From assembly GCA_002269645.1 (NCBI GenBank), contig NIVC01002066.1, positions 143,687 to 207,686 on the forward strand: a stretch of 64,000 nucleotides of DNA. Reading direction: 5' to 3'. Under the pieces are notes generated by a model. It had not been told where the DNA came from. It saw nothing but the letters and a program-made list of their open reading frames with translations, and did not search any database. Made by a program: the position numbers and the translations under genes. Source of the DNA: Macrostomum lignano. Lineage: Eukaryota. Shown in pieces: positions 1 to 64,000 of the stretch. Position 1 is the stretch's first letter, and each line of letters begins with the position of its first letter.

Positions 1-294
1 GTTGCCGCAGTAGCACTCTTTGCCGTACTGCACACCGAAGTGGAGGAAGCTGCCTATTGAGCAGATGCTGCTGCACAGCTCGTACGACATCTCCGTACTT
101 CTGACTGCCCCGTAACGATTAACGCTGAACCCACCGAACTTTTCGACCCCAACGAGCCCGTTCAAGTCTCTGCTGGGTGTCCCGGGGTCTTCATAGCAGC
201 CCAGGTATTCGAAGCGGATGAGCCTGCAGGTGACGCAAGTGAGCAGGAGGGCAGCGCAGAACAGAACGGACAGAGCCGCTGCTGAGCGCAACAT
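1..294 (-). CDS. Secreted WSC-domain (+PAN) protein, copy 1, 5' part (runs off the window start)
   Basis: Reverse strand from ATG at 294 reads MLRSAAALSVLFCAALLLTCVTCRLIRFEYLGCYED...MSYELCSSICSIGSFLHFGVQYGKECYCGN with no stop. This is a signal peptide plus the WSC Cys pattern, paralogous to 5247-5909. TATAAAA on the minus strand at 330-336. Confidence 0.85.
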   Translation of the reverse strand, partial: MLRSAAALSVLFCAALLLTCVTCRLIRFEYLGCYEDPGTPSRDLNGLVGVEKFGGFSVNRYGAVRSTEMSYELCSSICSIGSFLHFGVQYGKECYCGN

Positions 295-660
295 TTCGCT
301 GCTCGGAGTGAGTATTTGAGCAGCTGAGGTTTTATAAAATCACGTCTTCAGGCATCTTTTTTTTAGATTTATGTGATTCAAGGGGCATCGCTCTATGGAC
401 CAATCAGAGGAGTTCTTGAGCAGCGATCCAGAGTACAGGCCTCTACAGCAGGACGAATCTGAATTTGTCTTTATTTCTGTCAAAAGATAAAAGACACCTA
501 TCGAATTCTGAAAACTTCTGGTCAAATAGTCCAGACTGGACAAAATGTTTCCACCGTTTTTTCTCAGAAATAATTACATTACAAAGTGAGCCGCTTGAAA
601 CACAATTTTCATTGTATAGCAGAGCTGAGGTAGCAAGGGCAAGTATTTTTTATACCTGCT

Positions 661-1302
661 TGGAGGCGGATCCAGTTTTGGAGGGGCGGATCCAGTTTGG
701 GTTGGGGCGGATCCTGTTTGGGACGGGCGGATCCTGTTTGGGAGAGGCGGATCCAGTTTGGGAGGGGCGGATCCAGTTTGGGAGGGGCGGATCCAGTTTG
801 GGTTGGGGCGGATCCTGTTTGGGACGGGCGGATCCTGTTTGGGAGGGGCGGATCCAGTTTGGGAGGGGCGGATCCTGTTTGGGAGAGGCGGATCCAGTTT
901 GGGAGGGGCGGATACAGTTTGAGAGGGGCGAATCCATTTTGGGAGGGGCGGGTCCAGTTTTGGAGGGGCGGATCCAGTCTGAGAGGGGCGGATCCAGTTT
1001 GGGAGGGGCGGATCCAGTTTGGGAGAGGCGGATCCTGTTTGGGAGGGGCGCATCCAGTTTGAGGGGGGCAGATACAGTTTGAGAGGGGCGGATCCATTTT
1101 GGGAGGGGCGGATCCAGTTTGGGAGGGGCGGATCCAGTTTTGGAGTGGCGGATCCAGTTTGGGAGGGGCGGATCCAGTTTGGGAGGGGCGGATCTAGTTT
1201 GGGAGGGGCGGATCCAGTTTAGGAGGGGCGGATCCTGTTTGGGAGGGGCGGATCTAGTTTGAGAGGGGCGGATCCAGTTTGGGAGGGGCGGATTCAGTTT
1301 GG
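661..1302. repeat. 20-bp GC-box minisatellite (GGGAGGGGCGGATCCAGTTT)n
   Basis: About 32 near-identical units read directly. All overlapping ORFs in the track are periodic translations of it. Confidence 0.95.
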
Positions 1303-1846
1303 TAACAAAAACAAGAAATCTTTGCGACATGAAACGGTTTTTGCAAGATTTGCCTGCGCATCCAAGTGCCTGGGTGAGTAAAGAAACGAGTAGGACGCCC
1401 TGCATGAGCACACACATTAAAATATGAAATCAGGTTAGAAATAATGCCTGGCTTTGTCGTGTTAAACCAACAAACGACAGCCGGAAAACATTTGCTTTTA
1501 AATGTAAATTAACAAGTTTTGACCCGCGGCGGTAAAACTGATGCAGCTGTGGAATAGGAGCCTGATTATTTGCTTTGCGACTTTCAGTTTCGCTGATAAA
1601 GATTTACAATGTCGTCCTAAAATATTGGCCGACAAATTATTCTTTGCCACGGTCTGGAGAACAAGGATAAATAAGAAGATTACTCAAGGTTAGTTGTGCT
1701 AGGGAGAGGCTTTTCAGTTTGAACTTTTATTTGCCTCAAGTGGATGTGGCTGTGTGAATAGCGCTTCATGACAGGTCTTAATTCAGTTTGCTTGAGTCCA
1801 TGCTCAGCCGATCAACTGAGCCAGTCGGTCACCGCACCGCTCGAGC

Positions 1847-2579
1847 TCAGCCACGCACGAACAGAGTCCACTCGGGTCCGCTCAGGTGGCCAGGCGGGTA
1901 CACGAACTCCAGCAGGCGGCAGGCGAGCTCCTGTCGGGAGAAAACGGCGGCCCGGCAGTCGGCTCTGGCGCTGCACCGGAGCAGGCAGTCCTCGACGGAC
2001 TGGGCAGCGACAGGCCAGACAGAAGTGGCACCGGATGTCACGGGAGGGCTGGACTGCTTCACTACCGTGTAGGTATTGTTGTTGGAAACTGAAGTTGAAC
2101 GAAAGTGCAAAATGGGTTAAATGCTTCCATATATACTGACGGCCCAGTACAGCAAAAGACACAAAAGTACCTGTGTAGCTCAGAGAGAACACAGAGTTGC
2201 GGTACATGTCGCCACATTTCTGCTTTCGGTTTCCATAGCAAGAAGAGCTGCAGTTTCCTTCGCTCACCAAGCCATGGGATCCGTACGAGTTGCCGCAGTA
2301 GCACTCTTTGCCGTACTGCACACCGAAGTAGAAGAAGCTGCCTAATGAGCAGATTCCGCTGCACAGTTCGTGTGACATTTTCGTGCTTCTGACTCGCCCA
2401 TTGCCACCAACGCTGAACCCGCCGATCTTGCTGACTCCACTGAGCCCATTTAAGTCTCTGGGTGATCCATAGTCTTTGTAGCAGCCCAGCTAGGAGAAGC
2501 GGACAAACCTGCCGGTCACGCAAGTGAGCAGGAGGGCAGCGCAGAACACAGCGGACAGAGCCGCTGCTGGGCGCAACAT
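1847..2579 (-). pseudogene. WSC+PAN/apple gene copy 2, nonsense mutation at codon 30
   Basis: Exon 1 2579-2171, 82-bp GT-AG intron 2170-2089, exon 2 2088-1847 (VSNNNTY...CLLRCSARADCRAAVF...WTLFVRG). TAG at 2492-2490 replaces the Tyr of YLGC found in the other copies. Confidence 0.85.
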
Positions 2580-3699
2580 TTCGCTGCTCGGGGAGAAGCT
2601 TGAAGCAGATGAGGTTTTATGAAATCACGGCTTCGGCAGTTCCGCATCTGGTTTTTAGTATATAGGATGTGATAGCTTGGCCTGCGTGCGCACTGGGGGC
2701 GGGGCTGGATTGCGTTGTTTTGGTTTCTCTCTCTCTCTCTCGCTGCATGTACTTGCAAGCGCGGGTTGGGGGGGGGGTGCGGTGAGTATGCCGATCGATA
2801 AGAAATAGTTCAATATAAAGCAGGCATTCTGGCCTGCTATGTTTTTCGTGCTTTTGAGCCAAAATAAAATTTGTCTTGACTTTATTTCATAGGATTAAAC
2901 AGATTCTAGTGGCATCGCTCTATCAACCAATCAGAGGAGTTATTGAGCAGCGATCTAGAGTAGCTCGTACAGGCCTCTACAGTAGGTCGACTCAGAAGTT
3001 GTCTTTACTCATAATTCTAATCTGATCAAATGTTTCAGAGTTGAAGAAATGTTTTCTCCGTTTTGTTTTCAAAATTTATTACAATTATAAATGGATTCGG
3101 CTATAACATCATCGCCAAGTACATCATTCTCCATGGTATAGCAGAAATTAAGTAGGAAGGACAATAATTTTTGTAATCCTCGAAAAAAACCTCAGTACGA
3201 TGAGGTAAGTAGCAAGTTCTTAGATTGACTGGATTTATTTGCGGGACCACTGCAATGATCTACGGGTCAAGCAAAGAAAGCTTTTTACAGCTTGTTATTG
3301 AGATTCAAGTTGCCAACGACCATGGCGGACGATTCAGCTACAGAGAGAGTTAAAGATAGAAAAGTCAGGGCTATTACGACATGAGATTCCGGTATACGAG
3401 CGTACGCCTTATTCACGCCAAAGTGTGTCTAAGTAAACGTGTGCTGTAACTGTGTGCACAGTTTACAAGCTTTAAAAAATTAATTTGGAGAGATAAACCG
3501 CCAGAAATAACTCAAACTCTGAAGGAGAAGTTAAAAAAGCAACTAGTAAAAACCACTAATCACTACTTCCAGAGATTGTGAAATTTTAATAACACTAGTA
3601 AAGTTTCGATCTAGTAAAAGTCCAACTTAAAGAATTTTTGATCTAATGAATTTTCGTCATAATGAAATTTCCACCTGATGACTTTTCGACCTACGAATA

Positions 3700-3930
3700 T
3701 AGTCTCGACATAATGCGGGTTCGACATAATAAATTTTCGAAATAATGAAGTTTAGACATAATGAAGTTTAGACATAATGAAGTTTCGACGTAATGACGTT
3801 TCGACATAATGAAGTTTCGGCATAATGAAGTTTCGACATAATGAAGTTTCGGCATAATGAAGTTTCGACATAATGAAGTTTCGACATAATGAAGCTTCGA
3901 CATAATGAAGTTTCGACATAATGAAGTTTA
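3700..3930. repeat. 16-bp tandem repeat (CATAATGAAGTTTCGA)n
   Basis: About 14 units; ORF 3691-3903 shows the expected 16-aa (3-unit) periodicity. Confidence 0.9.
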
Positions 3931-4349
3931 AACCAAGTGAAACTTTGACCTAATCAAATTTAAACCTAATGAAGTTCCAACAAAATTAAATTCAGACATT
4001 GAAATATATGAATGCACATTAAAGACAGGGGCAGCTAAAAATTTGATACTATTTTGCTTGCTTACCTATCCCTGAATCATAGCTTGATAAACTTGCGAGT
4101 GTACCTCAAATGAAGGCTTCAGTCCAGATGGTGAGATACCGGAAATATAGTAGCAAAATATTTCTACATTCATAATTTCTTTCATTGCCAACGCTAAAAA
4201 ACTGCAAAAATTAGCACACAAAATTCTCTTCTACTAGATTCATCCTTGCTGAATCATTTTTTTAAAGTCAGTCGGATGCTGCACTTTGTAAGGCATTGAA
4301 GCCAGTTGGCAAAGCTGCAGTGCACAGTTTTAACAAAATCTGTGTAAGG

Positions 4350-4480
4350 CAGGGCTCGGCAGACTCCAGCCCACGGGCCACATGCGGCCTGCAAAGCCTC
4401 TCTATCCGGCCCTCGGGTCATTTTAAACTTCACAATAATAGAAACCTGGCCCCCTTAATGTTTATATCTCTTCTCAGGGC
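4350..4480 (+). mobile_element. hAT-like MITE end remnant
   Basis: CAGGGCTCGGCAGACT...GGCCC motif, similar to the CAGGGGTCGGCAAACT ends at 14680, 26679 and 45812. No matching second end was found. Confidence 0.45.
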
Positions 4481-5246
4481 CCTTCTCTGCACTCTCCCCT
4501 CTCCTCTCTCCTCCCCCCTGCTCTCCTCTTCTCTCCACTCCTCTCTTCTCCTTTATTCTCTCGCCTCTCCTTTCCTTTATCCTTTATCTCCTTTCACTTT
4601 TATCTCCCTGAAATTTTAACTTCCTGCTCAGAGCGTTTGAGTTCTAATCGAGACCAACCGACTGTGCTGAGAATTCGATCGATCGCTTCTTCGCGGAGAG
4701 CCGGAAGGATCTGCAGTCCAGCTTCAATCTTGAGGACGGCCACGCTCCAACTCAAATCAATCAATCATGAAATATGAAATCAAGTTATAAATAAAGCCTG
4801 CTTTGTCTGGCTACCTTGCTGAAACACTGGCGTATCAAACTAACAGACGACAGCCACCCCAAAGCTGAGAACAAAAGTGGAGGTCGTCATCCAGGTAGAA
4901 TTTATTCAAATGTATGCTTCTGCCAAAAGGTGGTAAAACTGATGCAGCTGTGGAATAGGAGCCTGATTATTTGTTTGCAACTTTCAGCTTCGCTGATAAA
5001 GATTTGAAACATATTAACCTAAAATATTGACCGACGAATGCTTCGTTGCCAGGGTCTGGATAAGAATAATAAACAAGATTACTCAAGGTTAGTTATGCCA
5101 GGGAGAGGCTTCTCTGTTCCAAACTTTTATTTGCTTCAGATGGATGTGGCTGTTTGGATAGCGTTTTAAGACAGGTCATAATTCAGTTTGCTTGAGTCCA
5201 TGCTCAGCTCATCAGCTGAGCCAGTCGGTCACCGAAACGCTCGAGC

Positions 5247-5909
5247 TCAGCCACGCACGAACAGAGTCCACTCGGGCCCGCTCAGGTGGCCAGGCGGGTA
5301 CACGAACTCCAGCAGGTGGCAGGCGAGCTCCTGTCGGGAGAAAACGGCGGCCCGGCAGTCGGCTCTGGCACTGCACTTGGCCGCGCACTGAACTGCCGAC
5401 TTTGCAACAACCGGCCAGACGGAAGGGGTACCGGATGTCACGGGAGGGCTGGACTGCTTCACTCGCCAGTAGGTATTTTGGGTGTCCTGGGTACCTGGGT
5501 AGCTCAGGAAGAATATGGAGTTGCGGTAGTAACCGCCACATTTCTGCATCGGGTTTCCGGAGCATACCGCGCTGCAGTTGCCTTCGCTCACTAAGCCATG
5601 GGATCCGTATGAGTTGCCGCAGTAGCACTCTCTGCTATTCTGCATTCCAAAGTAGCGGAATTCGCCCAGAAAGCAGATGCCGCTGCACAGCTCGTGCGAC
5701 ATCTCCGTGCTCGTTCGGACACTACCAGAAGAGAAGTGGACTGCGAATCCGCCGATCTTGCTGACTTCACTGAGCCCGTTCAAGTCTCTCGGGGATGAAT
5801 TATCCTTGTAGCAGCCCAAATAGGCGAAGCGGACGAACCTACAGGTGACGCAAGTGAGCAGGAGGGCAGCGCAGAACAGAACGAGCAGAGCGGCTGCCGG
5901 GCGGAACAT
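5247..5909 (-). CDS. Secreted WSC+PAN/apple protein, copy 3, intact and intronless (220 aa)
   Basis: ATG at 5909 aligns with the paralog starts. Signal peptide MFRPAAALLVLFCAALLLTCVTC; WSC (YLGCYKD...ELCSGIC...ECYCG...C.AVC.G...KCGG); PAN-like C-terminus (CAAKCSARADCRAAVF...CHLL). Open frame throughout. Confidence 0.9.
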   Translation of the reverse strand: MFRPAAALLVLFCAALLLTCVTCRFVRFAYLGCYKDNSSPRDLNGLSEVSKIGGFAVHFSSGSVRTSTEMSHELCSGICFLGEFRYFGMQNSRECYCGNSYGSHGLVSEGNCSAVCSGNPMQKCGGYYRNSIFFLSYPGTQDTQNTYWRVKQSSPPVTSGTPSVWPVVAKSAVQCAAKCSARADCRAAVFSRQELACHLLEFVYPPGHLSGPEWTLFVRG

Positions 5910-6447
5910 TTCGCTGCTCAAGAAAGAGGCTTGGAGCAGCTGCGGTCCTTGAAACCGTGACGTTGACAGTTTCTGCTTCTTCATCTGTTCGGCGGAAGCA
6001 GATTTATAAGACTTTGATGGAATCGCTCCTTCGACCAATCGGCGATGTTTCTAAAAATCTGATTCAGCAAGCAGCTTAGGATGCCTGTCCAGGTACTCAA
6101 GTACCCTTGAAGGCATGTCAAGCTCCAACCTGATGACTGTTTGGCCCCCATTCACTCTGGAATAAGCTGCTGTCATGCATCAAAATCTATCATAGCTTGA
6201 TTGATGCGTCCCTGTGCTTGTGCTTGCCAGGGCTGACTGCGTGTCGCGAATTTTTTCATCACAAATGACTGACAAGCATATATATATCTACAAAAGGCTT
6301 TTCGTTAGCTGCATTTTTGTCAATTTTGAGGGCATCAAACTTTTCACCTTTTATCCTTGAGGAGTGGCATTACAGGATTATTAACAGGCCGCAACTTTTT
6401 CGCTATTGGCAATTGCTGCCGTGCATGCAGTAGAATTTTAGCATCCC

Positions 6448-7756
6448 ATGATAGTCGGCTTGATAAATTTTTTAAATTTTTCAATCAATTTAAAAGTGGA
6501 TTACGCGACTGCTTCGGTGGAAGAAATTGCCAAATGGGTCCGCTACTTCTACGCGACTCTGCGTAAGTCAGACGGCAGCTTCTATTCGCCGAATACAATC
6601 GTAGGAATTCGAGCCGCACTGTTCAGGTACTTTATGAAATTACGTGGCCTCAATATCATCGCTCACGAGGCTTTTCATAGCGCGAATTTGATGGTGAAGA
6701 ATGTTTGCAATGCGTATTTGAAGTCCGGTGGTCGAGTGCAGCATTACGAAGCCATTGAGTCGGACGACCTTGTCAAGCTTGCTTCTTACTTCGACAGAAG
6801 CACTCCAACACGTTTGCAAGAAGAGGTATATTTCAATGTGTTATTTTATTTCGGCAATCGCGACAGAGAATGGCTACGAGGTCTCACTGTTCGTTCATTC
6901 CGAGAGAAGACCCTATCAAACGGAGCTATGGCGATCGAGTTGCAAGGCAGCACCTCAAAGAATGTAAAAGGCTCGAGTGACATGCGACTCTGCGACGACA
7001 ATAAACAGGCCTTGATGGTGGCCAAGCCGGAGTCAAGGCACTGTCCAGTTCAGGCCTTCCAGCTTTATTTGTCGAAAATTACTGCCGTGCCGGGTTGGAA
7101 TCAGGAGGACTTCTTTCTGCGTCCGAAACCACGAGTGAATGCGGATGGCATCTGGTACACCAAAGTACCAGTTGGAATCAACACTTTGGGGCCGTTGCTC
7201 AAGAAGATCTCTTCGAATGCTAACCTGTCCAAGCTGTACACTCCGCATTGTGTGCGACCTACAGTTGTTACGGAGCTGCATGAAGCTGGCTTTTCTGTCG
7301 AAAAAATTGCGAAGGTGACAGGTCACAAGGTGAGAAATTCTTTATTCTTAGTAAGTTTATTGACACATGGACAAGGAATTTATTAAACACCACCTCTATT
7401 CACAGAATAGCGCGTCGGTAGAACGATACATCCGGAGAGGCAAGAAGAGGGACTCGATCATGGCAGGGATGAGTGATCAGCTGACAGTCGCTCTAGCTGG
7501 AACTATGCCGGCACCAAGTTCTACATTGAGCGAAGCTCCTGCAAGGGCTGTTACAACTACCGACCCATGCGCCCTGAGTGACGCTCCTACAAGGGCTGTT
7601 GCGACTACCGACCCGTGCGGATCAGCGTCAATGTCAACTGTCAAGAAGTCACTGGTTGTTGAAGAATCGACCACCACACTTGTAGCAGCCCCCACTAAGC
7701 GGATGAAGATTTTGGCAAACGGCGAAACGAATGTTGTGCAGTTTATTTTCGAGTAA
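6448..7756 (+). mobile_element. Crypton-type tyrosine recombinase gene (DUF3504-like), 2 exons; 5' end uncertain
   Basis: Exons 6448-7329 and 7406-7756 (76-bp phase-0 intron GTGAGA...CACAG). Motifs FYATLRKSDGSFY, FGNRDRE (R), SKNVKG (K), YTPHCVR (HxxR), TGHK (H) and SVERY (Y). AATAAA at 7872. Confidence 0.85.
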
Positions 7757-7884
7757 ATGCCGAGAGGGGTGTGAGTAGGTCTATAGACTCATTAACTGTT
7801 TCCCTAGTTCCACTTATTATCCTTTTTGTTCTTCCATATTGTTATTGATTACATATTCAGTTGCTTCTAAAAATAAATTGTTAA

Positions 7885-7998
7885 ATCGTGCAGGAATGAA
7901 GTCATTCCTGCACGATAAGCTAACGTATGTCAAGTGATTTCTACCATAGACACAGACATTCCTGCACGATAATAAATCGAAAAAATCATTCCTGCACG
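7885..7998. repeat. Perfect 15-bp-arm palindrome plus two direct half-sites at the Crypton 3' end
   Basis: ATCGTGCAGGAATGA-AG-TCATTCCTGCACGAT at 7885-7916. CATTCCTGCACG is repeated at 7957 and 7987. Confidence 0.9.
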
Positions 7999-9945
7999 CT
8001 GTGGTCAAACGACAATTTGTGATACACTTGTTTTATTCGGAATTCAGAACATATTTCAAACATATTTTTAGTACAGTGCTACAAAACTGGAAACTTCCTG
8101 TCTTTTGAGGGCCGTATACTTGACTAATAATGTACATGGCTACCTTCTTACATGCGGAATTCTGTTGCACAATCCATGCATATCATGGCCCCGTTAACTT
8201 TGGCGAGAGTAAAGCTTGATTCTGAGCAGAAGGCAAAGGTATAATTGAAGTTTGGTACACTACAAGGCGTCCTACCTACGACCTAATACTTGTACTTTGC
8301 TTTTTGGACTCGTGATTGTCTCAACACCTTAACTTTGCGCCCGTTACGGTGAGTTTTGCTTAGCTGTACAGATGACCGGCCACAGATGTCTGTACTCTGG
8401 CATATCACCGACAGGTTTATGGTTCGGTTCATCTTGAAGCCACGGTGACGACAGAGGCGAGACTGACCGAATCCCGGTGCTTGTCCCAGAGACTCTTGAA
8501 TCGCAGTTGTCATAGTCAATTGACTCGATTCGTGCTAGACTTTATTATTTGAGTTTTAAGAAGCTTCATTTGTTCAGTTTTATTTTAATGATGAGCCTAC
8601 ATGTATTTGAAATTACCTTCCAGCGCATCTTCGGGATTTTCTGGTCTTGCTATTAACCTCCACATTTTCCCATGTCCCAAATACAAGAATGATGCTTATT
8701 AGGAAATGAAATCTATTTCGATGTTCCAGGCTACTTTGCAAAACAGAAAGTAAGAGTAAACGAGAGCAACATTCTTAAATATCACATTATTATGTACAGC
8801 TTTAATTTTAGTTGAGAGTTCGAGCTCCGTTTCTTAGCAATTAAACACATTTACAACTGGACAAAGTATTCGGCCACCATTTTCCTCATAAGCAGCATTA
8901 CTGGCGGGCCCTAGCTGCAGGTGGTTATTCGATTGAAAGGTACACAGGTAAGGCTAGTATCTACGGCACTGCTTCGATTTCTAGAAGTTACTGCACAGCT
9001 TCATCCGCATCTCAGTACTCCAGTTGGAACCGATGGTCGAGGCTTAGGTCGACTCTGGCCATACAACTGAATGGGTTCCCATCCACGGTGCACTAAGTAA
9101 CAGTGGTTGCTGGAATTCAGCAGCAATACGGCTTGGGTATTGGACTCTATCAACAAGATGTTCCTAAGTTTCACGTGACGTCTTACGTCCTCAGGTACAG
9201 CTGGAGTCAACCAGGATCTCTAGTATCCCAGTCAGCCAAGTGGTCGATTTTCTCTCCTTTCCAGCATATGATTGCCCCCCCCACCCCCTAGACTGAGTTC
9301 AAAGTCCCAGGAGTTCTTTCAGGTCTAATTCTGCTCTATACTATCGATCTCATCTCAATTTTGCTCTTTTATCATGCTCCATTAGAAGTTAGATTCTACA
9401 TAAAACATTGGCTCGTGGCTTCTACATACATACCACGTGGCTTCGTAAACTCCAGTCATATAGGCGTTCTGTATGAGCACAACATAACTCATGTATAAAA
9501 ATTAGTGGAATTTGATACCAGCAGGCTGAAATGCTTAAAATTAGTTTGATACCTTTGGCTTACCAATTTATTCAGATTTGCTGGTCCTTTTACCAAGGCG
9601 CTGTCGAACAAGCGACGGAGCTTTGGTGATGTCAGCAGTTTGCCTACGTCGGCAGGGGCTACCATTCGCTCCATGAAGGTGTTTCTTTGGTAGGCACAAA
9701 TGGGTACTATTAGTAGCTCAGTCAACATATATTGACTGCAGACTCTTTCCGTACTTTCTGTTACTGTCAGCTATTTTTAGCCACTTGAATCACACCGAAG
9801 ACCTACCTAAGCTATTGTTTGTCTCTATAAAATCTGGAAAGTCTTGTAAAAAATGGGGCTCAGGCCGTCACAGTTGCATTCTGTCCTACCAATTCACTGC
9901 TACCTGCTGTGTATATCTGCTTTCAGTGAGCTTTGTGGCTACTAA

Positions 9946-12900
9946 ATGGGCAGTTGGTTCTCCAAACCAGCTCCGATCCCAACCTTCCAACCAACCTTCC
10001 TCGACAGGGAGGTAAGTTACTACGAGTAATAATCTTTCAAAGACCGAATAAAGTTCGAATCTCATTGTCAGAACTTTATTTGCGACCCTTTTTATTGTAA
10101 TACTTATGACACGTGACATGATTTTGTGATAATGCGAGATAGCAATGCTAAAATTTCAGCTATGAAGACTCACTGTCCAATTCTCTTATGAGCGTACTGA
10201 AATGCCATTCTTCCAGCTCTTCTTCTTCAGCCGGTTCAGGGAATCTACATATGCTGTAGAGACACTCTCCCAGCTGGTCATTGAAGCTGACTTCAGCCAG
10301 TTACTGCTCAAAGCAACTACGGAGCTCATGACCAAGACTGATGCAGCCGAACGAACCGTCCTCATGCTGGTCGCCGACGCTCATGAGACTCCTGTGCAGA
10401 CTGAAAAGTGCATCTGGTTCTTATTTAAGCTGGGCGCAGATCCCAAAGCGACTGACCGGTCGGGCAACACGGCCGCACACTTGGCAGCCCGGCGAGACAA
10501 CCTGCGAGTGCTTGCGCTGATTCCATTTGAAGCTAAGTGGCTGCGGAATGAGGATGGCGCCACTCCGCTGATGGAAGCCGCACGGGCTGGCAGCTGGAAA
10601 TGCACGAAGCACCTGCTGCATCTGCTGAGGCAGCTCAGGTTTAACGAGTGCTCAACGCACGGAAACTCGAAGAGGTCGCGGCTACTCGGACTGAAGGACC
10701 ACCGCGGTCGGACAGCATCGGACCTGGCCAGACTCAACGACCATTCAGAACTGGCCAACTACATTGAGCTGTACGTGAGCATTTGTAGTTAGAGTATTTG
10801 CTTTCTGCAAATTAAACATTCTCATCAGTCAATTTTTTATTTCGTACAATATTTATTTCGGGGAACTCTGTGTGTACATCTACGGCTCGTATTAGTTAAG
10901 TTGTTAAAAATATGTTCTTCTTCTAATTAACGTAATTGTATAGTAAGCCAATTTTTAATATTCGCTGTCACAGAGAAATGCGGCTGGTTTTCGATTGCAA
11001 TGGCTCCATCACAGGTCTGGATTTTGTGGTGAGTGAGTCATCTGTGTGCCCATGTGTTTACGGTGTACAATGATGCCAAAAAATGTATTTGTCTTTCAGG
11101 AAAGCTGGCTAAAGGATATGAAAAAGCTGATTGAGGATGAAAACTACTCAGCGTTGGTTCAGAAGGTGAACCGATTTAACTGTGACTTGCCTAACAGCCA
11201 GGGCAACACATTTTCGATTATGTTTATATATGTCAGTCAGCCTCGGCAGCGCAGCAATCCAGATACTACGAATCTGAATCAAGAAACATTTTTGAAGAAG
11301 CTTCTGCAGGTGAGTGATCCCACGTGTGCAAATACATACGGGATGAGTGCCTTGCATATTGCGGCCTACAAGGGCAATTCTGCGGCAGCCACCGCACTGC
11401 TGAACGCTGGAGCCAGGGCTAATGTCATGTGCTTGGAATGGACTCCCCTTATGCTAGCAGCTTGTTGCACCCAGCAAGATGCCGCAGCATCAGTTTGCTG
11501 GATTCTGCTTTGCGCAGGTTCCAATTGGAGCCTGAAGAACCGAGAAGGAAAAACTGCACTAGATTTAGCAAATGAGCAAGGAAGCCACAAGATGGCTGAG
11601 CTTCTGCGTAGGTGAGTTTCATGTTGTACCAATTTATTTTTTAACTATCGATAAATTATCAGATATATAATTTCTTTTAATTAGCTATTTGAAATTTTTA
11701 CTGTTTTCTTGAATTTTTTAGATTTCATGATATGGACTGGTGGACTGAATTACCGTACCAGACAAGAAGAGGTCAAGTCGGTACTACAGACAGTTTATCT
11801 ACCGAGAGGTTTGTCCCGTAATGTTTATTTTCTATACCTTTTGCAGAAAACGTAAAAATGTACTGCAATATCCCTCGATAATGACAATCTAAAATATTTT
11901 ATGTGACTTTTAAATTACTTCTGAAGAATAGCGATTAGACGATTAACAGACCGAAAAAAGTATATCAGAATTTATTCCATGTCATTTTTTGCAATTTCAA
12001 AACACCAAGTCAATAAGTGAAAATGAAACTTCCCGGTCATAATTCAACATTAGGCCGTCCATTAATGGTATTTCAGGGTAATTAGTCTCTTGTCCCTAAA
12101 TTTCAGCTTTCGTGAAAACGATGCCTGGACTACCAGACCACAGTATCAGACTGGGAGTGGTGAATCTGGTGCCAGCTACAGCTACGAATATAGAAGACCG
12201 CCTGCCACCTACATAAGCCAAGCTTCTCGTTGCACCCCACAGTCGCTTCAAGCAGTTGATCAACATTCTGCTGTCGAGAGTGATTGCAGCTCAAATTCGA
12301 GGTTTGTGCCTGAATATCTACAATTTCGAAAGCTTTTACTAAAAACACCGGGTTTGATATTCAAAATTTTTTACCGAAGTTATTAAAATACCAAAGAATG
12401 ATGCGATCATGGGCGGCGAGAGCTTGCGGCACCGGGGGCACGTGCCCCCCCCCCGAAAATGAGTCCACATGGTAATTTTTAGTGCTTTTTCTGACTTTAG
12501 GTCCTAATTAGCAGCTTATAAAGGTATCTGTGCCCCCTTGCTCTGTGCCCAGTGCCCCCCTCAAATATTAGGCTCCGCCGCCCCTGGATGCGATTTATAT
12601 TTTAAAATATTCAACAAGCCTGCACAAATTGTCGCACTGCTTTTTACAGGTTTGCTAAACTATCTACCTAAGCCCTTAATTTCAACTGTATTGCAGTCGC
12701 AGCGACGAATTTTATCCGGTGACAAATCCTCAAGGACTGTGCGTTATCATTAACATCAGCAAGTTCGAATCCAGCAGCGAGGGGGAGCGTAAAGGCTCGC
12801 AGTTTGACGTGGAACGAGTCAGTGAGCTCTTCAGCAAACTGGGATTCATCATTGACGTACGCGAGGATCTGACTGCTGATGAGATCGAAAACTACTTAGA

Positions 12901-13533
12901 TTGTGTAAGAATTTGGAAAGAACTGGAACGCCATGGCGCTTTTGTCTGCTTCCTTATGACTCACGGTCGCGAGGACTGCATCGTCGGTAGCGATGGGAAG
13001 CCCTGCAAGATTTTCGATCTCACGAGAAAGTTTCAGGTGATTTATTTGCACTTGATCCGAACACTCAAAAGAACTCATTGCAACGCTGTACCATTTGCAA
13101 AAACCTGTTTCAGCCGAAATAATGCAGCAGTCTGGCTGGCAAGCCAAAAATTTTCTTCGTCCAGGCCTGCCGTGGCCTCGAAAAAGACGAATTGTTGGTG
13201 AAAAGAGAAACAATCGACAATGCAGGTGGTCGATTCGAGGGAACTTCGGTTCTCTATCCTTCTAACAGTGACTTTCTGATTTTTTACGCCACCCCCCGCG
13301 GTCAGGTTGCGTTTAGAGATGAAAACACCGGCTCATACTTCATTCAAACAGTGTGCGAACTAATTGAAAAGTACTACCAGACAGAAGACTTGATGAGCAT
13401 CATGGTTCGAGTTAACAAGCGCATGGCGAAGGAGCCTTACAGGGATGGCGACCAGTATTTTCATGTGGTGGGTGAAATTACTGGGCACCCAACTCGCAAG
13501 ATCTCCCTCGATCCAAGCAGAGCATGCGATTAA
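9946..13533 (+). CDS. Ankyrin-repeat-caspase (peptidase C14) fusion with predicted N-myristoylation; in-frame TAA in the last exon
   Basis: Phase-consistent exons 9946-10011, 10217-10770, 10974-11028, 11100-11611, 11722-11808, 12107-12301, 12697-13036 and 13114-13533 (742 aa if read through). Starts MGSWFSK. Ankyrin motifs GNTAAHLAA, GATPLMEAA, GMSALHIAA and WTPLMLAA. Caspase motifs GLCVIIN, FLMTHG (His 12962), KPKIFFVQACRG (Cys 13168) and SDFLIFYAT...GSYFIQ. TAA at 13120-13122. Confidence 0.85.
12408..12586. mobile_element. hAT-like MITE (179 bp) in a caspase-gene intron
   Basis: TIRs CATGGGCGGCG / CGCCGCCCCTG; 8-bp TSD GATGCGAT at 12400-12407 and 12587-12594. Confidence 0.85.
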
Positions 13534-14679
13534 TAAAGACGAACCTGCTCACCATAAACACGTAAACTATAACAATTGAGTGATGTCTCTGAGTTTCAGC
13601 TGATTATTGTTCTTTTTCCAGCTTTACCCAAAGAGTTTCTAAGGCATGCTAGCGTCTAACATCGTGTTTTACGGTAACTATGACTATACGTATAACTAAC
13701 TATCCATATACCTCTACGAGAATCGTAGCTGAAAAGCGGTGCCTATTTACTCCTAAAAAATTAACCCTTTTATTTAGCTACTGCAGCCAGTGACAGACTT
13801 ACGAGTATATATTATTAGTGGGCTTTTTACTATAGACCTTTCCCGCTGCTGCTAGAGAGGATGCGAGGGCAAATGATGCGGGGGTTTGAGCTTTGATGAG
13901 TTTCATCAAACACGTACCGGTCTAACTGTAGAGCAATACGATCTAGAGAGAGTCTAGAGGCTTTTGACAAGAGTGACAAAATCAAGAAATCAAGGACGTA
14001 TCTTCTTCAAATTTAGCACATATTACGGTTAGAAAATATCTATCTCTCAGTTTGCTATTTTTGAGGGCAAACAAAGCCACATATACATATATTATCGCGG
14101 GCCGCACGCATAGATGCTCATTGACTTGAAAGCCTACTAAGCCTACTACTTAAAGCTATTTGGATCTCCAGCTAGCCCTCCTTTTTATTTGTTTACCCCT
14201 ATTTTTGCTCTCGAAACCTCCCATTTCTGCATGCCTTTCAAAGTACCTACAATTTCAATTACTTGGAGCCTCGAGTTCCTGTCGTTCGGCTTATCTTTAT
14301 GACGTACTGTACGGATTGCTCAAGTTTTTTTCTGCGATTGTTTATTCAAATTGAAAATTATTTGTTTTTCTATTCTCCTACTAATTACGTACGCACGTAC
14401 AAATTATATAGATTTGCTTCCACTCCAATGTCACGTATAGCAACTAATTGTTTCTAAGAAAGGCTTGTTTTTAAGACAGGCTACACTCTAGTTGAACTAC
14501 GTATCTGGTAATGGCTATATTTAGTAGCAAGAAAAATAATACTGTCTGCCGCAAACAGAGTAAAATTTATTATCTACAATTCTCTAGTGCGAGTGAACTT
14601 CTCTTTTTAGAATTAGCATAACAGAAGTAGCAAGCCGCGGCTTTAAATGTTCTTAAAGGAGAAAGAATTATTCATAGAT

Positions 14680-14790
14680 CGGGGGTCGGCAAACTTCGGC
14701 CCGTGAAACCTCTCTAGCCTGCGAAACCCTCGGGCCCTTCGAAATTCACAATAGCAATCCGGCCCGCTCAAGGTTTGTGTCTCTTCTCAG
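14680..14790 (+). mobile_element. hAT-like MITE end remnant
   Basis: GGGGTCGGCAAACTTCGGCCC...ATCCGGCCC, the same family as 4350, 26679 and 45812. Confidence 0.45.
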
Positions 14791-15944
14791 TAGAGCAAGA
14801 GTCGAAAGTAGACGAAAGTAAGCGTCAATTTATGTTTATAAGATCTTATATTAATTAAATCGCCTGTTTAAACTGACACTTAGCTAATGGCTTAAAATAG
14901 TTTAATAGTGTGCGCGTACTCAACTCAACTATAGAATAACGAATCCTAGCTTTTGATTAAATTTAGAACTGGCGTCATGGAAAACGAAGAAAAAAACGGA
15001 AAAACAAAAAACGGTAACGGGGGACTTAGTAGAAATGTTATTGTTTTTACTAGATCATTTTTATTGTCAGTAGACTACTACGCAAGTGTATCATATTTTG
15101 TATGAATTTTGTTATACATTCATTGCATTGGCTTTTATATGTCGACAAGTGATGAATTTTGATCGATGATTTTTTCGACTGATCGTTTTTCGTCGCTACT
15201 CAAGAAATAACATAAAACCTGACCAATTCAGCATGGTAAATATATCGTTTCTAGGACTACTGCTTGCATACTCTGTTCTGTTCGGTTTTGTTCTACCAAG
15301 GACTGCTACCTGCGCCAGAGTTAAGTCGTCACACTATAGTTTGGTAAAGAATACCACTGCATTATTTCGAAATATAAGGTACTAAAACTTTAGTGCATTT
15401 CAATACATCTTAAAATAGCCTCAATAGTCTTACGGCTTGTTTAAGCTCTTACACCACCATAAAGCCAGTCGTAAAATCAGACAAACTTCAAGGAGATGAA
15501 ATGGAATGTACAAATTATGCGACAACCGATGGCACCTAAGGTTTGGCATATTTGATAAACGTATTGTGACGTACATTTTATTTTTTATGCATCAAGTTGT
15601 GATTTTTACTTGCTATATCGATGGATATATAGCTCGTACATAGCTTATATTCAATGTCCAATATTTATTCTACAAGCAATTTCGATCAAATGGTAGGCAG
15701 AGACAAATATTTTAACAAATATTATCTAATGTTAGATAAAATCAGCTAGTTCTGACTCCATGCGAATAACGGTTTATAATCAGCAGTTGTGATCATACAG
15801 ATACTCGTAAATTTTTCTTTCTGAATCGAGTCCGGTATGCATGTAGGCATGTACGTATTTACACGGCAAAGGTGGCAGGAATACAGTACTGGTAGTAGTA
15901 TATTCTGGTTATCTATGATACTATGTAATGGGTTTCGACGACGT

Positions 15945-16286
15945 TGTATTGTATTGTATTAATAATTTTAAAAAAATAATTGATTACACCTGCCCCAATT
16001 GGGTCAGATGTGCAACCGACAGCTCAGCCGCAGCTATTGCGCGGCGCATCTGAAGGCTGCGTACGGCTGTTCAGTCCAAGGACTGGGGGGTCGCCACACA
16101 CACTGTCAATTACCCAACTAATGCTGCATGGTATATGGTACGCATTTTACAGCTGGGTGAACTGAAGCAATGCTGAGTTAAGTGTCTTGCTCAAGGACAC
16201 AAATTTTTCCAGTGGAATCGGAAATCGAACCCTCGACCTTCGAGTCGTTAGTCCGACGCTCTAACCAATAGGCTACAATTCCCACT
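15945..16286 (-). mobile_element. tRNA-derived CORE-type SINE
   Basis: Minus strand: A-box-like GTAGCCTATTGG and B-box GGTTCGATTTCC, then CORE-like GTGTCCTTGAGCAAGACACTTAAC...CCCAGCTGTAAAATG, ending in an (AATAC)3 tail at 15960-15945. Confidence 0.75.
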
Positions 16287-16777
16287 ACGTTGCATACAGA
16301 CTGGTGGATCTGTGTCCAAGGCTTCTGCATTCCTACAGAAAGAGCACTACAACAAATTGCATGTTCAAATATGAGTACAATTTCTTGCCAAAATAACCCA
16401 ATTAAACATACAACATTATAGTACGATCTATAAAACCTGAGAATAAATTTGAGAATACATCGTACTTGCCTCTTTCAATTCTTTTTTCTTTATAGCTGTA
16501 TGCACAGCAAGTACACTTTTTCCAGCTTTTCTCTGCTGTACTCGCAAATACTTCGAATGGCCCAACTCCTCTTTCTCACTCCGCCTCTCTGGCACCGTTC
16601 TCTCTGCTCTTCTTTTCTATTTCTACTGTTGAATAGTGCGCACTCCCTATTCCCCTGTGCATCTCCGACTGCTAACGCAACTATCCTATTGTTTGTTCTC
16701 TCTTCTCTGTACCCGTATTTGCAATATAACACATTAACAACGACTGTTGATATTAATTAATTACTATGTTAATATTA

Positions 16778-17293
16778 GGTAGCTACTCTCATCAGCCTTT
16801 AAACTTCTCAACTCCTGACAGGTAGCTACTCTCATCAGCCTTCAAACTTCTGAGCTCCTGACAGGTAGCTATTCTCATCAGCCTTCAAACTTCTGAGCTC
16901 CTGACAGGTAGCTATTCTCATCAGCGTTCAAACTTCTGAGCTCCTGACAGGTAGCTATTCTCATCAGCGTTCAAACTTCTGAGCTCCTGACAGGTAGCTA
17001 TTCTCATCAGCCTTCAAACTTCTGAGCTCCTGACAGGTAGCTATTCTCATCAGCCTTCAAACTTCTGAGCTCCTGACAGGTAGCTATTCTCATCAGCGTT
17101 CAAACTTCTGAGCTCCTGACAGGTAGCTATTCTCATCAGCGTTCAAACTTCTGAGCTCCTGACAGGTAGCTATTCTCATCAGCGTTCAAACTTCTGAGCT
17201 CCTGACAGGTAGCTATTCTCATCAGCGTTCAAACTTCTGAGCTCCTGACAGGTAGCTACTCTCATCAGCCTTCAAACTTCTCAACTCCTGACA
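16778..17293. repeat. 43-bp minisatellite, 12 copies
   Basis: Unit GGTAGCTATTCTCATCAGC(C/G)TTCAAACTTCTGAGCTCCTGACA. Units start at 16778, 16821, 16864 and so on, with no spacers. Confidence 0.95.
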
Positions 17294-18023
17294 GTAGGCA
17301 TTTAACCTGAAATTTTGCGAAGCTTTTTTTTAGTCCAGCGATTCCCCAAGATCGATAAAACGCAGAGACACTGCAGAAATCCAGACAAGTTATTATGAAG
17401 AGTCAAGCACAGACACTGCAGTAAAACACAGAGCATTATACAATATATTGCTTTTTAGAACCAACTGAATAGTTGACAAACCATTATGAAAACAAATGGA
17501 GGCAAAGTTTGTCTAAAGGTACGACTATTGAAAGTCAGTCTAAGAAGACCTTGTCGACTTTTTTTAAATCTGCAGCTGTCGCCAAGTTCGTAGCTGCTTC
17601 TGACATAACAGACGATCGATCCTATAGTTCAAGAAAAATGAGTATTTACTATGGTAGAATCTTTTGAATGAGTGCTCCATCTATTCTGATGGAGCAGAGA
17701 GATTTTAGAAAGTTGCAACAAACCGAAAAAACCGAGCAACAAAAAATGCAAACGCGGGAGAGGAGCTTCCTACTTTTTTATTGTACGTAGCAAATGGTCT
17801 ATTCTTGGCATGCGCTGCTTCGTTTTAATGCTCTCTAACTAGGTTGACACAAAGCTATCATTTAACTCGATGAGCATGAAAACAGTAAGTTCAATTTTTC
17901 GGGCCATCCTGCAAGTTTTTACGGATATAAGATGCGGATTTCACAAGCTTATAAAGTCTGCTTTGTTTGTCATGAGAGCAGACTAGAAACACGTCTCGTT
18001 CGATTCTCACTGCTTAGTAGACG

Positions 18024-19323
18024 ATGCAAACCTTTACGTTGGTCTACGGCATCATCGCTTTGCTTCTAGCCACCTCACAGCAGGTGGACTGCGTGTTCTG
18101 TCCGCCAGGATGGCTGTTGACAGCCTCGCGCGGACTGTGCATCGGGACTTCGTCGTTCCAAGCCACTGAAGGCATTCCGGCAGCTGCGGCCGCTGATTTC
18201 TGCGGCAGAGCCGTCAGGCAGGCTGGTCTGGCGAGCACAGCAGCCGACCCGGATGTGCTTCGGTTGGGGCAGAAGCTGGCGAAGGGACGGCGACTGTGGG
18301 TTTCCGGCTGTTCGAAGGCTTCAATCAAACGGAATGTGTAAGTCTGCTGTCTGTCTGGTGGTGTTGTAGATAATAGTCTCGAGCTGCCCGGGCTCGATTC
18401 CAAGTGCAGTCATTAATTTGGGGCTAAATTGGAATCTCGACTTGAGTCTGCTCGTGCATGAAATTAATGGCCTTTCTTTAGCGCCAACCATCAAGGCACA
18501 GTGAAGTATATACATGTCTAACGATAATATATTCAGGGTCCCTGTACACCTCTGTGAAAGTGTGCCTGTTTTTATGACTGATAGTTTTGTGTGCTTGCTC
18601 AGGGGAGTCGTTGGAATGAGCAGTAATGAATCTCGCCAGTTGTGTGACAATGTCTGTTAAAGGGTGCACACAGCCCCTGTCTCTAGCTAAAAAATCTGCT
18701 GTCTATGGCTGGGTCTCGCAGTTGAGGCTCATAAGCTTTGGTCGAAAATGGGCCGGGAGCAAATGGGCCGACCCACAAGGGTTAATTTCTGCATACTTTT
18801 GCCTGAGTGTAGTGCCTGCATGTGATTTTGACGAACCTTAATTGCCTTTTGGCAGTGCCGAAAGGAATCAGAGACTCGATTAAAAATAACACTGAACAAC
18901 AGACGAATAGATAAACCGTATAACTTTTCTGAATGTTGCAGCGAAAGTCGCCAGTGCTGCGCAGTCAATCCTGATGATGGAAGCATCATGCGGACAGCTT
19001 GTTCAGAGCTGCTCCTTCCTTTGTGCTCGGCGTCACCCTTGCTGAGTCGGCAGAAGCGCTTCTACTACGATTTCAGCTACACCAACGACTACTCAATATA
19101 CTCTACAACAGTGCTTCCATTCACAAGCAGTCCTGATGCAGCAACGATTGTCATTGTGATTTTTGTCACTATATTACCGATAGTCCTTTTTGCGCTGCTT
19201 GTCTGGTGCTGCATGCGCTGCTGCTGCAAGAGTAAGACGGTTGTAAAGCCAGCGCCACCGCCAGAGCCTGAACCTGAAGTTGAGGTGATCGGCATTGTGA
19301 CTGTTCACACTGTGCGATATTAA
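18024..19323 (+). CDS. C-type-lectin-like / furin site / single-pass TM protein, copy A (231 aa)
   Basis: Exons 18024-18337 and 18942-19323 (phase 2, GTAAGT...TTGCAG). Signal peptide; CPPGW...C...FC...LAS...LWVSG...C...C...LC; SRQKR; TM IVIVIFVTILPIVLFALLVW; CCMRCCC. Confidence 0.8.
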
Positions 19324-20223
19324 CGACTGCTGGCTGCTGTACATGTACGAGTCGTACGTACTTCTATTTTTCGGTATACACTAGTATTCAGTGGATGTCT
19401 TTGCAACAAATAATCTTTAGCGACACTGCAATTGCGAGCTTAAAGGACTTAATTAATCACATTGCGCGTTTTTTTCTATGTAAGATACGTTCAAGAATAT
19501 TAGATTCATGTAAACATCTTTAATCAGCGTTACTTTCATACTCTAACAAGTTTTATTCAAATTTACTTTGTTACAGCTTTTTGAAGGAACAAATGCTTTT
19601 TTAACAAAAATTCCAACAATATACAGCTCGTACAAGGTAAACGTGTTGTTTAGTATTTTAGTTCGATATTAGTTACTCATGTTCACGAGTAGAGCAACAG
19701 ACATGCATTTTGCAAGCATGCAGGCGATTAAATTTAAAATATACTCGTATTATTATTAATTTTAACGAATGCACTTCTACTCTGTTTTCCAAAGAAATAT
19801 TTGTAAGCATGCACATTATAGCTCGCACTAAAAAGACATAAAGGTTGCAAATGCGGGAGAAAAGTGTTTTAATTTTTTAGCTCGTATTGTACGTAGCAAG
19901 TGGTCTATTCATGGCATGCGCTGCTTCATTTGAATGCTCTCTAAGCTGACTCAAAGCTCCCATTTCATTCAATGAGCACGACAACCGTCGATTCAATTTT
20001 TGGCCATCCTGCAAGTATCACGGATATATGATGCGGATTTCATTCGCTTATAAAGTTTGCTTTGTCTGTGAGCACGAAGAAAATCAATTCAATTTTCGGG
20101 GATCCTGCAAGTTTTCACGGATTTAAGATGCGGATTTCACAAGCTTATAAAGTCTACTTTGTTTTCATGAAAGCCAACAAAAAACACGTCTCGCTCGAGT
20201 CTCACTGCTAAAGCTAGTAGACG

Positions 20224-20934
20224 ATGCAAACCTTTACGCTACTCTTTAGCATCAGCGCTCTGCTTCTAGCCACCTCACAGCAGGTGGACTGCGTGTTCTG
20301 TCCGTCTGGATGGCTGTTGATAGCCTCGCGCGGACTGTGCATCGGGACTCCGTCGTTCCAAGCCACTGAAGGCATTCCGGCAGCTGCGGCCGCTGATTCC
20401 TGAGGCAGAGCCGTCAGGCAGGCTGGTCTGGCGAGCTCAGCAGCCGACCCGGATGTGCTTCAGTTGGGGCAGAAGCTAGCGAAGGGACGGCGACTGTGGG
20501 TTTCCGGCTGTTCGAATGCTTTGATCGAATGGAATGAGTAAGGCTGCTCTGCAGTATAATGCTGTTATTGAGAGTTCAGCATTTAGCACGACTGCAGACT
20601 CTCACGACTATCAGGGGTTTGATTCCCGTGTGAGCGCTAGCTGGCTCATGTTGCATGCAGAGAAAGTCGTCAGTGCTGTGCAGTCAATCCCGCTGATGGA
20701 AACATCGTGCCAACAGCTTGTTCAGAGATGCTTCTTCCTTTGTGCTTCGCCCCTCCCTTGCTAAGTCGGCAGAAGCGCCAACAGTCAGGCAGTTCTTTTG
20801 TAGGAACGGTTATCGGTGGGATTTTCGGAGTTATTGCAACGATAATTGTTTTTGCACTTCTGATCTGGTGCTGCTGCAAAGTCTGCACAAGTAATATCGT
20901 TATTCCAGAGCCTCAGCCTGACATTGAGGACTAA
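20224..20934 (+). pseudogene. Lectin-TM copy B, nonsense at codon 60
   Basis: Exons 20224-20537 and 20661-20934. TGA at 20401-20403 replaces the conserved Cys (TGC) of ADFCGR. The intron is shortened to 123 bp. Confidence 0.85.
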
Positions 20935-23049
20935 TTCTAGCTAGACTGTACACGTATACATGTATTGATACACTCAAACTTTATATATATCTGTAAAACA
21001 AAAAACCTTTGGCGCCACTACAAAGTGATAGGACGCGCACTGTGTGCACATACTAGTAATTACCGTATTTTTGCATATACGTGTAAATTAGATTTTGTAA
21101 ATCTATCAATTATTGTAATAGTGAATTTTGAACTCTGTACAAGGACAACTAAAGCAGCCTATATTATACAGGAAGCGACACTCGCGTTTCATGGGGAAAA
21201 GTTTTGAAGGCCACTTTAGATAAATATTTAGCTGGATACTACAGCTTTGCAAATAACATTTATTTATATTTGTTTACAAATTCTACACGGCTAATCGAAC
21301 CCTTAAAAGAGCTAGAAATGGAGTTGGCACGTAATTAATTTTAGATAGTAAGGCTTACCTTGTTGAAAAAATGGGTTGCGTTAAGAAAAGTGAAATAAAA
21401 AAATAAGTTAAGCCAGAGCCGCGAATGCTTTTTTCTTAAATGAGAATAAGTTTCGACGTTCTCTGCGAAAAAAAGATATTTCCACGTGCATCCTGTAATT
21501 GCCTCGCAATATTATTATCAAATCGGTTCTAAAATAAGCGAGTGAGTTATATTATAAATGAACATCTTGTTTCGCATGAGTCATATGCGTCGTATTATTC
21601 ACTTGTACGCGTAAAACCTCAAATATATATATATACCAGGTATCGCTAACCTGGCCAGTTTGGGCCCCGCGATTTGATTTTCTCGCTCAGCTTAACCCGC
21701 GGCCTTCAGACTTTACACATCCATTCAAAAGTGACATTGTTTGGAAAAGTGCATGGCCTTCAAAGCATTTTCCATAGATTTCAAGTTTTGCGTCCTTCTA
21801 TTTTAGTAGTCCTTGAATCTGTAACGAATTTAATTCAAATTTCTCCTATTACTCGTACAGTTTTTGAAAGTTCCGATTAGTAAACTTCAACGCGTCTGCT
21901 TTTTAAACAAACTGTATCCTAGTGCATAAGCAACTTTATTGCGCGTTAGTTTGCCCTTTTTATTCATTTTTCAGAGCAAAAAGTAGATTCTTTTTGAAAT
22001 ACTGCAAATTACGAGCCTCGTATCATGAAACAAAAGTATAAACGCTTCTACATATGTATTTTGTCACCAAGGAAAATTGATGAAAATTCACACTCGATGC
22101 AGTGTAAATGTTTTGAAACTGCACCTCGAGCCGGTTTCGGATTTTGTAAATGAATGGAGAGCGGCTGATGAGAGAGGAAGTATGAAGCGAGCAATTTTGG
22201 CGTTTACGAAATAATTAGTTCTGTGCTCTGTAGAGGTTTTAAAATTTACGGCTATTAATGTGAAAAAAATGAACGTACACTGTACATATTACTTACTAAT
22301 GACTGTAGCGCAAGCGCTGCGATTAGGCCGCGACGCCCAAGGTAATGAGGAAGCCACGCAAGTATTCATGCAAATACTTAGCCCCCGAGAAGGTGTTTTT
22401 AGTCGTGCCTTTTTAAATCAAGGCCAGAATTAGGTGACGTGATCCTTCGCGGTCTGATCCTCTCCTACATACATGTACATGTATGCCGCAGGGAAAGACA
22501 GATGGGAGGGATCAAACCACTGCACTTTGCGACAAGAAGATGTCTTTGGAAGAATCTAATGCCAGTTTAGACCCAACAAGGACTAAATATATAGTGGCCG
22601 GGTCTTTGTTTTGGACCTTTCATATCTCCCTAATTGAAAGGAAGGAAGAAAATAAATGGAACGAAGGAATTAGAACGAAAGGATAGAAATGAATTTGAAA
22701 AGGGACAATGTTTTGTTATTATAGTCAACCAACACACCAGCTTCTTGTATATATTGTATACACAAACGATAAAGATACTCGTAAAAATGTTAATTAATCA
22801 GCCTGGCACTCGAAAAGAGGATTGTCTTCTTATCATTTGCAAGAATATATCACAAGATTAAAACCACACTTAAAATTCGACAGAAGTCTCGAATTTGGAT
22901 TTAAGGATTTAAAAATTTTCGGTTTTAGCTAAAAGGCTTGTCTTAACAAAAATAACTATAGTTTAAAAAGCTTTGGGGAAAAATTTTTTAGGAGTGTAAA
23001 GCACTTACAATATTTTTTAAAAGTCTTATTTATCTGTATTAGATAGTTT

Positions 23050-25057
23050 TGATGGGTTTCGGCTTTTTCGGCCCCTTTCGGGAAGCCTTCGGGCTTCAGG
23101 TCTCAGAAATAAATCAATTAGAGTCCTGGCCCCCCATTCCTGTCAGATGGTCAGCCCCATGGTAGCTTGATCGTGTGGCGAGCAGTCTAGGTCCTGTAGC
23201 TAAGAGAGGGACAGCGAGAGACAAGCAGGGAGAATTTTGAAGGTAGAGATAAGCTAATCCGCAGATTAGCTAACTCGCTGCCACCAGCCCGTGCGTCCTG
23301 GCTCACCAAACCAGAACTTTCGAAATCGGGCTTCCGACTACAGGGGGCTTAGCACTTACCTGCTAATTAGTGTCTTTTTGCTGTCAATCTCGAAGTCATA
23401 GCCGATGATAAGGGACACTGCTGGGACTTGATCGCATTGGCCATGCAGGTACAGAGGGGGCTTGTGCAGGGGATTCTTGCAGTGGCGAGACTATGGGGTA
23501 GCTACATGTACTATTACATTGCTAAATACGAGGAATTGTACTTTTGGCCTTCAACGCGCCAACCAGTCTCTCATAGCGCTGATGATAGGCTAACTCGAAC
23601 ATCGGAGACCGCATGATTCACCACCCGAGCCGCTTGGCGAATCTAGAGTGCACAGAGTACATCTCTAGCGCCGATTCTGCACTATTGGCAATTTTGCTAA
23701 CTGATTTGATAGATTGATCAACTGAGAACTGCCTTGCCATTAGTCCACTGTGACCGGCGCGTACTAGCTTAGCTACTCATTTGAGCCATCGGCGAACAGA
23801 AAAATAAAACCGATAAAAATAACTGTCAGATTTAACCTTCTCACTGATTCACTTCACACCTCAGATTGAATTGGAGTTTCAGACTACCAGCAGTATTATT
23901 GAATGACTTCTGCCTCAGTAACAGCACTACTGAACAAATTGAGCAAAAGTGTGCGCCTAATCCAGCTACTGAAATAGGGGACAGACAAGGGATCACCCAA
24001 TCAAGCAAGTCTAGATAGCCTTTCACCCAACCAATCAGAAACTCAACAGGAGACCAGGTAATCCACAGTGACCGAATCGGCTTAGTGCTTCGCAGCTGTA
24101 GACCCGGGATGATGCTAATGTCACAATCTTCGCAGAAAGCTAGCAGGTGATGATCTTTAACCTTGATGTTCGCTGCTGACGACCGGGGGGATTCGTCCTT
24201 GATGATGACGGGGGAGTCGCGATCCGGGGATCAAGAGACGACGGTCGCGTGTAGCAGCCGGGTGTCAGGTGACAGGTGACCGGCCAAGTTGAAGTCCGAG
24301 CGGGCCAAAAACGCCGGTTTTTATAGACGCCAATTGGACCGCAATTTGTTATAATGAAACACTTTGACGCTGATTGGCTGAGCCGATTTGTCATAACGCA
24401 CGTCGAATTTTCTGATTGGCTGAGCTTGTTGCCACCCAAAATCACGTGACCAGAAGATCCTATCAGTTCCCTCGGGGCCATAAAAATACGCGAGGTGCAG
24501 TCATAAATCACTCAAAATCACTACACAATGATTTATGACCTTTCGCGTAGGAATGACAAAATTTATGAAAAAAAGTACATTAGAAAGATTTTATTAAGTA
24601 GAAAGTGAAGATGGTGAAGAGAATTCACTAATCGCTAATCCCAAAGTACTTTTAGGAGTAAAACGCATAGCTGTCAAAGCTGTCACACGCTTGAGAGAAC
24701 ACGATCAATAGTCTCTGACCTCACAAATCTGATGGCCTGTCAAAAATGATGAGAAAAAAGCTACCGCCCGCATCCTCTCAGACCATCTGGCGCCAGCCTC
24801 AGCATTGATTGAGGCGCAGGTGGCTGTCAGACCAGCTCAAAAGCAATGATTTATGACCCCAAAAGTAGTAAAAACTGCACCTATGTTATTATAACTACAA
24901 GTATGGCAGATTCATATGGCTACAAAAGTCCTACTAGTATGAATTCTAGGAAAATTACATAGAAACGAGAAAAATGCCCATAACCTTCTGTTAGTAGGCT
25001 AGCAAGTTTGGAGCCCATGTGCGAGCGTGAAATTTGGGAAAAAGTGCGTCCTCATCA
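23050..25057 (-). mobile_element. Solo LTR (2008 bp)
   Basis: Termini TGATG...CATCA; 4-bp TSD GTTT (23046-23049, 25058-25061); empty site in the paralogous module at about 49471. Minus-strand TATAAAA at 24325-24319, several CCAAT boxes at 24333-24419, and a GTAAGT donor at 23299 (orientation inferred from these). Confidence 0.75.
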
Positions 25058-25642
25058 GTTTCATTATCATAGTAAATTACCTACTTGTCGAAACAATTTT
25101 CATAACATTTTCACACAACGCTAACACTTTCAAATATTGTAACTCGTATTCATACACCATTTAAAAGTATCCAACCTTTTGAACGAGTATTAGCTCGCAA
25201 ATACATCGACTTATACTGGCCAAACAGCCAAACTTACTACTACTACAGTACTAGCTCGTAGTAAATTCAAGCAAGTGGCCGACACTGACTCAATTCAGTG
25301 TTGAAGCGTGCCCATTTTGTCTTTTATCAAGCTGTCTTAATAGCATGGACATGAAAGTGAAGCATATTTATACTTATACCAATTTTTTTGGTAGATACGC
25401 TCGTATTTACTTCGATTTATTATCATTACTTATTTACTTTCATTTATCTTACGCTCGTATGGCGTTATGTTGCGCAAAATGGAGAGCTTGCGTGCACAGC
25501 AGCCATCCACCTAGTGCTTTATTTGCGTGCATGGAAGCCGGCTATTAGCCGCAGTATAGGCCTAGCTAGTGAACTGGACCCTTTCCTTCAAGTCCATGCT
25601 CAGCTCACCAAATGAGCCAGTCGGTCACCGCACCGCTCGAGC

Positions 25643-25940
25643 TCAGCCACGCACGAACAGAGTCTCATCGGGGAGGTGACCCGTGGTCGCGAACTCGTGC
25701 TCGTGCGCCATGCAGTAGATTGAGGCATTTGAGGAACTCCCCAAACTCCTGAATCCTGAATCCCAATGCGAAATACTAATAAGGTGAAAAATGGAATTGC
25801 ATCTAGTGTCTTTAATGAAGAAGCGAAATTCGATTGCTGTCGCTCCCACTATCAGCTCCTACCAGAGATCTGTAGGAGGTGCTACAGAAGCACTGCTGAC
25901 TGAGCTGTATACTACGGGAAGCTGCTCAGAGAGCAGACCC
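25643..25940 (-). pseudogene. Degenerate WSC+PAN remnant
   Basis: Ends ...GHLPDETLFVRG* followed by the family 3' UTR (25591-25642, near-identical to copies 2 and 4). Upstream fragments CSLSSFP and QCFCSTSYRSL resemble ECYCGNSYGSH. The 5' end is replaced by the satellite. Confidence 0.65.
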
Positions 25941-25971
25941 TGCTCACTCTAGTGAGTCCTCCCATAGGCCA

Positions 25972-26469
25972 AGAATCCGCCCCCGGAATCCGCCCCCGGA
26001 ATCCGCCCCCGGAATCCGCCCCCGGAATCCGCCCCCGGAATCCGCCCCCGGAATCCGCCCCGGAATCCGCCCCCGGAATCCGCCCCCGGAATCCGCCCCC
26101 GGAATCCGCCCCCGGAATCCGCCCCCGGAATCCGCCCCCGGAATCCGCCCCGGAATCCGCCCCCGGAATCCGCCCCCGGAATCCGCCCCCGGAATCCGCC
26201 CCCGGAATCCGCCCCCGGAATCCGCCCCCGGAATCCGCCCCGGAATCCGCCCCCGGAATCCGCCCCCGGAATCCGCCCCCGGAATCCGCCCCGGAATCCG
26301 CCCCCGGAATCCGCCCCCGGAATCCGCCCCGGAATCCGCCCCCGGAATCCGCCCCCGGAATCCGCCCCCGGAATCCGCCCCCGGAATCCGCCCCCGGAAT
26401 CCGCCCCGGAATCCGCCCCCGGAATCCGCCCCCGGAATCCGCCCCCGGAATCCGCCCCCGGAATCCGCC
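25972..26469. repeat. 13-bp minisatellite (GGAATCCGCCCCC)n with 12-bp variants
   Basis: Read directly, about 39 units. Confidence 0.95.
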
Positions 26470-27297
26470 ATCACAATCTGCTCCCAGAACCGTCAGCTTA
26501 CAAAATAATATCGTCTGTTAATGAAAAATTATTATCCGTGATTCAGAGTGAAAAAAATATTATTTTAAACTTCATTCACTTACACGAGAATGCAACTGCA
26601 GAGTTAAGTTTTTCATAATTCCCAGTTTTAACCAGTTTCCAAGTGGTTTTATTCTTTTAATTCTATCCACCTAAACACCAGGGGTCGGCAAACTCCGTCA
26701 CAGAGCCTCTCTATCCGGCCTTTGGGTCTTCTAGAAACTTTTCAATGGCAATCGGGCCCTCTTTTTTCTTCGAGTACCCCATGCAGATTCTTTTTCTTGA
26801 CGCTTGGCGAAAGCTTCCAGTCCAGAGCAGTGAAGGGGTTGCAGGTTTTGTCAGACGAACGAACTGTGAGCTATGGGTTTAATAACTCATGGGTGGCTTT
26901 GCAGTGTCTGCGAGCCTTGTCTAATATTCCTTCGGTGTATCCTAACCCTTGCAATCTAATGGCGGAATCTTTTGAATGCGTGCTCCATCTATTCGTGGAA
27001 ATAAATGAAGCTTGCACTAAAGTCATAAAATTTGCATATTCGTTGCGATGTGGTTCTATCGTAAGCAAACGAGCAGGCGCTGCTTCGGTTGAATGCTCAC
27101 TGGACTATTCAAAGCTCTCATTTAATTCAATGCGCACGAAAACAGTCAATTCAATTGTCCTGCCAGCCAAGTTTTCGCGGATATATAGTATATAATAAGA
27201 TGCGAAAATCTCACAAGCTGATAAGGTTTGCTTTGTGAGCCATAAAAACCAGACAAATTTCCACGTCTCATTCGAGTCTCACTGCTAAAGCTAGACG

Positions 27298-28244
27298 ATG
27301 CAAACTTTTACGTTGGTCTTCGCCATCAGCGCTTTGCTTCTAGCCGCCTCACATCAGGTGGACTGCGTGTTCTGTCCGCCAGGATGGCTGTTGACAGCCT
27401 CGCGCGGACTGTGCATCGGGACTCCGTCATTCCAAGCCGCTGCAGGCATCCGGGCAGCTGCGGCCGCTGATTTCTGCGGCAGAGCCGTCAGGCAGGCTGG
27501 TCTGGCGAGCACAGCAGCCGACCCGGATGTGCTTCGGTTGGGGCAGAAACTGGCGAAGGGACGGCGACTGTGGGTTTCCGGCTGTTCGAAGGCTTCGATC
27601 GAACGGAATGAGTAAGGCTGCTGTCTAGTGCTGTTTTTCGTTGATTCAGTATTTAGCACGGGCCAGCCACCCCAGGCACAGCGGGTCAGGGTCCCGCTGA
27701 CGAAAGCTCCCCTAGAAACTGGATTAAGATTGCTATATAGTTTATCCATCGGTTTCTACAGGAAGCTTCGACAATAAACTCTCAAGACAGTGAACCTTAT
27801 TTACATGTACCTTTATTGATCAAATATACGAATCTAAACCGTACAACTTCTCCACAATGTCGCAACTGTTGCAGTGAAAGTCGTCAGTGCTGTGCAGTCA
27901 ATCCCGTTGATAGAAAAATCACGCCAACAGCTTGTTCGGAGCTGCTCCCTCCTCTGTGCTCCGCGCCTCCCTTGCTGAGTCGGCAGAAGCGGCAATACTC
28001 TTACTACTACTACTACTTATACTCCACAACAGTGCCTTCATCATACTACTCAAGCAGTTCTTATGTAGGAACGGTTCTAGGTGTGATTTTTGGAGTTATA
28101 GTACCGATAGTGATTGTTGTGCTTGTGATCTGGTGCTGCTGCAATTGCTGCAAAAGCAAGACGGTTGTCGTAAATCCAGTGCCTCAGCCCCAGCCTATGG
28201 GTATGGGGGTGAACATTGTGAATGTTCAGAATATGCAGCATTGA
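27298..28244 (+). CDS. Lectin-TM copy C (227 aa)
   Basis: Exons 27298-27611 and 27875-28244. RQKR-QYSYYYYYLYSTTVPSSYYSSSSY, TM, WCCCNCCK, tail ending NMQH. Confidence 0.85.
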
Positions 28245-29632
28245 GGACTGCTATAGCTACACTCAAACTGTATATGGATGTCTCTACAACAAAAAACATT
28301 TAGCACCACTGCAAAGTGAGAGTACCTAGCTACTGTGCATGTAACTACCGTATTTCATTTTATTCCATATACATGTACGTCATATAGATTTGGTAAATAT
28401 ATATCATGCTTTAGTTCAAACTCTGTAACGAATTTCATAAAAAATTCTTATATTACAGTTTTTAAAAGTTGCAACTAGTAAACTGCAACGTGTCTGTTTT
28501 TTAAATAACTGTATTTTAGTGCTTAAACAACTTTATTTTGCGTTAGTTCGCTATTTTTACTCATGTTTTAGAGCAAAAAATAGATTGCATACCGCATTAT
28601 CATGAAATAAAAAAATAAACGCTTCTATTTTGTCACCAAGGAAAAATTGGTAAAATTTCACACTCGATACAGTGTAAATGTTTTGAAGCCATTTCCCGGT
28701 AAGTGAATGTAGCGGTTGATCGGTGAAAGTATGAAGTGCGCAATTTTGGCGTTCACAAAACAAAGTTCTGTGCTCTGTAGAACTTTTAAAACTTACTGCT
28801 ATAAATGTGAAATAATGGACTTTACATACTACTTTACTATAATGACAGTAGCGCAAGCTCCGCGATTAGGCCGCAATCAGGCCCCGCGCAACCGTAAGGC
28901 AAAAAAGAAGCCTACATGCAAAGATTAACCTTAGGGGCGCGCCCCGCCCCCACCATGCAGTAGTCAACAGGAATTCGCTGAGGAGACACCGGCGGCCGGT
29001 ATCTCGAAAGAAAGTGCGAAGCTCACGGCCGTTGTCCGGGTTGGTTAGCTCGTCCATCCGCTGGTTAATGTGGCCGAGGTGTTTTGAGCCGTGCCTTTTT
29101 GAATCAAGGACAGAAGGTCCGCGGTCTTCTCTCTCCTATGCCACAGGGAAAGACAGGTGGGAGAGGGATCAAACCGCTTTGCAACAAAATATCTTTGGAA
29201 GGAAGATGGCAATTAAGACCCAATGACCACTAGAAGTTACTGGTAACTTCTAAATGTATATATGTATAGTGTTTCTTGTTAGGACCTTGCAAATCTGCCT
29301 GAGATCGGTTCTGTTACATGTATGTGAGAACAACAGATATTCAGAGACTTTCCTGTTCAGGTATGGGCATCGCAGAGCGGGTCTGCATGCTTGGCCTTAG
29401 CTGTATTCGGTGCAACACTGGCCTGTTCCACTGGAGCTGCATGGTGTTGCTGGTGGTGCCACCTGTAGCTGCTGATATGCGGTTGTTTGCAACCTAGGCA
29501 TGGGTAGCCTCATCAGACTCATGGTTGACTCAAATGGTTGACTCAAAAAGCCGCATATGGGTTGCTGCCCGGCAGCTCCTTGGCGAGAGAATCCGCGAGA
29601 TCGCTGTCCAAGGATATATTACTACTGTGACG

Positions 29633-29990
29633 TCATGGTGTCCTAATCCCGTTAAGGACTGAAAGAGATTCGTACACACTCAATACATCGCATGGTAGCA
29701 TTGAGATACAGTTGCAGTGGAAATCTTCGTTGGTTAAGACCTTGATAGCGGCTTGAATATCAGTGTAAAAATGAATATTGAAATTCATTATGTTCGCCCA
29801 GCTGGAAAGCAGGTGCTGGAGCACACTGCTTAATGGCGCGAATTTCGGCTTGGAAAACCGGGGGTGTTAATTCTTACCGAGTTTCAGAATTTCTTGAAAG
29901 AGCATCATGCCCTCGTGGAATATGACGATACCCGTTCCAGCGTTGCCGTAGCACCAACAGCCGTCGTCAGTTTGAAGCAGTGGATACCCT
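29633..29990 (-). pseudogene. RNase H fragment of a non-LTR retrotransposon (I/R1/LOA-like)
   Basis: Frameshifted motifs TDDG...AGTGIVI, VFQAEIRAI and IHFYTDIQAAIKVL match non-LTR RNase H (YTDG...FQAE...YSDS.AA). Confidence 0.7.
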
Positions 29991-30851
29991 GGCTGTGCTA
30001 ATTCACACCAAAGAAAGGGAGGAAAGAAAGAAAGAAAGCAATAAAGAGAACGAAGGAAGAAAGAAAGGAATGCGAAAGGGGCAATGTTTTGTTTTAACCA
30101 ATCACACCCCAACAGCGAAAGAGACGAACAGCAGGCAGGCAAAGGCTTATGGCCCGAAGCAGCGCGAGAGGTGGGGAAAGCGACCCCGTAGTAACGATAA
30201 GTTTATTTTGCAAGCAAACGAGATTAAAAGAAAAAGAATGTGCTTAAAAAAAATTTGAGCTGCAAAGCCAAAGCGAGCGACGGGGCACAGAGGGCGGCGT
30301 GCAAATAAATAAGCGGGTGAGCAAACCCCCCCCCACCCCACGGGGGGTAGAGAGGACGGAGCACAAAGGCGGCACAATGCACAGCGCGAGGGGTGGATGG
30401 CTAACACCCATTTCACTCCAGGCTCACAAAAGAGCCTAAGAGAAATGGAGGCATTAACCAATCACACCCCAACAGCGAAAGAGACGAACAGCAGGCAGGC
30501 AAAGGCTTATGGCCCGAAGCAGCGCGAGAGGTGGGGAAAGCGACTCCAACCCCGAAAAAAGGAGGAGAAAAGGAGAGAACAGGAAGATAAAAACAAGGAG
30601 GCAGCAAAAGTAAGCGAAGCCAGGCCACGAACGCCAAGGTAAAACGCCAAAGGGTCAATAAAACGAGCGAGTAAGCAGTCAAGAGGCCAGGCAGGCAGCG
30701 ACCTGCCGAGCTGCTGCCCGACGGCGGGCAAACGACGCCTCATCAGAGAAATACCGAAAGACGCAGTCTGAACGCCAGTCGCCCATGCAACGGATGTCGG
30801 CGATTGAGAGGCCTGACTGAAAGGCAGCGCTGGCCCCGCCTCTACGCAGAC

Positions 30852-31887
30852 CACAGAACATAGACAGAATGCCCGATCGGCTGTCGCGGGATGTTTAGAA
30901 ATTAATATGCAAACAAACTACTTTTGTGGTGAAGCGGAGCAGTAGTTATGAAAATTCGATATGCATATATATATATTTATAATATATGTAGACTCTGCGT
31001 ATGATTCTATAAACTTATATATTGCTTCAGAATTTAAAATTAACAGGTTTGGCAGTGCCCAAATAGGAATAAAACCGTAGACGTTGTCCCCAATCATTTA
31101 TTTGAAACAAAAAACATATTTGAAACATTTTCCATCAAAACACTGCACATCGTCCTCAGTGCGACCTTCTCTCGGCCTTCTCTCCTTCGCAAGTGGAGAA
31201 ACTCTTACTCTCGGACGCGAGCGTCGGTAAGGTTCTGCTATTTCTTTGTACAGCTGGAGCATCGGGTAAGCCGTGGGCATCAGTCTGACCCCAGGCTCAT
31301 GTCTCTGGTCAGGACACACGTACATGCTGTCGGGAAAATGGTGGCTGCACACGACAGCGTTCTTCCACCTCGCTTCGTTTTTCTTGCCCAAGAGGTCTGC
31401 TCGGAAGATGCGCCGAGCCCAATCTTCACACCTACAGTAGTTAGGTTTCAGTGAATGACTATGGGGCAATAGCAGGAAAGTCACGCATGTACATGAACAT
31501 ACCTTTCTCGGTTTGCTGGGAATCGATGAAATCTCGTTTGTGCAGGACATTTGTTTGCGTAATTCTGGCAGCCATAAGCAGCGCATTGCCTTCTTGATGC
31601 TGTCATGTTACAGTTGTCTCTGTTTAATGCCTTCGTTGCTACCAATCACTGCCTTATTCATGTCAGTAGCAGCAGCCGCTGCCACAGAATATACTGTATA
31701 TTCTGTGGCAGCGGCTGCTGCTACTCGCAGTCTCAGTCGTCTATGGCAGAACCTTTCCAAGCCGCATACGCGTAAGTATAAGTGGCTACTATCTTTCTTC
31801 ACCACAAAAGTAGCTAAATATGCAAATACTTTTTGTAACAGATTTTTCTGCGAGAGGGCTGATCGGCCATTCTGTCTATATTCTGTG
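30852..31887 (-). mobile_element. Non-autonomous P-superfamily element (1036 bp)
   Basis: 27-bp TIRs CACAGAACATAGACAGAATGCCCGATC / GATCGGCCATTCTGTCTATATTCTGTG (2 mismatches); 8-bp TSD ACGCAGAC at 30844-30851 and 31888-31895; THAP gene inside. Confidence 0.85.
31098..31606 (-). CDS. THAP zinc-finger-only protein (145 aa, 2 exons)
   Basis: Exon 31606-31503 (MTASRRQCAAYGCQN...FHRFPANRE), 71-bp intron GTATGT...TGTAG, exon 31431-31098 (CEDWARRI...VCSHHF...LMPTAYP). Complete C2CH/THAP signature; no transposase catalytic domain. Confidence 0.8.
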
Positions 31888-32654
31888 ACGCAGACTGTGA
31901 CCCGAGAAGCCGCACTCGCCAAAGCCGCACATAGACATGCCCCGCTTTAGGAGCCGGATGAACATAACGGCAGACAAGAGAGTCCGGCCGCGGCTGCCTA
32001 GGACAGAAAACAGGGGCTGCTGCGGTCCGTAGATTTGATTCTCGCGCAGATGAGTTGCTAGTGCGGAAGCGGGACAGATAAGCAGGCATTCAGAGGCCTG
32101 CGGCAGAAATAATTCCAGTTGCCGCTCCTTGAATTGGTTTGTCTTTGACCTGTTGAGCACCAGCCGCAGACCACCGGGGCACGCTGATAGGCAGCTCCGG
32201 GGAAGAGCGTCCGCAGCGGTGGATGGTAAGAGCTCGCCGAGCCTAAGGACTCCCCACCAGGCCACCAGCAATGCTGCCTGGAAGGCGGCCAGCAGACGGG
32301 GCGGCAGCGAATGACGTAGCTCGGTGGAGCTGCAAAGCAGGCGGAGGTGGCTGGGCTTCAGCGGCGTCGCACGCCGAGGCTGCCGGCTCAGAAGACGCCG
32401 AGCCCCGCGACACACGAGAGCCAGGCGAGCGCTGCCCTTGGTCGGGTCTGGTGACGCGGAAGCCCTATGTAGGTAAGACACCGCGCTGAGGCTTGACTGC
32501 ACACTGGAGTAGGACGCCGGTCCACGTTGTAACAGGAACGAGACAAATTGGCAGACATCAGACTCGGAGGCGGCGGTCGCGGGAACTCGACGCTGCCGGC
32601 AGAATTCGTTCCAGACTTGTAAGCGGCTCGCATAGGACTTCCTGGAACTAGGCG

Positions 32655-34322
32655 CTAGTGACAGGCGGCACAGAGCGGACACAGACACGGTGGAGCGGAG
32701 CGGAGCGCGGCTGCGACCTGCGAATGAAGAGCGGTGCGAGACACGGCAGAAATGGTGTGGGAAGCAAATTCGAAAGGACAAATGCATAAAGAGCCGTAAA
32801 GACGGCAGCAAAAATTAATGAGCTCTCTGCTCGAGCCCCCCATTCTAGAAGCGGAGTCGCTCAGCAGCTGCATCTGGCCAGGAAGGTGGAACGCCTAGAG
32901 CTGAATTCCCGACGTGAGGCACACGAGAGCAACGGTCTGATAGATGCGAATGAGCAGAGGATGCCGACAGGACAGCTTATTGACCATGCCGACGGCAGCA
33001 GTGCTGTCCGAGTAAATCACCACGCGGCTGTTCCTAAGCTGCTCGCGGAAGCGCAGGATGGTAAGCAGCGGAGCCAGCGCCTCCTTGAGGTTGATGTGAA
33101 GGTCGCAGAACTTGCTCTCAAAGTCCTTCTCCCAGCTGAAGTACGTCCAGTCATTGAATTCGCTGCCAAAGACGATGCCAGCAGCACCCTCGCAACTGCT
33201 ATCAGATTCGATGGCCACAAGTTGACGAAAACGGGGGCGAATGACCGTCGGCGGCAGAGAACTCACGACGCGCAGCCACCAGAGGAAGAGGTTGCGAAGC
33301 TCAGATGGCAGCCGGGTGTCCATTCTGCAGCTGAGGATGTCGAAGAGCGGGCGCAGGAAAGGACGCAAAAGCCTGTTGATCTGGCTGAGCCAGCACAACT
33401 TTCCGGCCAGTTTTTCGAGCTGCTTCAGTTTAACAACGTCACGTGACAGGCAATCGTTCAGCAGTTTCCGAATGTCGTCTTTCTTGTTGCTTGGAAGTGA
33501 CAGGGTGCCGTTCACAGTGTCAACCAGCACGTCGAGAAACACAACGTGTTGAGCTGGAGCCACGGTCTTCTGCCTGTTGATGTCGAAGCCTAAGTTCTGC
33601 AGCAGATCAACCAGATAATTGAAGGCCTCCTGAGCCGCTTCTTCAGTATCAGCGGCTACTGCCCAGTCGTCCAAGTAGTTGACGGTAGCTGTGAAGCCAA
33701 TGCTGAACATGTGGCGCTTGATGCAGGCCGATAAGCGATGGAAAATCTCACATGACGCTCGAGCACCAAAGGGCAACCGAGTGTCAACGAGCACCGAGTC
33801 ATCGCTGTCGGCAGAGAACCGCCAGCTGAGGCCCGTGAGCACCTGGTCGTCAGGGTGAATACCGACGGAACGATAGGCCTGCTTGAGGTCCATTTTGCCG
33901 ATAAACGAGTTTGGGCGAAGATAGCGGGTCAGGTCTTGGACAGAGGCGAAGCGCAGCCCCTTTTCCTGCTCATAGCTGTCGTTGACGGAGGACCCCGAAG
34001 GTCTAGAAAGGTCATGAATGACCCGGACACTGCCGTCAGATTTTGGAATCGCCCCGATGGCGTTCACCATGACAGGGCCATTGGCGAGCTGCAAGCGGCC
34101 GAGACGGAGCTCCTCGGCGAGCTGTTCACCAACCTGCTTGGCTTGGTCCAAGGCCGATCGGTAGTTGGCGGAGCGGGCAAGAAAAGGCGGCGATCTATTG
34201 ATGAGCCGAAAGCCGTAGCTAAGGCCGCTGCGAAGAAAATCTTCGTCTTGGTCACCCAGAAGCAGCGGCTCCCAGACGACAGAGCGCGGCGCGGTGGAGA
34301 GAGCAGGGTGCGAGCAGGGCAA
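32655..34322 (-). pseudogene. Ngaro RT-RNase H ORF with a nonsense codon near the end
   Basis: KMDLKQAY, LPFG, YLDD; RNase H SDSS, NLKEA and YSDS. TAG at 32897-32895 lies before the in-frame AFHLPGQMQLLSDSASR. Confidence 0.9.
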
Positions 34323-34392
34323 TGAGCAGATGGAGGCAAGATAAAAGGTGACGGCGAACGGGGGTTAAAAGCAGGGCGGCTATAAAAAAGAT

Positions 34393-35451
34393 CTAGTTTT
34401 TTGCTTCCTCCACAGCGTCGCCGCCGACGCTGGCCGGACGGTGCTGGTGTGCGGGGTGCAGCCGGCCGCAGTCGCGCAGCTTGCAGACGTGACGGTATCT
34501 ACAGGAGGACCGCTGGCAGCCGGCAGGGGAGTTGTAGCTTAGGCAGATGGGAGCTTGCGACTGGTTGGATGCTGGTCTGCTTAGGGTGACTTTTAAGTTT
34601 CTTGGTGCGTTAAGGTGTCGGTGGTACAGCTGTGGAGGCTCGCAGCCCCATCGATGCGAATCCGAGTCGGCGATCAACTTTCTGTAATCCTCATCGAATT
34701 CCCACACGACACTTGGGCTGTAGTTAGCGTCTAAGAGCTCGCCGATCTTCTGTGAGTACTCCAGATAGCCTTTTAGTTCGTCAACATTGACAGATCTATC
34801 CTCATTAATGTGAATCAGCGACCCATCATCAACTAGTCGAAGCAAAATCTTAGAGTTCCCTGCAATCCACTGGCCGACAGAGATTTTCCCCAAGCTGGGT
34901 GGCTGCTTCTTAAAGACCAGGTTCCCGTTCTCCATGCAGGCTGTGAGGCTCTCATTAGGTTGATTTGAACTGGGCTTGACAAAATCGCGAATCAGATAAG
35001 CCCTGCTAGGCTTTTTGTCACACTGGCTTCTGCCGGGATCTGTAAGAGCGCCGCCTAACAAAAACGCCTCATGCAAGCCAGCATTTTCTCCCCGCTCACC
35101 TTGTTGTGGAGGTTCCTGAGACCGGTGGTTCTGCGACTGATTGAGCTCGCTTTGCAGTTGTGCGCGGCGCCGAGTCAGAGCTTCAATCTCCAGCTGCTCG
35201 ACCTCCTTCCTCAGAGCCGCCAGGTCGCTCGCCGCGCTCCCTGAAGCTCCGTGTCCACCCGTCGAATGTCCAGCGTCGATGGTGTCTGAGTTGAGGCTTG
35301 CGTCGTGACTTTTTGCTGCAGCTGGATACTCAGACATAGCACGCAGGTGTCTGTGTAGACGCTCATAGAGTTGTTGTTTACGACCAGCTTGTGAGAGGCC
35401 TCGCTGAGCTAGCTCTTGTTTGAGCTGTTTAGTTGTGCGTGCACTTTCCAT
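34393..35451 (-). CDS. Ngaro gag-like ORF1 with N-terminal SAP motif and C-terminal Cys/His finger (352 aa)
   Basis: ATG at 35451 just inside repeat A1. TTKQLKQELAQRGLSQAGRKQQLYERL fits the SAP consensus; CLSYNSPAGCQRSSCRYRHVCKLRDCGRLHPAHQH at the C-terminus. Confidence 0.8.
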   Translation of the reverse strand: MESARTTKQLKQELAQRGLSQAGRKQQLYERLHRHLRAMSEYPAAAKSHDASLNSDTIDAGHSTGGHGASGSAASDLAALRKEVEQLEIEALTRRRAQLQSELNQSQNHRSQEPPQQGERGENAGLHEAFLLGGALTDPGRSQCDKKPSRAYLIRDFVKPSSNQPNESLTACMENGNLVFKKQPPSLGKISVGQWIAGNSKILLRLVDDGSLIHINEDRSVNVDELKGYLEYSQKIGELLDANYSPSVVWEFDEDYRKLIADSDSHRWGCEPPQLYHRHLNAPRNLKVTLSRPASNQSQAPICLSYNSPAGCQRSSCRYRHVCKLRDCGRLHPAHQHRPASVGGDAVEEAKN

Positions 35452-36103
35452 AATGGTAAAATTTTGAGCTGCAAAGCCAAAGCGAGCGACGGGGCACAGA
35501 GGGCGGCGTGCAAATAAATAAGCGGGTGAGCAAACCCCCCACCCCACGGGGGGTAGAGAGGACGGAGCACAAAGGCGGCACAATGCACAGCGCGAGGGGT
35601 GGATGGCTAACACCCATTTCACTCCAGGCTCACAAAAGAGCCTAAGAGAAATGGAGGCATTCATAGTTAAACAACAGACCAGATTACAGAATATTACCAG
35701 ATGTGGACCAGATTGTGGACCAGATTGACATAAACCAAAGCAATTTAAAAGAATAATCGTAAAAATAAAATCACATATCATACCAGTAAAAAGGTTTTAA
35801 TTAATCAGCCTCTATCTCAAAAAGCCGACTGCCTTCTTATTAACTGGGTAACTGCAAGAGATTACACAAAACCAGACATAAAACTCAAGAGGTCTCAAAT
35901 TCAAGAATGTAACAATCTCGGTTTTTACCTAAAAACCTAGTTTAAACAATAATAAGAAACATTTTGAAGGGTTTGTAAAAAATATTCATTAGAAGTGTAA
36001 ATTACCTTTAATATTGTTTTAAAGTTTATTCATCTTTATTTAATTGTTATCATTACTTAGTAGGTTAGCTACTTTTTGAATCATTTTTCATGACACTTTA
36101 TGT

Positions 36104-36380
36104 GGAGGGCTGGACTGCTTTACTACCGTGTAGGTGTTGCGGTCCGAAACTGATATTGAAAAAAAATTTGCCTCAACTCATTAGTAAAAATACTTCCATA
36201 ATGACCACCGATAATAAGCAGTGAAAGTCACAAAATTACCTGAGTAGCTCAGAGAGAACACAAGAGTTGCGGTACATGCCGCCACATTTCTGCATCGGGT
36301 TTCCGTAGCAGGCCATGCTGCAGTTGCCTTCACCCACCAAGCCATGGGATCCGTACGAGTTGCTGTAGAGTATTCTGCCT
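36104..36380 (-). pseudogene. WSC+PAN internal fragment (end of WSC, intron, start of PAN exon)
   Basis: NSYGSHGLVGEGNCSMACYGNPMQKCGGMYRNSCVLSELL-like segment, CAG|GTAATT donor, and an exon-2 start matching copy 4. Confidence 0.75.
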
Positions 36381-36479
36381 CCCTCATAAATTTGTAAAAA
36401 TGGTTAACATACTACTTATAAATTTTTATTCAGTAGTATACTAAGTAGCATGTATAAAGATGTGCGCTGAACTATACAT

Positions 36480-37010
36480 ATATTTTAATCAACCAATCAA
36501 AAGAAAGAAAAGTCGGTCATGCTATTTTTGGCAACCGACCAATCACGCGTGACCTACAATTGTCAAGTTAAACTCCATCTGCGATTCATCATTGGTCACG
36601 TACGGCCTACGTTTGTCAGTTCAAACCCCACCTGCGATTCATCATTTGGCTTGCACCCGGTTTGCACCCGGATGAACCAATCAAAGTCTACCAGCTACAA
36701 TAACCAATCATGCGCTTTTACAGTAGACTAGTTGCGCAACTTTCTACCCTGTCATGCTTGACAGCCACCGAATCGTGACCCTTTGACATTTGCGAAGACA
36801 GTGATGAATGACCTCGAGAGAGGTCCGAACGCTTATAAATACAAGTGGTCCGGAGCGGACCCGGAGCCAACAATTTCAATGAAAAGTTCAATGAAATTGA
36901 AAAGTCAATGAATGAGTCGACGAAGCATCAATATTTACTTATGCACAGGACTTAAAGTTTGCGAGTTACATTTAAAGGTAGAGGTAAGGGTAAATACCTG
37001 CCGTTCTTCC
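36480..37010 (+). promoter_or_regulatory. Orphan Pol II promoter (CCAAT cluster, TATA, GTAAGG donor), probably LTR-derived
   Basis: At least four CCAATCA boxes at 36490-36710 and TATAAAT at 36834. A 38-bp core is shared with 41140-41177. Confidence 0.5.
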
Positions 37011-37039
37011 AACTAAGAATCTACTTCTGACTAGTTAGA

Positions 37040-37652
37040 GCGGATCCAGTTTTGTGAGGCGCATCCAGTTTTGTGAGGTGGATCCAGTTTTGTGAGGTGG
37101 ATCCAGTTTGGGGGGAGGATCCAGTTTGGGGGGAGGATACAGTTTGGGGGGAGGATCCAGTTTGGGGGAGGATCCAGTTTGGGGGGAGGATACAGTTTGG
37201 GGGGAGGATCCAGTTTGGGGGGAGGATCCAGTTTGGGGGGAGGATCCAGTTTGGGGGGAGGATACAGTTTGGGGGGAGGATCCAGTTTGGGGGGAGGATC
37301 CAGTTTGGGGGGAGGATCCAGTTTGGGGGGAGGATCCAGTTTGGGGGAGGATCCAGTTTGGGGGGAGGATCCAGTTTGGGGGGAGGATCCAGATCCAGTT
37401 TAAGGGGCGGATTCAGATCCAGTTTGGGGGTAGGATTCAAATCCAATTTGGGGGGAGGATGCAGTTGGGAGGTCGGCGGATTCTGTTGGGGGGAGGATTC
37501 AGTTTGGGGGCGGATCCAGTTGGGGGGGGATACAGTTGGGGGGCGGATCCAATTTGGAGGGGGGATCCAGTTGGGGGGGGGGGGCAGATCCAATTTGGGT
37601 TGGCGGATCCAGTTTGGAGGGGGGATACAGTTTGGGGGCGGATCCAGTTTGA
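37040..37652. repeat. 19-20-bp G-rich minisatellite (GGGGGGAGGATCCAGTTT)n
   Basis: Read directly; same GGATCCAGTTT family as 661-1302, degenerating towards 37650. Confidence 0.95.
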
Positions 37653-38499
37653 GGCAGTAGCTAAACTATCTTGTATAAGAGAAGTGGCTGCTTGGCTTGA
37701 AGGATCTTATTAAGCTTCTAAGGTGTGCGGACAGTCAGAGAGAATAAAAACAGTTTTTTGGCTAGCGGTTCCCTAACTCTTTCTGGTCTCCATATCAAGT
37801 TCGCAGCACTGCCCAGGTGTAGCTCATGCATTTCCCAGTGGTTATTTGAGGGAAGTAGTGTGCAGTTGCTCCAGATACATACGCTGAAACTATGAAACCC
37901 TGTGAAAGATGCTTGGTTAAATTTTCAGGAAACCACGGGCAGGGAGCAAGTGCTTAGTAGCAACCCGGGTGCTAGTATTAGTAGTAGAGGCCTTCATCCA
38001 GCTTCTTCTCACATTTCTACATTTCTGCATGCGTCAAATGCTTCTTTCACATTTGTCTTTGAGTCGCCAAATTTACATTAGGGAGGTTAGGGCGTAACTT
38101 TGTTGAATTACAAATATTTGGCCTTTAGACCTTCGCTTAACCGCTTAGTCAGATGGAAGACCCAGGAAACTAAGCGTAAGAGATTCCATGTCAAACATTT
38201 GATGCAGTCAACCACACAGTTTCCATGCATATAGATCTCTGAAACTGACGAAACTGTGAAAAACATTGGGTATTTACTCTAAAGTTTTTAGCTTGCTCTA
38301 CTGTGGAGGAAAAACTTTGAATATTAAAGACTATCCAAATTTTTTTATCCCAATGGAACGTTAAGTGTCTGATTTTTGTTTTCACTGTCTCGAGCTCAAA
38401 GCTGTGTTGCTTTCTATCAAAGCAGGTCATTTCTGCATGTTTGCTTGAGTTCATGCTCAGCTCATCAACTGAGCCAGTCGGTCACCGCACCGCTCGAGC

Positions 38500-38975
38500 T
38501 CAGCAACGCTCGAACAGAGTCCACTCGGGTTCGATCAGGCAGTCCTCGACGGACTGAGCAGCGACGGGCCAAACGGAGGTGTACCAGATGTCACGGGAGG
38601 CCTGGACTGCTTCACTACCCGGCGTCCGTTTCCGTAGTAAGATAGTTCTTCGTAAACATTCAACTACTTTGCGTTGAAAGTTACAAAACATACCAGAGTA
38701 ACTCTGTGAGAACACGGAGTTACGGAATGAAGCTCCACCATTCTGTATTGAGTTTCTGGAGTATCTGTTCGACTTGCGGCAGTAGCTTTTCTATGACGTA
38801 GAGGATACCGCTGCACAGCTAGTTCGACATCTCTGTTCTCGCTCTGATACCACCGGCATTTTGAGGTCAACACTGAAACCGCCAATTATCTTGTTGATTC
38901 CAATGAGCCCTATCAAAGCCTCTGGGTGACTAATAATCGTTCTAGCCTGCAGGTGACGCAAGTTGGGCGAGACAT
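38500..38975 (-). pseudogene. Highly degenerate WSC+PAN copy with internal deletions
   Basis: Start context CAGTGAAATG at 38975, TTGCGTCACCTGCAGG, GAACTAGCTGTGCAGCGG, then ...SVWPVAAQSVEDCL...PEWTLFERC* and the family 3' UTR. Confidence 0.7.
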
Positions 38976-39981
38976 TTCACTGCTGGAAGAGAAGCAATTG
39001 GGATGTCTAGGGAATCTGTATCTCCATCACCATCAGAGCATGCGGATTTATAACATGCGTACACGTACATTTTGAAGCAGCTAAAACATAAATAAACTAG
39101 CTTAAAGGCTTTCAAAGCAGAAGTGTCAAATTCTCACTGATGCACCCTGATGCACACGGATCAGGAGTCCCAGACACGATATTTTTTGTTGTGTTTGTGT
39201 ATGGGTTCTATCTATGGTAGTATAAATCGCGGATTCCCATCGGCAGTCGATGAAACGCAGAGTGCGCTCCTATCTTAGATAGTTGGGTGCCTGATGCAAT
39301 AGGAGTAACATCATCTGCACCAGCTGTAAGCATTTCGACTCGTCGCAGATGATGAGGCCTGTCAGCTGGAGTCACCAACGGCGCAACGGCTGCTTGAACG
39401 AACCAGAGTGCCATTAAGGGGACTCGCTAATCGCTTTATACTACTGTGTGCCTATAAGGAGGGCTTCCGCAGGAGGTCCTTCGGGGCTGATTACCACATT
39501 TTATGTCGTGGTATCTATATCACCTTCAGACCGATGGTAGCTTTTTCGAGGTGTATATTTTTAGTGTTAGTGTGGCTACCGTAAGAAGTGGATGCAGAGA
39601 GGTAGAGTGGTTGGGATCAGAGATTGGGTATGCGATGGGGCTGGCTGAAGTAAAAATATTTTGTATATGGGGAGAAATTTTCTCCAGTAGCTCTACTGAA
39701 AGTAGCATCAATAAATAATTAACGGTCATATTTCGCAAATTAATGAAATTTGAAACCCAAAAACAAGCTCGTAGTATGTGTGTGTACGTTTATTTAGAAA
39801 ATTGAGATTAATTGGGAGAAGCTTAAAACGAATGGCAGTTGCCTTCAGTCAATAGTTACTAGTTACTTTTGACACAGCACGTTGAATTATTGAATAAATG
39901 CGAGTTTTTCCGTCAGTTCTCAACATATTTTCCTTGTGCTCTCCTAAATAATGTTCAAAGGGTCTTCAGAGGAGTTTAATC

Positions 39982-41865
39982 TGTTATTCGGACTTTATCA
40001 TTACAGTAGCGGTAAACGCGTCTTACTGTCGCAAAACACGACCGTCTGGCCACCCGAGTGACCAACTGGCTCAGTTGATGAGCTGGTTGATAAAGATCTG
40101 TAGCGAATCGCATCGCTTCTGGACTCTGTCGCTGAAACAAACATGCAACGGATGGGACAAGAAGGTTGGGCCCGGAGGATTCGTGTACAGAGCCAGCTCA
40201 GAGAGGCTGCGCCGATGTAAGCATCGCAGAACTCCGGCACATCTTTATAGAGTAGATCCAAAAAGCATTTAGGAACAAGTCGTGAAAAAAAGTTGGAGCG
40301 TCTTGGCACCAGACCGAATTGGTAGTCTACAGTCTACATTATCCTGTATACTACTCGTACTTTGAAGTTTCACAATACATTTACATGAAGATTGAGTTCT
40401 CTAAGATTTACGAGTGGTGTCCCAAAAGTAGTGTTACTTTTCACTATATCTCTCATTCTACTGATCCAAATAACATCATTTTGCACAGACTTATAGCGGC
40501 AACTCTCTTCTTCATATTAACTTTAACATCATTTTAAAAATAGACAATGGAAAAAAAGTTATGAACTAAAATGTAGCAGGACCTCGACCATAGACTTACA
40601 GTTATTGACAAGCTAGCGGAAAGTAGCAAAAGTACTTTTGATTGAATGAACTCAGACTTCTTTGTTAGGCTGCTGTGACAAAGAGATATCTATAGAAAAA
40701 CTTGGAGAAGCATATAGCTTTTAAAGCAACAGAATATTTCAAACTAGGCTTCAGCTTTATTGCTTTTTGTTCCCTCCTTCTGCTGCTGGAAAGCCATGCA
40801 AATTATGAAGAGGGCTGCGATTAAAATATTAAAAGCGTCACTTCGGTAACGGAGAAGCAGTTCTGTAGATAAAGATGGAAGAAAGGCCGGAAATCCGCGC
40901 TAGACCCAGGGCCTGCTGTCACGGAAACCTGTAGAGTGTGCTACCTCCCGTTAAAAAGGTAAAAAGAAGTTAATCGTAGAATGCTACTATAAGTAAGTAA
41001 GTACACACATGTGCACCTAAATTTTGAATGAACCACGCTACCAGGAAAAGATGTTACCAGAAAAATACGCCATGAGCCATTTTTCCCTTTTAGCGCAACA
41101 CGTGAATTGTAATGATATTATTTTGGACCGAAAAACGCCTATAAATACAAGCGGTCCGAAGCGGACCAGGAGCCAACTCTCGACGAGAGGAGAAGCTCCG
41201 AAGAGGAAGCCTTAGGAGGACTTCCTGATCAACCAAGTCAATCGAGACTCGGTCGAGTCGTAGCGGTAAGCCTTCCTTATTTGCGCCCGTTGTGTTAGAG
41301 ACGTCTCGCTCAAGTCTATTGAGACTTGAGTTTATTTGAGTCTGTTGAGACTCTTGAGTCTGTTTAGACTCCACTGGTTGCAGTCTCCAGAAGGACTGCC
41401 CCTGAGAGATCTTAGGAGACTATCAGTGGTTTCCGGAGCTATACCTAGAGTGCATATAAGCACTGCTAGAAGAAGGAGGCTTAATTCAAACCGCAGTTCG
41501 GCGCAGGGTACCCATTGTTGATACGAGGCCTCTGATTGGTCCTGACTGAAGATACCGGCCGGAGGAACTTATCGGAAGTACAAGAGGAACCAGGACCAGA
41601 GCAACTGAAGAATCAAGGCGCCTGATCTACGAGATCACAAAGAGATCCAAGCGAGATCTACTCGAAGACTACAGAAGAGATATCTCCAAGCGACGTCAAG
41701 GTAAGAAGTATCTTTAATTGATAACTGGGTTGCCTAGCAAAGTAGCTAGAAGTGATTGTTCCTTGATTATCGAAAGTCAGGTAATAAGGAACACATCAAA
41801 CCCAGCCAAAACAGGAGCCGCTGGCGCCCAGAAAATAAAGAACGATGGCCGCAACGTGGCTTACA
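39982..41865 (+). mobile_element. Probable solo LTR (1884 bp)
   Basis: TGT...ACA termini flanked by AATC on both sides (39978-39981, 41866-41869); TATAAAT at 41140, GTAAG donors at about 41267 and 41701, AATAAA at about 41834. No coding domains. The short TSD could match by chance. Confidence 0.55.
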
Positions 41866-42403
41866 AATCTAAATTTAAGTTAGGACAATAAGCTGTTTTT
41901 TTTAAATACACTTGTAGATTTCCCAGAATTTCTTTAGTCAGACAGCTACATGCATATACGACTTTTTTAAATGCACCAAACGCTTCTCTTGAGCATATCC
42001 GTTTAGGGAATAAAATCAGAGATATTCATTCCGCCTCTATCCTGCTTCTCTGCACATACGGAATCGAATTTTTTAAGTTTTACCAATGTGAAGACTTGCA
42101 GTTTTTGCTTCAAAAAGCTGAACGATTCCAAGCCGTCTAGTAAAACATCGAGCGGAAGTGTCACTATAGTTTTGAATGCATGTGGCACAAAAGAACAATG
42201 TAAAGCAACGGATGCTTGAGTCAAATATGTTGCTTTTGCAGTAGAATAATAAATAGTTCAAGGTCTTAAATTTTATTTGTCTCAAAACGAGGCATTGACG
42301 CGCTAAAACCAGGTCGTTACAATTCGCTTGAGTCCATGCTCAGCTCACCAAATGAGCCAGTCGGTCACCGCACCGCTCGAGCTCAGCCACGCACGAACAG
42401 AGT

Positions 42404-43118
42404 CTACTCGGGCCCGCTCAGGTTGCCAGGCGGGTACACGAACTCCAGCAGGTGGCAGGCGAGCTCCTGTCGGGAGAAAACGGCGGCCCGGCAGTCGGCT
42501 CTGGCGCTGCACCAGAGCAGGCAGTCCTCGACGGACTGGGCAGCGACAGGCCAGACGGAAGTGGCACCGGATGTCACGGGAGGGCTGGACGGCTTCACTA
42601 CCGTGTAGGTGTTGCGGTCCGAAACTGAAGTTGAATGAAAGTGCATAGTCTCATACTTCCATAATGACAGCCGCTACTGAGCAGTAACAGAAAATTACAA
42701 AAGTACCTGAGTAGCTCAGTGAGAACACAGAATTGCAATAGTAACCGCCACATTTTTGCTGTTGGTTTCCGGAGCAAGCATTGCTGCAGTTGCCTTCACC
42801 CACCAAGCCATGGGATCCGTACGAGTTGCCGCAGTAGCACTCTTTGCCGTGCTGCACACCGAAGTAGGCGAATTTTCCCGCCGAGCAGACGCCGCTGCAC
42901 AGCTCGTGCGACATCTCAGTGCTTAGCCATACTCGATCTTCACTAACGACATCGAATCCGCCAAGTTTTGTGAGCCCTCTGAGTCCGTTTAAGTCCCTGA
43001 GTGACCCATGGTCTTTATAGCAGCCCAGGTAGGAGAAGCGGGCGAGTCTGCAGGTGACGCAAGTCAGCAGGAGGGCAGCGCAGAGCAGAACGGGCAGAGC
43101 GGCTGCTGGACGGAACAT
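42404..43118 (-). CDS. WSC+PAN gene copy 4, C-terminally truncated by TGG>TAG (210 aa)
   Basis: Exon 43118-42707, 82-bp intron, exon 42624-42404. The premature stop removes WTLFVRG; the normal stop is at 42385-42383. Confidence 0.8.
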
Positions 43119-44913
43119 TTCGCTGCTCGGTGAGAGGCTTGGGGTGACGGTTAGTTTCTGCAACGCTCCAGGTTTTAAAAGTGTCGAAACGTGACCGATT
43201 CAGATGGGAACGCTGTTTGACCAATCGGCGGTGTTTTGGAGAAGCGTGTCGCCCTCCATTGGGCAGTTAGGGATTTCTGATTTCCTACTCATACTTGAAG
43301 GGCATGCCAATCTTTGAGAACAAAATAGACAATTGGCAGAAATACACAGGGTCTAATGACCCCAGGTCCCGCACACAATGGTGTGGTGAACTAATTGTGC
43401 AGGATGAGACTGGTTTGGCCTCTTACCTTAGCCAGTGATGCTCTCACCTGCCTCTATTCAGTGGGACGATAGTTCAAGCGACCTTGACTCCTATTTTGCA
43501 CATTGCAAGGTGCACTTAGAAAGGTACTCGTGCCGCAGGTGTTAAGGCAGGCCTCCTGTGTCTTGTCGAGCTGATTAGTTGGCGTAGGTGGTCCTGGTAA
43601 GACCATAAACTCACCTCTAAGGTCCCAGTGCAACTCCGTGCCAATGGAAGCTTTACCAGAGAGCAGTCTGGTAGCTTAAGGTTCCCCATGGGCCCTTGAA
43701 TCCGACGATATTGTTTCTTTGAGGATGCAGCTTGTGGCTCTGTGCATGTGTTCTCCAAGAAGTCACACCTTCATTGTCACTTTAATCCAATGGCTTCTAT
43801 TCAAAGGGTGAAGTGGATCACACAGTGCCTCAGGCTTCGGACACAGACTCAAACCAGATGTCGTGATGCCAGTGTTGGTCGGTCCGGCCCTTATATACAT
43901 TTAGATTATAATTTAGATATTTCCTCGTCAGGAACGGTGACCCAAACGCCGGCGGTCCGGAACTCGTGTCTGTCAATCTGTAGCAGATTAAGACATTTGA
44001 GGAACTTCGTACGAGCGTATGCTCAAGAAGCCACATTGTCTTATAGTAGTTGAAGTGCTCGCCGACTGAAATGGCCGATGCTGCTCGTTCCAGTGAGTTT
44101 TCTCAAAGGTCTCTACCTCCTTTGTCAACAAAGAGGTTTGCCGGCAGCGTAAACAATCAGCACAAAAAGTAGTTTTATGGGATTGAATAATAGTGTAGTT
44201 TGCCACAGACCGTTTTTTGGACGTATTTTGCGCATCATGCGCTCAGTGTAGTGCCTATAGTAGCATTTCTAGCATTCAAAAGCAGTGTTTAACTTTCTTT
44301 GTAAAAAATATTAAAACATTTGACCAGCAGACAAGCCTAACAAAAGTATAAATGCTTAACAGACAAGATTTTATTTGTAGGGGCCGCAACCACAAAGTGA
44401 CGTCAGTGTAAGCGATAAATTCAATTTAGACTACTGAGAAATGTATACAAATAAAAATTTGAATCGTAAAATGTCCTTTTAAACACAGTGTGGTCCGAAA
44501 AAAATTTTAGCCATAAAAGAAACGTTTGGCAATGGCTGAGCGATAAGACAAAACACTCCGTCTGACTCAGCGAGGTTTTATCCCCCCCTCCAAATTTTAG
44601 TGTGTCACAGTTGATATCAGCGTTCAAAACTCAGCCTTCAGCGGAGAACGACGTGGTTGCAGCCGCCACCAGATAAGTCCGCAGGAACCCACGACCTTCG
44701 CACAGGGCGAAGGCCTGCATATCAATCACTCAAAGAGCTGCGCAACCAAGCTGTGAGGCCCACCAAGACATCAGAGCGACGGATCAAGACTACGAGTCGC
44801 TCCCCCCGGAGCCGTAAATATACCAAAAATATTGTGGAAGTGTAGCTCGTCTAACAAATAGTAGGAAAATAAACGTCAACAAAAACATAAAAAGTAAACT
44901 TTGTTTAATTCTA

Positions 44914-44954
44914 GCCAACGCGTTTCGTCAATAAACACAAGACGTCGTCAGGGC
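44914..44954 (-). ncRNA. Minimal type I hammerhead ribozyme (Penelope pLTR)
   Basis: GCC-CUGACGA-C-GUC(loop)GAC-GAAAC-GC-GUU-GGC, i.e. the catalytic core with short stems I-III. Confidence 0.75.
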
Positions 44955-45595
44955 AAATTCACTCAACCTAAGATCATACCACCAATATATTTAAGCAAAA
45001 ATCACTGTACAGTCCAGAGGCGGGTCAAAACAGTCCGGTAGAATTTAGAAAGTGCCAAGTACACAACAAAGTGAGAGAGAAAAAAATAATAAAAAAGGCA
45101 CGGCTCTGCTCACAGTACTCTTAGCTCACGCTCCACCCCATTGCCAGCAAGCTGCACATTCAGGTTGGGTTTGTGCATTCTGATATACGAAGCTTCGATA
45201 ATCTTAAGCTTATGGTCAAATTTGCACCCATCCAGCACTTAAAAGAGCTGAATCGGTTCACCGTCACAGCATTTTTTACAAACAAGCAGATGGTCATTAA
45301 TCGCAGAGCTTTTTAGCCAATGTTCCCTAGCTCTAGTGTGCAGGTGTCGCTTCGTTTTTCCAATGTAGGAAACGCTCTGATCCTCAGAGCAGCGAAATTG
45401 GTAAACAACACCAGCCCTTAGAGCAAGTGGAACAGCTGATTGCCAAGTACCAAGTGCCAAGTACATAACAACTCTCACTTTGTTATGTACTTGGCACTTT
45501 CTAAATTCTACCGGACTGTTTTGACCCGCCTCTGGACTGTAACAGTGATTTTTGCTTAAATATATTGGTGCTGTGATCTTAGTTTGATTGAATTT

Positions 45596-45633
45596 GCCCT
45601 GATGACGTCTTGTGTTTGACGAAACGCGTTGGC
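45596..45633 (+). ncRNA. Minimal type I hammerhead ribozyme (inverted pLTR copy)
   Basis: GCC-CUGAUGA-C-GUC-UUGUGUUU-GAC-GAAAC-GC-GUU-GGC. Confidence 0.75.
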
Positions 45634-46132
45634 TAGAATTAAACAAAGTTTACTTTTTATGTTTTTGTTGACGTTTATTTTCCTACTACCAAAAATATCG
45701 TCTATTATAGAATTAGGCAATTGCTGCAGAGTTAAGTTTTTCATTAAATCCAGTTTTAACCAGTCACCGAGCTGTTTTACTTTTTCAATTCTATCCACCT
45801 ATACTATAAACCAGGGGTCGGCAAACTCCGGCACGAGCCTCTCTATCCGGCCCTCCGGTCCGCCGAACTTCACTATGGCAATCCGGCCCTCTCAATTCTT
45901 TACGCTAAATTCTTTTTAAAGGGTAAACCCGCTTGGCGAAAACTTCCAGTCTATAGAGCACAAAACTCACAAAGCTGCAGTTTTTGTCAGACAAAAGAAC
46001 TGAAAAGAACTGTGAGCTATGGGTTTAATAACTCATGGTGGCTGTGCAGTATCTGCGAGCCTTGTCTCATATCCGTCGGTGTATCCTAACCCTAAGCTAT
46101 GGCGGAGTCTTTTGAATGCGTGCTCCATCTAT

Positions 46133-46315
46133 TCCGATGGAGAAGAGAGCCTGCAACTCTTCTCTCCGATGGAGAAGAAGGATGGATTCTCTTCTCTCTC
46201 TCTGCAACTCTCCGATGGAGAAGAGTGCCTGCAACTCTTCTCTCCGATGGAGAAGAAGGATGGATTCTCTTCTCTCTCTCTCTGCAACTCTCCGATGGAG
46301 AAGAGAGCCTGCAAC
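46133..46315. repeat. Short tandem duplication upstream of lectin copy D
   Basis: CTCCGATGGAGAAGA blocks are repeated five times in an approximately 80-bp higher-order unit; absent from the copy C upstream region. Confidence 0.7.
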
Positions 46316-46607
46316 TAAAAAGGTCGCACTAAAAGCCATAAAAAATTGCATATTCTATCGTAAGCAAACGATCCTATTCATGAACAGGCGCTGCTTCGGT
46401 TGAATGCTCTCTATAACTAAGTTGACTATTCAAAGCTCTCATTTAATTCAATGCGCACGAAAACAGTGAATTCAATTGTCTGCCAGCCAAGTTTGCGCGG
46501 ATACATAGATGCAATATCTCTCAAGCTTATAAATTAGGATTGCTTCGTGTGCCATGAAAGACACAAATTTCCACGTCTCGTTTGAGTCTCACTGCTAAAG
46601 CTAGACG

Positions 46608-47670
46608 ATGAAAACTTTTACGCTAGTCTTCGGCATCAGCGCTTTGCTTCTAGCCGCCTCACAGCAGGTGGACTGCGTATTCTGTCCGCCAGGATGGCTG
46701 TTGACAACCTCGCGCGGACTGTGCATCGGGACTCCGTCATTCCAAGCCGCTGCAGGCATCCGGGCAGCTACGGCCGCTGATTTCTGCGGCAGAGCCGTCA
46801 GGCAGGCTGGTCTGGCGAGCTCAGCAGCCGACCCGGATGTGCTTCGGTTGGGGCAGAAACTGGCGAAGGGACGGCGACTGTGGGTTTCCGGCTGTTCGAA
46901 GGCTTCGATCGAACGGAATGAGTAAGGCTGCTGTCTAGTGCTGTTTTCGGGGGTTCAGTATTTAGCACGACTGTGCAGTCTCTCACGGCTCATCAGGGGT
47001 TCGATTCCCTTGTAAGCGCTAGCTGGCCTCATAAGTGAAGGTCTCCTGCAAGAAAATGCGATCCCGGGGCTTGTCATACAATCAACGACCATAAGGGCCA
47101 ACCAACCCAGGCACAGAGCGGGTCAGGGTTGCTGCGCACAGTGCCGAAAGTCCCCCTAGACACTTGATTACTATAATATTTTGTCCATCGGTTTCTGTGG
47201 AAAGCTTCTGAGGGTCACCTTTATTGATCAATTAAACGAATCCAAACCGTATAACCTCTCCGAAATGTTGCAATTGTTGCAGTGAAAGTCGTCAGTGCTG
47301 CGCAATCAATCCCGTTGATGGAAAAATCACGCCAACAGCTTGTTCGGAGCTGCTCCCTCCTCTGTGCTCCGCGCCTCCCTTGCTAAGCCGGCAGAAGCGC
47401 CAATACTCTTACTACTACTACTACTTATACTCCGCCACAACGCGTTCACCTTACTACGACTCGTACTATTACTCAAGCGGCGCTTATGTAGGATTGGTTA
47501 TCGGTGTGATTTTGGCAATTTTAGTACCAATAGTGATTGTTGTGCTTGTGATCTGGTGCTGCTGCAAGTGCTGCAAAAGCAAGACGGTTGTCGTAAATCC
47601 AGTTCGTCAGCCTCAGCCTATGGGTATGGGAGTGAACATTGTGAATGTTCAGAATATGCAGCACCACTGA
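46608..47670 (+). CDS. Lectin-TM copy D (233 aa)
   Basis: Exons 46608-46921 and 47283-47670. RQKR-QYSYYYYYLYSATTRSPYYDSYYYSSGAY, TM, WCCCKCCK, tail ending NMQHH. Confidence 0.85.
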
Positions 47671-49651
47671 TTGAGGACTGCTAGCTAGACTGTTACTTTT
47701 GTAGCAATTGATACACTCAAACTTTATGAATTTCCGTATAATTCAACAAAAAACCTAGCTTTTAGCGCCACTGCAAAGTGACAGGACCTGGTGTACCATG
47801 TACTTACTGCATGTACACATTTAGATTTGGTAAATATATTAATAATTGTTTATTTTTAACTGTAACGAATTTTATTCAAAGTTCTTATATTACAGCGCTT
47901 TTGAAAGTTTCAATTTATAAACCAAACGCTGATTATTTAAATAACTTCTGTATCACTTATAGTGTTTCAAAACTATATTGTAGTTCACCATTTTTACTCA
48001 TGCAGTTTTACTCATAGAGCAAAAAATAGCGTCTTTGAAATAATGCTGCAGTATCATGAGATATAAAATATAAACACTTCTATTTTGTTTTTTTTTCACC
48101 AAGGAAAACTTGGTAATTCATATTCGATACAGCTAGTGTAAATCTTTTGAAAGCACCTCCGGTTTCCGGTTTTGTAAGTGAATGGAGAGCGGCGATCAGT
48201 GAAAGAATGTTAATTAAGTGCACAAAATTTTGGCGTTCACAAAACAAAGTTCTGTGCTCTAAGATTTTTTAAAATTTACGGCTAATATAAAATGTGAAAA
48301 AGAATTCGTACACACTGTGCATAAAACTTACTAATGACAGTAGCGCAAGCGCCGCGATTAAGCCGCGCGGCCCCGCGCAACCCCTTTGTAATTAAGAATT
48401 AACCACAAGGACTAACCGGCCCCGTATAGTAGGTGTTTAGGAGACGTGTCATGCCTTTTTAAATCAAGGGTATAAGGTGACGTGATGCACTTCGATCCTC
48501 TCCTACATGTATATGCCGTACAGGGAAAGACAAATGGGAGGATCAAACCACTTTGCGACCAGATATCTCTGCTGCTAGAGCCTTATGGCAGTTTAGACCA
48601 TTGATGAAGGAATAGAATTCTATTCCAGCTTCATCCATGGTTTAGACCCAAAAAGGAATAAATAGTTTCCGGGTCCTTCTTCTTAGGACCTTGCACATTC
48701 CCTAGCTGAGGTCGCGTTACTGATAAGTGAGATCCAGGGGACGGATATTCCGACTTTTTCTGTTCATGTTTGGACATTGCAGCTAGATGTAGCAGGCCGA
48801 CCTGATCTACATATATACATCAAGGGACAACTGAAGTTACGTTATATATAGGATGCGACACTCAGCTTTCGTGGAAATTTTTTGGAGGCCCGTAAGCCGT
48901 ACAAAGTTCTACGTACATAAGCTTAGGATTCGACCGCTACCAACGAAGTGCCTATCAACAATGTACAAGGAATATCTAGGCAATTGGCAAACATTTTTCT
49001 AAAAGGACTAGTACGGAGAGAATCAGCCATCTGTCGTGATGCTCCAAATCCTCAAAATCGTAGGCTGCGAAAGCTTAGATTAGCTTTCTACGTGCAACTA
49101 TTCGAAAATTACATACATGTGATCGAAGACCAGGCCTCCAATAAAAGTTACACGATACGCGAGTGTTGCGTCCTACTACTTCAGTTGTCCTTGATATACG
49201 TCTAACTGCCCAGCGATCCTTGGCGAGAGACCGTGAGATCATTGCCCAACCAACAAGCTAGGATAATACATGTACTGTACGTAGATATCACTGTGTGACG
49301 AATTTGAGAATTCAAGAAGTTCATAATTTAAATTTAACATCAGGGTTTTAGCTAAAAGGCTTGTTTTAACAACAATAACTATAGTTTTAAAGGTTTTTTG
49401 GTAAGAATTTATTAGTTAGTGTTAAGTACGTACAATATTTAAAAACAGACTTATTGAACTTTAATAAATAGTTTTATTTTTTAGTAAATTAGCTACTTTT
49501 TAAATCAACTTTCATGACACTTTCTGTCAATTTACCTAGTGTTAAATTCATTCAAGTAGCGTATCGTCTCAATTCAATGTTGTGTTGAAGGTTGAAGCCT
49601 GCCCATTTTGTCCAAGCAAAAGCATGGACATGAAAGTAAAATATATTTTAG

Positions 49652-49761
49652 GGCTATCCTGTAGTTTCGCACGTTTAATTATAACCCCCCCCCCACCACC
49701 CTTGAATAGAGGGCGAAATAATTCCGTAAAATAATTTAACGTGCGAAACTACAGGATAGCC
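49652..49761. mobile_element. 110-bp MITE (Merlin- or hAT-like)
   Basis: 24-bp perfect TIR GGCTATCCTGTAGTTTCGCACGTT; 8-bp TSD TATTTTAG at 49644-49651 and 49762-49769. Confidence 0.85.
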
Positions 49762-49815
49762 TATTTTAGTCATACCGAAATTTATATATTTGGTAGAAAT
49801 TTTCTTGGATTTATG

Positions 49816-51098
49816 CAGGGTTTTTTTTGTGCGCAGAGTGTGTGTATGCACCCTAAATTTTAAAATCGCACCCTGAAATTAAAAAAGTAGGTGCGGTTTA
49901 GGTGCGGTCTTATAACCATTTTTCTTTAAGGCAGTGCTTATCCCCACGGTACCGTAGGAATAATTTCTGTCTTATTCCAACGGTACCGTGGGGATAATTT
50001 TCTGCTTATCCGCACGGCACACTGACGAGATAGCTGCCCCATCTTCTGCATATGCCGTGGGTTCATAATTTAGTTTAGTACTTACGGTTTGAGTGCAGTA
50101 TAACAACATGACTTTGCTTGGCCATTATTTTCATAGAAGTAAAGATTTAATGGCCTTTTTACGCAAAAAACACTTTTTTGTATTTATGATGTATGATTTA
50201 AGATGAATTGCTCTAGTAATTGTTTACAATTTAAGAACTTTTAGCAACCAACTAGTATTTAATCCCGACATCCCCGAAAAGTCCATTGCCGCTGCTTCTG
50301 TAGACTTCTTACTAGACATGTAAATTCTCAATTTGTTTGTATAGATTATTGCATTGCTTCAACAATTCACCCGTGCGGATAAGCAGAAAATTATTCCCAC
50401 GGCATATGCAGAAGATGGGGCAGCTATCTCGTCATACATGTGCAACCTCCAAAATTCGGTCAGCCGTGCGACTTAGTTTTAACAAAAATGCGACGTAGTT
50501 TTTGGCCAAAAATGCGACTTACATATAAAAAAACCCGAAAGCAAAATTAACGCAACTTTGGGTAAACGGCAGGAGTAACTATGACTGTTTTATTAAGCTA
50601 AAATGCCTCGTCAGCTACTTAGTACTACTCCTCAGGTTATTTTTTGGGTGGGCATTTTTGCGACTTCCTTGATTGGCCGCCAAATCGGTCGGCCGGATCG
50701 GCCGACTCGGCCGACTGTTGCGCATGTATGTATCTCGTCAATGTGCCGTGCGGATAAGCAGAAAATTATCCCCACGGTACCGTTGGAATAAGACAGAAAT
50801 TATTCCTACGGTACCGTGGGGATAAGCACTGCCTTTCTTTAAAGGCTTAACCATGCTTAAGCTATTTTTCATGCACTGCCTTAAAATATGAAACAAAATA
50901 ACTCTTTAAATTCTATTAAGTCATATAGGCGATATAGCCTATGCCATTGCTATAGCCTTATGTAAGATATTAAAATATACATTCCCAGTTGTCTGAAACA
51001 AGACTCAAAGAGAAATTGCACTCTGAGCCTTAAAATCGCACCTTGAAATTTAGCACAAGGTGCGATTTCGCACCTTGTCTCTGGCGAAAAAAACCCAG
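49816..51098. mobile_element. hAT-like MITE hosting a nested MULE
   Basis: Ends CAGGGTTTTTTT / AAAAAAACCCAG; 8-bp TSD GATTTATG at 49808-49815 and 51099-51106. Confidence 0.75.
49930..50833. mobile_element. Non-autonomous Mutator-like (MULE) element, 904 bp
   Basis: 103-bp TIRs (49930-50032 and 50731-50833, 1 mismatch) starting GGCAGTG; 9-bp TSD TTTCTTTAA at 49921-49929 and 50834-50842. Confidence 0.9.
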
Positions 51099-51797
51099 GA
51101 TTTATGGGCCTATCATTATACCTTTTAAACTTTGTCCAACTCGGAATATTCCAACCATTATTCCGACTTGTAATGTGGTTAAATTACAAGTCGAAATAAT
51201 GGTTAGAATATTCCGACTGATTAAGCCCTATTAAACACTATTGCTAGAGTCTAAATATATCATTCTGACTCTTATTTTGACTGATTATTTAATACATTGC
51301 AAGAGTCTAAACCTAAATATCATTCCAACTCTTATACTGATTGATTATTAAATACATATTGCAAGAGTCTAAATATCATTCTGACTGTTGAATGCACAAT
51401 TTTTTACATTTACTTTGACAAAATATGCACAGAATAAAGCAAACTTTTAAATAATGTTAGCCCAAAATTTTAAACTAAACTAAAATAAATTAAATTATGG
51501 GTTGGATTAGGAGTTAGTTAGTTGCTGTCTTGGGATGATTTCTTTTTGCATTGCACTTTATTTGAGTATTTTGTGTTTTCTTTGTAAAGGCTTAATTTGG
51601 CTATCTTTTTGTTACTTGTAGAGAACAGAGATTCTATACAGATGTCCCCCAACGGGGGGCGAAGATTGCTAATGGAAATCTAATTTCAATCCATCACTTA
51701 GTCTTTTAAATTTGGTACCCTATTGGAATAAATGTTAAAAACCCGCGGACGTGCACTTTAGAAAAGAGTCAAACTATTTTACCGCGCTTTAGGATTA

Positions 51798-52110
51798 TTA
51801 GAGATGTTCCAAAAGATCTGCAGTTTCGTCGAAATCAAAATTTGCTAACTTTCCAAAATCAAAATTGAAATTTCCCGAAATCATAATTCAGAAAAACAAA
51901 GTTTAGTATGATCAACACTCACTTTTTTACTTTCAATTTACTGCTTAAGCAAAAAGTAATACATGTATATGTAGTAGAAAGTAGTTTATTTTTAGCGACT
52001 CTTTAGACACTACTAAAATTTTCACTTCTAAATTTTTTTCTAAATTGAAATTCGCTCTAAAAAATTTCAAATTTTAGAAAATTGAAATTGAATTCTCGGA
52101 ACATCTCTAA
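51798..52110. mobile_element. Possible old hAT-like MITE
   Basis: 13-bp inverted ends TTAGAGATGTTCC / GGAACATCTCTAA; the TSD is only partly conserved. Confidence 0.45.
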
Positions 52111-52589
52111 GCTTAATAAATTACAAGTGTATAAGCCCCTTCAACAGGGGTATTATACCCATTTCCATGTATATGTATTTGCTAGAGCAGCAGCCAGTAA
52201 GAAAGGGTAGCGCGCGCAGGCGATGCGCCTGTGCGCGCGTTGCGCTTTAGAAAAATTTCAAAAGTGCACCGGACACCGTCCGCGGTTTTAAAACTTTTTC
52301 CTATAGGGATTTGGTAAATCAATTTTCAATTAAAATTTAATGTAAAGCAATCATTTTAATAGATTGAATACAATAATAATTTTTTTTGACTTTTTACATG
52401 CAAAACTATTTATAGTTTTACATTTTCTTAAACATCAATTCTTTCTTCACTTTTAAAAATCACCTTACTGATATAAAATTGTCATGGACAATGATATTTG
52501 CTATGAATCTCTTTTTTTCTAAAATTAACAAACAAAGAACAAATACAGCTTTCACAAAGATGACAGACATTCTCCCTAAAAAGAAAATA

Positions 52590-54400
52590 TTTCCAAGATA
52601 GCAAGCATCCCCCAGATCGCAAGCACCCCCCTCTAAAAGTAAGCAACTACAGATAGCAAGCATCCCCTAATACTCAAGCAAGCATCTCCCTAGATAGAAG
52701 CATCCACCCAGATAGAAGCATCCACCCAGATAGCAAGAATCCTATACATGTAGCCAAGCTTAGCAAGCGTAGTAATCCTTGGTTTATCAAGCATCCTTGG
52801 TTTGCCAAGTGCAATAATCCTTGGTTTATCAAGTGTAGAAATCTCAGCAATTTCCTTAATAAGCCTCGACATTGCAGCAATTATACTTCAGCCTTGACAT
52901 ATTCGCAATTCTCCCCATCCAGAAAGCCTTGAAATCCCAACAACCCAACTCCCCTCCCCCCAACAATTCAGTCATCTCCCATGAATCTTGATATCTCAAC
53001 AATTCAGCCATCCCCCATGAGCCTGAGCCTTGATACCTCAGCAATTCTCATAGTAGGCCTTGATATCTCAGAAATTCCCTCAGTAAGCATCAACATCGCA
53101 GCAATTAAACTCAAGCCTTGACAGCTGCGCAGTTCTTCCAGTCCAGTAAGCCTTGACATCTCAGCGATTCCCCCAGTAAGCCTTGGCATCTCAGCAATCC
53201 CCCCAGTAAGCCTTGGCATCTAAAACATTTCCTCAGTAAACCTTGGCATCTCAGCACTTCTCCCAGTAAGCCTTGACATCTCAGAAATTTCCTCAGTAAG
53301 CCTTGACATCTTAGCAATTCCCCCAGTAAGCCTTGGTATCTTAAGCAATTCCCCCAGTAAACCTTGACATCTATCTGCAAATGCCAAAGCATTTATCTGT
53401 AAGTAATTCACCCCATAAGCCTTTAATCTTAGCGATTCCACTAGAAATCCTTTATGGCTGATACGACAATTGTTCTATAATTGAACCCAAACCCTAACCA
53501 TAACCCTTAACCTGCAGTCAAGTCACAGCATTTCAGCAATTCCCTCTCAGCCCAAGAATTTCAGCAATTCCACCATGAGCTTTTGAAATCTAAAACTTTC
53601 CCCAATGAGCCTTAAAATTTAGCGACTAACCTATCTTGGCAATTCCACATGAGTCTTATGGTTGAAAACTAACCCTAGCCCTGCCAAGTCATAGCGTTTC
53701 AATAAGTCCAACCATGAACCATATTACTTCAACAATTACCCTAGACAATTCTTGAATTTCAGCTATTCCCATATGAGCCTTTGACATCTCAGCCAGTCTT
53801 ATGTAAACCTTAGCATCTCAGCAATACCCAAAGAGCCACAGTCTACAGCATTACAGGGATCCCCCGTGAGCGTTGACATTTCAGTGATTCCATAATGAGC
53901 CTTGATATCTCAGAAATATCTCAGAAACTCCTAGTTGAGCCACAAAATTTAGGCAATACTCGTATCCCCAAGTATAGCAATCACTGCAATTTCCCCCGAG
54001 CCTTGAGCCAAAGTATAATCCAGATATCTTCCATTAGCTGTGACATTCCTCGATGAGTCTTTAATGTTTGACAGGCCAATTCATTTATGGTTTAACCCTT
54101 ACCTTACCCTAACAATCTCGGCCATTCCCCAACAGCCACAGCATTCCAGTAATTATCCCCATGAGCTTTGACAGCAAAGCAATTTTCCAATGAGCCTTTA
54201 TAACTCAGCAATTTCACAAATGAAACTTGAAATCAAAGCAATTCTCCCCAGAATCAAATCATTAAATAGCAATTCCCCCGTAAGCCTTGAGATCTTAGAA
54301 ATTCTCCCATGAGTCTTGACATCAAAGCAATTTCCCATACCAGCCCTGACATCTTAGCAATTCCCATTGAGTCTTTTATGCTCGACAGACCACTTCTTTT
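52590..54400. repeat. Degenerate minisatellite block (18-bp AGATAGCAAGCATCCCCC units, then 30-bp AGCCTTGACATCTCAGCAATTCCCCCAGTA units)
   Basis: Clear 30-bp periodicity at 53120-53370, decaying on both sides. Confidence 0.8.
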
Positions 54401-55639
54401 ATGGTAGATATGGTGATTCTTTTTTCGCTTTTACTTGCGTTGAGTTTTCTTCTGTTCACAGTAGAATTTATTTAAAAAATTACAGTGGTTCACCATCACT
54501 TTAGCAATGGTTCAACAGCAGTTTGGTAATAGTTCACCAGCACTGTTCTACAAAATCTGCAAGCAGATGGCCACTGATCTTCATATGCTTCTCAATAATT
54601 GAAACCATTTGAAATGTTTGCAACTTGCAGTTTAAATTTGATTTGCAATCCTCTTACATATTTATTACTTCATTGTATGTCAGATTAGCACTGCTCACCC
54701 AGATTAGCAATACCCTCTTTAAATTAGCACTTACAGCAGATTAGCACTGCTCTAGAAGACTAACACAGCCCCCCAGCAACAAAAGTATTTAAATTTAAAT
54801 GTTCAACATCTTCATGAATCTGCATAGGATACAATCATTATTGTCACAGGTCACAAAGATAAATTCTTTGCTTCAATGCAGACTCAAACTGCTGACATTC
54901 TGCTTAACTTCTGCCTGATACTACCTGCCTACTGCGGCTATTGTGCCTATTGACAGGTGGTCGAAATAATCTAGTTATTAACTTTAGCAGTTTGAACCTA
55001 ACCCCCAGAAATCGACATTTATCCCCACAACAACCTGAAATTATCCCTTCATCCAATCTTGCACAATAGACTGCAGTCATTCCTTAGCAGCCGGCATTCA
55101 TCATCCACTTTTCATTCTACAACTTTTATTAAAATGAAGCATGTATACCCTCAGCGGCATAGAATTGTCCCCTTAGCAAAAATATTTCACTTAGCAGCCC
55201 ACGGTAATCCCCTCAACAACTTGTACTTAATTTCCACAGTTATTATCTACTCAAAACTCAATAGTTAGTTATTAGCCTCAGAAGTCTGCCATTTTCTCCC
55301 AATTAGTCGGCAGTTTTCCCTCTCAGCAGTCTGCTGCTATATGCATATAAGCAATACCTTCAGCAGTTTCTTTTTCAGAACCGTCTGCAGTTTAGCAATT
55401 TCATAATTTCATGGAACTATGCCATATACCCATTGATGGGATCAGTGCGCTCATAATACATGTACTCAAAGCAGTTTTTACAAATCAAATTTGCTTAGCA
55501 ACTTGTGCCAAATAGCAAAAATAGTTCATTAAGTTATATCTAATATAACCAATCCGCCTTGTTAATTAAGCATAAAAGTTCCAATTAGTCAAAGCGCAAG
55601 CTAAAATGAAATAATTAGTTCAATTTTAATTGTCCGCTG

Positions 55640-55716
55640 CGAGGCAGACTCGAACCTAGGACCTTACGCTTATCCTAAACCTGTTCCTAGTGCCTACAGT
55701 GCGGCTACTCCGCCTA
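55640..55716 (-). mobile_element. Degenerate tRNA-derived SINE head
   Basis: Minus strand GGCGGAGTAGCCGCACTG...AGGTTCGAGTCT (A-box-like and B-box-like); no proper cloverleaf. Confidence 0.4.
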
Positions 55717-56728
55717 TTGATCGGAAGGTGACAAAATCAGCCATATATGCTTTGGCACTCCACGGGTTGCATGCAGGCAGAGCCAATGCGCAGTTAAGTG
55801 AAATCTATAAATTAGATTTAAGTCTGGAGGAACTACTTTACAGTCTGCAGTTTGTCCCCTTTGCAGACTTCAATGATCCCTTTGACAATATGCAGTTCCC
55901 CTCAGCAATCTGCAGTCATTTCATTTGCAGTCTACAACTGTTTCATTAACAATTCTCACTTATCCCCTCAGCACTCTCTGCAGTTCTTCCTTTAGCATTG
56001 AAGCAGATACAAGAAATTTTAACTGTCTTCTTTCCAGACAATTTTGCATCTTTTGGCGAAAATGCGATCAAAATCGGTCAAGAATTGCAATCTCTGGAGC
56101 GTTATGGACATTCAAGCATACAAACAAATATGAGAGATATAGTATATTTAGATTGAATAGATTAGATAGAAGATAGAAGATTAAATCTCTAATCTAATCT
56201 TAGATCTAATCTAATCTATTCAGATTAGATTTTGAATCTTTAAGCAAAAACACGATCAAAATCGGTCAAGAATTGCAATCTCTAGGGCGTTATTGACATA
56301 CATACCTTAGAGACTTAGTATATTTAGATATATTAGAAAGATAGAAGATAGATAGATAGAAGATTAGATTAGATTAGAAGATTAGAAGAAGAAAGATAGA
56401 TTAGATAGATAGAAGATAGATACATAGAAGAAAGATTAGATAGAGATTTAGTATATTAGATTTAGTATATTTAGAAGATTAGAAGATGTATGGATGGAAT
56501 GGAGGATAGATGGATTTTTGTCTATAGTAAAGAAATGCAAAATTATTTTGAAAATATTACCATTGAAAGATAAATAATTGCTTAAAAGTTATAAAAAGTC
56601 ATCCAAGAGTAAATTTATGCTTTACTTTCTATTAACTCAAGTATGAATGAACTAAATAGAAATCCTATTCTTTAGTCTATTTAACTTCACTTTCAGCACT
56701 AGCCACAGCACCAGAATCCCTAGTTACC

Positions 56729-58547
56729 ATGGCAACCACCAAGTTGATTAGATCTGCCCGCAACGATGCTCATCGCAAGGGCCCAGGCTCCGCCCCCGAC
56801 AAGCCCACAGATCTGGAGCTGCAAGTGGCCCAGACTCTGATGGATCTGCAGCAGAATTCCGATCTGAAGAGCATGCTCCGCGAACTGCATATCACTGGTG
56901 AGCTCTGCAGTGCTTAAGTATTGTATTCTGCCAGTAGTGTTGAATGCCCAATCCGCCCTCTAGAATCGCCCAATCTGCCCCCTTGAATTCCTCAATCCGC
57001 CCCCTAGAATCATCAATCCGCCCCTCCCCCTAGAATCGCCCAATCCACCCTTAGAATCGCTCAATCCGCTCCCTAATTATCGCCCGATCCGCCCCCAGGA
57101 TTTTCTCAATCCCCCCTTGAATTTCACAATCCGCTCCCTAAAATCTGCCCAATCCGCCTCGTAGAATTGCCCAATCCGCCCCCTAGAATCGCCCAATCCG
57201 CCCTCTAGAATCGCCCAATCCGCCCCTCTAGAATCGCCCAATCCGCCCTCTAGAATCGCCCAATCCGCCCCTCTAGAATCGCCCAATCCGCCCCCCCTAG
57301 AATCGCCCAATCCGCCCTCTAGAATCGCCCAATCCGCCCCCTAGAATCGCCCCCTCCGCTTCCCTAGAATCGCCCAATCCACCCCCTAGAATCGCCCAAT
57401 CCGCCCCCCTAGAATCGCCCCCTCCGCTTCCCTAGAATCGCCCAATCCGCCCCCTAGAATCGCCCAAACCGCCCTCTAGAATCGCCCAATCCGCCCCTCT
57501 AGAATCGCCCAATCCGCCTCCCCCCCCCCTAGAATCGCCCAATCCGCCCTCTAGAATCGCCCAATCCGCCCTCTAGAATCGCCCAATCCGCCCCTCTAGA
57601 ATCGCCCAATCCGCCCTCTAGAATCGCCCAATCCGCCCCCTAGAATCGCCCAATCCGCCCCTCTAGAATCGCCCAATCCGCCCCTCTAGAATCGCCCAAT
57701 CCGCCCCCCCCCTAGAATCGCCCAATCCGGCCTCTAGAATCGCCCCCTCCGCCCCCTAGAATCGCCCAATCCGCCTTCTAGAATCGCCCAATCCGCCCTC
57801 TAGAATCGCCCAATCCGCCCTCTAGAATCGCCCAATCCGCCCTCTAGAATCGCCCAATCCGCCCCCCTCTAGAATCGCCCAATCCGCCCCCCCCCTAGAA
57901 TCGCCCCCTCCGCCCCCTAGAATCGCCCAAATTGCCCCAGATCCTCTCCATAGTGAGAGCTTAAGCCAACCTCGTCCCGCCGAACTGCGCAGGCGCCAAG
58001 GAGGTGGAGGTGTCGGGCGGCAAGAAGTGCATCATCCTGCTGGTGCCGGTGCCGCAGCTGCGCGCCTACCAGAAGATCCACGTGCGGCTGGTGCGCGAGC
58101 TGGAGAAGAAGTACTCCGGCAAGCACGTGGTAATCGTTGCCGAACGCCGCATCCTGCCGAAAGAGTCGCCGAAATCGAAGATCCACCAGAAGCAGAAGCG
58201 GCCGCGCTCGCGCACCCTGACCGCCGTGCACGACGCCGTGCTGAACGATCTGGTCTTCCCGGCCGAGATTGTCGGCAAGCGGACCCGGGTTCGCGTCGAC
58301 GGATCCCAGCTGATGAAGGTGAGAGGCTGCCTGGTTGCTTGGTTAGTCGCAGTGTCTACTCACAGTAGCCAGTAAAGTAAGTAGTATTTGTTACCTAATA
58401 TTTTATGGATATTAAATATTGTTCCAGGTGCACCTGGACCGGGCCAACCAGACAGCTGTGGATCACAAGTTGGACACCTTCGTGTCTGTCTATCGCAGCC
58501 TTACTGGCAAGCAGGTGATCTTTGAATTCCCAGACTACACCATGTGA
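56729..58547 (+). CDS. RPS7: 40S ribosomal protein S7 (eS7), 204 aa
   Basis: Exons 56729-56897, 57993-58318 and 58428-58547. [18 protein letters not shown]...VPVPQL...[16 protein letters not shown]...[15 protein letters not shown]...[11 protein letters not shown]. Upstream acceptor TTTCAG at 56696. Confidence 0.97.
56945..57930. repeat. 22-23-bp C-rich minisatellite (TAGAATCGCCCAATCCGCCCTC)n filling RPS7 intron 1
   Basis: Read directly; occupies about 90% of the 1095-bp intron. Confidence 0.95.
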
Positions 58548-58824
58548 GCTGGAGTGGAGTTTAGCAAACTGTCTTGTTCGTGACCATAGCCTGTCGCAGT
58601 CTGAGAGAGACGCACTGAAAATAGTGATTGAAATAATTAAAGGCGTCAAATAAAACATGAATAATTAATTCGCTCTGAACAACCCCCGATCGGTTCAGTT
58701 TGACTGGTGCAACGTCAGATTGTTGAGACGTTTCTGGATGAAAAATATTGCTTTCGTTAATGCAAATTTTGTCTTTGATTTATTTAACAACTGCGCTGCT
58801 GCGTATGCGTCAGTTAAAGATGTA

Positions 58825-58995
58825 GCAGATAGAATAGAACAGCCACGATGGGATAGAATGGATAGAACAGCTGATAAAATGGATAGAACAGCTGATAGAA
58901 TGGATAGAACATCTGATAGAATAGATAGAACAGCCATGATGGGATAGAATGGATAGACCAGCCATGATGGGATAGAATGATAGAACAGCCATGAA
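58825..58995. repeat. 21/28-bp GATAGAACAGC tandem repeat
   Basis: Read directly. Confidence 0.8.
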
Positions 58996-59347
58996 TGTCA
59001 TGTGAGATAGAATAAGTTACCGTCATGCAAGGCGAAGGCGCACCTGCGCATCTCAAGGATACTGTAATCTCTGTTGAGAAGAAAATCTGTGCCATTGGAG
59101 CTGCAGGAGGCGCGGGTAGGGCAGGAGCTGCATGTCTTCAGCCCTGTGTGGAGCGGTCTCAAGTTTCAGTTTTTCTTTGTCTTGCCAGTCTCGAATTCTT
59201 CATCAACTTTTGACGAAAGAAGAAATAATTTGGCTCTCCGCACCTGCGTCTAAATAATTGCTTTTGCACAAATCCAGTTGGGATTTCTGATACGATTGGG
59301 GAGAAAATCGTTGGATATAGCTTGCGCGCGGCGTGGAGAAATCATGA

Positions 59348-59673
59348 TGGTAGTTCTCAGATGGGAATTGTGCAACTCTGATCTTGGTAGTTCTCAGATG
59401 GGAATTGTGCAACTCTGATCTTGGTAGTTCTCAGATGGGAATTGTGCAACTCTGATCTTGGTAGTTCTCAGATGGGAATTGTGCAACTCTGATCTTGGTA
59501 GTTCTCAGATGGGAATTGTGCAACTCTGATCTTGGTAGTTCTCAGATGGGAATTGTGCAACTCTGATCTTGGTAGTTCTCAGATGGGAATTGTGCAACTC
59601 TGATCTTGGTAGTTCTCAGATGGGAATTGTGCAACTCTGATCTTGGTAGTTCTCAGATAATTGTGCAACTCTG
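59348..59673. repeat. 37-bp minisatellite, 8 full copies plus a partial
   Basis: Unit TGGTAGTTCTCAGATGGGAATTGTGCAACTCTGATCT; identical units, no spacers. Confidence 0.95.
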
Positions 59674-60099
59674 CTTCTCTAGTCTGTAAAGGTCTGCTAA
59701 CATATAAGCTTTGAGAAATAAGGTCACCTTCTCACTAAGCTGGATTGGATAATTGCTCTAATAGGTCATTATAGGCGCGGCAGCTCGCTTATAAAAGGCG
59801 GCCTGGTTTTCTCTTTCAGAGGAAAAGCCACTAGCCGGTTTGCCTTTTTGCGTCTTAGTTTTGATCTGTTGTTAGCGGCTAAGCATTAAAGTGACTTTCG
59901 GAAGGTGCTCTGCATGTAACTGAACTTCAGATTTAATGACCTGAAATCGTCGTAGAAGACCCACGCACTCGAATCTTTGCAGACGTTTTTTTAACTTTCG
60001 GCGCAAATATTGAATTCAGCAATTGGGCAGGTGGTTCGATGCCGATTGAGGCTTTGGCTTCATCCGACGGATGTCGGAATGGTCTTCGTGTATCACAAC

Positions 60100-61220
60100 A
60101 GTGACAGAGAAAAGAAGAAAGTGACAGAGAAAAGAAGAAAGTGACAGAGAACAGAAGGAGAGTGACAGAGAAAAAAAGAAAGTGACAGAGAAAAGAAGAA
60201 AGTGACAGAAAACAGAAGGAGAGTGACAGAGAAAAGAAGAAAGTGACAGAGAAAAGAAGAAAGTGACAGAGAACAGAAGGAGAGTGACAGAGAAAAGAAG
60301 AAAGTGACAGAGAAAAGAAGAAAGTGACAGAGAACAGAAGGAGAGTGACAGACAGAGAGAATAGTGAAGAGTGACAGACAACAGGAATAGTGACAGACAA
60401 CAGAAATAGTGACAAGAAAAGAGTGACAGACCGCAGGAATGGTGACAAGTAAAGAGCGACAGACAACAGGAATAGTGGCAGGGAAAAAGTGACAGACCGC
60501 AGGAATGGTGACAAGTAAAGAGTGACAGACAACAGGAATAGTGGCAGGGAAAAAGTGACAGACCGCAGGAATGGTGACAAGTAAAGAGTGACAGACAACA
60601 GGAATAGTGGCAGGGAAAAAGTGACAGACCGCAGGAATGGTGACAAGTAAAGAGTGACAGACAACAGGAATAGTGGCAGGGAAAAAGTGACAGACAACAG
60701 AAATAGTGACAGGGAAAGAGTGACAGACAACAGGAATAGTGGCAGGGAAAAAGTGACAGACAACAGAAATAGTGACAGGGAAAGAGTGACAGACAACAGG
60801 AATAGTGGCAGGGAAAAAGTGACAGACAACAGGAATAGTGACAGGGAAAGAGTGACAGACAACAGGAATAGTGGCAGGGAAAGTGACAGACAACAGGAAT
60901 AGCGACAGCAAAAAGTGAAAGATAACAGAAATAGTGATAAGGAAAGAGTGACAGAGAACAGGAAGAGTGATAGAGAACACTAAAAGAGTGACAGAGAACA
61001 GGAAGAGATGATAGAGAACACTAAGAGAGTGACTGAGAACAGGAAGAGTGATAGAGAACACTAAAAGAGTGACAGAGAACAGGAAGAGATGATAGAGAAC
61101 ACTAAGAGAGTGACTGAGAACTGGAAGAGTGATAGAGAACACTAAGAGAGTGACAGATAACAGGAAGAGATGATAGAGAACACTAAGAGAGTGACTGAGA
61201 ACAGGGAGAGAGTGACGCAG
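60100..61220. repeat. Compound purine-rich GTGACAGA minisatellite (20-, 33/66- and 40-bp subarrays)
   Basis: All units begin GTGACAGA or GTGATAGA; the unit length changes blockwise. Confidence 0.9.
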
Positions 61221-61814
61221 AGCAGAGTGGATGGCTGGTAGGGCATCAGAGCTGCACCCAGAGTACAGGAGAGGAAGCAGATGGCGCAGGATGCAGATAG
61301 AGACGAGAAAAGCAGGTCTCACGAAAAGGTGCGCCACACCTCCTGCCACGCAGACATCAGGTGTCTCAATGGCAGCACTAATTGTTCCTGGTTATTATAT
61401 ACGTAGGAGAATATAAGCCTACGTTAAACAGACTTTTGCAAATTGAAAAATATTGACTGGCGCATGTAACCGATGCAGCCGAGTAGAGCAAACATTTTCC
61501 TCCTGTATTCTTTGTCGATTTTCTAACTGGTTAATCCAGTTTTCATTGCCAGGTTTGTCCCCTAAATATTTTAAATAAAGCGGCTTATTCGCTGTCAACC
61601 TTGTTTAAGATTTCCCAGCAATAAATCATCTTCTGATATCCCCTTAGCTGGCCAATTTGCTCATTTTAGAACGCAGAAAAACAAATCTCAGCTCGGATTT
61701 AGTAAATTGGACTAGCAATCAGTGCCCCCATTGGGAGCCAACAAAAAGTTTATACAATTTTTTGATTAAACTACATGTAGGTTCTGACCTTTGCCTTGAC
61801 ATCTCAGCTATTCG

Positions 61815-62070
61815 CCAACCCTCGCCCTTATCTAACCCCAATCCTCGCCCTTATCTAACCCCAATCCTCACCCTTATTCAAACCCAATCTTCGCCCTTAT
61901 CCAACCCAATCCTCGCCCTTATCTAATCTCAATACTCGCCCTTATCTAACCCCAATCCTCGCTTTTATCTAACCCCAATCCTCGCCCTTATCTAACCCCA
62001 ATCCTCGCCCTTATCTAATCCCAATCCTCGCCCTTATCTAACCCTAATCATATCTTTTATCTAACCCAAA
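61815..62070. repeat. 23-bp repeat (CCCAATCCTCGCCCTTATCTAAC)n
   Basis: Read directly. Confidence 0.9.
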
Positions 62071-62424
62071 TTCTCACCAGACTAACTTTTTACCTTGGAA
62101 AATGATTTTACAAGTAAAGGGGCAAATTTTTAGCATAATCTGTGTATTTGGTTTTTCCCGTCGATATTCGAACAAAGAAGGTATTCGGTCTACCCGTGAG
62201 TCCGTGTGTATTTATAAAAACGAGGCGAAAGAGACGTCGAAGAGACATTTTATTTTTTCAGTTTTTGGAGACTCGCTTTCGTTGGCCGATTCCGATGGAA
62301 AAAATCCTGCATGTGCTCAGGAGTCAGTGGAATGGCCAGAGCTGCCGTCAGCGCTGGTTGTTGGGCGATGTCGCCGGCGTTGCTCCAGGCTGCCCGCAAC
62401 TCTTCGGTAACCCATAGTACCGAT

Positions 62425-62900
62425 TTTTGGTTGCTATGGGGTTTCTTGAGCAAGGGTTTGGTTGCTATGGGGTTTTTTGAGTAGTTTTGGTTGCTATTGG
62501 ATTTTCTTTGAGGTTTGGTAGGGTTTGGTTGCTATGGGGTTTGGCTTTGAGTAGGTTTGGTTGCTATGGGGTTTTCTTTGAGTAGGTTTGGTTGCTATGG
62601 GGTTTTCTTTGAATAGGTTTGGTTGCTATGGGGTTTTCTTCGAGTAGGTTTGGTTGCTATGGGGTTTTCTTCGAGTAGGTTTGGTTGCTATTTCTTTTCT
62701 TTAAGTAGGTTTGGTTGCTATGGTGTTGGCTTGAGTAAGTTTGGTAGCTTTGGGTTTTCTTTGAATAGGTTTGGTTGCTATGGGGTTTCTTGAGTAGTTT
62801 GGTTTCGAGTAGGTTTGGTTGCTATTTCTTTAGGTTTGGTTGCTATTAAGTAGGTTTGGTTGCTATGGGGTTTCCTTGAGTAAGTTTGGTTGCTATCGTG
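62425..62900. repeat. About 31-bp repeat (GGTTTGGTTGCTATGGGGTTTTCTTTGAGTA)n
   Basis: Read directly, with variable unit length. Confidence 0.9.
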
Positions 62901-63134
62901 TCTCTGTGATGTTTTATTTTTGAGTTTTATTTGGAGATAATAACCTTAGGAACCTCGGTTTGCCATAGGGTTGTGTTTAAACAGCATAAAGTGTTGAAGC
63001 GGCTCCACATAGAATGGAATGAACTTAAAATACGACTCAACTGACGGATCGACACTTCCGCTAGTCCGTGAATAAGTTTTAAAGAGGGTAATAATTAATC
63101 CCATTAATTTATGCTGTGCTTTTCCCAAATCCCT

Positions 63135-63896
63135 CATCAAGTCCGCCATCTGCATGCTGGGATTTTGGCACCTCTGCGCTGAAGAGCTGGTGAAGTTCGA
63201 GACCTGGCAGCCGAGAAGGGCCTGGAGGCGCGGCGGTCGCCATGACCGACGGGGCGCCGTGCCGCGGCGGCGGTGGCGCGGGCTCACGTCATCAGCTCAA
63301 GAGCTCTGCGACCGCTGCTGGCAAACAGAAGGGAGAGGAAGAGAGAGGGAGAGAGAAGACTGCAAGGAGAAAAATGATAGAGGCAGGGATACTGGAGTTC
63401 CATAAAAGAGATCGCCGGCAGAAGTAGGAAGTCATGTGAAGCAAATCCCTGATACACAGCAGCGTGTGCAGAACTAGGCTGCGCCCTGACTGACAGTTGA
63501 ACTCAGAACTCCAAACATGCGGCGTGTCGCAGGTGAAGTCCTGACTAACCGGTCAATATCAGCTGACGAAGACGAAGATTGACAGCTCAGAAACCAGTGC
63601 TGATCTCATTGAAGACGCTCACGCGGAGGGAAAAAACTGATGCACCACTCCATCATTGAATCGCAACTGCCAGTACAATTTAGGCTGCGCTTGAAACAAA
63701 GATGATTGATGATTTCCATTTCTCTCGCCAGGTGCTACAAACTGCGGCCAGGTGTCTGACCACCTCGCCGCTGCCCGCTAGGCCGACTGCCCAAGTGCTG
63801 CTGCGCTCCGCCAGCCACCTCGCCAAGGACTGCCCGATGGGCGGCTCCGTCACCGCCACAGCTGCACCGCTTGCGGCTGCTGTGCAAGGGAAATGA
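63135..63896 (+). pseudogene. lin-28: Degenerate Lin-28-like sequence (cold-shock domain C-half plus two CCHC knuckles)
   Basis: Allowing small indels: HQ-SAICMLGFWHLCAEELVKFET...EKGLEA...DGAPCRG resembles Lin-28 HQSKLHMEGFRSL.EGE.VEF...KGLES...G..C.G. After the acceptor CCAG|G at 63731: CY(N)CGQVSDHLA..CPLGRLPK.C..C.SASHLAKDCP. Confidence 0.65.
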
Positions 63897-63924
63897 CTTT
63901 AACGGATGAACAGTCACTGATATG

Positions 63925-64000
63925 CACAGACAGAAAGACAGACAGACAGACAGACAGACAGACACACACACACACACAGACAGACGCACAGAAAGACAGA
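63925..64000. repeat. (CAGA)n/(CA)n microsatellite
   Basis: Read directly. Confidence 0.9.

Follow-up and report, generated by a model that had tools for sequence, protein, structure and literature searches.

The stretch analyzed here, 64,000 nucleotides of the Macrostomum lignano contig NIVC01002066.1 (positions 143,687 to 207,686, aligned at 100% identity over 23 kb; the window hereafter), carries on its + strand the ankyrin-caspase gene BOX15_Mlig006631g1, which is annotated in GenBank and has eight exons separated by GT-AG introns throughout. The gene runs from an ATG at 9946 to the last base of its natural stop codon at 13533, as a sequence-only reading of the same DNA had placed it, and the translation of our eight-exon model is identical to the GenBank protein (P0001) through codon 605. 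The GenBank coding sequence, which stems from a genome-guided transcriptome annotation, spans 8/8 exons, and independent paralogue loci have identical architecture and intron positions, confirming that a single gene comprises both the ankyrin and the caspase exons. A literature search for Mlig006631 found no paper naming the gene.

Exon 1 (9946..10011) encodes MGSWFSKPAPIPTFQPTFLDRE, with an N-myristoylation consensus at G2, S3, S6 and K7. The start codon is fixed by an in-frame TAA immediately upstream (9943-9945), so that MGSWFSK stands as the beginning of the protein. A candidate spliced-leader or 5'-UTR acceptor, TTTCAG (9921..9926, + strand), lies 19 nt 5' of the ATG and fits the M. lignano trans-splice motif [T/C]TNCAG; as the M. 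lignano spliced leader ends in ATG, splicing there would be predicted to yield ATG/TGA, an instantly closed mini-ORF.

The two ankyrin clusters were borne out by Pfam Ank matches in exons 2 and 4 (Ank_2, E 5.8e-24). Exon 2 (10217..10770) encodes the first cluster (Ank_4/Ank_2; AF2 pLDDT ~90) and a family-specific SWKCxKHLLHLLRQ helix, and this region is kept in >30 M. lignano proteins. Exon 3 (10974..11028) is a 55-nt micro-exon encoding (L)EMRLVFDCNGSITGLDFV with a homologous counterpart at the locus of the paralogue P0005; it is required for an exact match to P0001, and a seven-exon model lacking it (joining ...IELY/ESW...) was ruled out by that comparison. Exon 4 (11100..11611) encodes the second cluster (Ank_2/Ank/Ank_5, residues ~286-383 of the 742-aa numbering), and ankyrin and DARPin matches in the PDB cover residues 286-408. 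The AF2 model has a confident helical repeat domain at residues 25-406 and disorder at residues 1-22 and 407-497, and Foldseek matches are proteins built of two ankyrin-repeat domains, DARPin-DARPin fusions and tankyrase ARC2-3 among them. In agreement with the sequence-only reading, the prodomain is neither a CARD nor a DED, the death folds of canonical initiator caspases: neither gave a Pfam match at E<0.01 in the BOX15_Mlig006631g1 protein, and the structural model shows ankyrin repeats there.

Exons 5 (11722..11808, 87 nt, phase 2-2) and 6 (12107..12301, 195 nt) are both symmetric and encode the linker, a disordered stretch of 96 aa whose Ser+Thr content (28% vs 15% in the whole protein) agrees with its earlier description as Ser/Thr-rich. 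Exon 5 has an AF2 pLDDT of ~24 and is missing from the models P0002 and P0003, the latter of which also lacks exon 6, and we infer that exon 5 is used as a cassette. A VESD/C sequence within exon 6 (12273-12284) may be a site for removal of the prodomain.

The caspase domain is divided between the last two exons. Exon 7 (12697..13036) encodes the N-terminal part of p20 (beta1-alpha3; Pfam PF00656 and caspase-3 alignment), with GERKG at 12782-12796, which supplies an S1-pocket Arg in the caspase-3 alignment, and MTHG at 12956-12967, with the catalytic His codon CAC at 12962-12964. Exon 8 (13114..13533) begins with PK and a stop codon, after which an open frame continues through beta4, QACRG (13162-13176; catalytic Cys codon TGC at 13168-13170), the intersubunit sequence ETID/N (13207-13218, downstream of the premature TAA) and p10, including AFRDE with a second S1-pocket Arg, to the natural stop codon at 13531-13533. 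By sequence reading, an AATAAA poly(A) signal (13532..13537) overlaps the natural stop codon, indicating that the 3' end of the gene is built for the full-length ORF. In conceptual translation, the domain matches Peptidase_C14 (PF00656) with an E of 1.7e-44, far beyond chance like the Ank_2 match, and 152.7 bits (cut-off 21.4), and caspase-3 in the PDB with an E of 8.7e-35, with the equivalents of R64, H121, Q161, C163 and R207 in place. When read through, the Asp-specific S1 pocket (Arg64, Gln161 and Arg207 equivalents) aligns, and the intersubunit-linker Asp is kept in the Cys-bearing paralogues (ETID, LAVD, VTFD) and missing in P0005, which has QAGRG.

A premature stop codon ahead of the catalytic cysteine

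Codon 606 of this frame is a premature TAA (13120-13122, + strand), located 3 codons inside the last exon and 16 codons ahead of the catalytic Cys codon. A strong donor (13036/gtgatt) and a strong acceptor (tttcag/13114) produce the frame ...RKFQ PK, stop, CSSLAGKPKIFFVQACRG, and the GenBank coding sequence ends at the same TAA (window 13122), giving a protein of 605 aa. The KFQ/PK intron position is also found in P0005 at its own locus, so the premature stop lies in frame within conserved coding sequence. Three near-identical copies from another assembly, P0002, P0003 and P0004, are intact and read RKFQPKLCSSLAGKPK, with Leu at the position of the stop; the catalytic His and Cys share one uninterrupted ORF in these copies and are separated by the TAA in the window copy.

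We considered whether the cell could bypass this codon. Splicing from a donor AA/gtttca at 13029 to an acceptor AG at 13127 or 13130 would skip the TAA through junctions that are both in frame and GT-AG, and its product would be an in-frame caspase minus ~8 residues (..DLTRN(S)LAGKPK..). However, set against the M. lignano consensus GT[G/A]AG this donor is very weak, the conserved F....C segment leading into beta4 would be lost, and paralogues use the canonical junction, making both this splicing event and a caspase produced by it extremely improbable. It is the sole splice route around the TAA, of a weak-donor or NAGNAG-like kind, and was rejected as the main form. We also rejected readthrough at the TAA and a variant nuclear genetic code, since the gene's own terminal stop is a TAA, and M. 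lignano is not known to have reassigned any nuclear stop codon.

As assembled, the window copy cannot make an active protease, because the TAA cuts the product off ahead of beta4, so that the catalytic Cys and the whole of p10 are missing too. In caspases, the catalytic Cys comes directly after beta4, and beta5 and beta6 are contributed by p10, so the remaining stub is unable to form an active site. The S1-pocket Gln and second Arg also fall 3' of the stop, and the first Arg lies upstream of it. The sequence-only reading had described a full, membrane-anchored caspase; the MTHG, QACRG and p10 motifs and the anchoring signal consensus are all present, but the TAA between His and Cys interrupts the domain, and an active enzyme is impossible from this copy as assembled. 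The product would instead be a 605-aa protein with a lipid-anchor signal, an ankyrin module and a non-catalytic caspase stub ending after p20 alpha3.

Premature stops in a last exon are not expected to set off EJC-dependent mRNA decay, which would allow synthesis of the truncated protein. This is one point in favor of a functional truncation, in which the 605-aa product, with its anchor, ankyrin module and dead p20 stub, would act as a decoy or dominant-negative regulator of the intact sister copies. The recruitment module is complete, and the family tolerates non-catalytic members, such as the genome-encoded QAGRG protein P0005 and the module-only proteins P0008, P0011 and P0014. The human CASP12 premature-stop allele and cFLIP, in particular cFLIP-short, offer a parallel, as a recruitment domain is kept, catalysis is lost by point change and active sisters coexist, but the comparison is an analogy only, and the prodomain type differs. 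A p20 fragment without beta4 is likely unstable, however, and no sign of age or selection was seen: conservation is equal on the two sides of the stop, in keeping with a very recent lesion. Thus, we regard a decoy function as very unlikely.

Compared with P0003, the 136 codons after the stop differ only by E710K, besides the stop codon itself, and the region before it has 6 differences in 455 residues. The TAA comes from one assembly of a duplicated genome, which was polished using multi-mapping Illumina and RNA-seq reads and in which 64% of bases are error-free by REAPR, so that a base error is possible. Had the TAA arisen by mistake during assembly or polishing, the gene would be intact and would encode the full 742-aa myristoylated ankyrin caspase. 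The Leu at this position in 3/3 near-identical proteins, the intact and conserved downstream codons, the poly(A) signal at the full-length stop and the redundancy and imperfect base accuracy of the assembly all agree with such an error. Nevertheless, errors in long-read consensus sequences are mostly indels rather than transversions, the annotators' pipeline retained the truncated coding sequence, and the private substitutions of the window copy (S271, R274, S297, L344, N383, E710) mark it as a distinct copy that could hold a private nonsense change as well. On this evidence, an error is unlikely.

Overall, we judge the window copy to be either a nonsense allele or homeologue of recent origin or the result of a base error. 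M. lignano became polyploid recently, and its DV1 genome, whose annotation is transcript-based, contains 180 Mb of duplicated blocks of non-repetitive sequence with at least 95% identity; together with an otherwise untouched ORF, this makes it most likely that the window copy is a homeologue or allele that was disabled very recently and that the intact sister copies carry the function, an explanation that, taken as a whole, we hold with reasonable confidence. Presumably, a single-base change at codon 606 turned TTA (Leu) into TAA, the TTA being deduced from the Leu of the sister copies. The locus alone is of little import, as an annotated, uncharacterised gene in a copy that looks disabled, but the nonsense copy illustrates, on a small scale, how a gene begins to decay in the wake of the recent genome duplication.

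The ankyrin module and its family in M. lignano

The Met-Gly start MGSWFSK satisfies G-{EDRKHPFYW}-x(2)-[STAGCN]-{P}, the PROSITE PS00008 pattern, and we take MGSWFSKP to match the NMT preferences for G2, S3, S6 and K7. The fit to the NMT consensus pointed out in the sequence-only reading recurs within the family, as two paralogue groups with only 37-48% identity likewise have MGS...S at their first Met (P0006, MGSGSS; P0007, MGSAAS). Its recurrence in two diverged groups makes N-myristoylation of the intact proteins plausible as judged from their N-termini. The MG start is missing in other paralogues (P0211 cluster, P0005, P0247).

The intact ancestral protein would have begun with the MGS...SK myristoylation signal on a disordered tail, followed by two ankyrin-repeat domains linked by helices as a protein-recruitment module, a disordered Ser/Thr-rich linker of ~95 aa from two symmetric exons, and an Asp-specific caspase domain of the caspase-3/7/8 type. 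We propose that myristoylation places the intact proenzyme at the membrane and that the ankyrin module docks it to a partner, possibly the same partner to which the ankyrin-kinase relatives dock, as they carry the same module. Induced proximity or an upstream caspase may then cut the conserved intersubunit Asp (ETID/N), and a cut at VESD/C in the linker could free the active enzyme from its anchor.

The double-ankyrin module, of ~400 aa, is not confined to caspases. In M. lignano it is fused to caspase domains, to STE/MAP3K-like kinases, to a kinase plus a caspase and to SH3, and is also found alone, as in the module-only proteins above. A kinase-containing caspase (P0247 cluster) bears the BOX15_Mlig006631g1-type ankyrin module, and a second kinase-domain caspase type (P0248/P0250) has weak matches only to it. 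BOX15_Mlig006631g1 is one member of a Macrostomum-specific expansion of double-ankyrin-prodomain caspases. A module common to caspases and MAP3K-like kinases hints at a lineage-specific signalling platform in flatworms, which lack FADD and, except for planarians, DED caspases (PMC11463336). Tentatively, Macrostomum may have evolved its own modular death/stress-signalling toolkit, with the double-ankyrin module in the role of CARD, DED or DD, a possibility that we rate as doubtful. If it were true, one ~400-aa module would be interchangeably fused to caspases, STE/MAP3K-like kinases, kinase plus caspase and SH3, some of the caspases would be tethered to the membrane by N-myristoylation and released by linker cleavage, and flatworm ankyrin-prodomain caspases would be older than parasitism or independent of it. 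As M. lignano is tractable to transgenesis, both the myristoyl-anchor idea and the function of the ankyrin module are directly testable in this animal.

The position of the gene between lectin-type gene arrays had led to its proposal as a candidate effector of a surface-recognition pathway. This link was not upheld: no WSC or CTLD genes stand beside the paralogues at the two loci scanned (L002, L003), and the two genes of a second WSC-CTLD unit of the window (42.3-47.7 kb) have no caspase standing between them. We rejected a functional tie to the lectin genes, proposed on grounds of adjacency, for want of conserved linkage.

Comparison with known signalling proteins and caspases

Src-type N-myristoylated signalling proteins (MGSxxSKP...) share the N-terminal consensus, which in BOX15_Mlig006631g1 lies on a disordered tail in the AF2 model. 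Unlike in the Src type, a second membrane signal, in the form of a polybasic stretch or a palmitoylatable Cys, is missing next to the consensus in BOX15_Mlig006631g1.

Among solved structures, the effector caspases-3/-7 (MEROPS C14A) are the best matches (E ~1e-34, ~35-38% identity), and in conceptual read-through the His-Cys dyad, QACRG, the S1 Arg/Gln/Arg and the intersubunit-linker Asp are common to both. The prodomain, in contrast, measures 490 aa in BOX15_Mlig006631g1 and ~28 aa in caspase-3. The family profile scores invertebrate caspase-8-like proteins about equally well, and a rough NJ tree of caspase affinity had low support (28%) and left effector versus initiator unresolved.

The ankyrin-caspase architecture is not new. 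Caspases with an ankyrin prodomain (ANK caspases) have already been published in Platyhelminthes, for Schistosoma (Lee et al. 2014) and in a lophotrochozoan survey (Genome Biol Evol 2024, PMC11463336). The survey describes them as restricted to parasitic flatworms, finds the sister of the ANK clade in an M. lignano caspase that has a kinase-like prodomain and states that this species has no other unusual prodomain (PMC11463336). Its authors propose an initiator-like role via ankyrin-mediated recruitment (PMC11463336). Through this sister placement, the M. lignano family is linked to the parasite clade indirectly. Our searches for neodermatan ANK caspases found none: a caspase-domain word search had only Macrostomum, caspase-3/7 and fish CARD caspases among its top matches, an exhaustive profile search had no parasite sequences among those identified in its best 150 matches, and a search with the caspase domain of P0328, a generic-Ank caspase, gave no matches.

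What BOX15_Mlig006631g1 shares with the Platyhelminth ANK caspases is a flatworm host and N-terminal ankyrin repeats that replace CARD or DED ahead of p20/p10. M. lignano, however, is a free-living macrostomid with several Ank-caspase paralogue groups, which corrects two published claims, as ankyrin-prodomain caspases are not parasite-only and M. lignano is not limited to one odd caspase. Compared with the parasite proteins, the M. lignano prodomain is a family-specific double-ankyrin module common to kinases, some members carry a myristoylation signal, and the BOX15_Mlig006631g1 copy is nonsense-truncated.

Gene model, domain order and candidate N-terminal signal

By sequence reading, three-frame translation and splice-join testing, BOX15_Mlig006631g1 resolves into eight plus-strand exons with GT-AG introns throughout (9946-10011, 10217-10770, 10974-11028, 11100-11611, 11722-11808, 12107-12301, 12697-13036 and 13114-13533), and codons 1-605 translate into an exact match to its GenBank protein, P0001. 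Window bases 1-23,122 are 100% identical to NIVC01002066.1 of assembly GCA_002269645.1 (Mlig_3_7), and the window (contig 143687-207686) is the terminal part of that contig. The M. lignano gene set was derived from a genome-guided transcriptome.

The sequence-only reading had proposed MGSWFSK as the first coding exon, and this holds: P0001 is identical, and an in-frame TAA (9943-9945) directly precedes the ATG at 9946, so every transcript carrying exon 1 has a clearly defined start. A candidate acceptor, TTTCAG at 9921-9926, matches the M. lignano trans-splice motif; the spliced leader of this species ends in ATG at its 3′ end, and trans-splicing here would yield ATG|TGA, which is compatible with continued use of the annotated start. 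At the other end, AATAAA (13532-13537) overlaps the natural stop codon.

In the conceptual protein, Pfam finds several Ank families (Ank_2, E 5.8e-24) and Peptidase_C14 (E 1.7e-44). An AlphaFold2 model built with a 26-sequence family alignment places a disordered tail (residues 1-22) before a confident helical repeat domain (25-406, pLDDT about 90), a disordered linker (407-497, pLDDT about 24) and a beta-alpha-beta partial caspase fold (498-605). Foldseek likens the N-terminal domain to tandem ankyrin-repeat-domain pairs, namely DARPin-DARPin fusions and tankyrase ARC2-3, which together with the Ank families bears out the proposed two ankyrin clusters, and the linker is indeed Ser/Thr-rich (96 aa, 28% Ser+Thr vs 15% for the whole protein). 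Caspase-3 and -7 give the best solved-structure alignments of the caspase domain (E about 1e-34), equivalents of caspase-3 Arg64, His121, Gln161, Cys163 and Arg207 are all present in the conceptual protein, and ETID|N occupies the position of caspase-3 IETD|S. On this evidence the motifs first described, and the order given for them, are real.

Linker exons 5 (87 nt) and 6 (195 nt) are both symmetric and in the same phase. Among models of the near-identical sister copies, P0002 lacks exon 5 and P0003 lacks both. These two features suggest cassette splicing, which would alter linker length and remove the VESD site.

MGSWFSK matches the NMT consensus (Gly2, a small residue at 3, Ser6 and Lys7) and lies on the predicted disordered tail; no polybasic or Cys second membrane signal was found in this protein. 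Two diverged Ank-caspase paralogues start similarly, P0006 with GSGSS after its first Met and P0007 with MGSAAS, and the N-terminal regions of the two are dissimilar apart from this MGS...S-type start, which supports, short of proof, the view that some family members carry a genuine lipidation signal. Other members, and the kinase fusions among the matches listed, have different starts.

The in-frame stop at codon 606

The donor CAG|gtgatt (13036) and acceptor tttcag| (13114) of the last intron are both strong and join in phase 0, giving ...DLTRKFQ-PK-TAA-CSSLAGKPKIFFVQACRG. This TAA (13120-13122) is codon 606, where the GenBank coding sequence terminates, and the catalytic Cys codon (13168-13170) comes 16 codons after it. 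The locus of the paralogue P0005 has an intron at the identical position (ERFQ|TSVC), which makes the exon 7/8 junction canonical for the family and puts the TAA in frame. The only in-frame splice route around it would depend on AA|gtttca, a very poor donor, and would lose the conserved segment leading to beta4; such a bypass and a selected decoy together take up a small remainder of the probability.

In the sister-copy proteins P0002, P0003 and P0004 of the earlier ML2 assembly the sequence is RKFQPKLCSSLAGKPK; Leu occupies the stop position, and all three reach the same C-terminus. With the sister codon deduced from protein, TTA to TAA would be the simplest change. All 136 post-stop codons are open and differ from P0003 only by E710K, and the pre-stop part differs at 6 of 455 aligned residues: the lesion is very recent, or else a base error. 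DV1, the sequenced line, is a hidden polyploid of recent origin whose genome includes 180 Mb of non-repetitive blocks at least 95% identical, and we consider it probable that the TAA marks a real, recently disabled homeologue or allele. An assembly error, in a genome that Canu assembled from PacBio data and Pilon polished with Illumina and RNA-seq reads, is the less likely source, at somewhat over one chance in five.

Going by known caspase structure, a product ending at residue 605 is without beta4, the catalytic Cys and the entire p10, and for that reason cannot be a protease. The full caspase first proposed is thus not borne out for the window copy: Peptidase_C14, His, Cys and S1-pocket residues are present, but the TAA interrupts the frame. 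With its stop in the last exon, the transcript would not obviously be subject to nonsense-mediated decay, and the truncated copy may yield a 605-aa protein of anchor and ankyrin parts.

Neighbouring genes and repeats

The gene had been placed between lectin-type arrays as a candidate effector of a surface-recognition-to-protease pathway shared with them. The description of the flanks is roughly right. Genes for secreted proteins with a signal peptide and WSC domain, one also with PAN, lie on the minus strand at about 1-370, 1815-2582, 5250-6050 and 42.3-43.2 kb, with a WSC fragment at 36.2-36.4 kb (minus). A small gene of two exons, present four times on the plus strand (18021-19320, 20221-20931, 27295-28241 and 46605-47667), encodes a signal peptide, the pattern CPPGW...WVSGC...CCAVNP..ACSE..LC, a TM helix and a Cys-rich tail. 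This Cys pattern is reminiscent of a short C-type-lectin-like domain (CTLD); the genes match no Pfam family at threshold. A second WSC-CTLD unit (42.3-47.7 kb, about 3 kb between genes) contains no caspase, and the two paralogue loci scanned, L002 and L003, have no WSC/CTLD neighbours, so adjacency leaves the shared pathway unsupported. At paralogue loci, the genes annotated nearby include one with a Sema domain and one resembling arginine kinase.

A Crypton-like tyrosine-recombinase ORF (6442-7383, plus strand, 314 aa, DUF3504 and phage-integrase-like domain) lies 2.5 kb upstream of BOX15_Mlig006631g1, and because the P0004 model carries a near-identical peptide fused at its N-terminus, two or more gene copies are associated with this element. 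Retroelement remains occupy a GC-rich stretch (about 0.55) at 31.0-36.0 kb on the minus strand, where a reverse-transcriptase ORF (32898-34364) adjoins a 467-aa ORF with a SAP domain (34396-35796). An open frame at 57965-58372 (plus) resembles ribosomal protein S7e, judged by eye. Minisatellites with periods of 13-45 bp are many (665-1302, 16777-17294, 25973-26469, 37042-37651, 56942-57930, 59348-59673 and 60100-61211); two of them, at 665-1302 (20 bp) and at 37042-37651 (18 bp), have the core GGATCCAGTTTGGG in common, and the C-rich arrays coincide with a region of strongly negative GC skew at 52-58 kb.

The family and known ANK caspases

In a full-length search, strong matches were M. lignano proteins only, among them near-identical copies and the diverged Ank-caspase paralogues P0005 (43%), P0006 (37%) and P0007. 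The ~400-aa double-ankyrin module, about 50% identical, precedes a protein kinase domain in more than 15 of these proteins, the kinases being closest to the STE group (ASK1/MAP3K5, MAP3K2, PAK and TNIK), and module-only proteins and an SH3 fusion complete the set. We surveyed caspase architectures by exhaustive caspase-domain profile search followed by module detection, Pfam and source look-up. Module, kinase and caspase are joined in BOX15_Mlig018903g1-3 (about 1060 aa, three loci); P0248 and P0250 are M. lignano caspases with kinase domains, Mlig001045 is a distinct caspase carrying numerous canonical ankyrin repeats, a Ras/Roc-caspase architecture occurs in M. lignano, and a protein of the jellyfish Sanderia joins Ank and caspase. 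Unusual prodomains are seen at other M. lignano loci in P0247/P0359/P0360 (ankyrin module plus kinase), P0220 (Ras/Roc) and P0328 (numerous canonical ankyrin repeats).

In P0005 the genome itself encodes QAGRG instead of QACRG, which shows that the family has non-catalytic members; the intersubunit-linker Asp is kept in Cys-bearing members and absent from P0005. Outside Macrostomum, caspase-3/7-like and invertebrate caspase-8-like proteins are the top caspase-domain matches, with similar scores. In a quick NJ tree the M. lignano caspases that bear the module cluster together, although support is weak (28%), and the tree does not distinguish effector from initiator affinity.

Ankyrin-prodomain caspases are an already known kind, reported from Schistosoma in 2014 (per PMC11463336). 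A 2024 survey describes these ANK caspases as a clade specific to platyhelminths, with DED caspases as its sister group and members in parasitic species only, and places a kinase-like-prodomain caspase of M. lignano as sister to the clade; it lists that one unusual M. lignano caspase and no further unusual prodomain in flatworms (PMC11463336). Parasite sequences were found neither by caspase-domain word search, nor among the sequences identified in the top 150 of the profile search, nor by an additional search. P0247, an M. lignano kinase-prodomain caspase, carries the same ankyrin module as BOX15_Mlig006631g1. The original observation is confirmed in part, in its motifs and their order and not in an uninterrupted caspase. 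Its interpretation as a membrane-anchored caspase with an ankyrin prodomain has partial support where the family is concerned and is not supported for the window copy. Unlike the published ANK caspases of parasites, which it resembles by architecture, the present family sits in M. lignano, a basal, free-living flatworm. The database evidence thus extends ankyrin-prodomain caspases to a free-living macrostomid, and BOX15_Mlig006631g1 is a nonsense-truncated addition to the known ANK-caspase architecture.

Follow-up and report, generated by a model that had tools for sequence, protein, structure and literature searches.

Layilin, CD302 and chondrolectin have a signal peptide, one N-terminal domain, a TM helix and a short tail; CD44 and LYVE-1 have a compact loop-less domain, a variable Ser/Thr-rich stalk and a TM segment with nearby Cys; and the membrane-anchored precursors ZP3 and uromodulin have an R-x-K/R-R site some tens of residues N-terminal to the TM. 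Each of these arrangements recurs in the flatworm proteins described here, as does the Tyr-rich extracellular segment beside a single TM, followed by Cys, of CYYR1 (PF10873). The juxtamembrane Cys of CD44 and LYVE-1 are acylated and the ectodomain can be shed; in CD44 the stalk varies through alternative exons and shedding proceeds via metalloproteases, with no dibasic site. Cleavage of ZP3 and uromodulin frees the ectodomain while the segment between site and TM remains, and in ZP precursors a hydrophobic patch holds the released part non-covalently. At the DNA level, exon-restricted gene conversion in tandem paralogs, known from numerous clustered gene families, leaves variants that are shared within a cluster but not between clusters, a sharp divergence step at an intron and homogenised synonymous sites. 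In a CTLD, C1 (helix alpha1) pairs with C4 (strand beta5) and C2 with C3, and there is a WIGL-type core motif. Previous work indicated that the CTLD long loop with Ca2+/carbohydrate motifs (EPN or QPD, plus WND) is needed for lectin activity, and that Link domains are reported from vertebrates only (PMC9630629).

We analysed a window of 64,000 nucleotides from Macrostomum lignano (GCA_002269645.1, NIVC01002066.1:143687-207686), in which four two-exon paralogs (A, B, C and D) lie on the + strand, where a sequence-only reading had placed them. We think it probable that these tandem Macrostomum lignano paralogs are putative convertase-cut precursors whose head/stalk contrast stems from conversion of exon 1. 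Their features are:

17779..18023, + strand, upstream unit of copy A, about 250 bp, common to all four copies with 80-95% identity where alignable
17950-17956, + strand, TATAAAG-like element inside the shared upstream unit
18024..18337, + strand, copy A exon 1: signal peptide and the first 82 ectodomain residues; donor GT/GTAAGT, phase 2
18942..19323, + strand, copy A exon 2: ectodomain end, RQKR (19048-19059), stalk FYYDFSYTNDYSIYSTTVLPFTSSPDAAT (19060-19146), TM, CCMRCCC, tail ...VRY, stop
20224..20537, + strand, copy B exon 1: in-frame TGA 20401-20403 at the conserved Cys60 codon
20661..20934, + strand, copy B exon 2: RQKR (20767-20778), stalk QQSGSSF (20779-20799), TM, CCCKVC, tail ...IED
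27298..27611, + strand, copy C exon 1
27875..28244, + strand, copy C exon 2: RQKR (27981-27992), stalk QYSYYYYYLYSTTVPSSYYSSSSY (27993-28064), (TAC)5 at 28002-28016; in the distal part, + strand, TM (28065-28133), CCCNCC (28134-28151), tail ...MQH
28058, + strand, internal 3' splice site candidate of copy C, first base 3' of an internal AG (..AGCAG/T)
46608..46921, + strand, copy D exon 1
47283..47670, + strand, copy D exon 2: RQKR (47389-47400), stalk QYSYYYYYLYSATTRSPYYDSYYYSSGAY (47401-47487), TM, CCCKCC, tail ...MQHH

The introns of A, B, C and D measure 604, 123, 263 and 361 nt, all GT..AG and in phase 2. The proposed splice of exon 1 to exon 2 was confirmed in copy D, whose spliced product is identical to NCBI PAA61144.1 / BOX15_Mlig000673g1, an RNA-seq derived annotation; only the D type has transcript-based models among A-D. 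Judged by alignment, the roughly 250 bp upstream and exon 1 travel as one conserved unit, of which the upstream part is a putative promoter. UniProt A0A1I8GL48 (P0003, from the C' copy) is an in-frame isoform (ERND/SYVG) without the last 39 ectodomain residues, the RQKR and the stalk, and it fits an acceptor at 28058. A second long reading frame across the stalk (27932-28303, 47340-47684) was taken as compositional, because TAC repeats are there read as CTA.

Each copy encodes, in order, a cleavable signal peptide, an ectodomain of about 120 aa with nine Cys, the RQKR, a stalk of low complexity, one TM helix, a Cys cluster next to the membrane (CCxxCC) and a short Pro-rich tail of 20-35 residues. 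The type I architecture is supported by sequence, and the TM helix, the Cys cluster and the tails VRY, IED, MQH and MQHH are as had been described. The ectodomain (residues 23-144) shows 0 indels and 87-96% identity among A, C and D. Pfam-A hmmscan of A, C and D (E<=10) gave only sub-threshold matches to TM/Cys segments (TMEM52, on the TM-plus-Cys region, Prominin, plant Cys-rich, Baculo_F and Mid2), which we treated as compositional; the UniRef name Brain protein I3 of P0002, P0008 and P0009 is only a source label, no such family appearing in that search. A CYYR1-like protein (P0007) weakly matched residues 146-224, a similarity in composition, and CYYR1 membership was rejected, A, C and D having no PF10873 match at E<=10. 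We propose that the protein would be a membrane-anchored type I precursor from which a short, putatively palmitoylated stub stays at the membrane, both topology and palmitoylation being inferred from motifs.

The ectodomain had been read as a CTLD-like lectin domain lacking EPN, QPD and WND. These motifs are indeed missing, which is trivial given the span of just 14 residues between W-V-S-G and the CC pair, where a canonical CTLD would have about 30-40; the term lectin itself is not supported, as the long sugar-site loop is absent and a Pfam-A scan of A, C and D with hmmscan (E<=10) found no Lectin_C or Xlink match. CTLD-like stands as a resemblance in motifs, which profile, PDB sequence and structure comparisons did not verify. 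The motif order of the ectodomain is like that of a canonical CTLD, with a C-P-x-G-W hairpin, a C-I-G strand, a helix ending A..F-C, G-L-A-S, a second helix, W-V-S-G, CC-A-V, ..A-C and ..L-C, and the candidates for CTLD-type Cys stand in the expected order (C60, C110/111, C125 and C133, with L-W-V-S-G at 91-95). This canonical order is in part general background, the definition otherwise being that of PMC9630629. Neither phmmer with a single sequence nor hmmsearch with the family profile recovered a CTLD chain from PDB, and clumping factor (E about 1 in the PDB sequence search) was set down as a chance match. A home-made profile of 12 CTLDs, built from the CTLD segments printed in the PDB search, gave 1.3-4.7 bits over the C-terminal 30 or so residues only, scores that 2-26 of 2000 shuffled sequences also attained; with six CTLD repeats as target, hhalign gave a local E of 0.05, and no candidates came from a homolog search that started from a genuine CTLD repeat. 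The sole library match to a true multi-CTLD protein (P0006) covers residues 104-144 only, its score inflated because that protein has six near-identical repeats. Repeats also inflated the score of a bacterial autotransporter (P0004, He_PIG repeats), and P0005 (2C_adapt repeats, C-x-P-G-W..S-G-x-C-I), resembling the N-terminal hairpin only, was set aside. Two AlphaFold2 runs (3- and 6-sequence alignments) gave mean pLDDT of 40-41, with the ectodomain below 50 and moderate confidence for the TM helix only; the predicted order beta, beta, alpha, alpha, beta, beta, beta is CTLD-compatible but unreliable (pLDDT about 40). Foldseek, suggested as a check, returned nothing at E<=0.001 for the first model against PDB, and its weak matches of the N-terminal hairpin to EGF-like light chains could not be interpreted. 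We therefore speak of a motif order that recalls a compact CTLD, the fold being putative. If the ectodomain is a loop-less CTLD, it would be an invertebrate addition to a class whose members described so far are Link modules of vertebrates and proteins of bacteria.

When comparing the two exons, we observed dS of 0.015-0.10 in exon 1 and 0.15-0.40 in the adjacent exon-2 domain codons, with dN/dS of 0.5-1.2 and 0.16-0.40, respectively (Fisher tests of exon 1 vs exon-2 domain, p=0.0014 for A-C, 0.013 for A-D and 0.011 for A-B); the exon-2 part of the domain is under purifying selection. Further copies (marked by primes) lie at the comparison loci L001 and L002, where homeolog, allele and assembly duplicate are indistinguishable, the assembly being redundant and its source line carrying extra chromosomes. 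Between loci, exon 2 groups by paralog type (B-B' 2/118 differences, C-C' 4, D-D'' 1, compared with 13-19 across the types A, B and C/D and 6-10 for the closely related C and D), whereas exon 1 does not (C-C' 11/314, about the same as C-D 9 and C-D' 10; B-B' 29), and exon-1 sites 135 and 289 (S97A) are locus-fixed across paralog types. Within these homeolog pairs, moreover, divergence is highest in exon 1 and lowest after RQKR (C-C' 0 differences in 83 codons). The near-invariant domain beside a hypervariable stub, offered as a reversal of receptor diversification, thus inverts between duplicated loci. Low exon 1 dS, locus-fixed variants and this inversion together indicate concerted evolution of exon 1 instead of constancy at the protein level: within-cluster similarity, locus-fixed variants and low local dS coincide in exon 1 only, and exon 2 behaves as diverged paralogs. 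The contrast would then be largely a result of where DNA exchange occurs. We propose that gene conversion or unequal exchange, breaking within the intron, has probably homogenised exon 1 and about 250 bp upstream repeatedly among adjacent paralogs, and that exon 2 would diverge by paralog type. Constraint at the nucleotide level could contribute in part to the low exon 1 dS (exon 1 GC is 60% vs about 43% background), and near-identical exons collapsed during assembly could give a false picture of conversion.

Copy B departs from the claim that all four copies encode the domain, because its Cys60 codon is an in-frame TGA (TGC in B' of L002); copy B is a pseudogene or null allele. B' is intact, with a stalk of 7 residues. 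The exon 1 of B and of B' are each far from every other copy (23-31 differences), which points to structural rearrangement and not to simple conversion.

The invariance claimed for LSRQKR holds in all four copies and in the four further copies at duplicated loci. A single R-Q-K-R stands at residues 141-144, within the Pro-rich linker S-A-P-P-L-L-S and 8 residues beyond the final Cys of the ectodomain; it has the R-x-[K/R]-R form of convertase substrates, for which chance alone predicts roughly 5% per 230-aa protein. It is, from sequence, a plausible candidate convertase site. A furin-type convertase would probably cut it in the late secretory pathway, judging by the motif, and so free, or leave loosely attached, a Cys-rich module of about 13 kDa.

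Outside M. lignano, no homologs were found among 5.8 billion clustered sequences and 1.84 billion representatives, and the family appears Macrostomum lignano-restricted, unremarkable as a lineage-specific gene family, though its conversion pattern is instructive. In published positional RNA-seq the D type has modest read counts in all four body fragments, the head included, falls in the class 'Non-Specific' and shows no testis, ovary or tail specificity; eggshell, adhesive-gland and gamete roles were dropped on this ground. Mlig000673 and Mlig010311 have no entry in the supplementary tables of three other M. lignano studies, and a full-text literature search found no mention of them.

The sequence-only reading went on to suggest that furin sheds a constant lectin and exposes a paralog-specific, Tyr-rich tethered peptide, serving in cross-linking, DOPA formation or sulfation or as a ligand, and that selection diversifies the stub. 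We consider this improbable. The head shows no lectin match and misses the sugar-binding loop, and its constancy is at the DNA level and in exon 1 only, as gene conversion predicts. The RQKR does stand exactly at the domain/stalk boundary and is followed by Gln in B, C and D, and Tyr makes up 21-45% of the stalks in A, C and D. Stalks in general are Tyr/Ser/Thr low-complexity segments of 7-29 residues. The Tyr-free stalk of the intact B' argues against an essential poly-Tyr stub, and the recorded isoform that does without stalk and RQKR also counts against this reading. That stubs differ is true of length and sequence among paralogs, but A and C/D stalks are homologous, sharing (I/L)YSTTV and a Tyr-rich composition. 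Each paralog type keeps its own stalk across duplicated loci, which would suit a dedicated peptide and at the same time speaks against hypervariability: C and C' are the same, a single aa separates D from D', and D'' is one Tyr codon shorter than D ((TAC)5 to (TAC)4) and carries one Ala to Thr change. Stalk length probably also shifts through TAC-repeat slippage. Post-RQKR dN/dS, the proposed check on diversification, is 0.43 (C-D) and about 1 (A-C), with no sign of positive selection, which was dropped as an explanation of the stalk; the broad expression of the D type, specific to neither gonad nor tail gland, also counts against an exposed peptide.

An uncleaved surface protein, in which the conserved basic RQKR would serve only as a linker or would bind glycosaminoglycan or an anionic ligand, with the head a Cys-rich receptor or adhesion module on a possibly O-glycosylated stalk, is rather unlikely, yet it is the alternative to which we give the most weight. 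Many stalked type I receptors share this architecture, Phe follows RQKR in copy A, and with nine Cys in the ectodomain one is left without a partner and would be free to form disulfide-linked dimers on the membrane. Phe directly after a furin site is unfavourable for furin. However, convertases classically act on R-x-K-R where a protein of the secretory pathway exposes it in a Pro-rich linker, all eight copies preserve the motif although codons have changed synonymously (three variable sites in the LLSRQKR codons, every one synonymous), and no recognisable signalling motif was found in the tail. That the cluster is decaying and functionless, made of young duplicates with low transcription that selection does not maintain, we regard as very improbable: 7 of the 8 copies examined retain a full ORF, nine Cys, splice sites and RQKR, the low dN/dS of the exon-2 domain and of the C-D post-RQKR region would not be expected, and exon 1 dN is well under dS in D-D' (0.013 vs 0.089) and D-D'' (0.009 vs 0.062), homeolog pairs in the sense given above. 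Decay would account for the nonsense codon of copy B, the exon 1 dN/dS of 0.5-1.2, the A-C post-RQKR value near 1, the annotation of D-type models alone and the modest read counts. It is also doubtful that these are Macrostomum-specific precursors in which a convertase frees a loop-less CTLD-like module and the aromatic stalk, with a pyroGlu-Tyr-rich neo-N-terminus, has a role of its own such as holding the head non-covalently or oxidative surface cross-linking.

Putative convertase-cut precursors with a converted exon 1 remain the reading we favour, and they carry a caution for paralog alignments from a single locus: exon-limited conversion next to a slippage-prone stalk can mimic a constant domain with a hypervariable neighbour, and such a contrast needs no special selective logic. 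In addition, the cluster offers an uncharacterised taxon-restricted membrane-protein family in a flatworm model with transgenesis and RNAi.

Set against the known systems, the flatworm ectodomain differs from the CTLDs of layilin, CD302 and chondrolectin in having neither the long loop nor EPN/QPD/WND, and nine Cys instead of four or six, and from CD44 and LYVE-1 in giving no Xlink profile match (hmmscan E<=10). CYYR1 lacks a globular domain at its N-terminus, and its tail bears PPxY motifs that the flatworm tails do not have. Compared with ZP3 and uromodulin, the flatworm proteins have no ZP module, the part released would be about 120 residues, and there is no sign that the stalk regulates the head; even so, by analogy, the ZP-module precursors are the closest model for how the flatworm protein may work. 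The cluster itself shows the standard signature of exon-restricted conversion, with nothing unusual about it.

The four tandem copies are best explained as a lineage-specific family encoding small type I membrane proteins: the Cys-rich head is unclassified, a probable convertase site would lie between it and a slippage-prone stalk, and exon 1 would be undergoing gene conversion. The window is eukaryotic DNA containing introns, retroelements and minisatellites, and tblastn and blastn searches with copy A identified exactly four copies in it, all on the + strand. In each, a consensus GTAAG donor interrupts codon 105 after its second base, and the acceptor is (T)GCAG. A query with the protein of spliced copy C matched 3 protein clusters among the 5.8 billion searched, all from Macrostomum lignano, a free-living flatworm.

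Gene copies in the window, with the low-complexity stalk that follows RQKR and the end of the tail
Copy A, + strand: exon 1 18024-18337, intron 604 nt, exon 2 18942-19323; stalk FYYDFSYTNDYSIYSTTVLPFTSSPDAAT; tail end VRY
Copy B, + strand: exon 1 20224-20537, intron 123 nt, exon 2 20661-20934; stalk QQSGSSF; tail end IED
Copy C, + strand: exon 1 27298-27611, intron 263 nt, exon 2 27875-28244; stalk QYSYYYYYLYSTTVPSSYYSSSSY; tail end MQH
Copy D, + strand: exon 1 46608-46921, intron 361 nt, exon 2 47283-47670; stalk QYSYYYYYLYSATTRSPYYDSYYYSSGAY; tail end MQHH

A hydrophobic signal sequence (residues 1 to about 20, read from the sequence) precedes a gap-free ectodomain (residues 23-144) with 0 N-glycosylation sequons and nine Cys (23, 26, 39, 60, 96, 110, 111, 125 and 133). 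R-Q-K-R at residues 141-144, the sole R-x-[KR]-R in the protein, is located 8 residues past the last Cys within the linker S-A-P-P-L-L-S, and the stalk is followed by a TM helix of about 23 residues (the sole part modelled by AlphaFold with moderate confidence), a W-CC(C)x(x)CC cluster and a Pro-rich tail. The invariant RQKR, TM helix, Cys cluster and four tail ends described in the sequence-only reading were confirmed by reading the sequence. The domain, which had been assigned to all four copies, is present in A, C and D, and copy B cannot make it because an in-frame TGA (20401-20403) replaces the Cys60 codon, TGC in the other three; this nonsense codon aside, what was observed in the sequence is genuine and was described well.

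Two more copies of this region are present in the assembly, as expected for a sequenced line with additional large chromosomes, in whose assembly 180 Mb is duplicated at 95% identity or more (PMC5730564).

Duplicated loci
L001, NIVC01000247.1: holds D'' (PAA87122.1)
L002, NIVC01000085.1: holds B', C' and D' (D' = PAA91506.1)

The spliced model of copy D is identical at every residue to PAA61144.1 (BOX15_Mlig000673g1), and the NCBI annotation of the assembly draws on RNA-seq data together with a mapped de novo transcriptome (StringTie, TACO, TBONE, TransDecoder; PMC5730564), so the splice of exon 1 to exon 2, whose failure had been named as a refutation, is RNA-supported for at least the D type. 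UniProt A0A1I8GL48 (P0003) corresponds to C' exon 1 spliced at an internal acceptor, whose counterpart in C is 28058; this isoform, without the domain end, RQKR and stalk, may be splicing noise. B' has TGC at codon 60 (L002, about 3063-3065) and is an intact gene that keeps the nine ectodomain Cys and RQKR, with the stalk Q-E-S-G-S-S-F (0 Tyr). Because B' is intact, B is either a very recent pseudogene or a private null allele. B and B' differ at 29/314 exon-1 sites and 2/118 exon-2 domain sites, and this break in similarity falls inside the intron, which points to a putative recombination breakpoint there.

The intron splits the ectodomain coding sequence, leaving 39 of its codons in exon 2. 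Between paralogs, dS was 0.015-0.10 in the exon-1 domain part (dN/dS 0.5-1.2) and 0.15-0.40 in the exon-2 domain part (dN/dS 0.16-0.40), a significant contrast in synonymous change (A-C p=0.0014, A-D 0.013, A-B 0.011). The introns are mostly unalignable between copies, and about 250 bp 5' of the ATG are conserved along with exon 1. The exon-2 domain codons cluster by paralog type (differences per 118 sites: B-B' 2, C-C' 4, D-D' 4, D-D'' 1; 13-19 between types A, B and C/D, and 6-10 between the closely related C and D), which exon 1 does not (C-C' 11/314 vs C-D 9, C-D' 10 and C'-D' 9). At exon-1 sites 135 and 289 (Ser97Ala at 289), every window copy shares one base and the three L002 copies share a different one, the base following the locus whatever the paralog type. 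This pattern is the mark of concerted evolution, in which exon 1 and its putative promoter would be swapped among adjacent paralogs by gene conversion, with exon 2 retaining paralog identity. A conserved TATAAAG-like element (17950-17956, with equivalents in B, C and D) precedes each ATG by about 70 nt, inside the block homogenised with exon 1; in copy B this upstream block is partly doubled (19973-20065 similar to 20069-20162).

The near-constant head and hypervariable stalk had been taken as the reverse of usual receptor diversification, which we found unsupported. Given the concerted evolution of exon 1, near-invariance of the head in the window is not evidence of unusual protein-level constraint, and in homeolog pairs the pattern is inverted: divergence is greatest in exon 1 (dS 0.06-0.16) and smallest in the post-RQKR part (C-C' 0 differences in 83 codons; dS D-D' 0.035, D-D'' 0.018). 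Diversifying selection on the post-RQKR region was not indicated by dN/dS in C-D (0.43 over the whole region, six gap codons) or A-C (about 1). The stalks do differ in sequence among A-D, but those of A and C/D have a common core, (I/L)-Y-S-T-T-V, and a Tyr-rich composition. The poly-Tyr run of copy C is a (TAC)5 microsatellite (28002-28016) and that of D'' is (TAC)4, so slippage accounts for the change in stalk length. Exon 2 is also crossed by another long open frame on the + strand (27932-28303 in C, 47340-47684 in D), which arises because (TAC)n yields CTA (Leu) runs when its reading starts one base later; a dual-coding gene there was rejected, the frame being taken as compositional.

RQKR fits the furin-type consensus, its linker in this secretory-pathway protein looks exposed, and none of the eight copies has lost it; nucleotide variation within the L-L-S-R-Q-K-R codons occurs at three positions and is synonymous throughout. 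One such motif is expected by chance in about 1 in 20 proteins of 230 residues (estimated from amino-acid frequencies), so the motif alone does not make the case, which depends on its position and conservation. RQKR is a probable convertase site, and furin cleavage is a reasonable hypothesis that is easily tested.

A gland or gamete role was also considered; the adhesive and prostate glands are located in the tail region. In a positional RNA-seq re-analysis (PMC7336406, Tables S6 and S8), reads from head-only, +testis, +ovary and whole-worm fragments numbered 18, 56, 30 and 61 for D (Mlig000673.g1, 702 nt) and 120, 168, 148 and 242 for D' (Mlig000673.g3), both in class 0,0,0 'Non-Specific' with neoblast and social-environment annotation absent. 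The D-type gene is expressed, head piece included, and is not testis-, ovary- or tail-region-specific, which argues against these roles.

Other elements in the window
1812-2378, 5247-6038 and 42651-43163, - strand: three copies of a second multi-copy gene (signal peptide + WSC domain)
31876-35781, - strand: DIRS-like retroelement, three ORFs
34393-35781, - strand: its SAP-domain gag-like ORF
32895-34322, - strand: its reverse transcriptase
31876-32811, - strand: its tyrosine recombinase, SAM-like N-domain
6448-7386, + strand: ORF with DUF3504 and a phage-integrase-type catalytic region
10202-11615, + strand: ankyrin-repeat ORFs preceding the caspase
12719-13201 and 13192-13533, + strand: caspase (Peptidase_C14), two overlapping ORFs in different frames
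665-1302, 25973-26469 and 37042-37651: GC-rich minisatellites
56942-57930: 22/45-nt tandem array, about 22 copies of the 45-nt unit
58004-58375: ribosomal protein S7e exon, directly downstream of this array
59348-59673 (37 nt) and 60100-61211 (20-81 nt): further tandem arrays

A 3.8-kb copy of the DIRS-like element, 99.7% identical, lies at L001 1-3813, so the element was active recently. L002 (12276-14038) lacks a counterpart of about 29628-42102, the stretch separating C from D. The WSC copy at 5247-6038 additionally has a PAN/Apple domain. Since D in the window, and both B' and D' in L002, have a WSC copy upstream, a WSC gene plus a Cys-rich TM gene seems to form the unit of duplication. 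The 6448-7386 ORF is either a Crypton-like tyrosine-recombinase element or a copy that has been domesticated, and the caspase split could reflect either an intron or a frameshift. The minisatellites (units of 18-20 nt, GGATCCAGTTTGGGGGGA / GGCGGATCCAGTTTGGGAGG, and 13 nt, GAATCCGCCCCCG) are open in several frames, giving long spurious ORFs on both strands.

The motif order of the head (C-P-P-G-W, C-I-G, A-A-D-F-C, G-L-A-S, L-W-V-S-G, C-C-A-V, A-C, L-C) is suggestive of a C-type lectin domain (CTLD). Lectin_C and Xlink gave no Pfam match even at E<=10, and PDB sequence searches with the single sequence and the family profile found no CTLD. In an exhaustive HMMER scan against 1.84 billion representative sequences, P0006, a protein with six genuine Lectin_C domains, matched over residues 104-144 only, and its E=7.5e-5 was reached by summing six near-identical repeats; hhalign against these repeats gave a local match of 30 columns (E=0.05). 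Against a home-built profile of eleven mannose-receptor-family CTLDs (from the PDB search) and one P0006 repeat, the flatworm domains scored 1.3-4.7 bits, aligned over the last ~30 residues only and equalled by 2-26 of 2000 shuffles. Ectodomain pLDDT was about 40 in both AlphaFold2 runs, and Foldseek with the first of these models found no match at E<=0.001. In canonical CTLDs a long loop region holds the Ca2+ and carbohydrate site; only 14 residues separate W-V-S-G from the CC pair in the head, so this region is missing. The term lectin is therefore unsupported, and in the sugar-binding sense unproven and unlikely; 'CTLD-like' is a hypothetical label. The six 2C_adapt repeats (C-x-P-G-W-x-x-S-P-E-S-G-x-C-I) of P0005, a kinase-domain protein not encoded in the window, resemble the flatworm N-terminal hairpin C-P-P-G-W-L-L-T-x-S-R-G-L-C-I, so that this motif discriminates little; the likeness could be two-Cys beta-hairpin convergence or a distant relationship. 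At best, the head would be a 'compact' CTLD, the class of vertebrate Link modules and bacterial proteins (PMC9630629).
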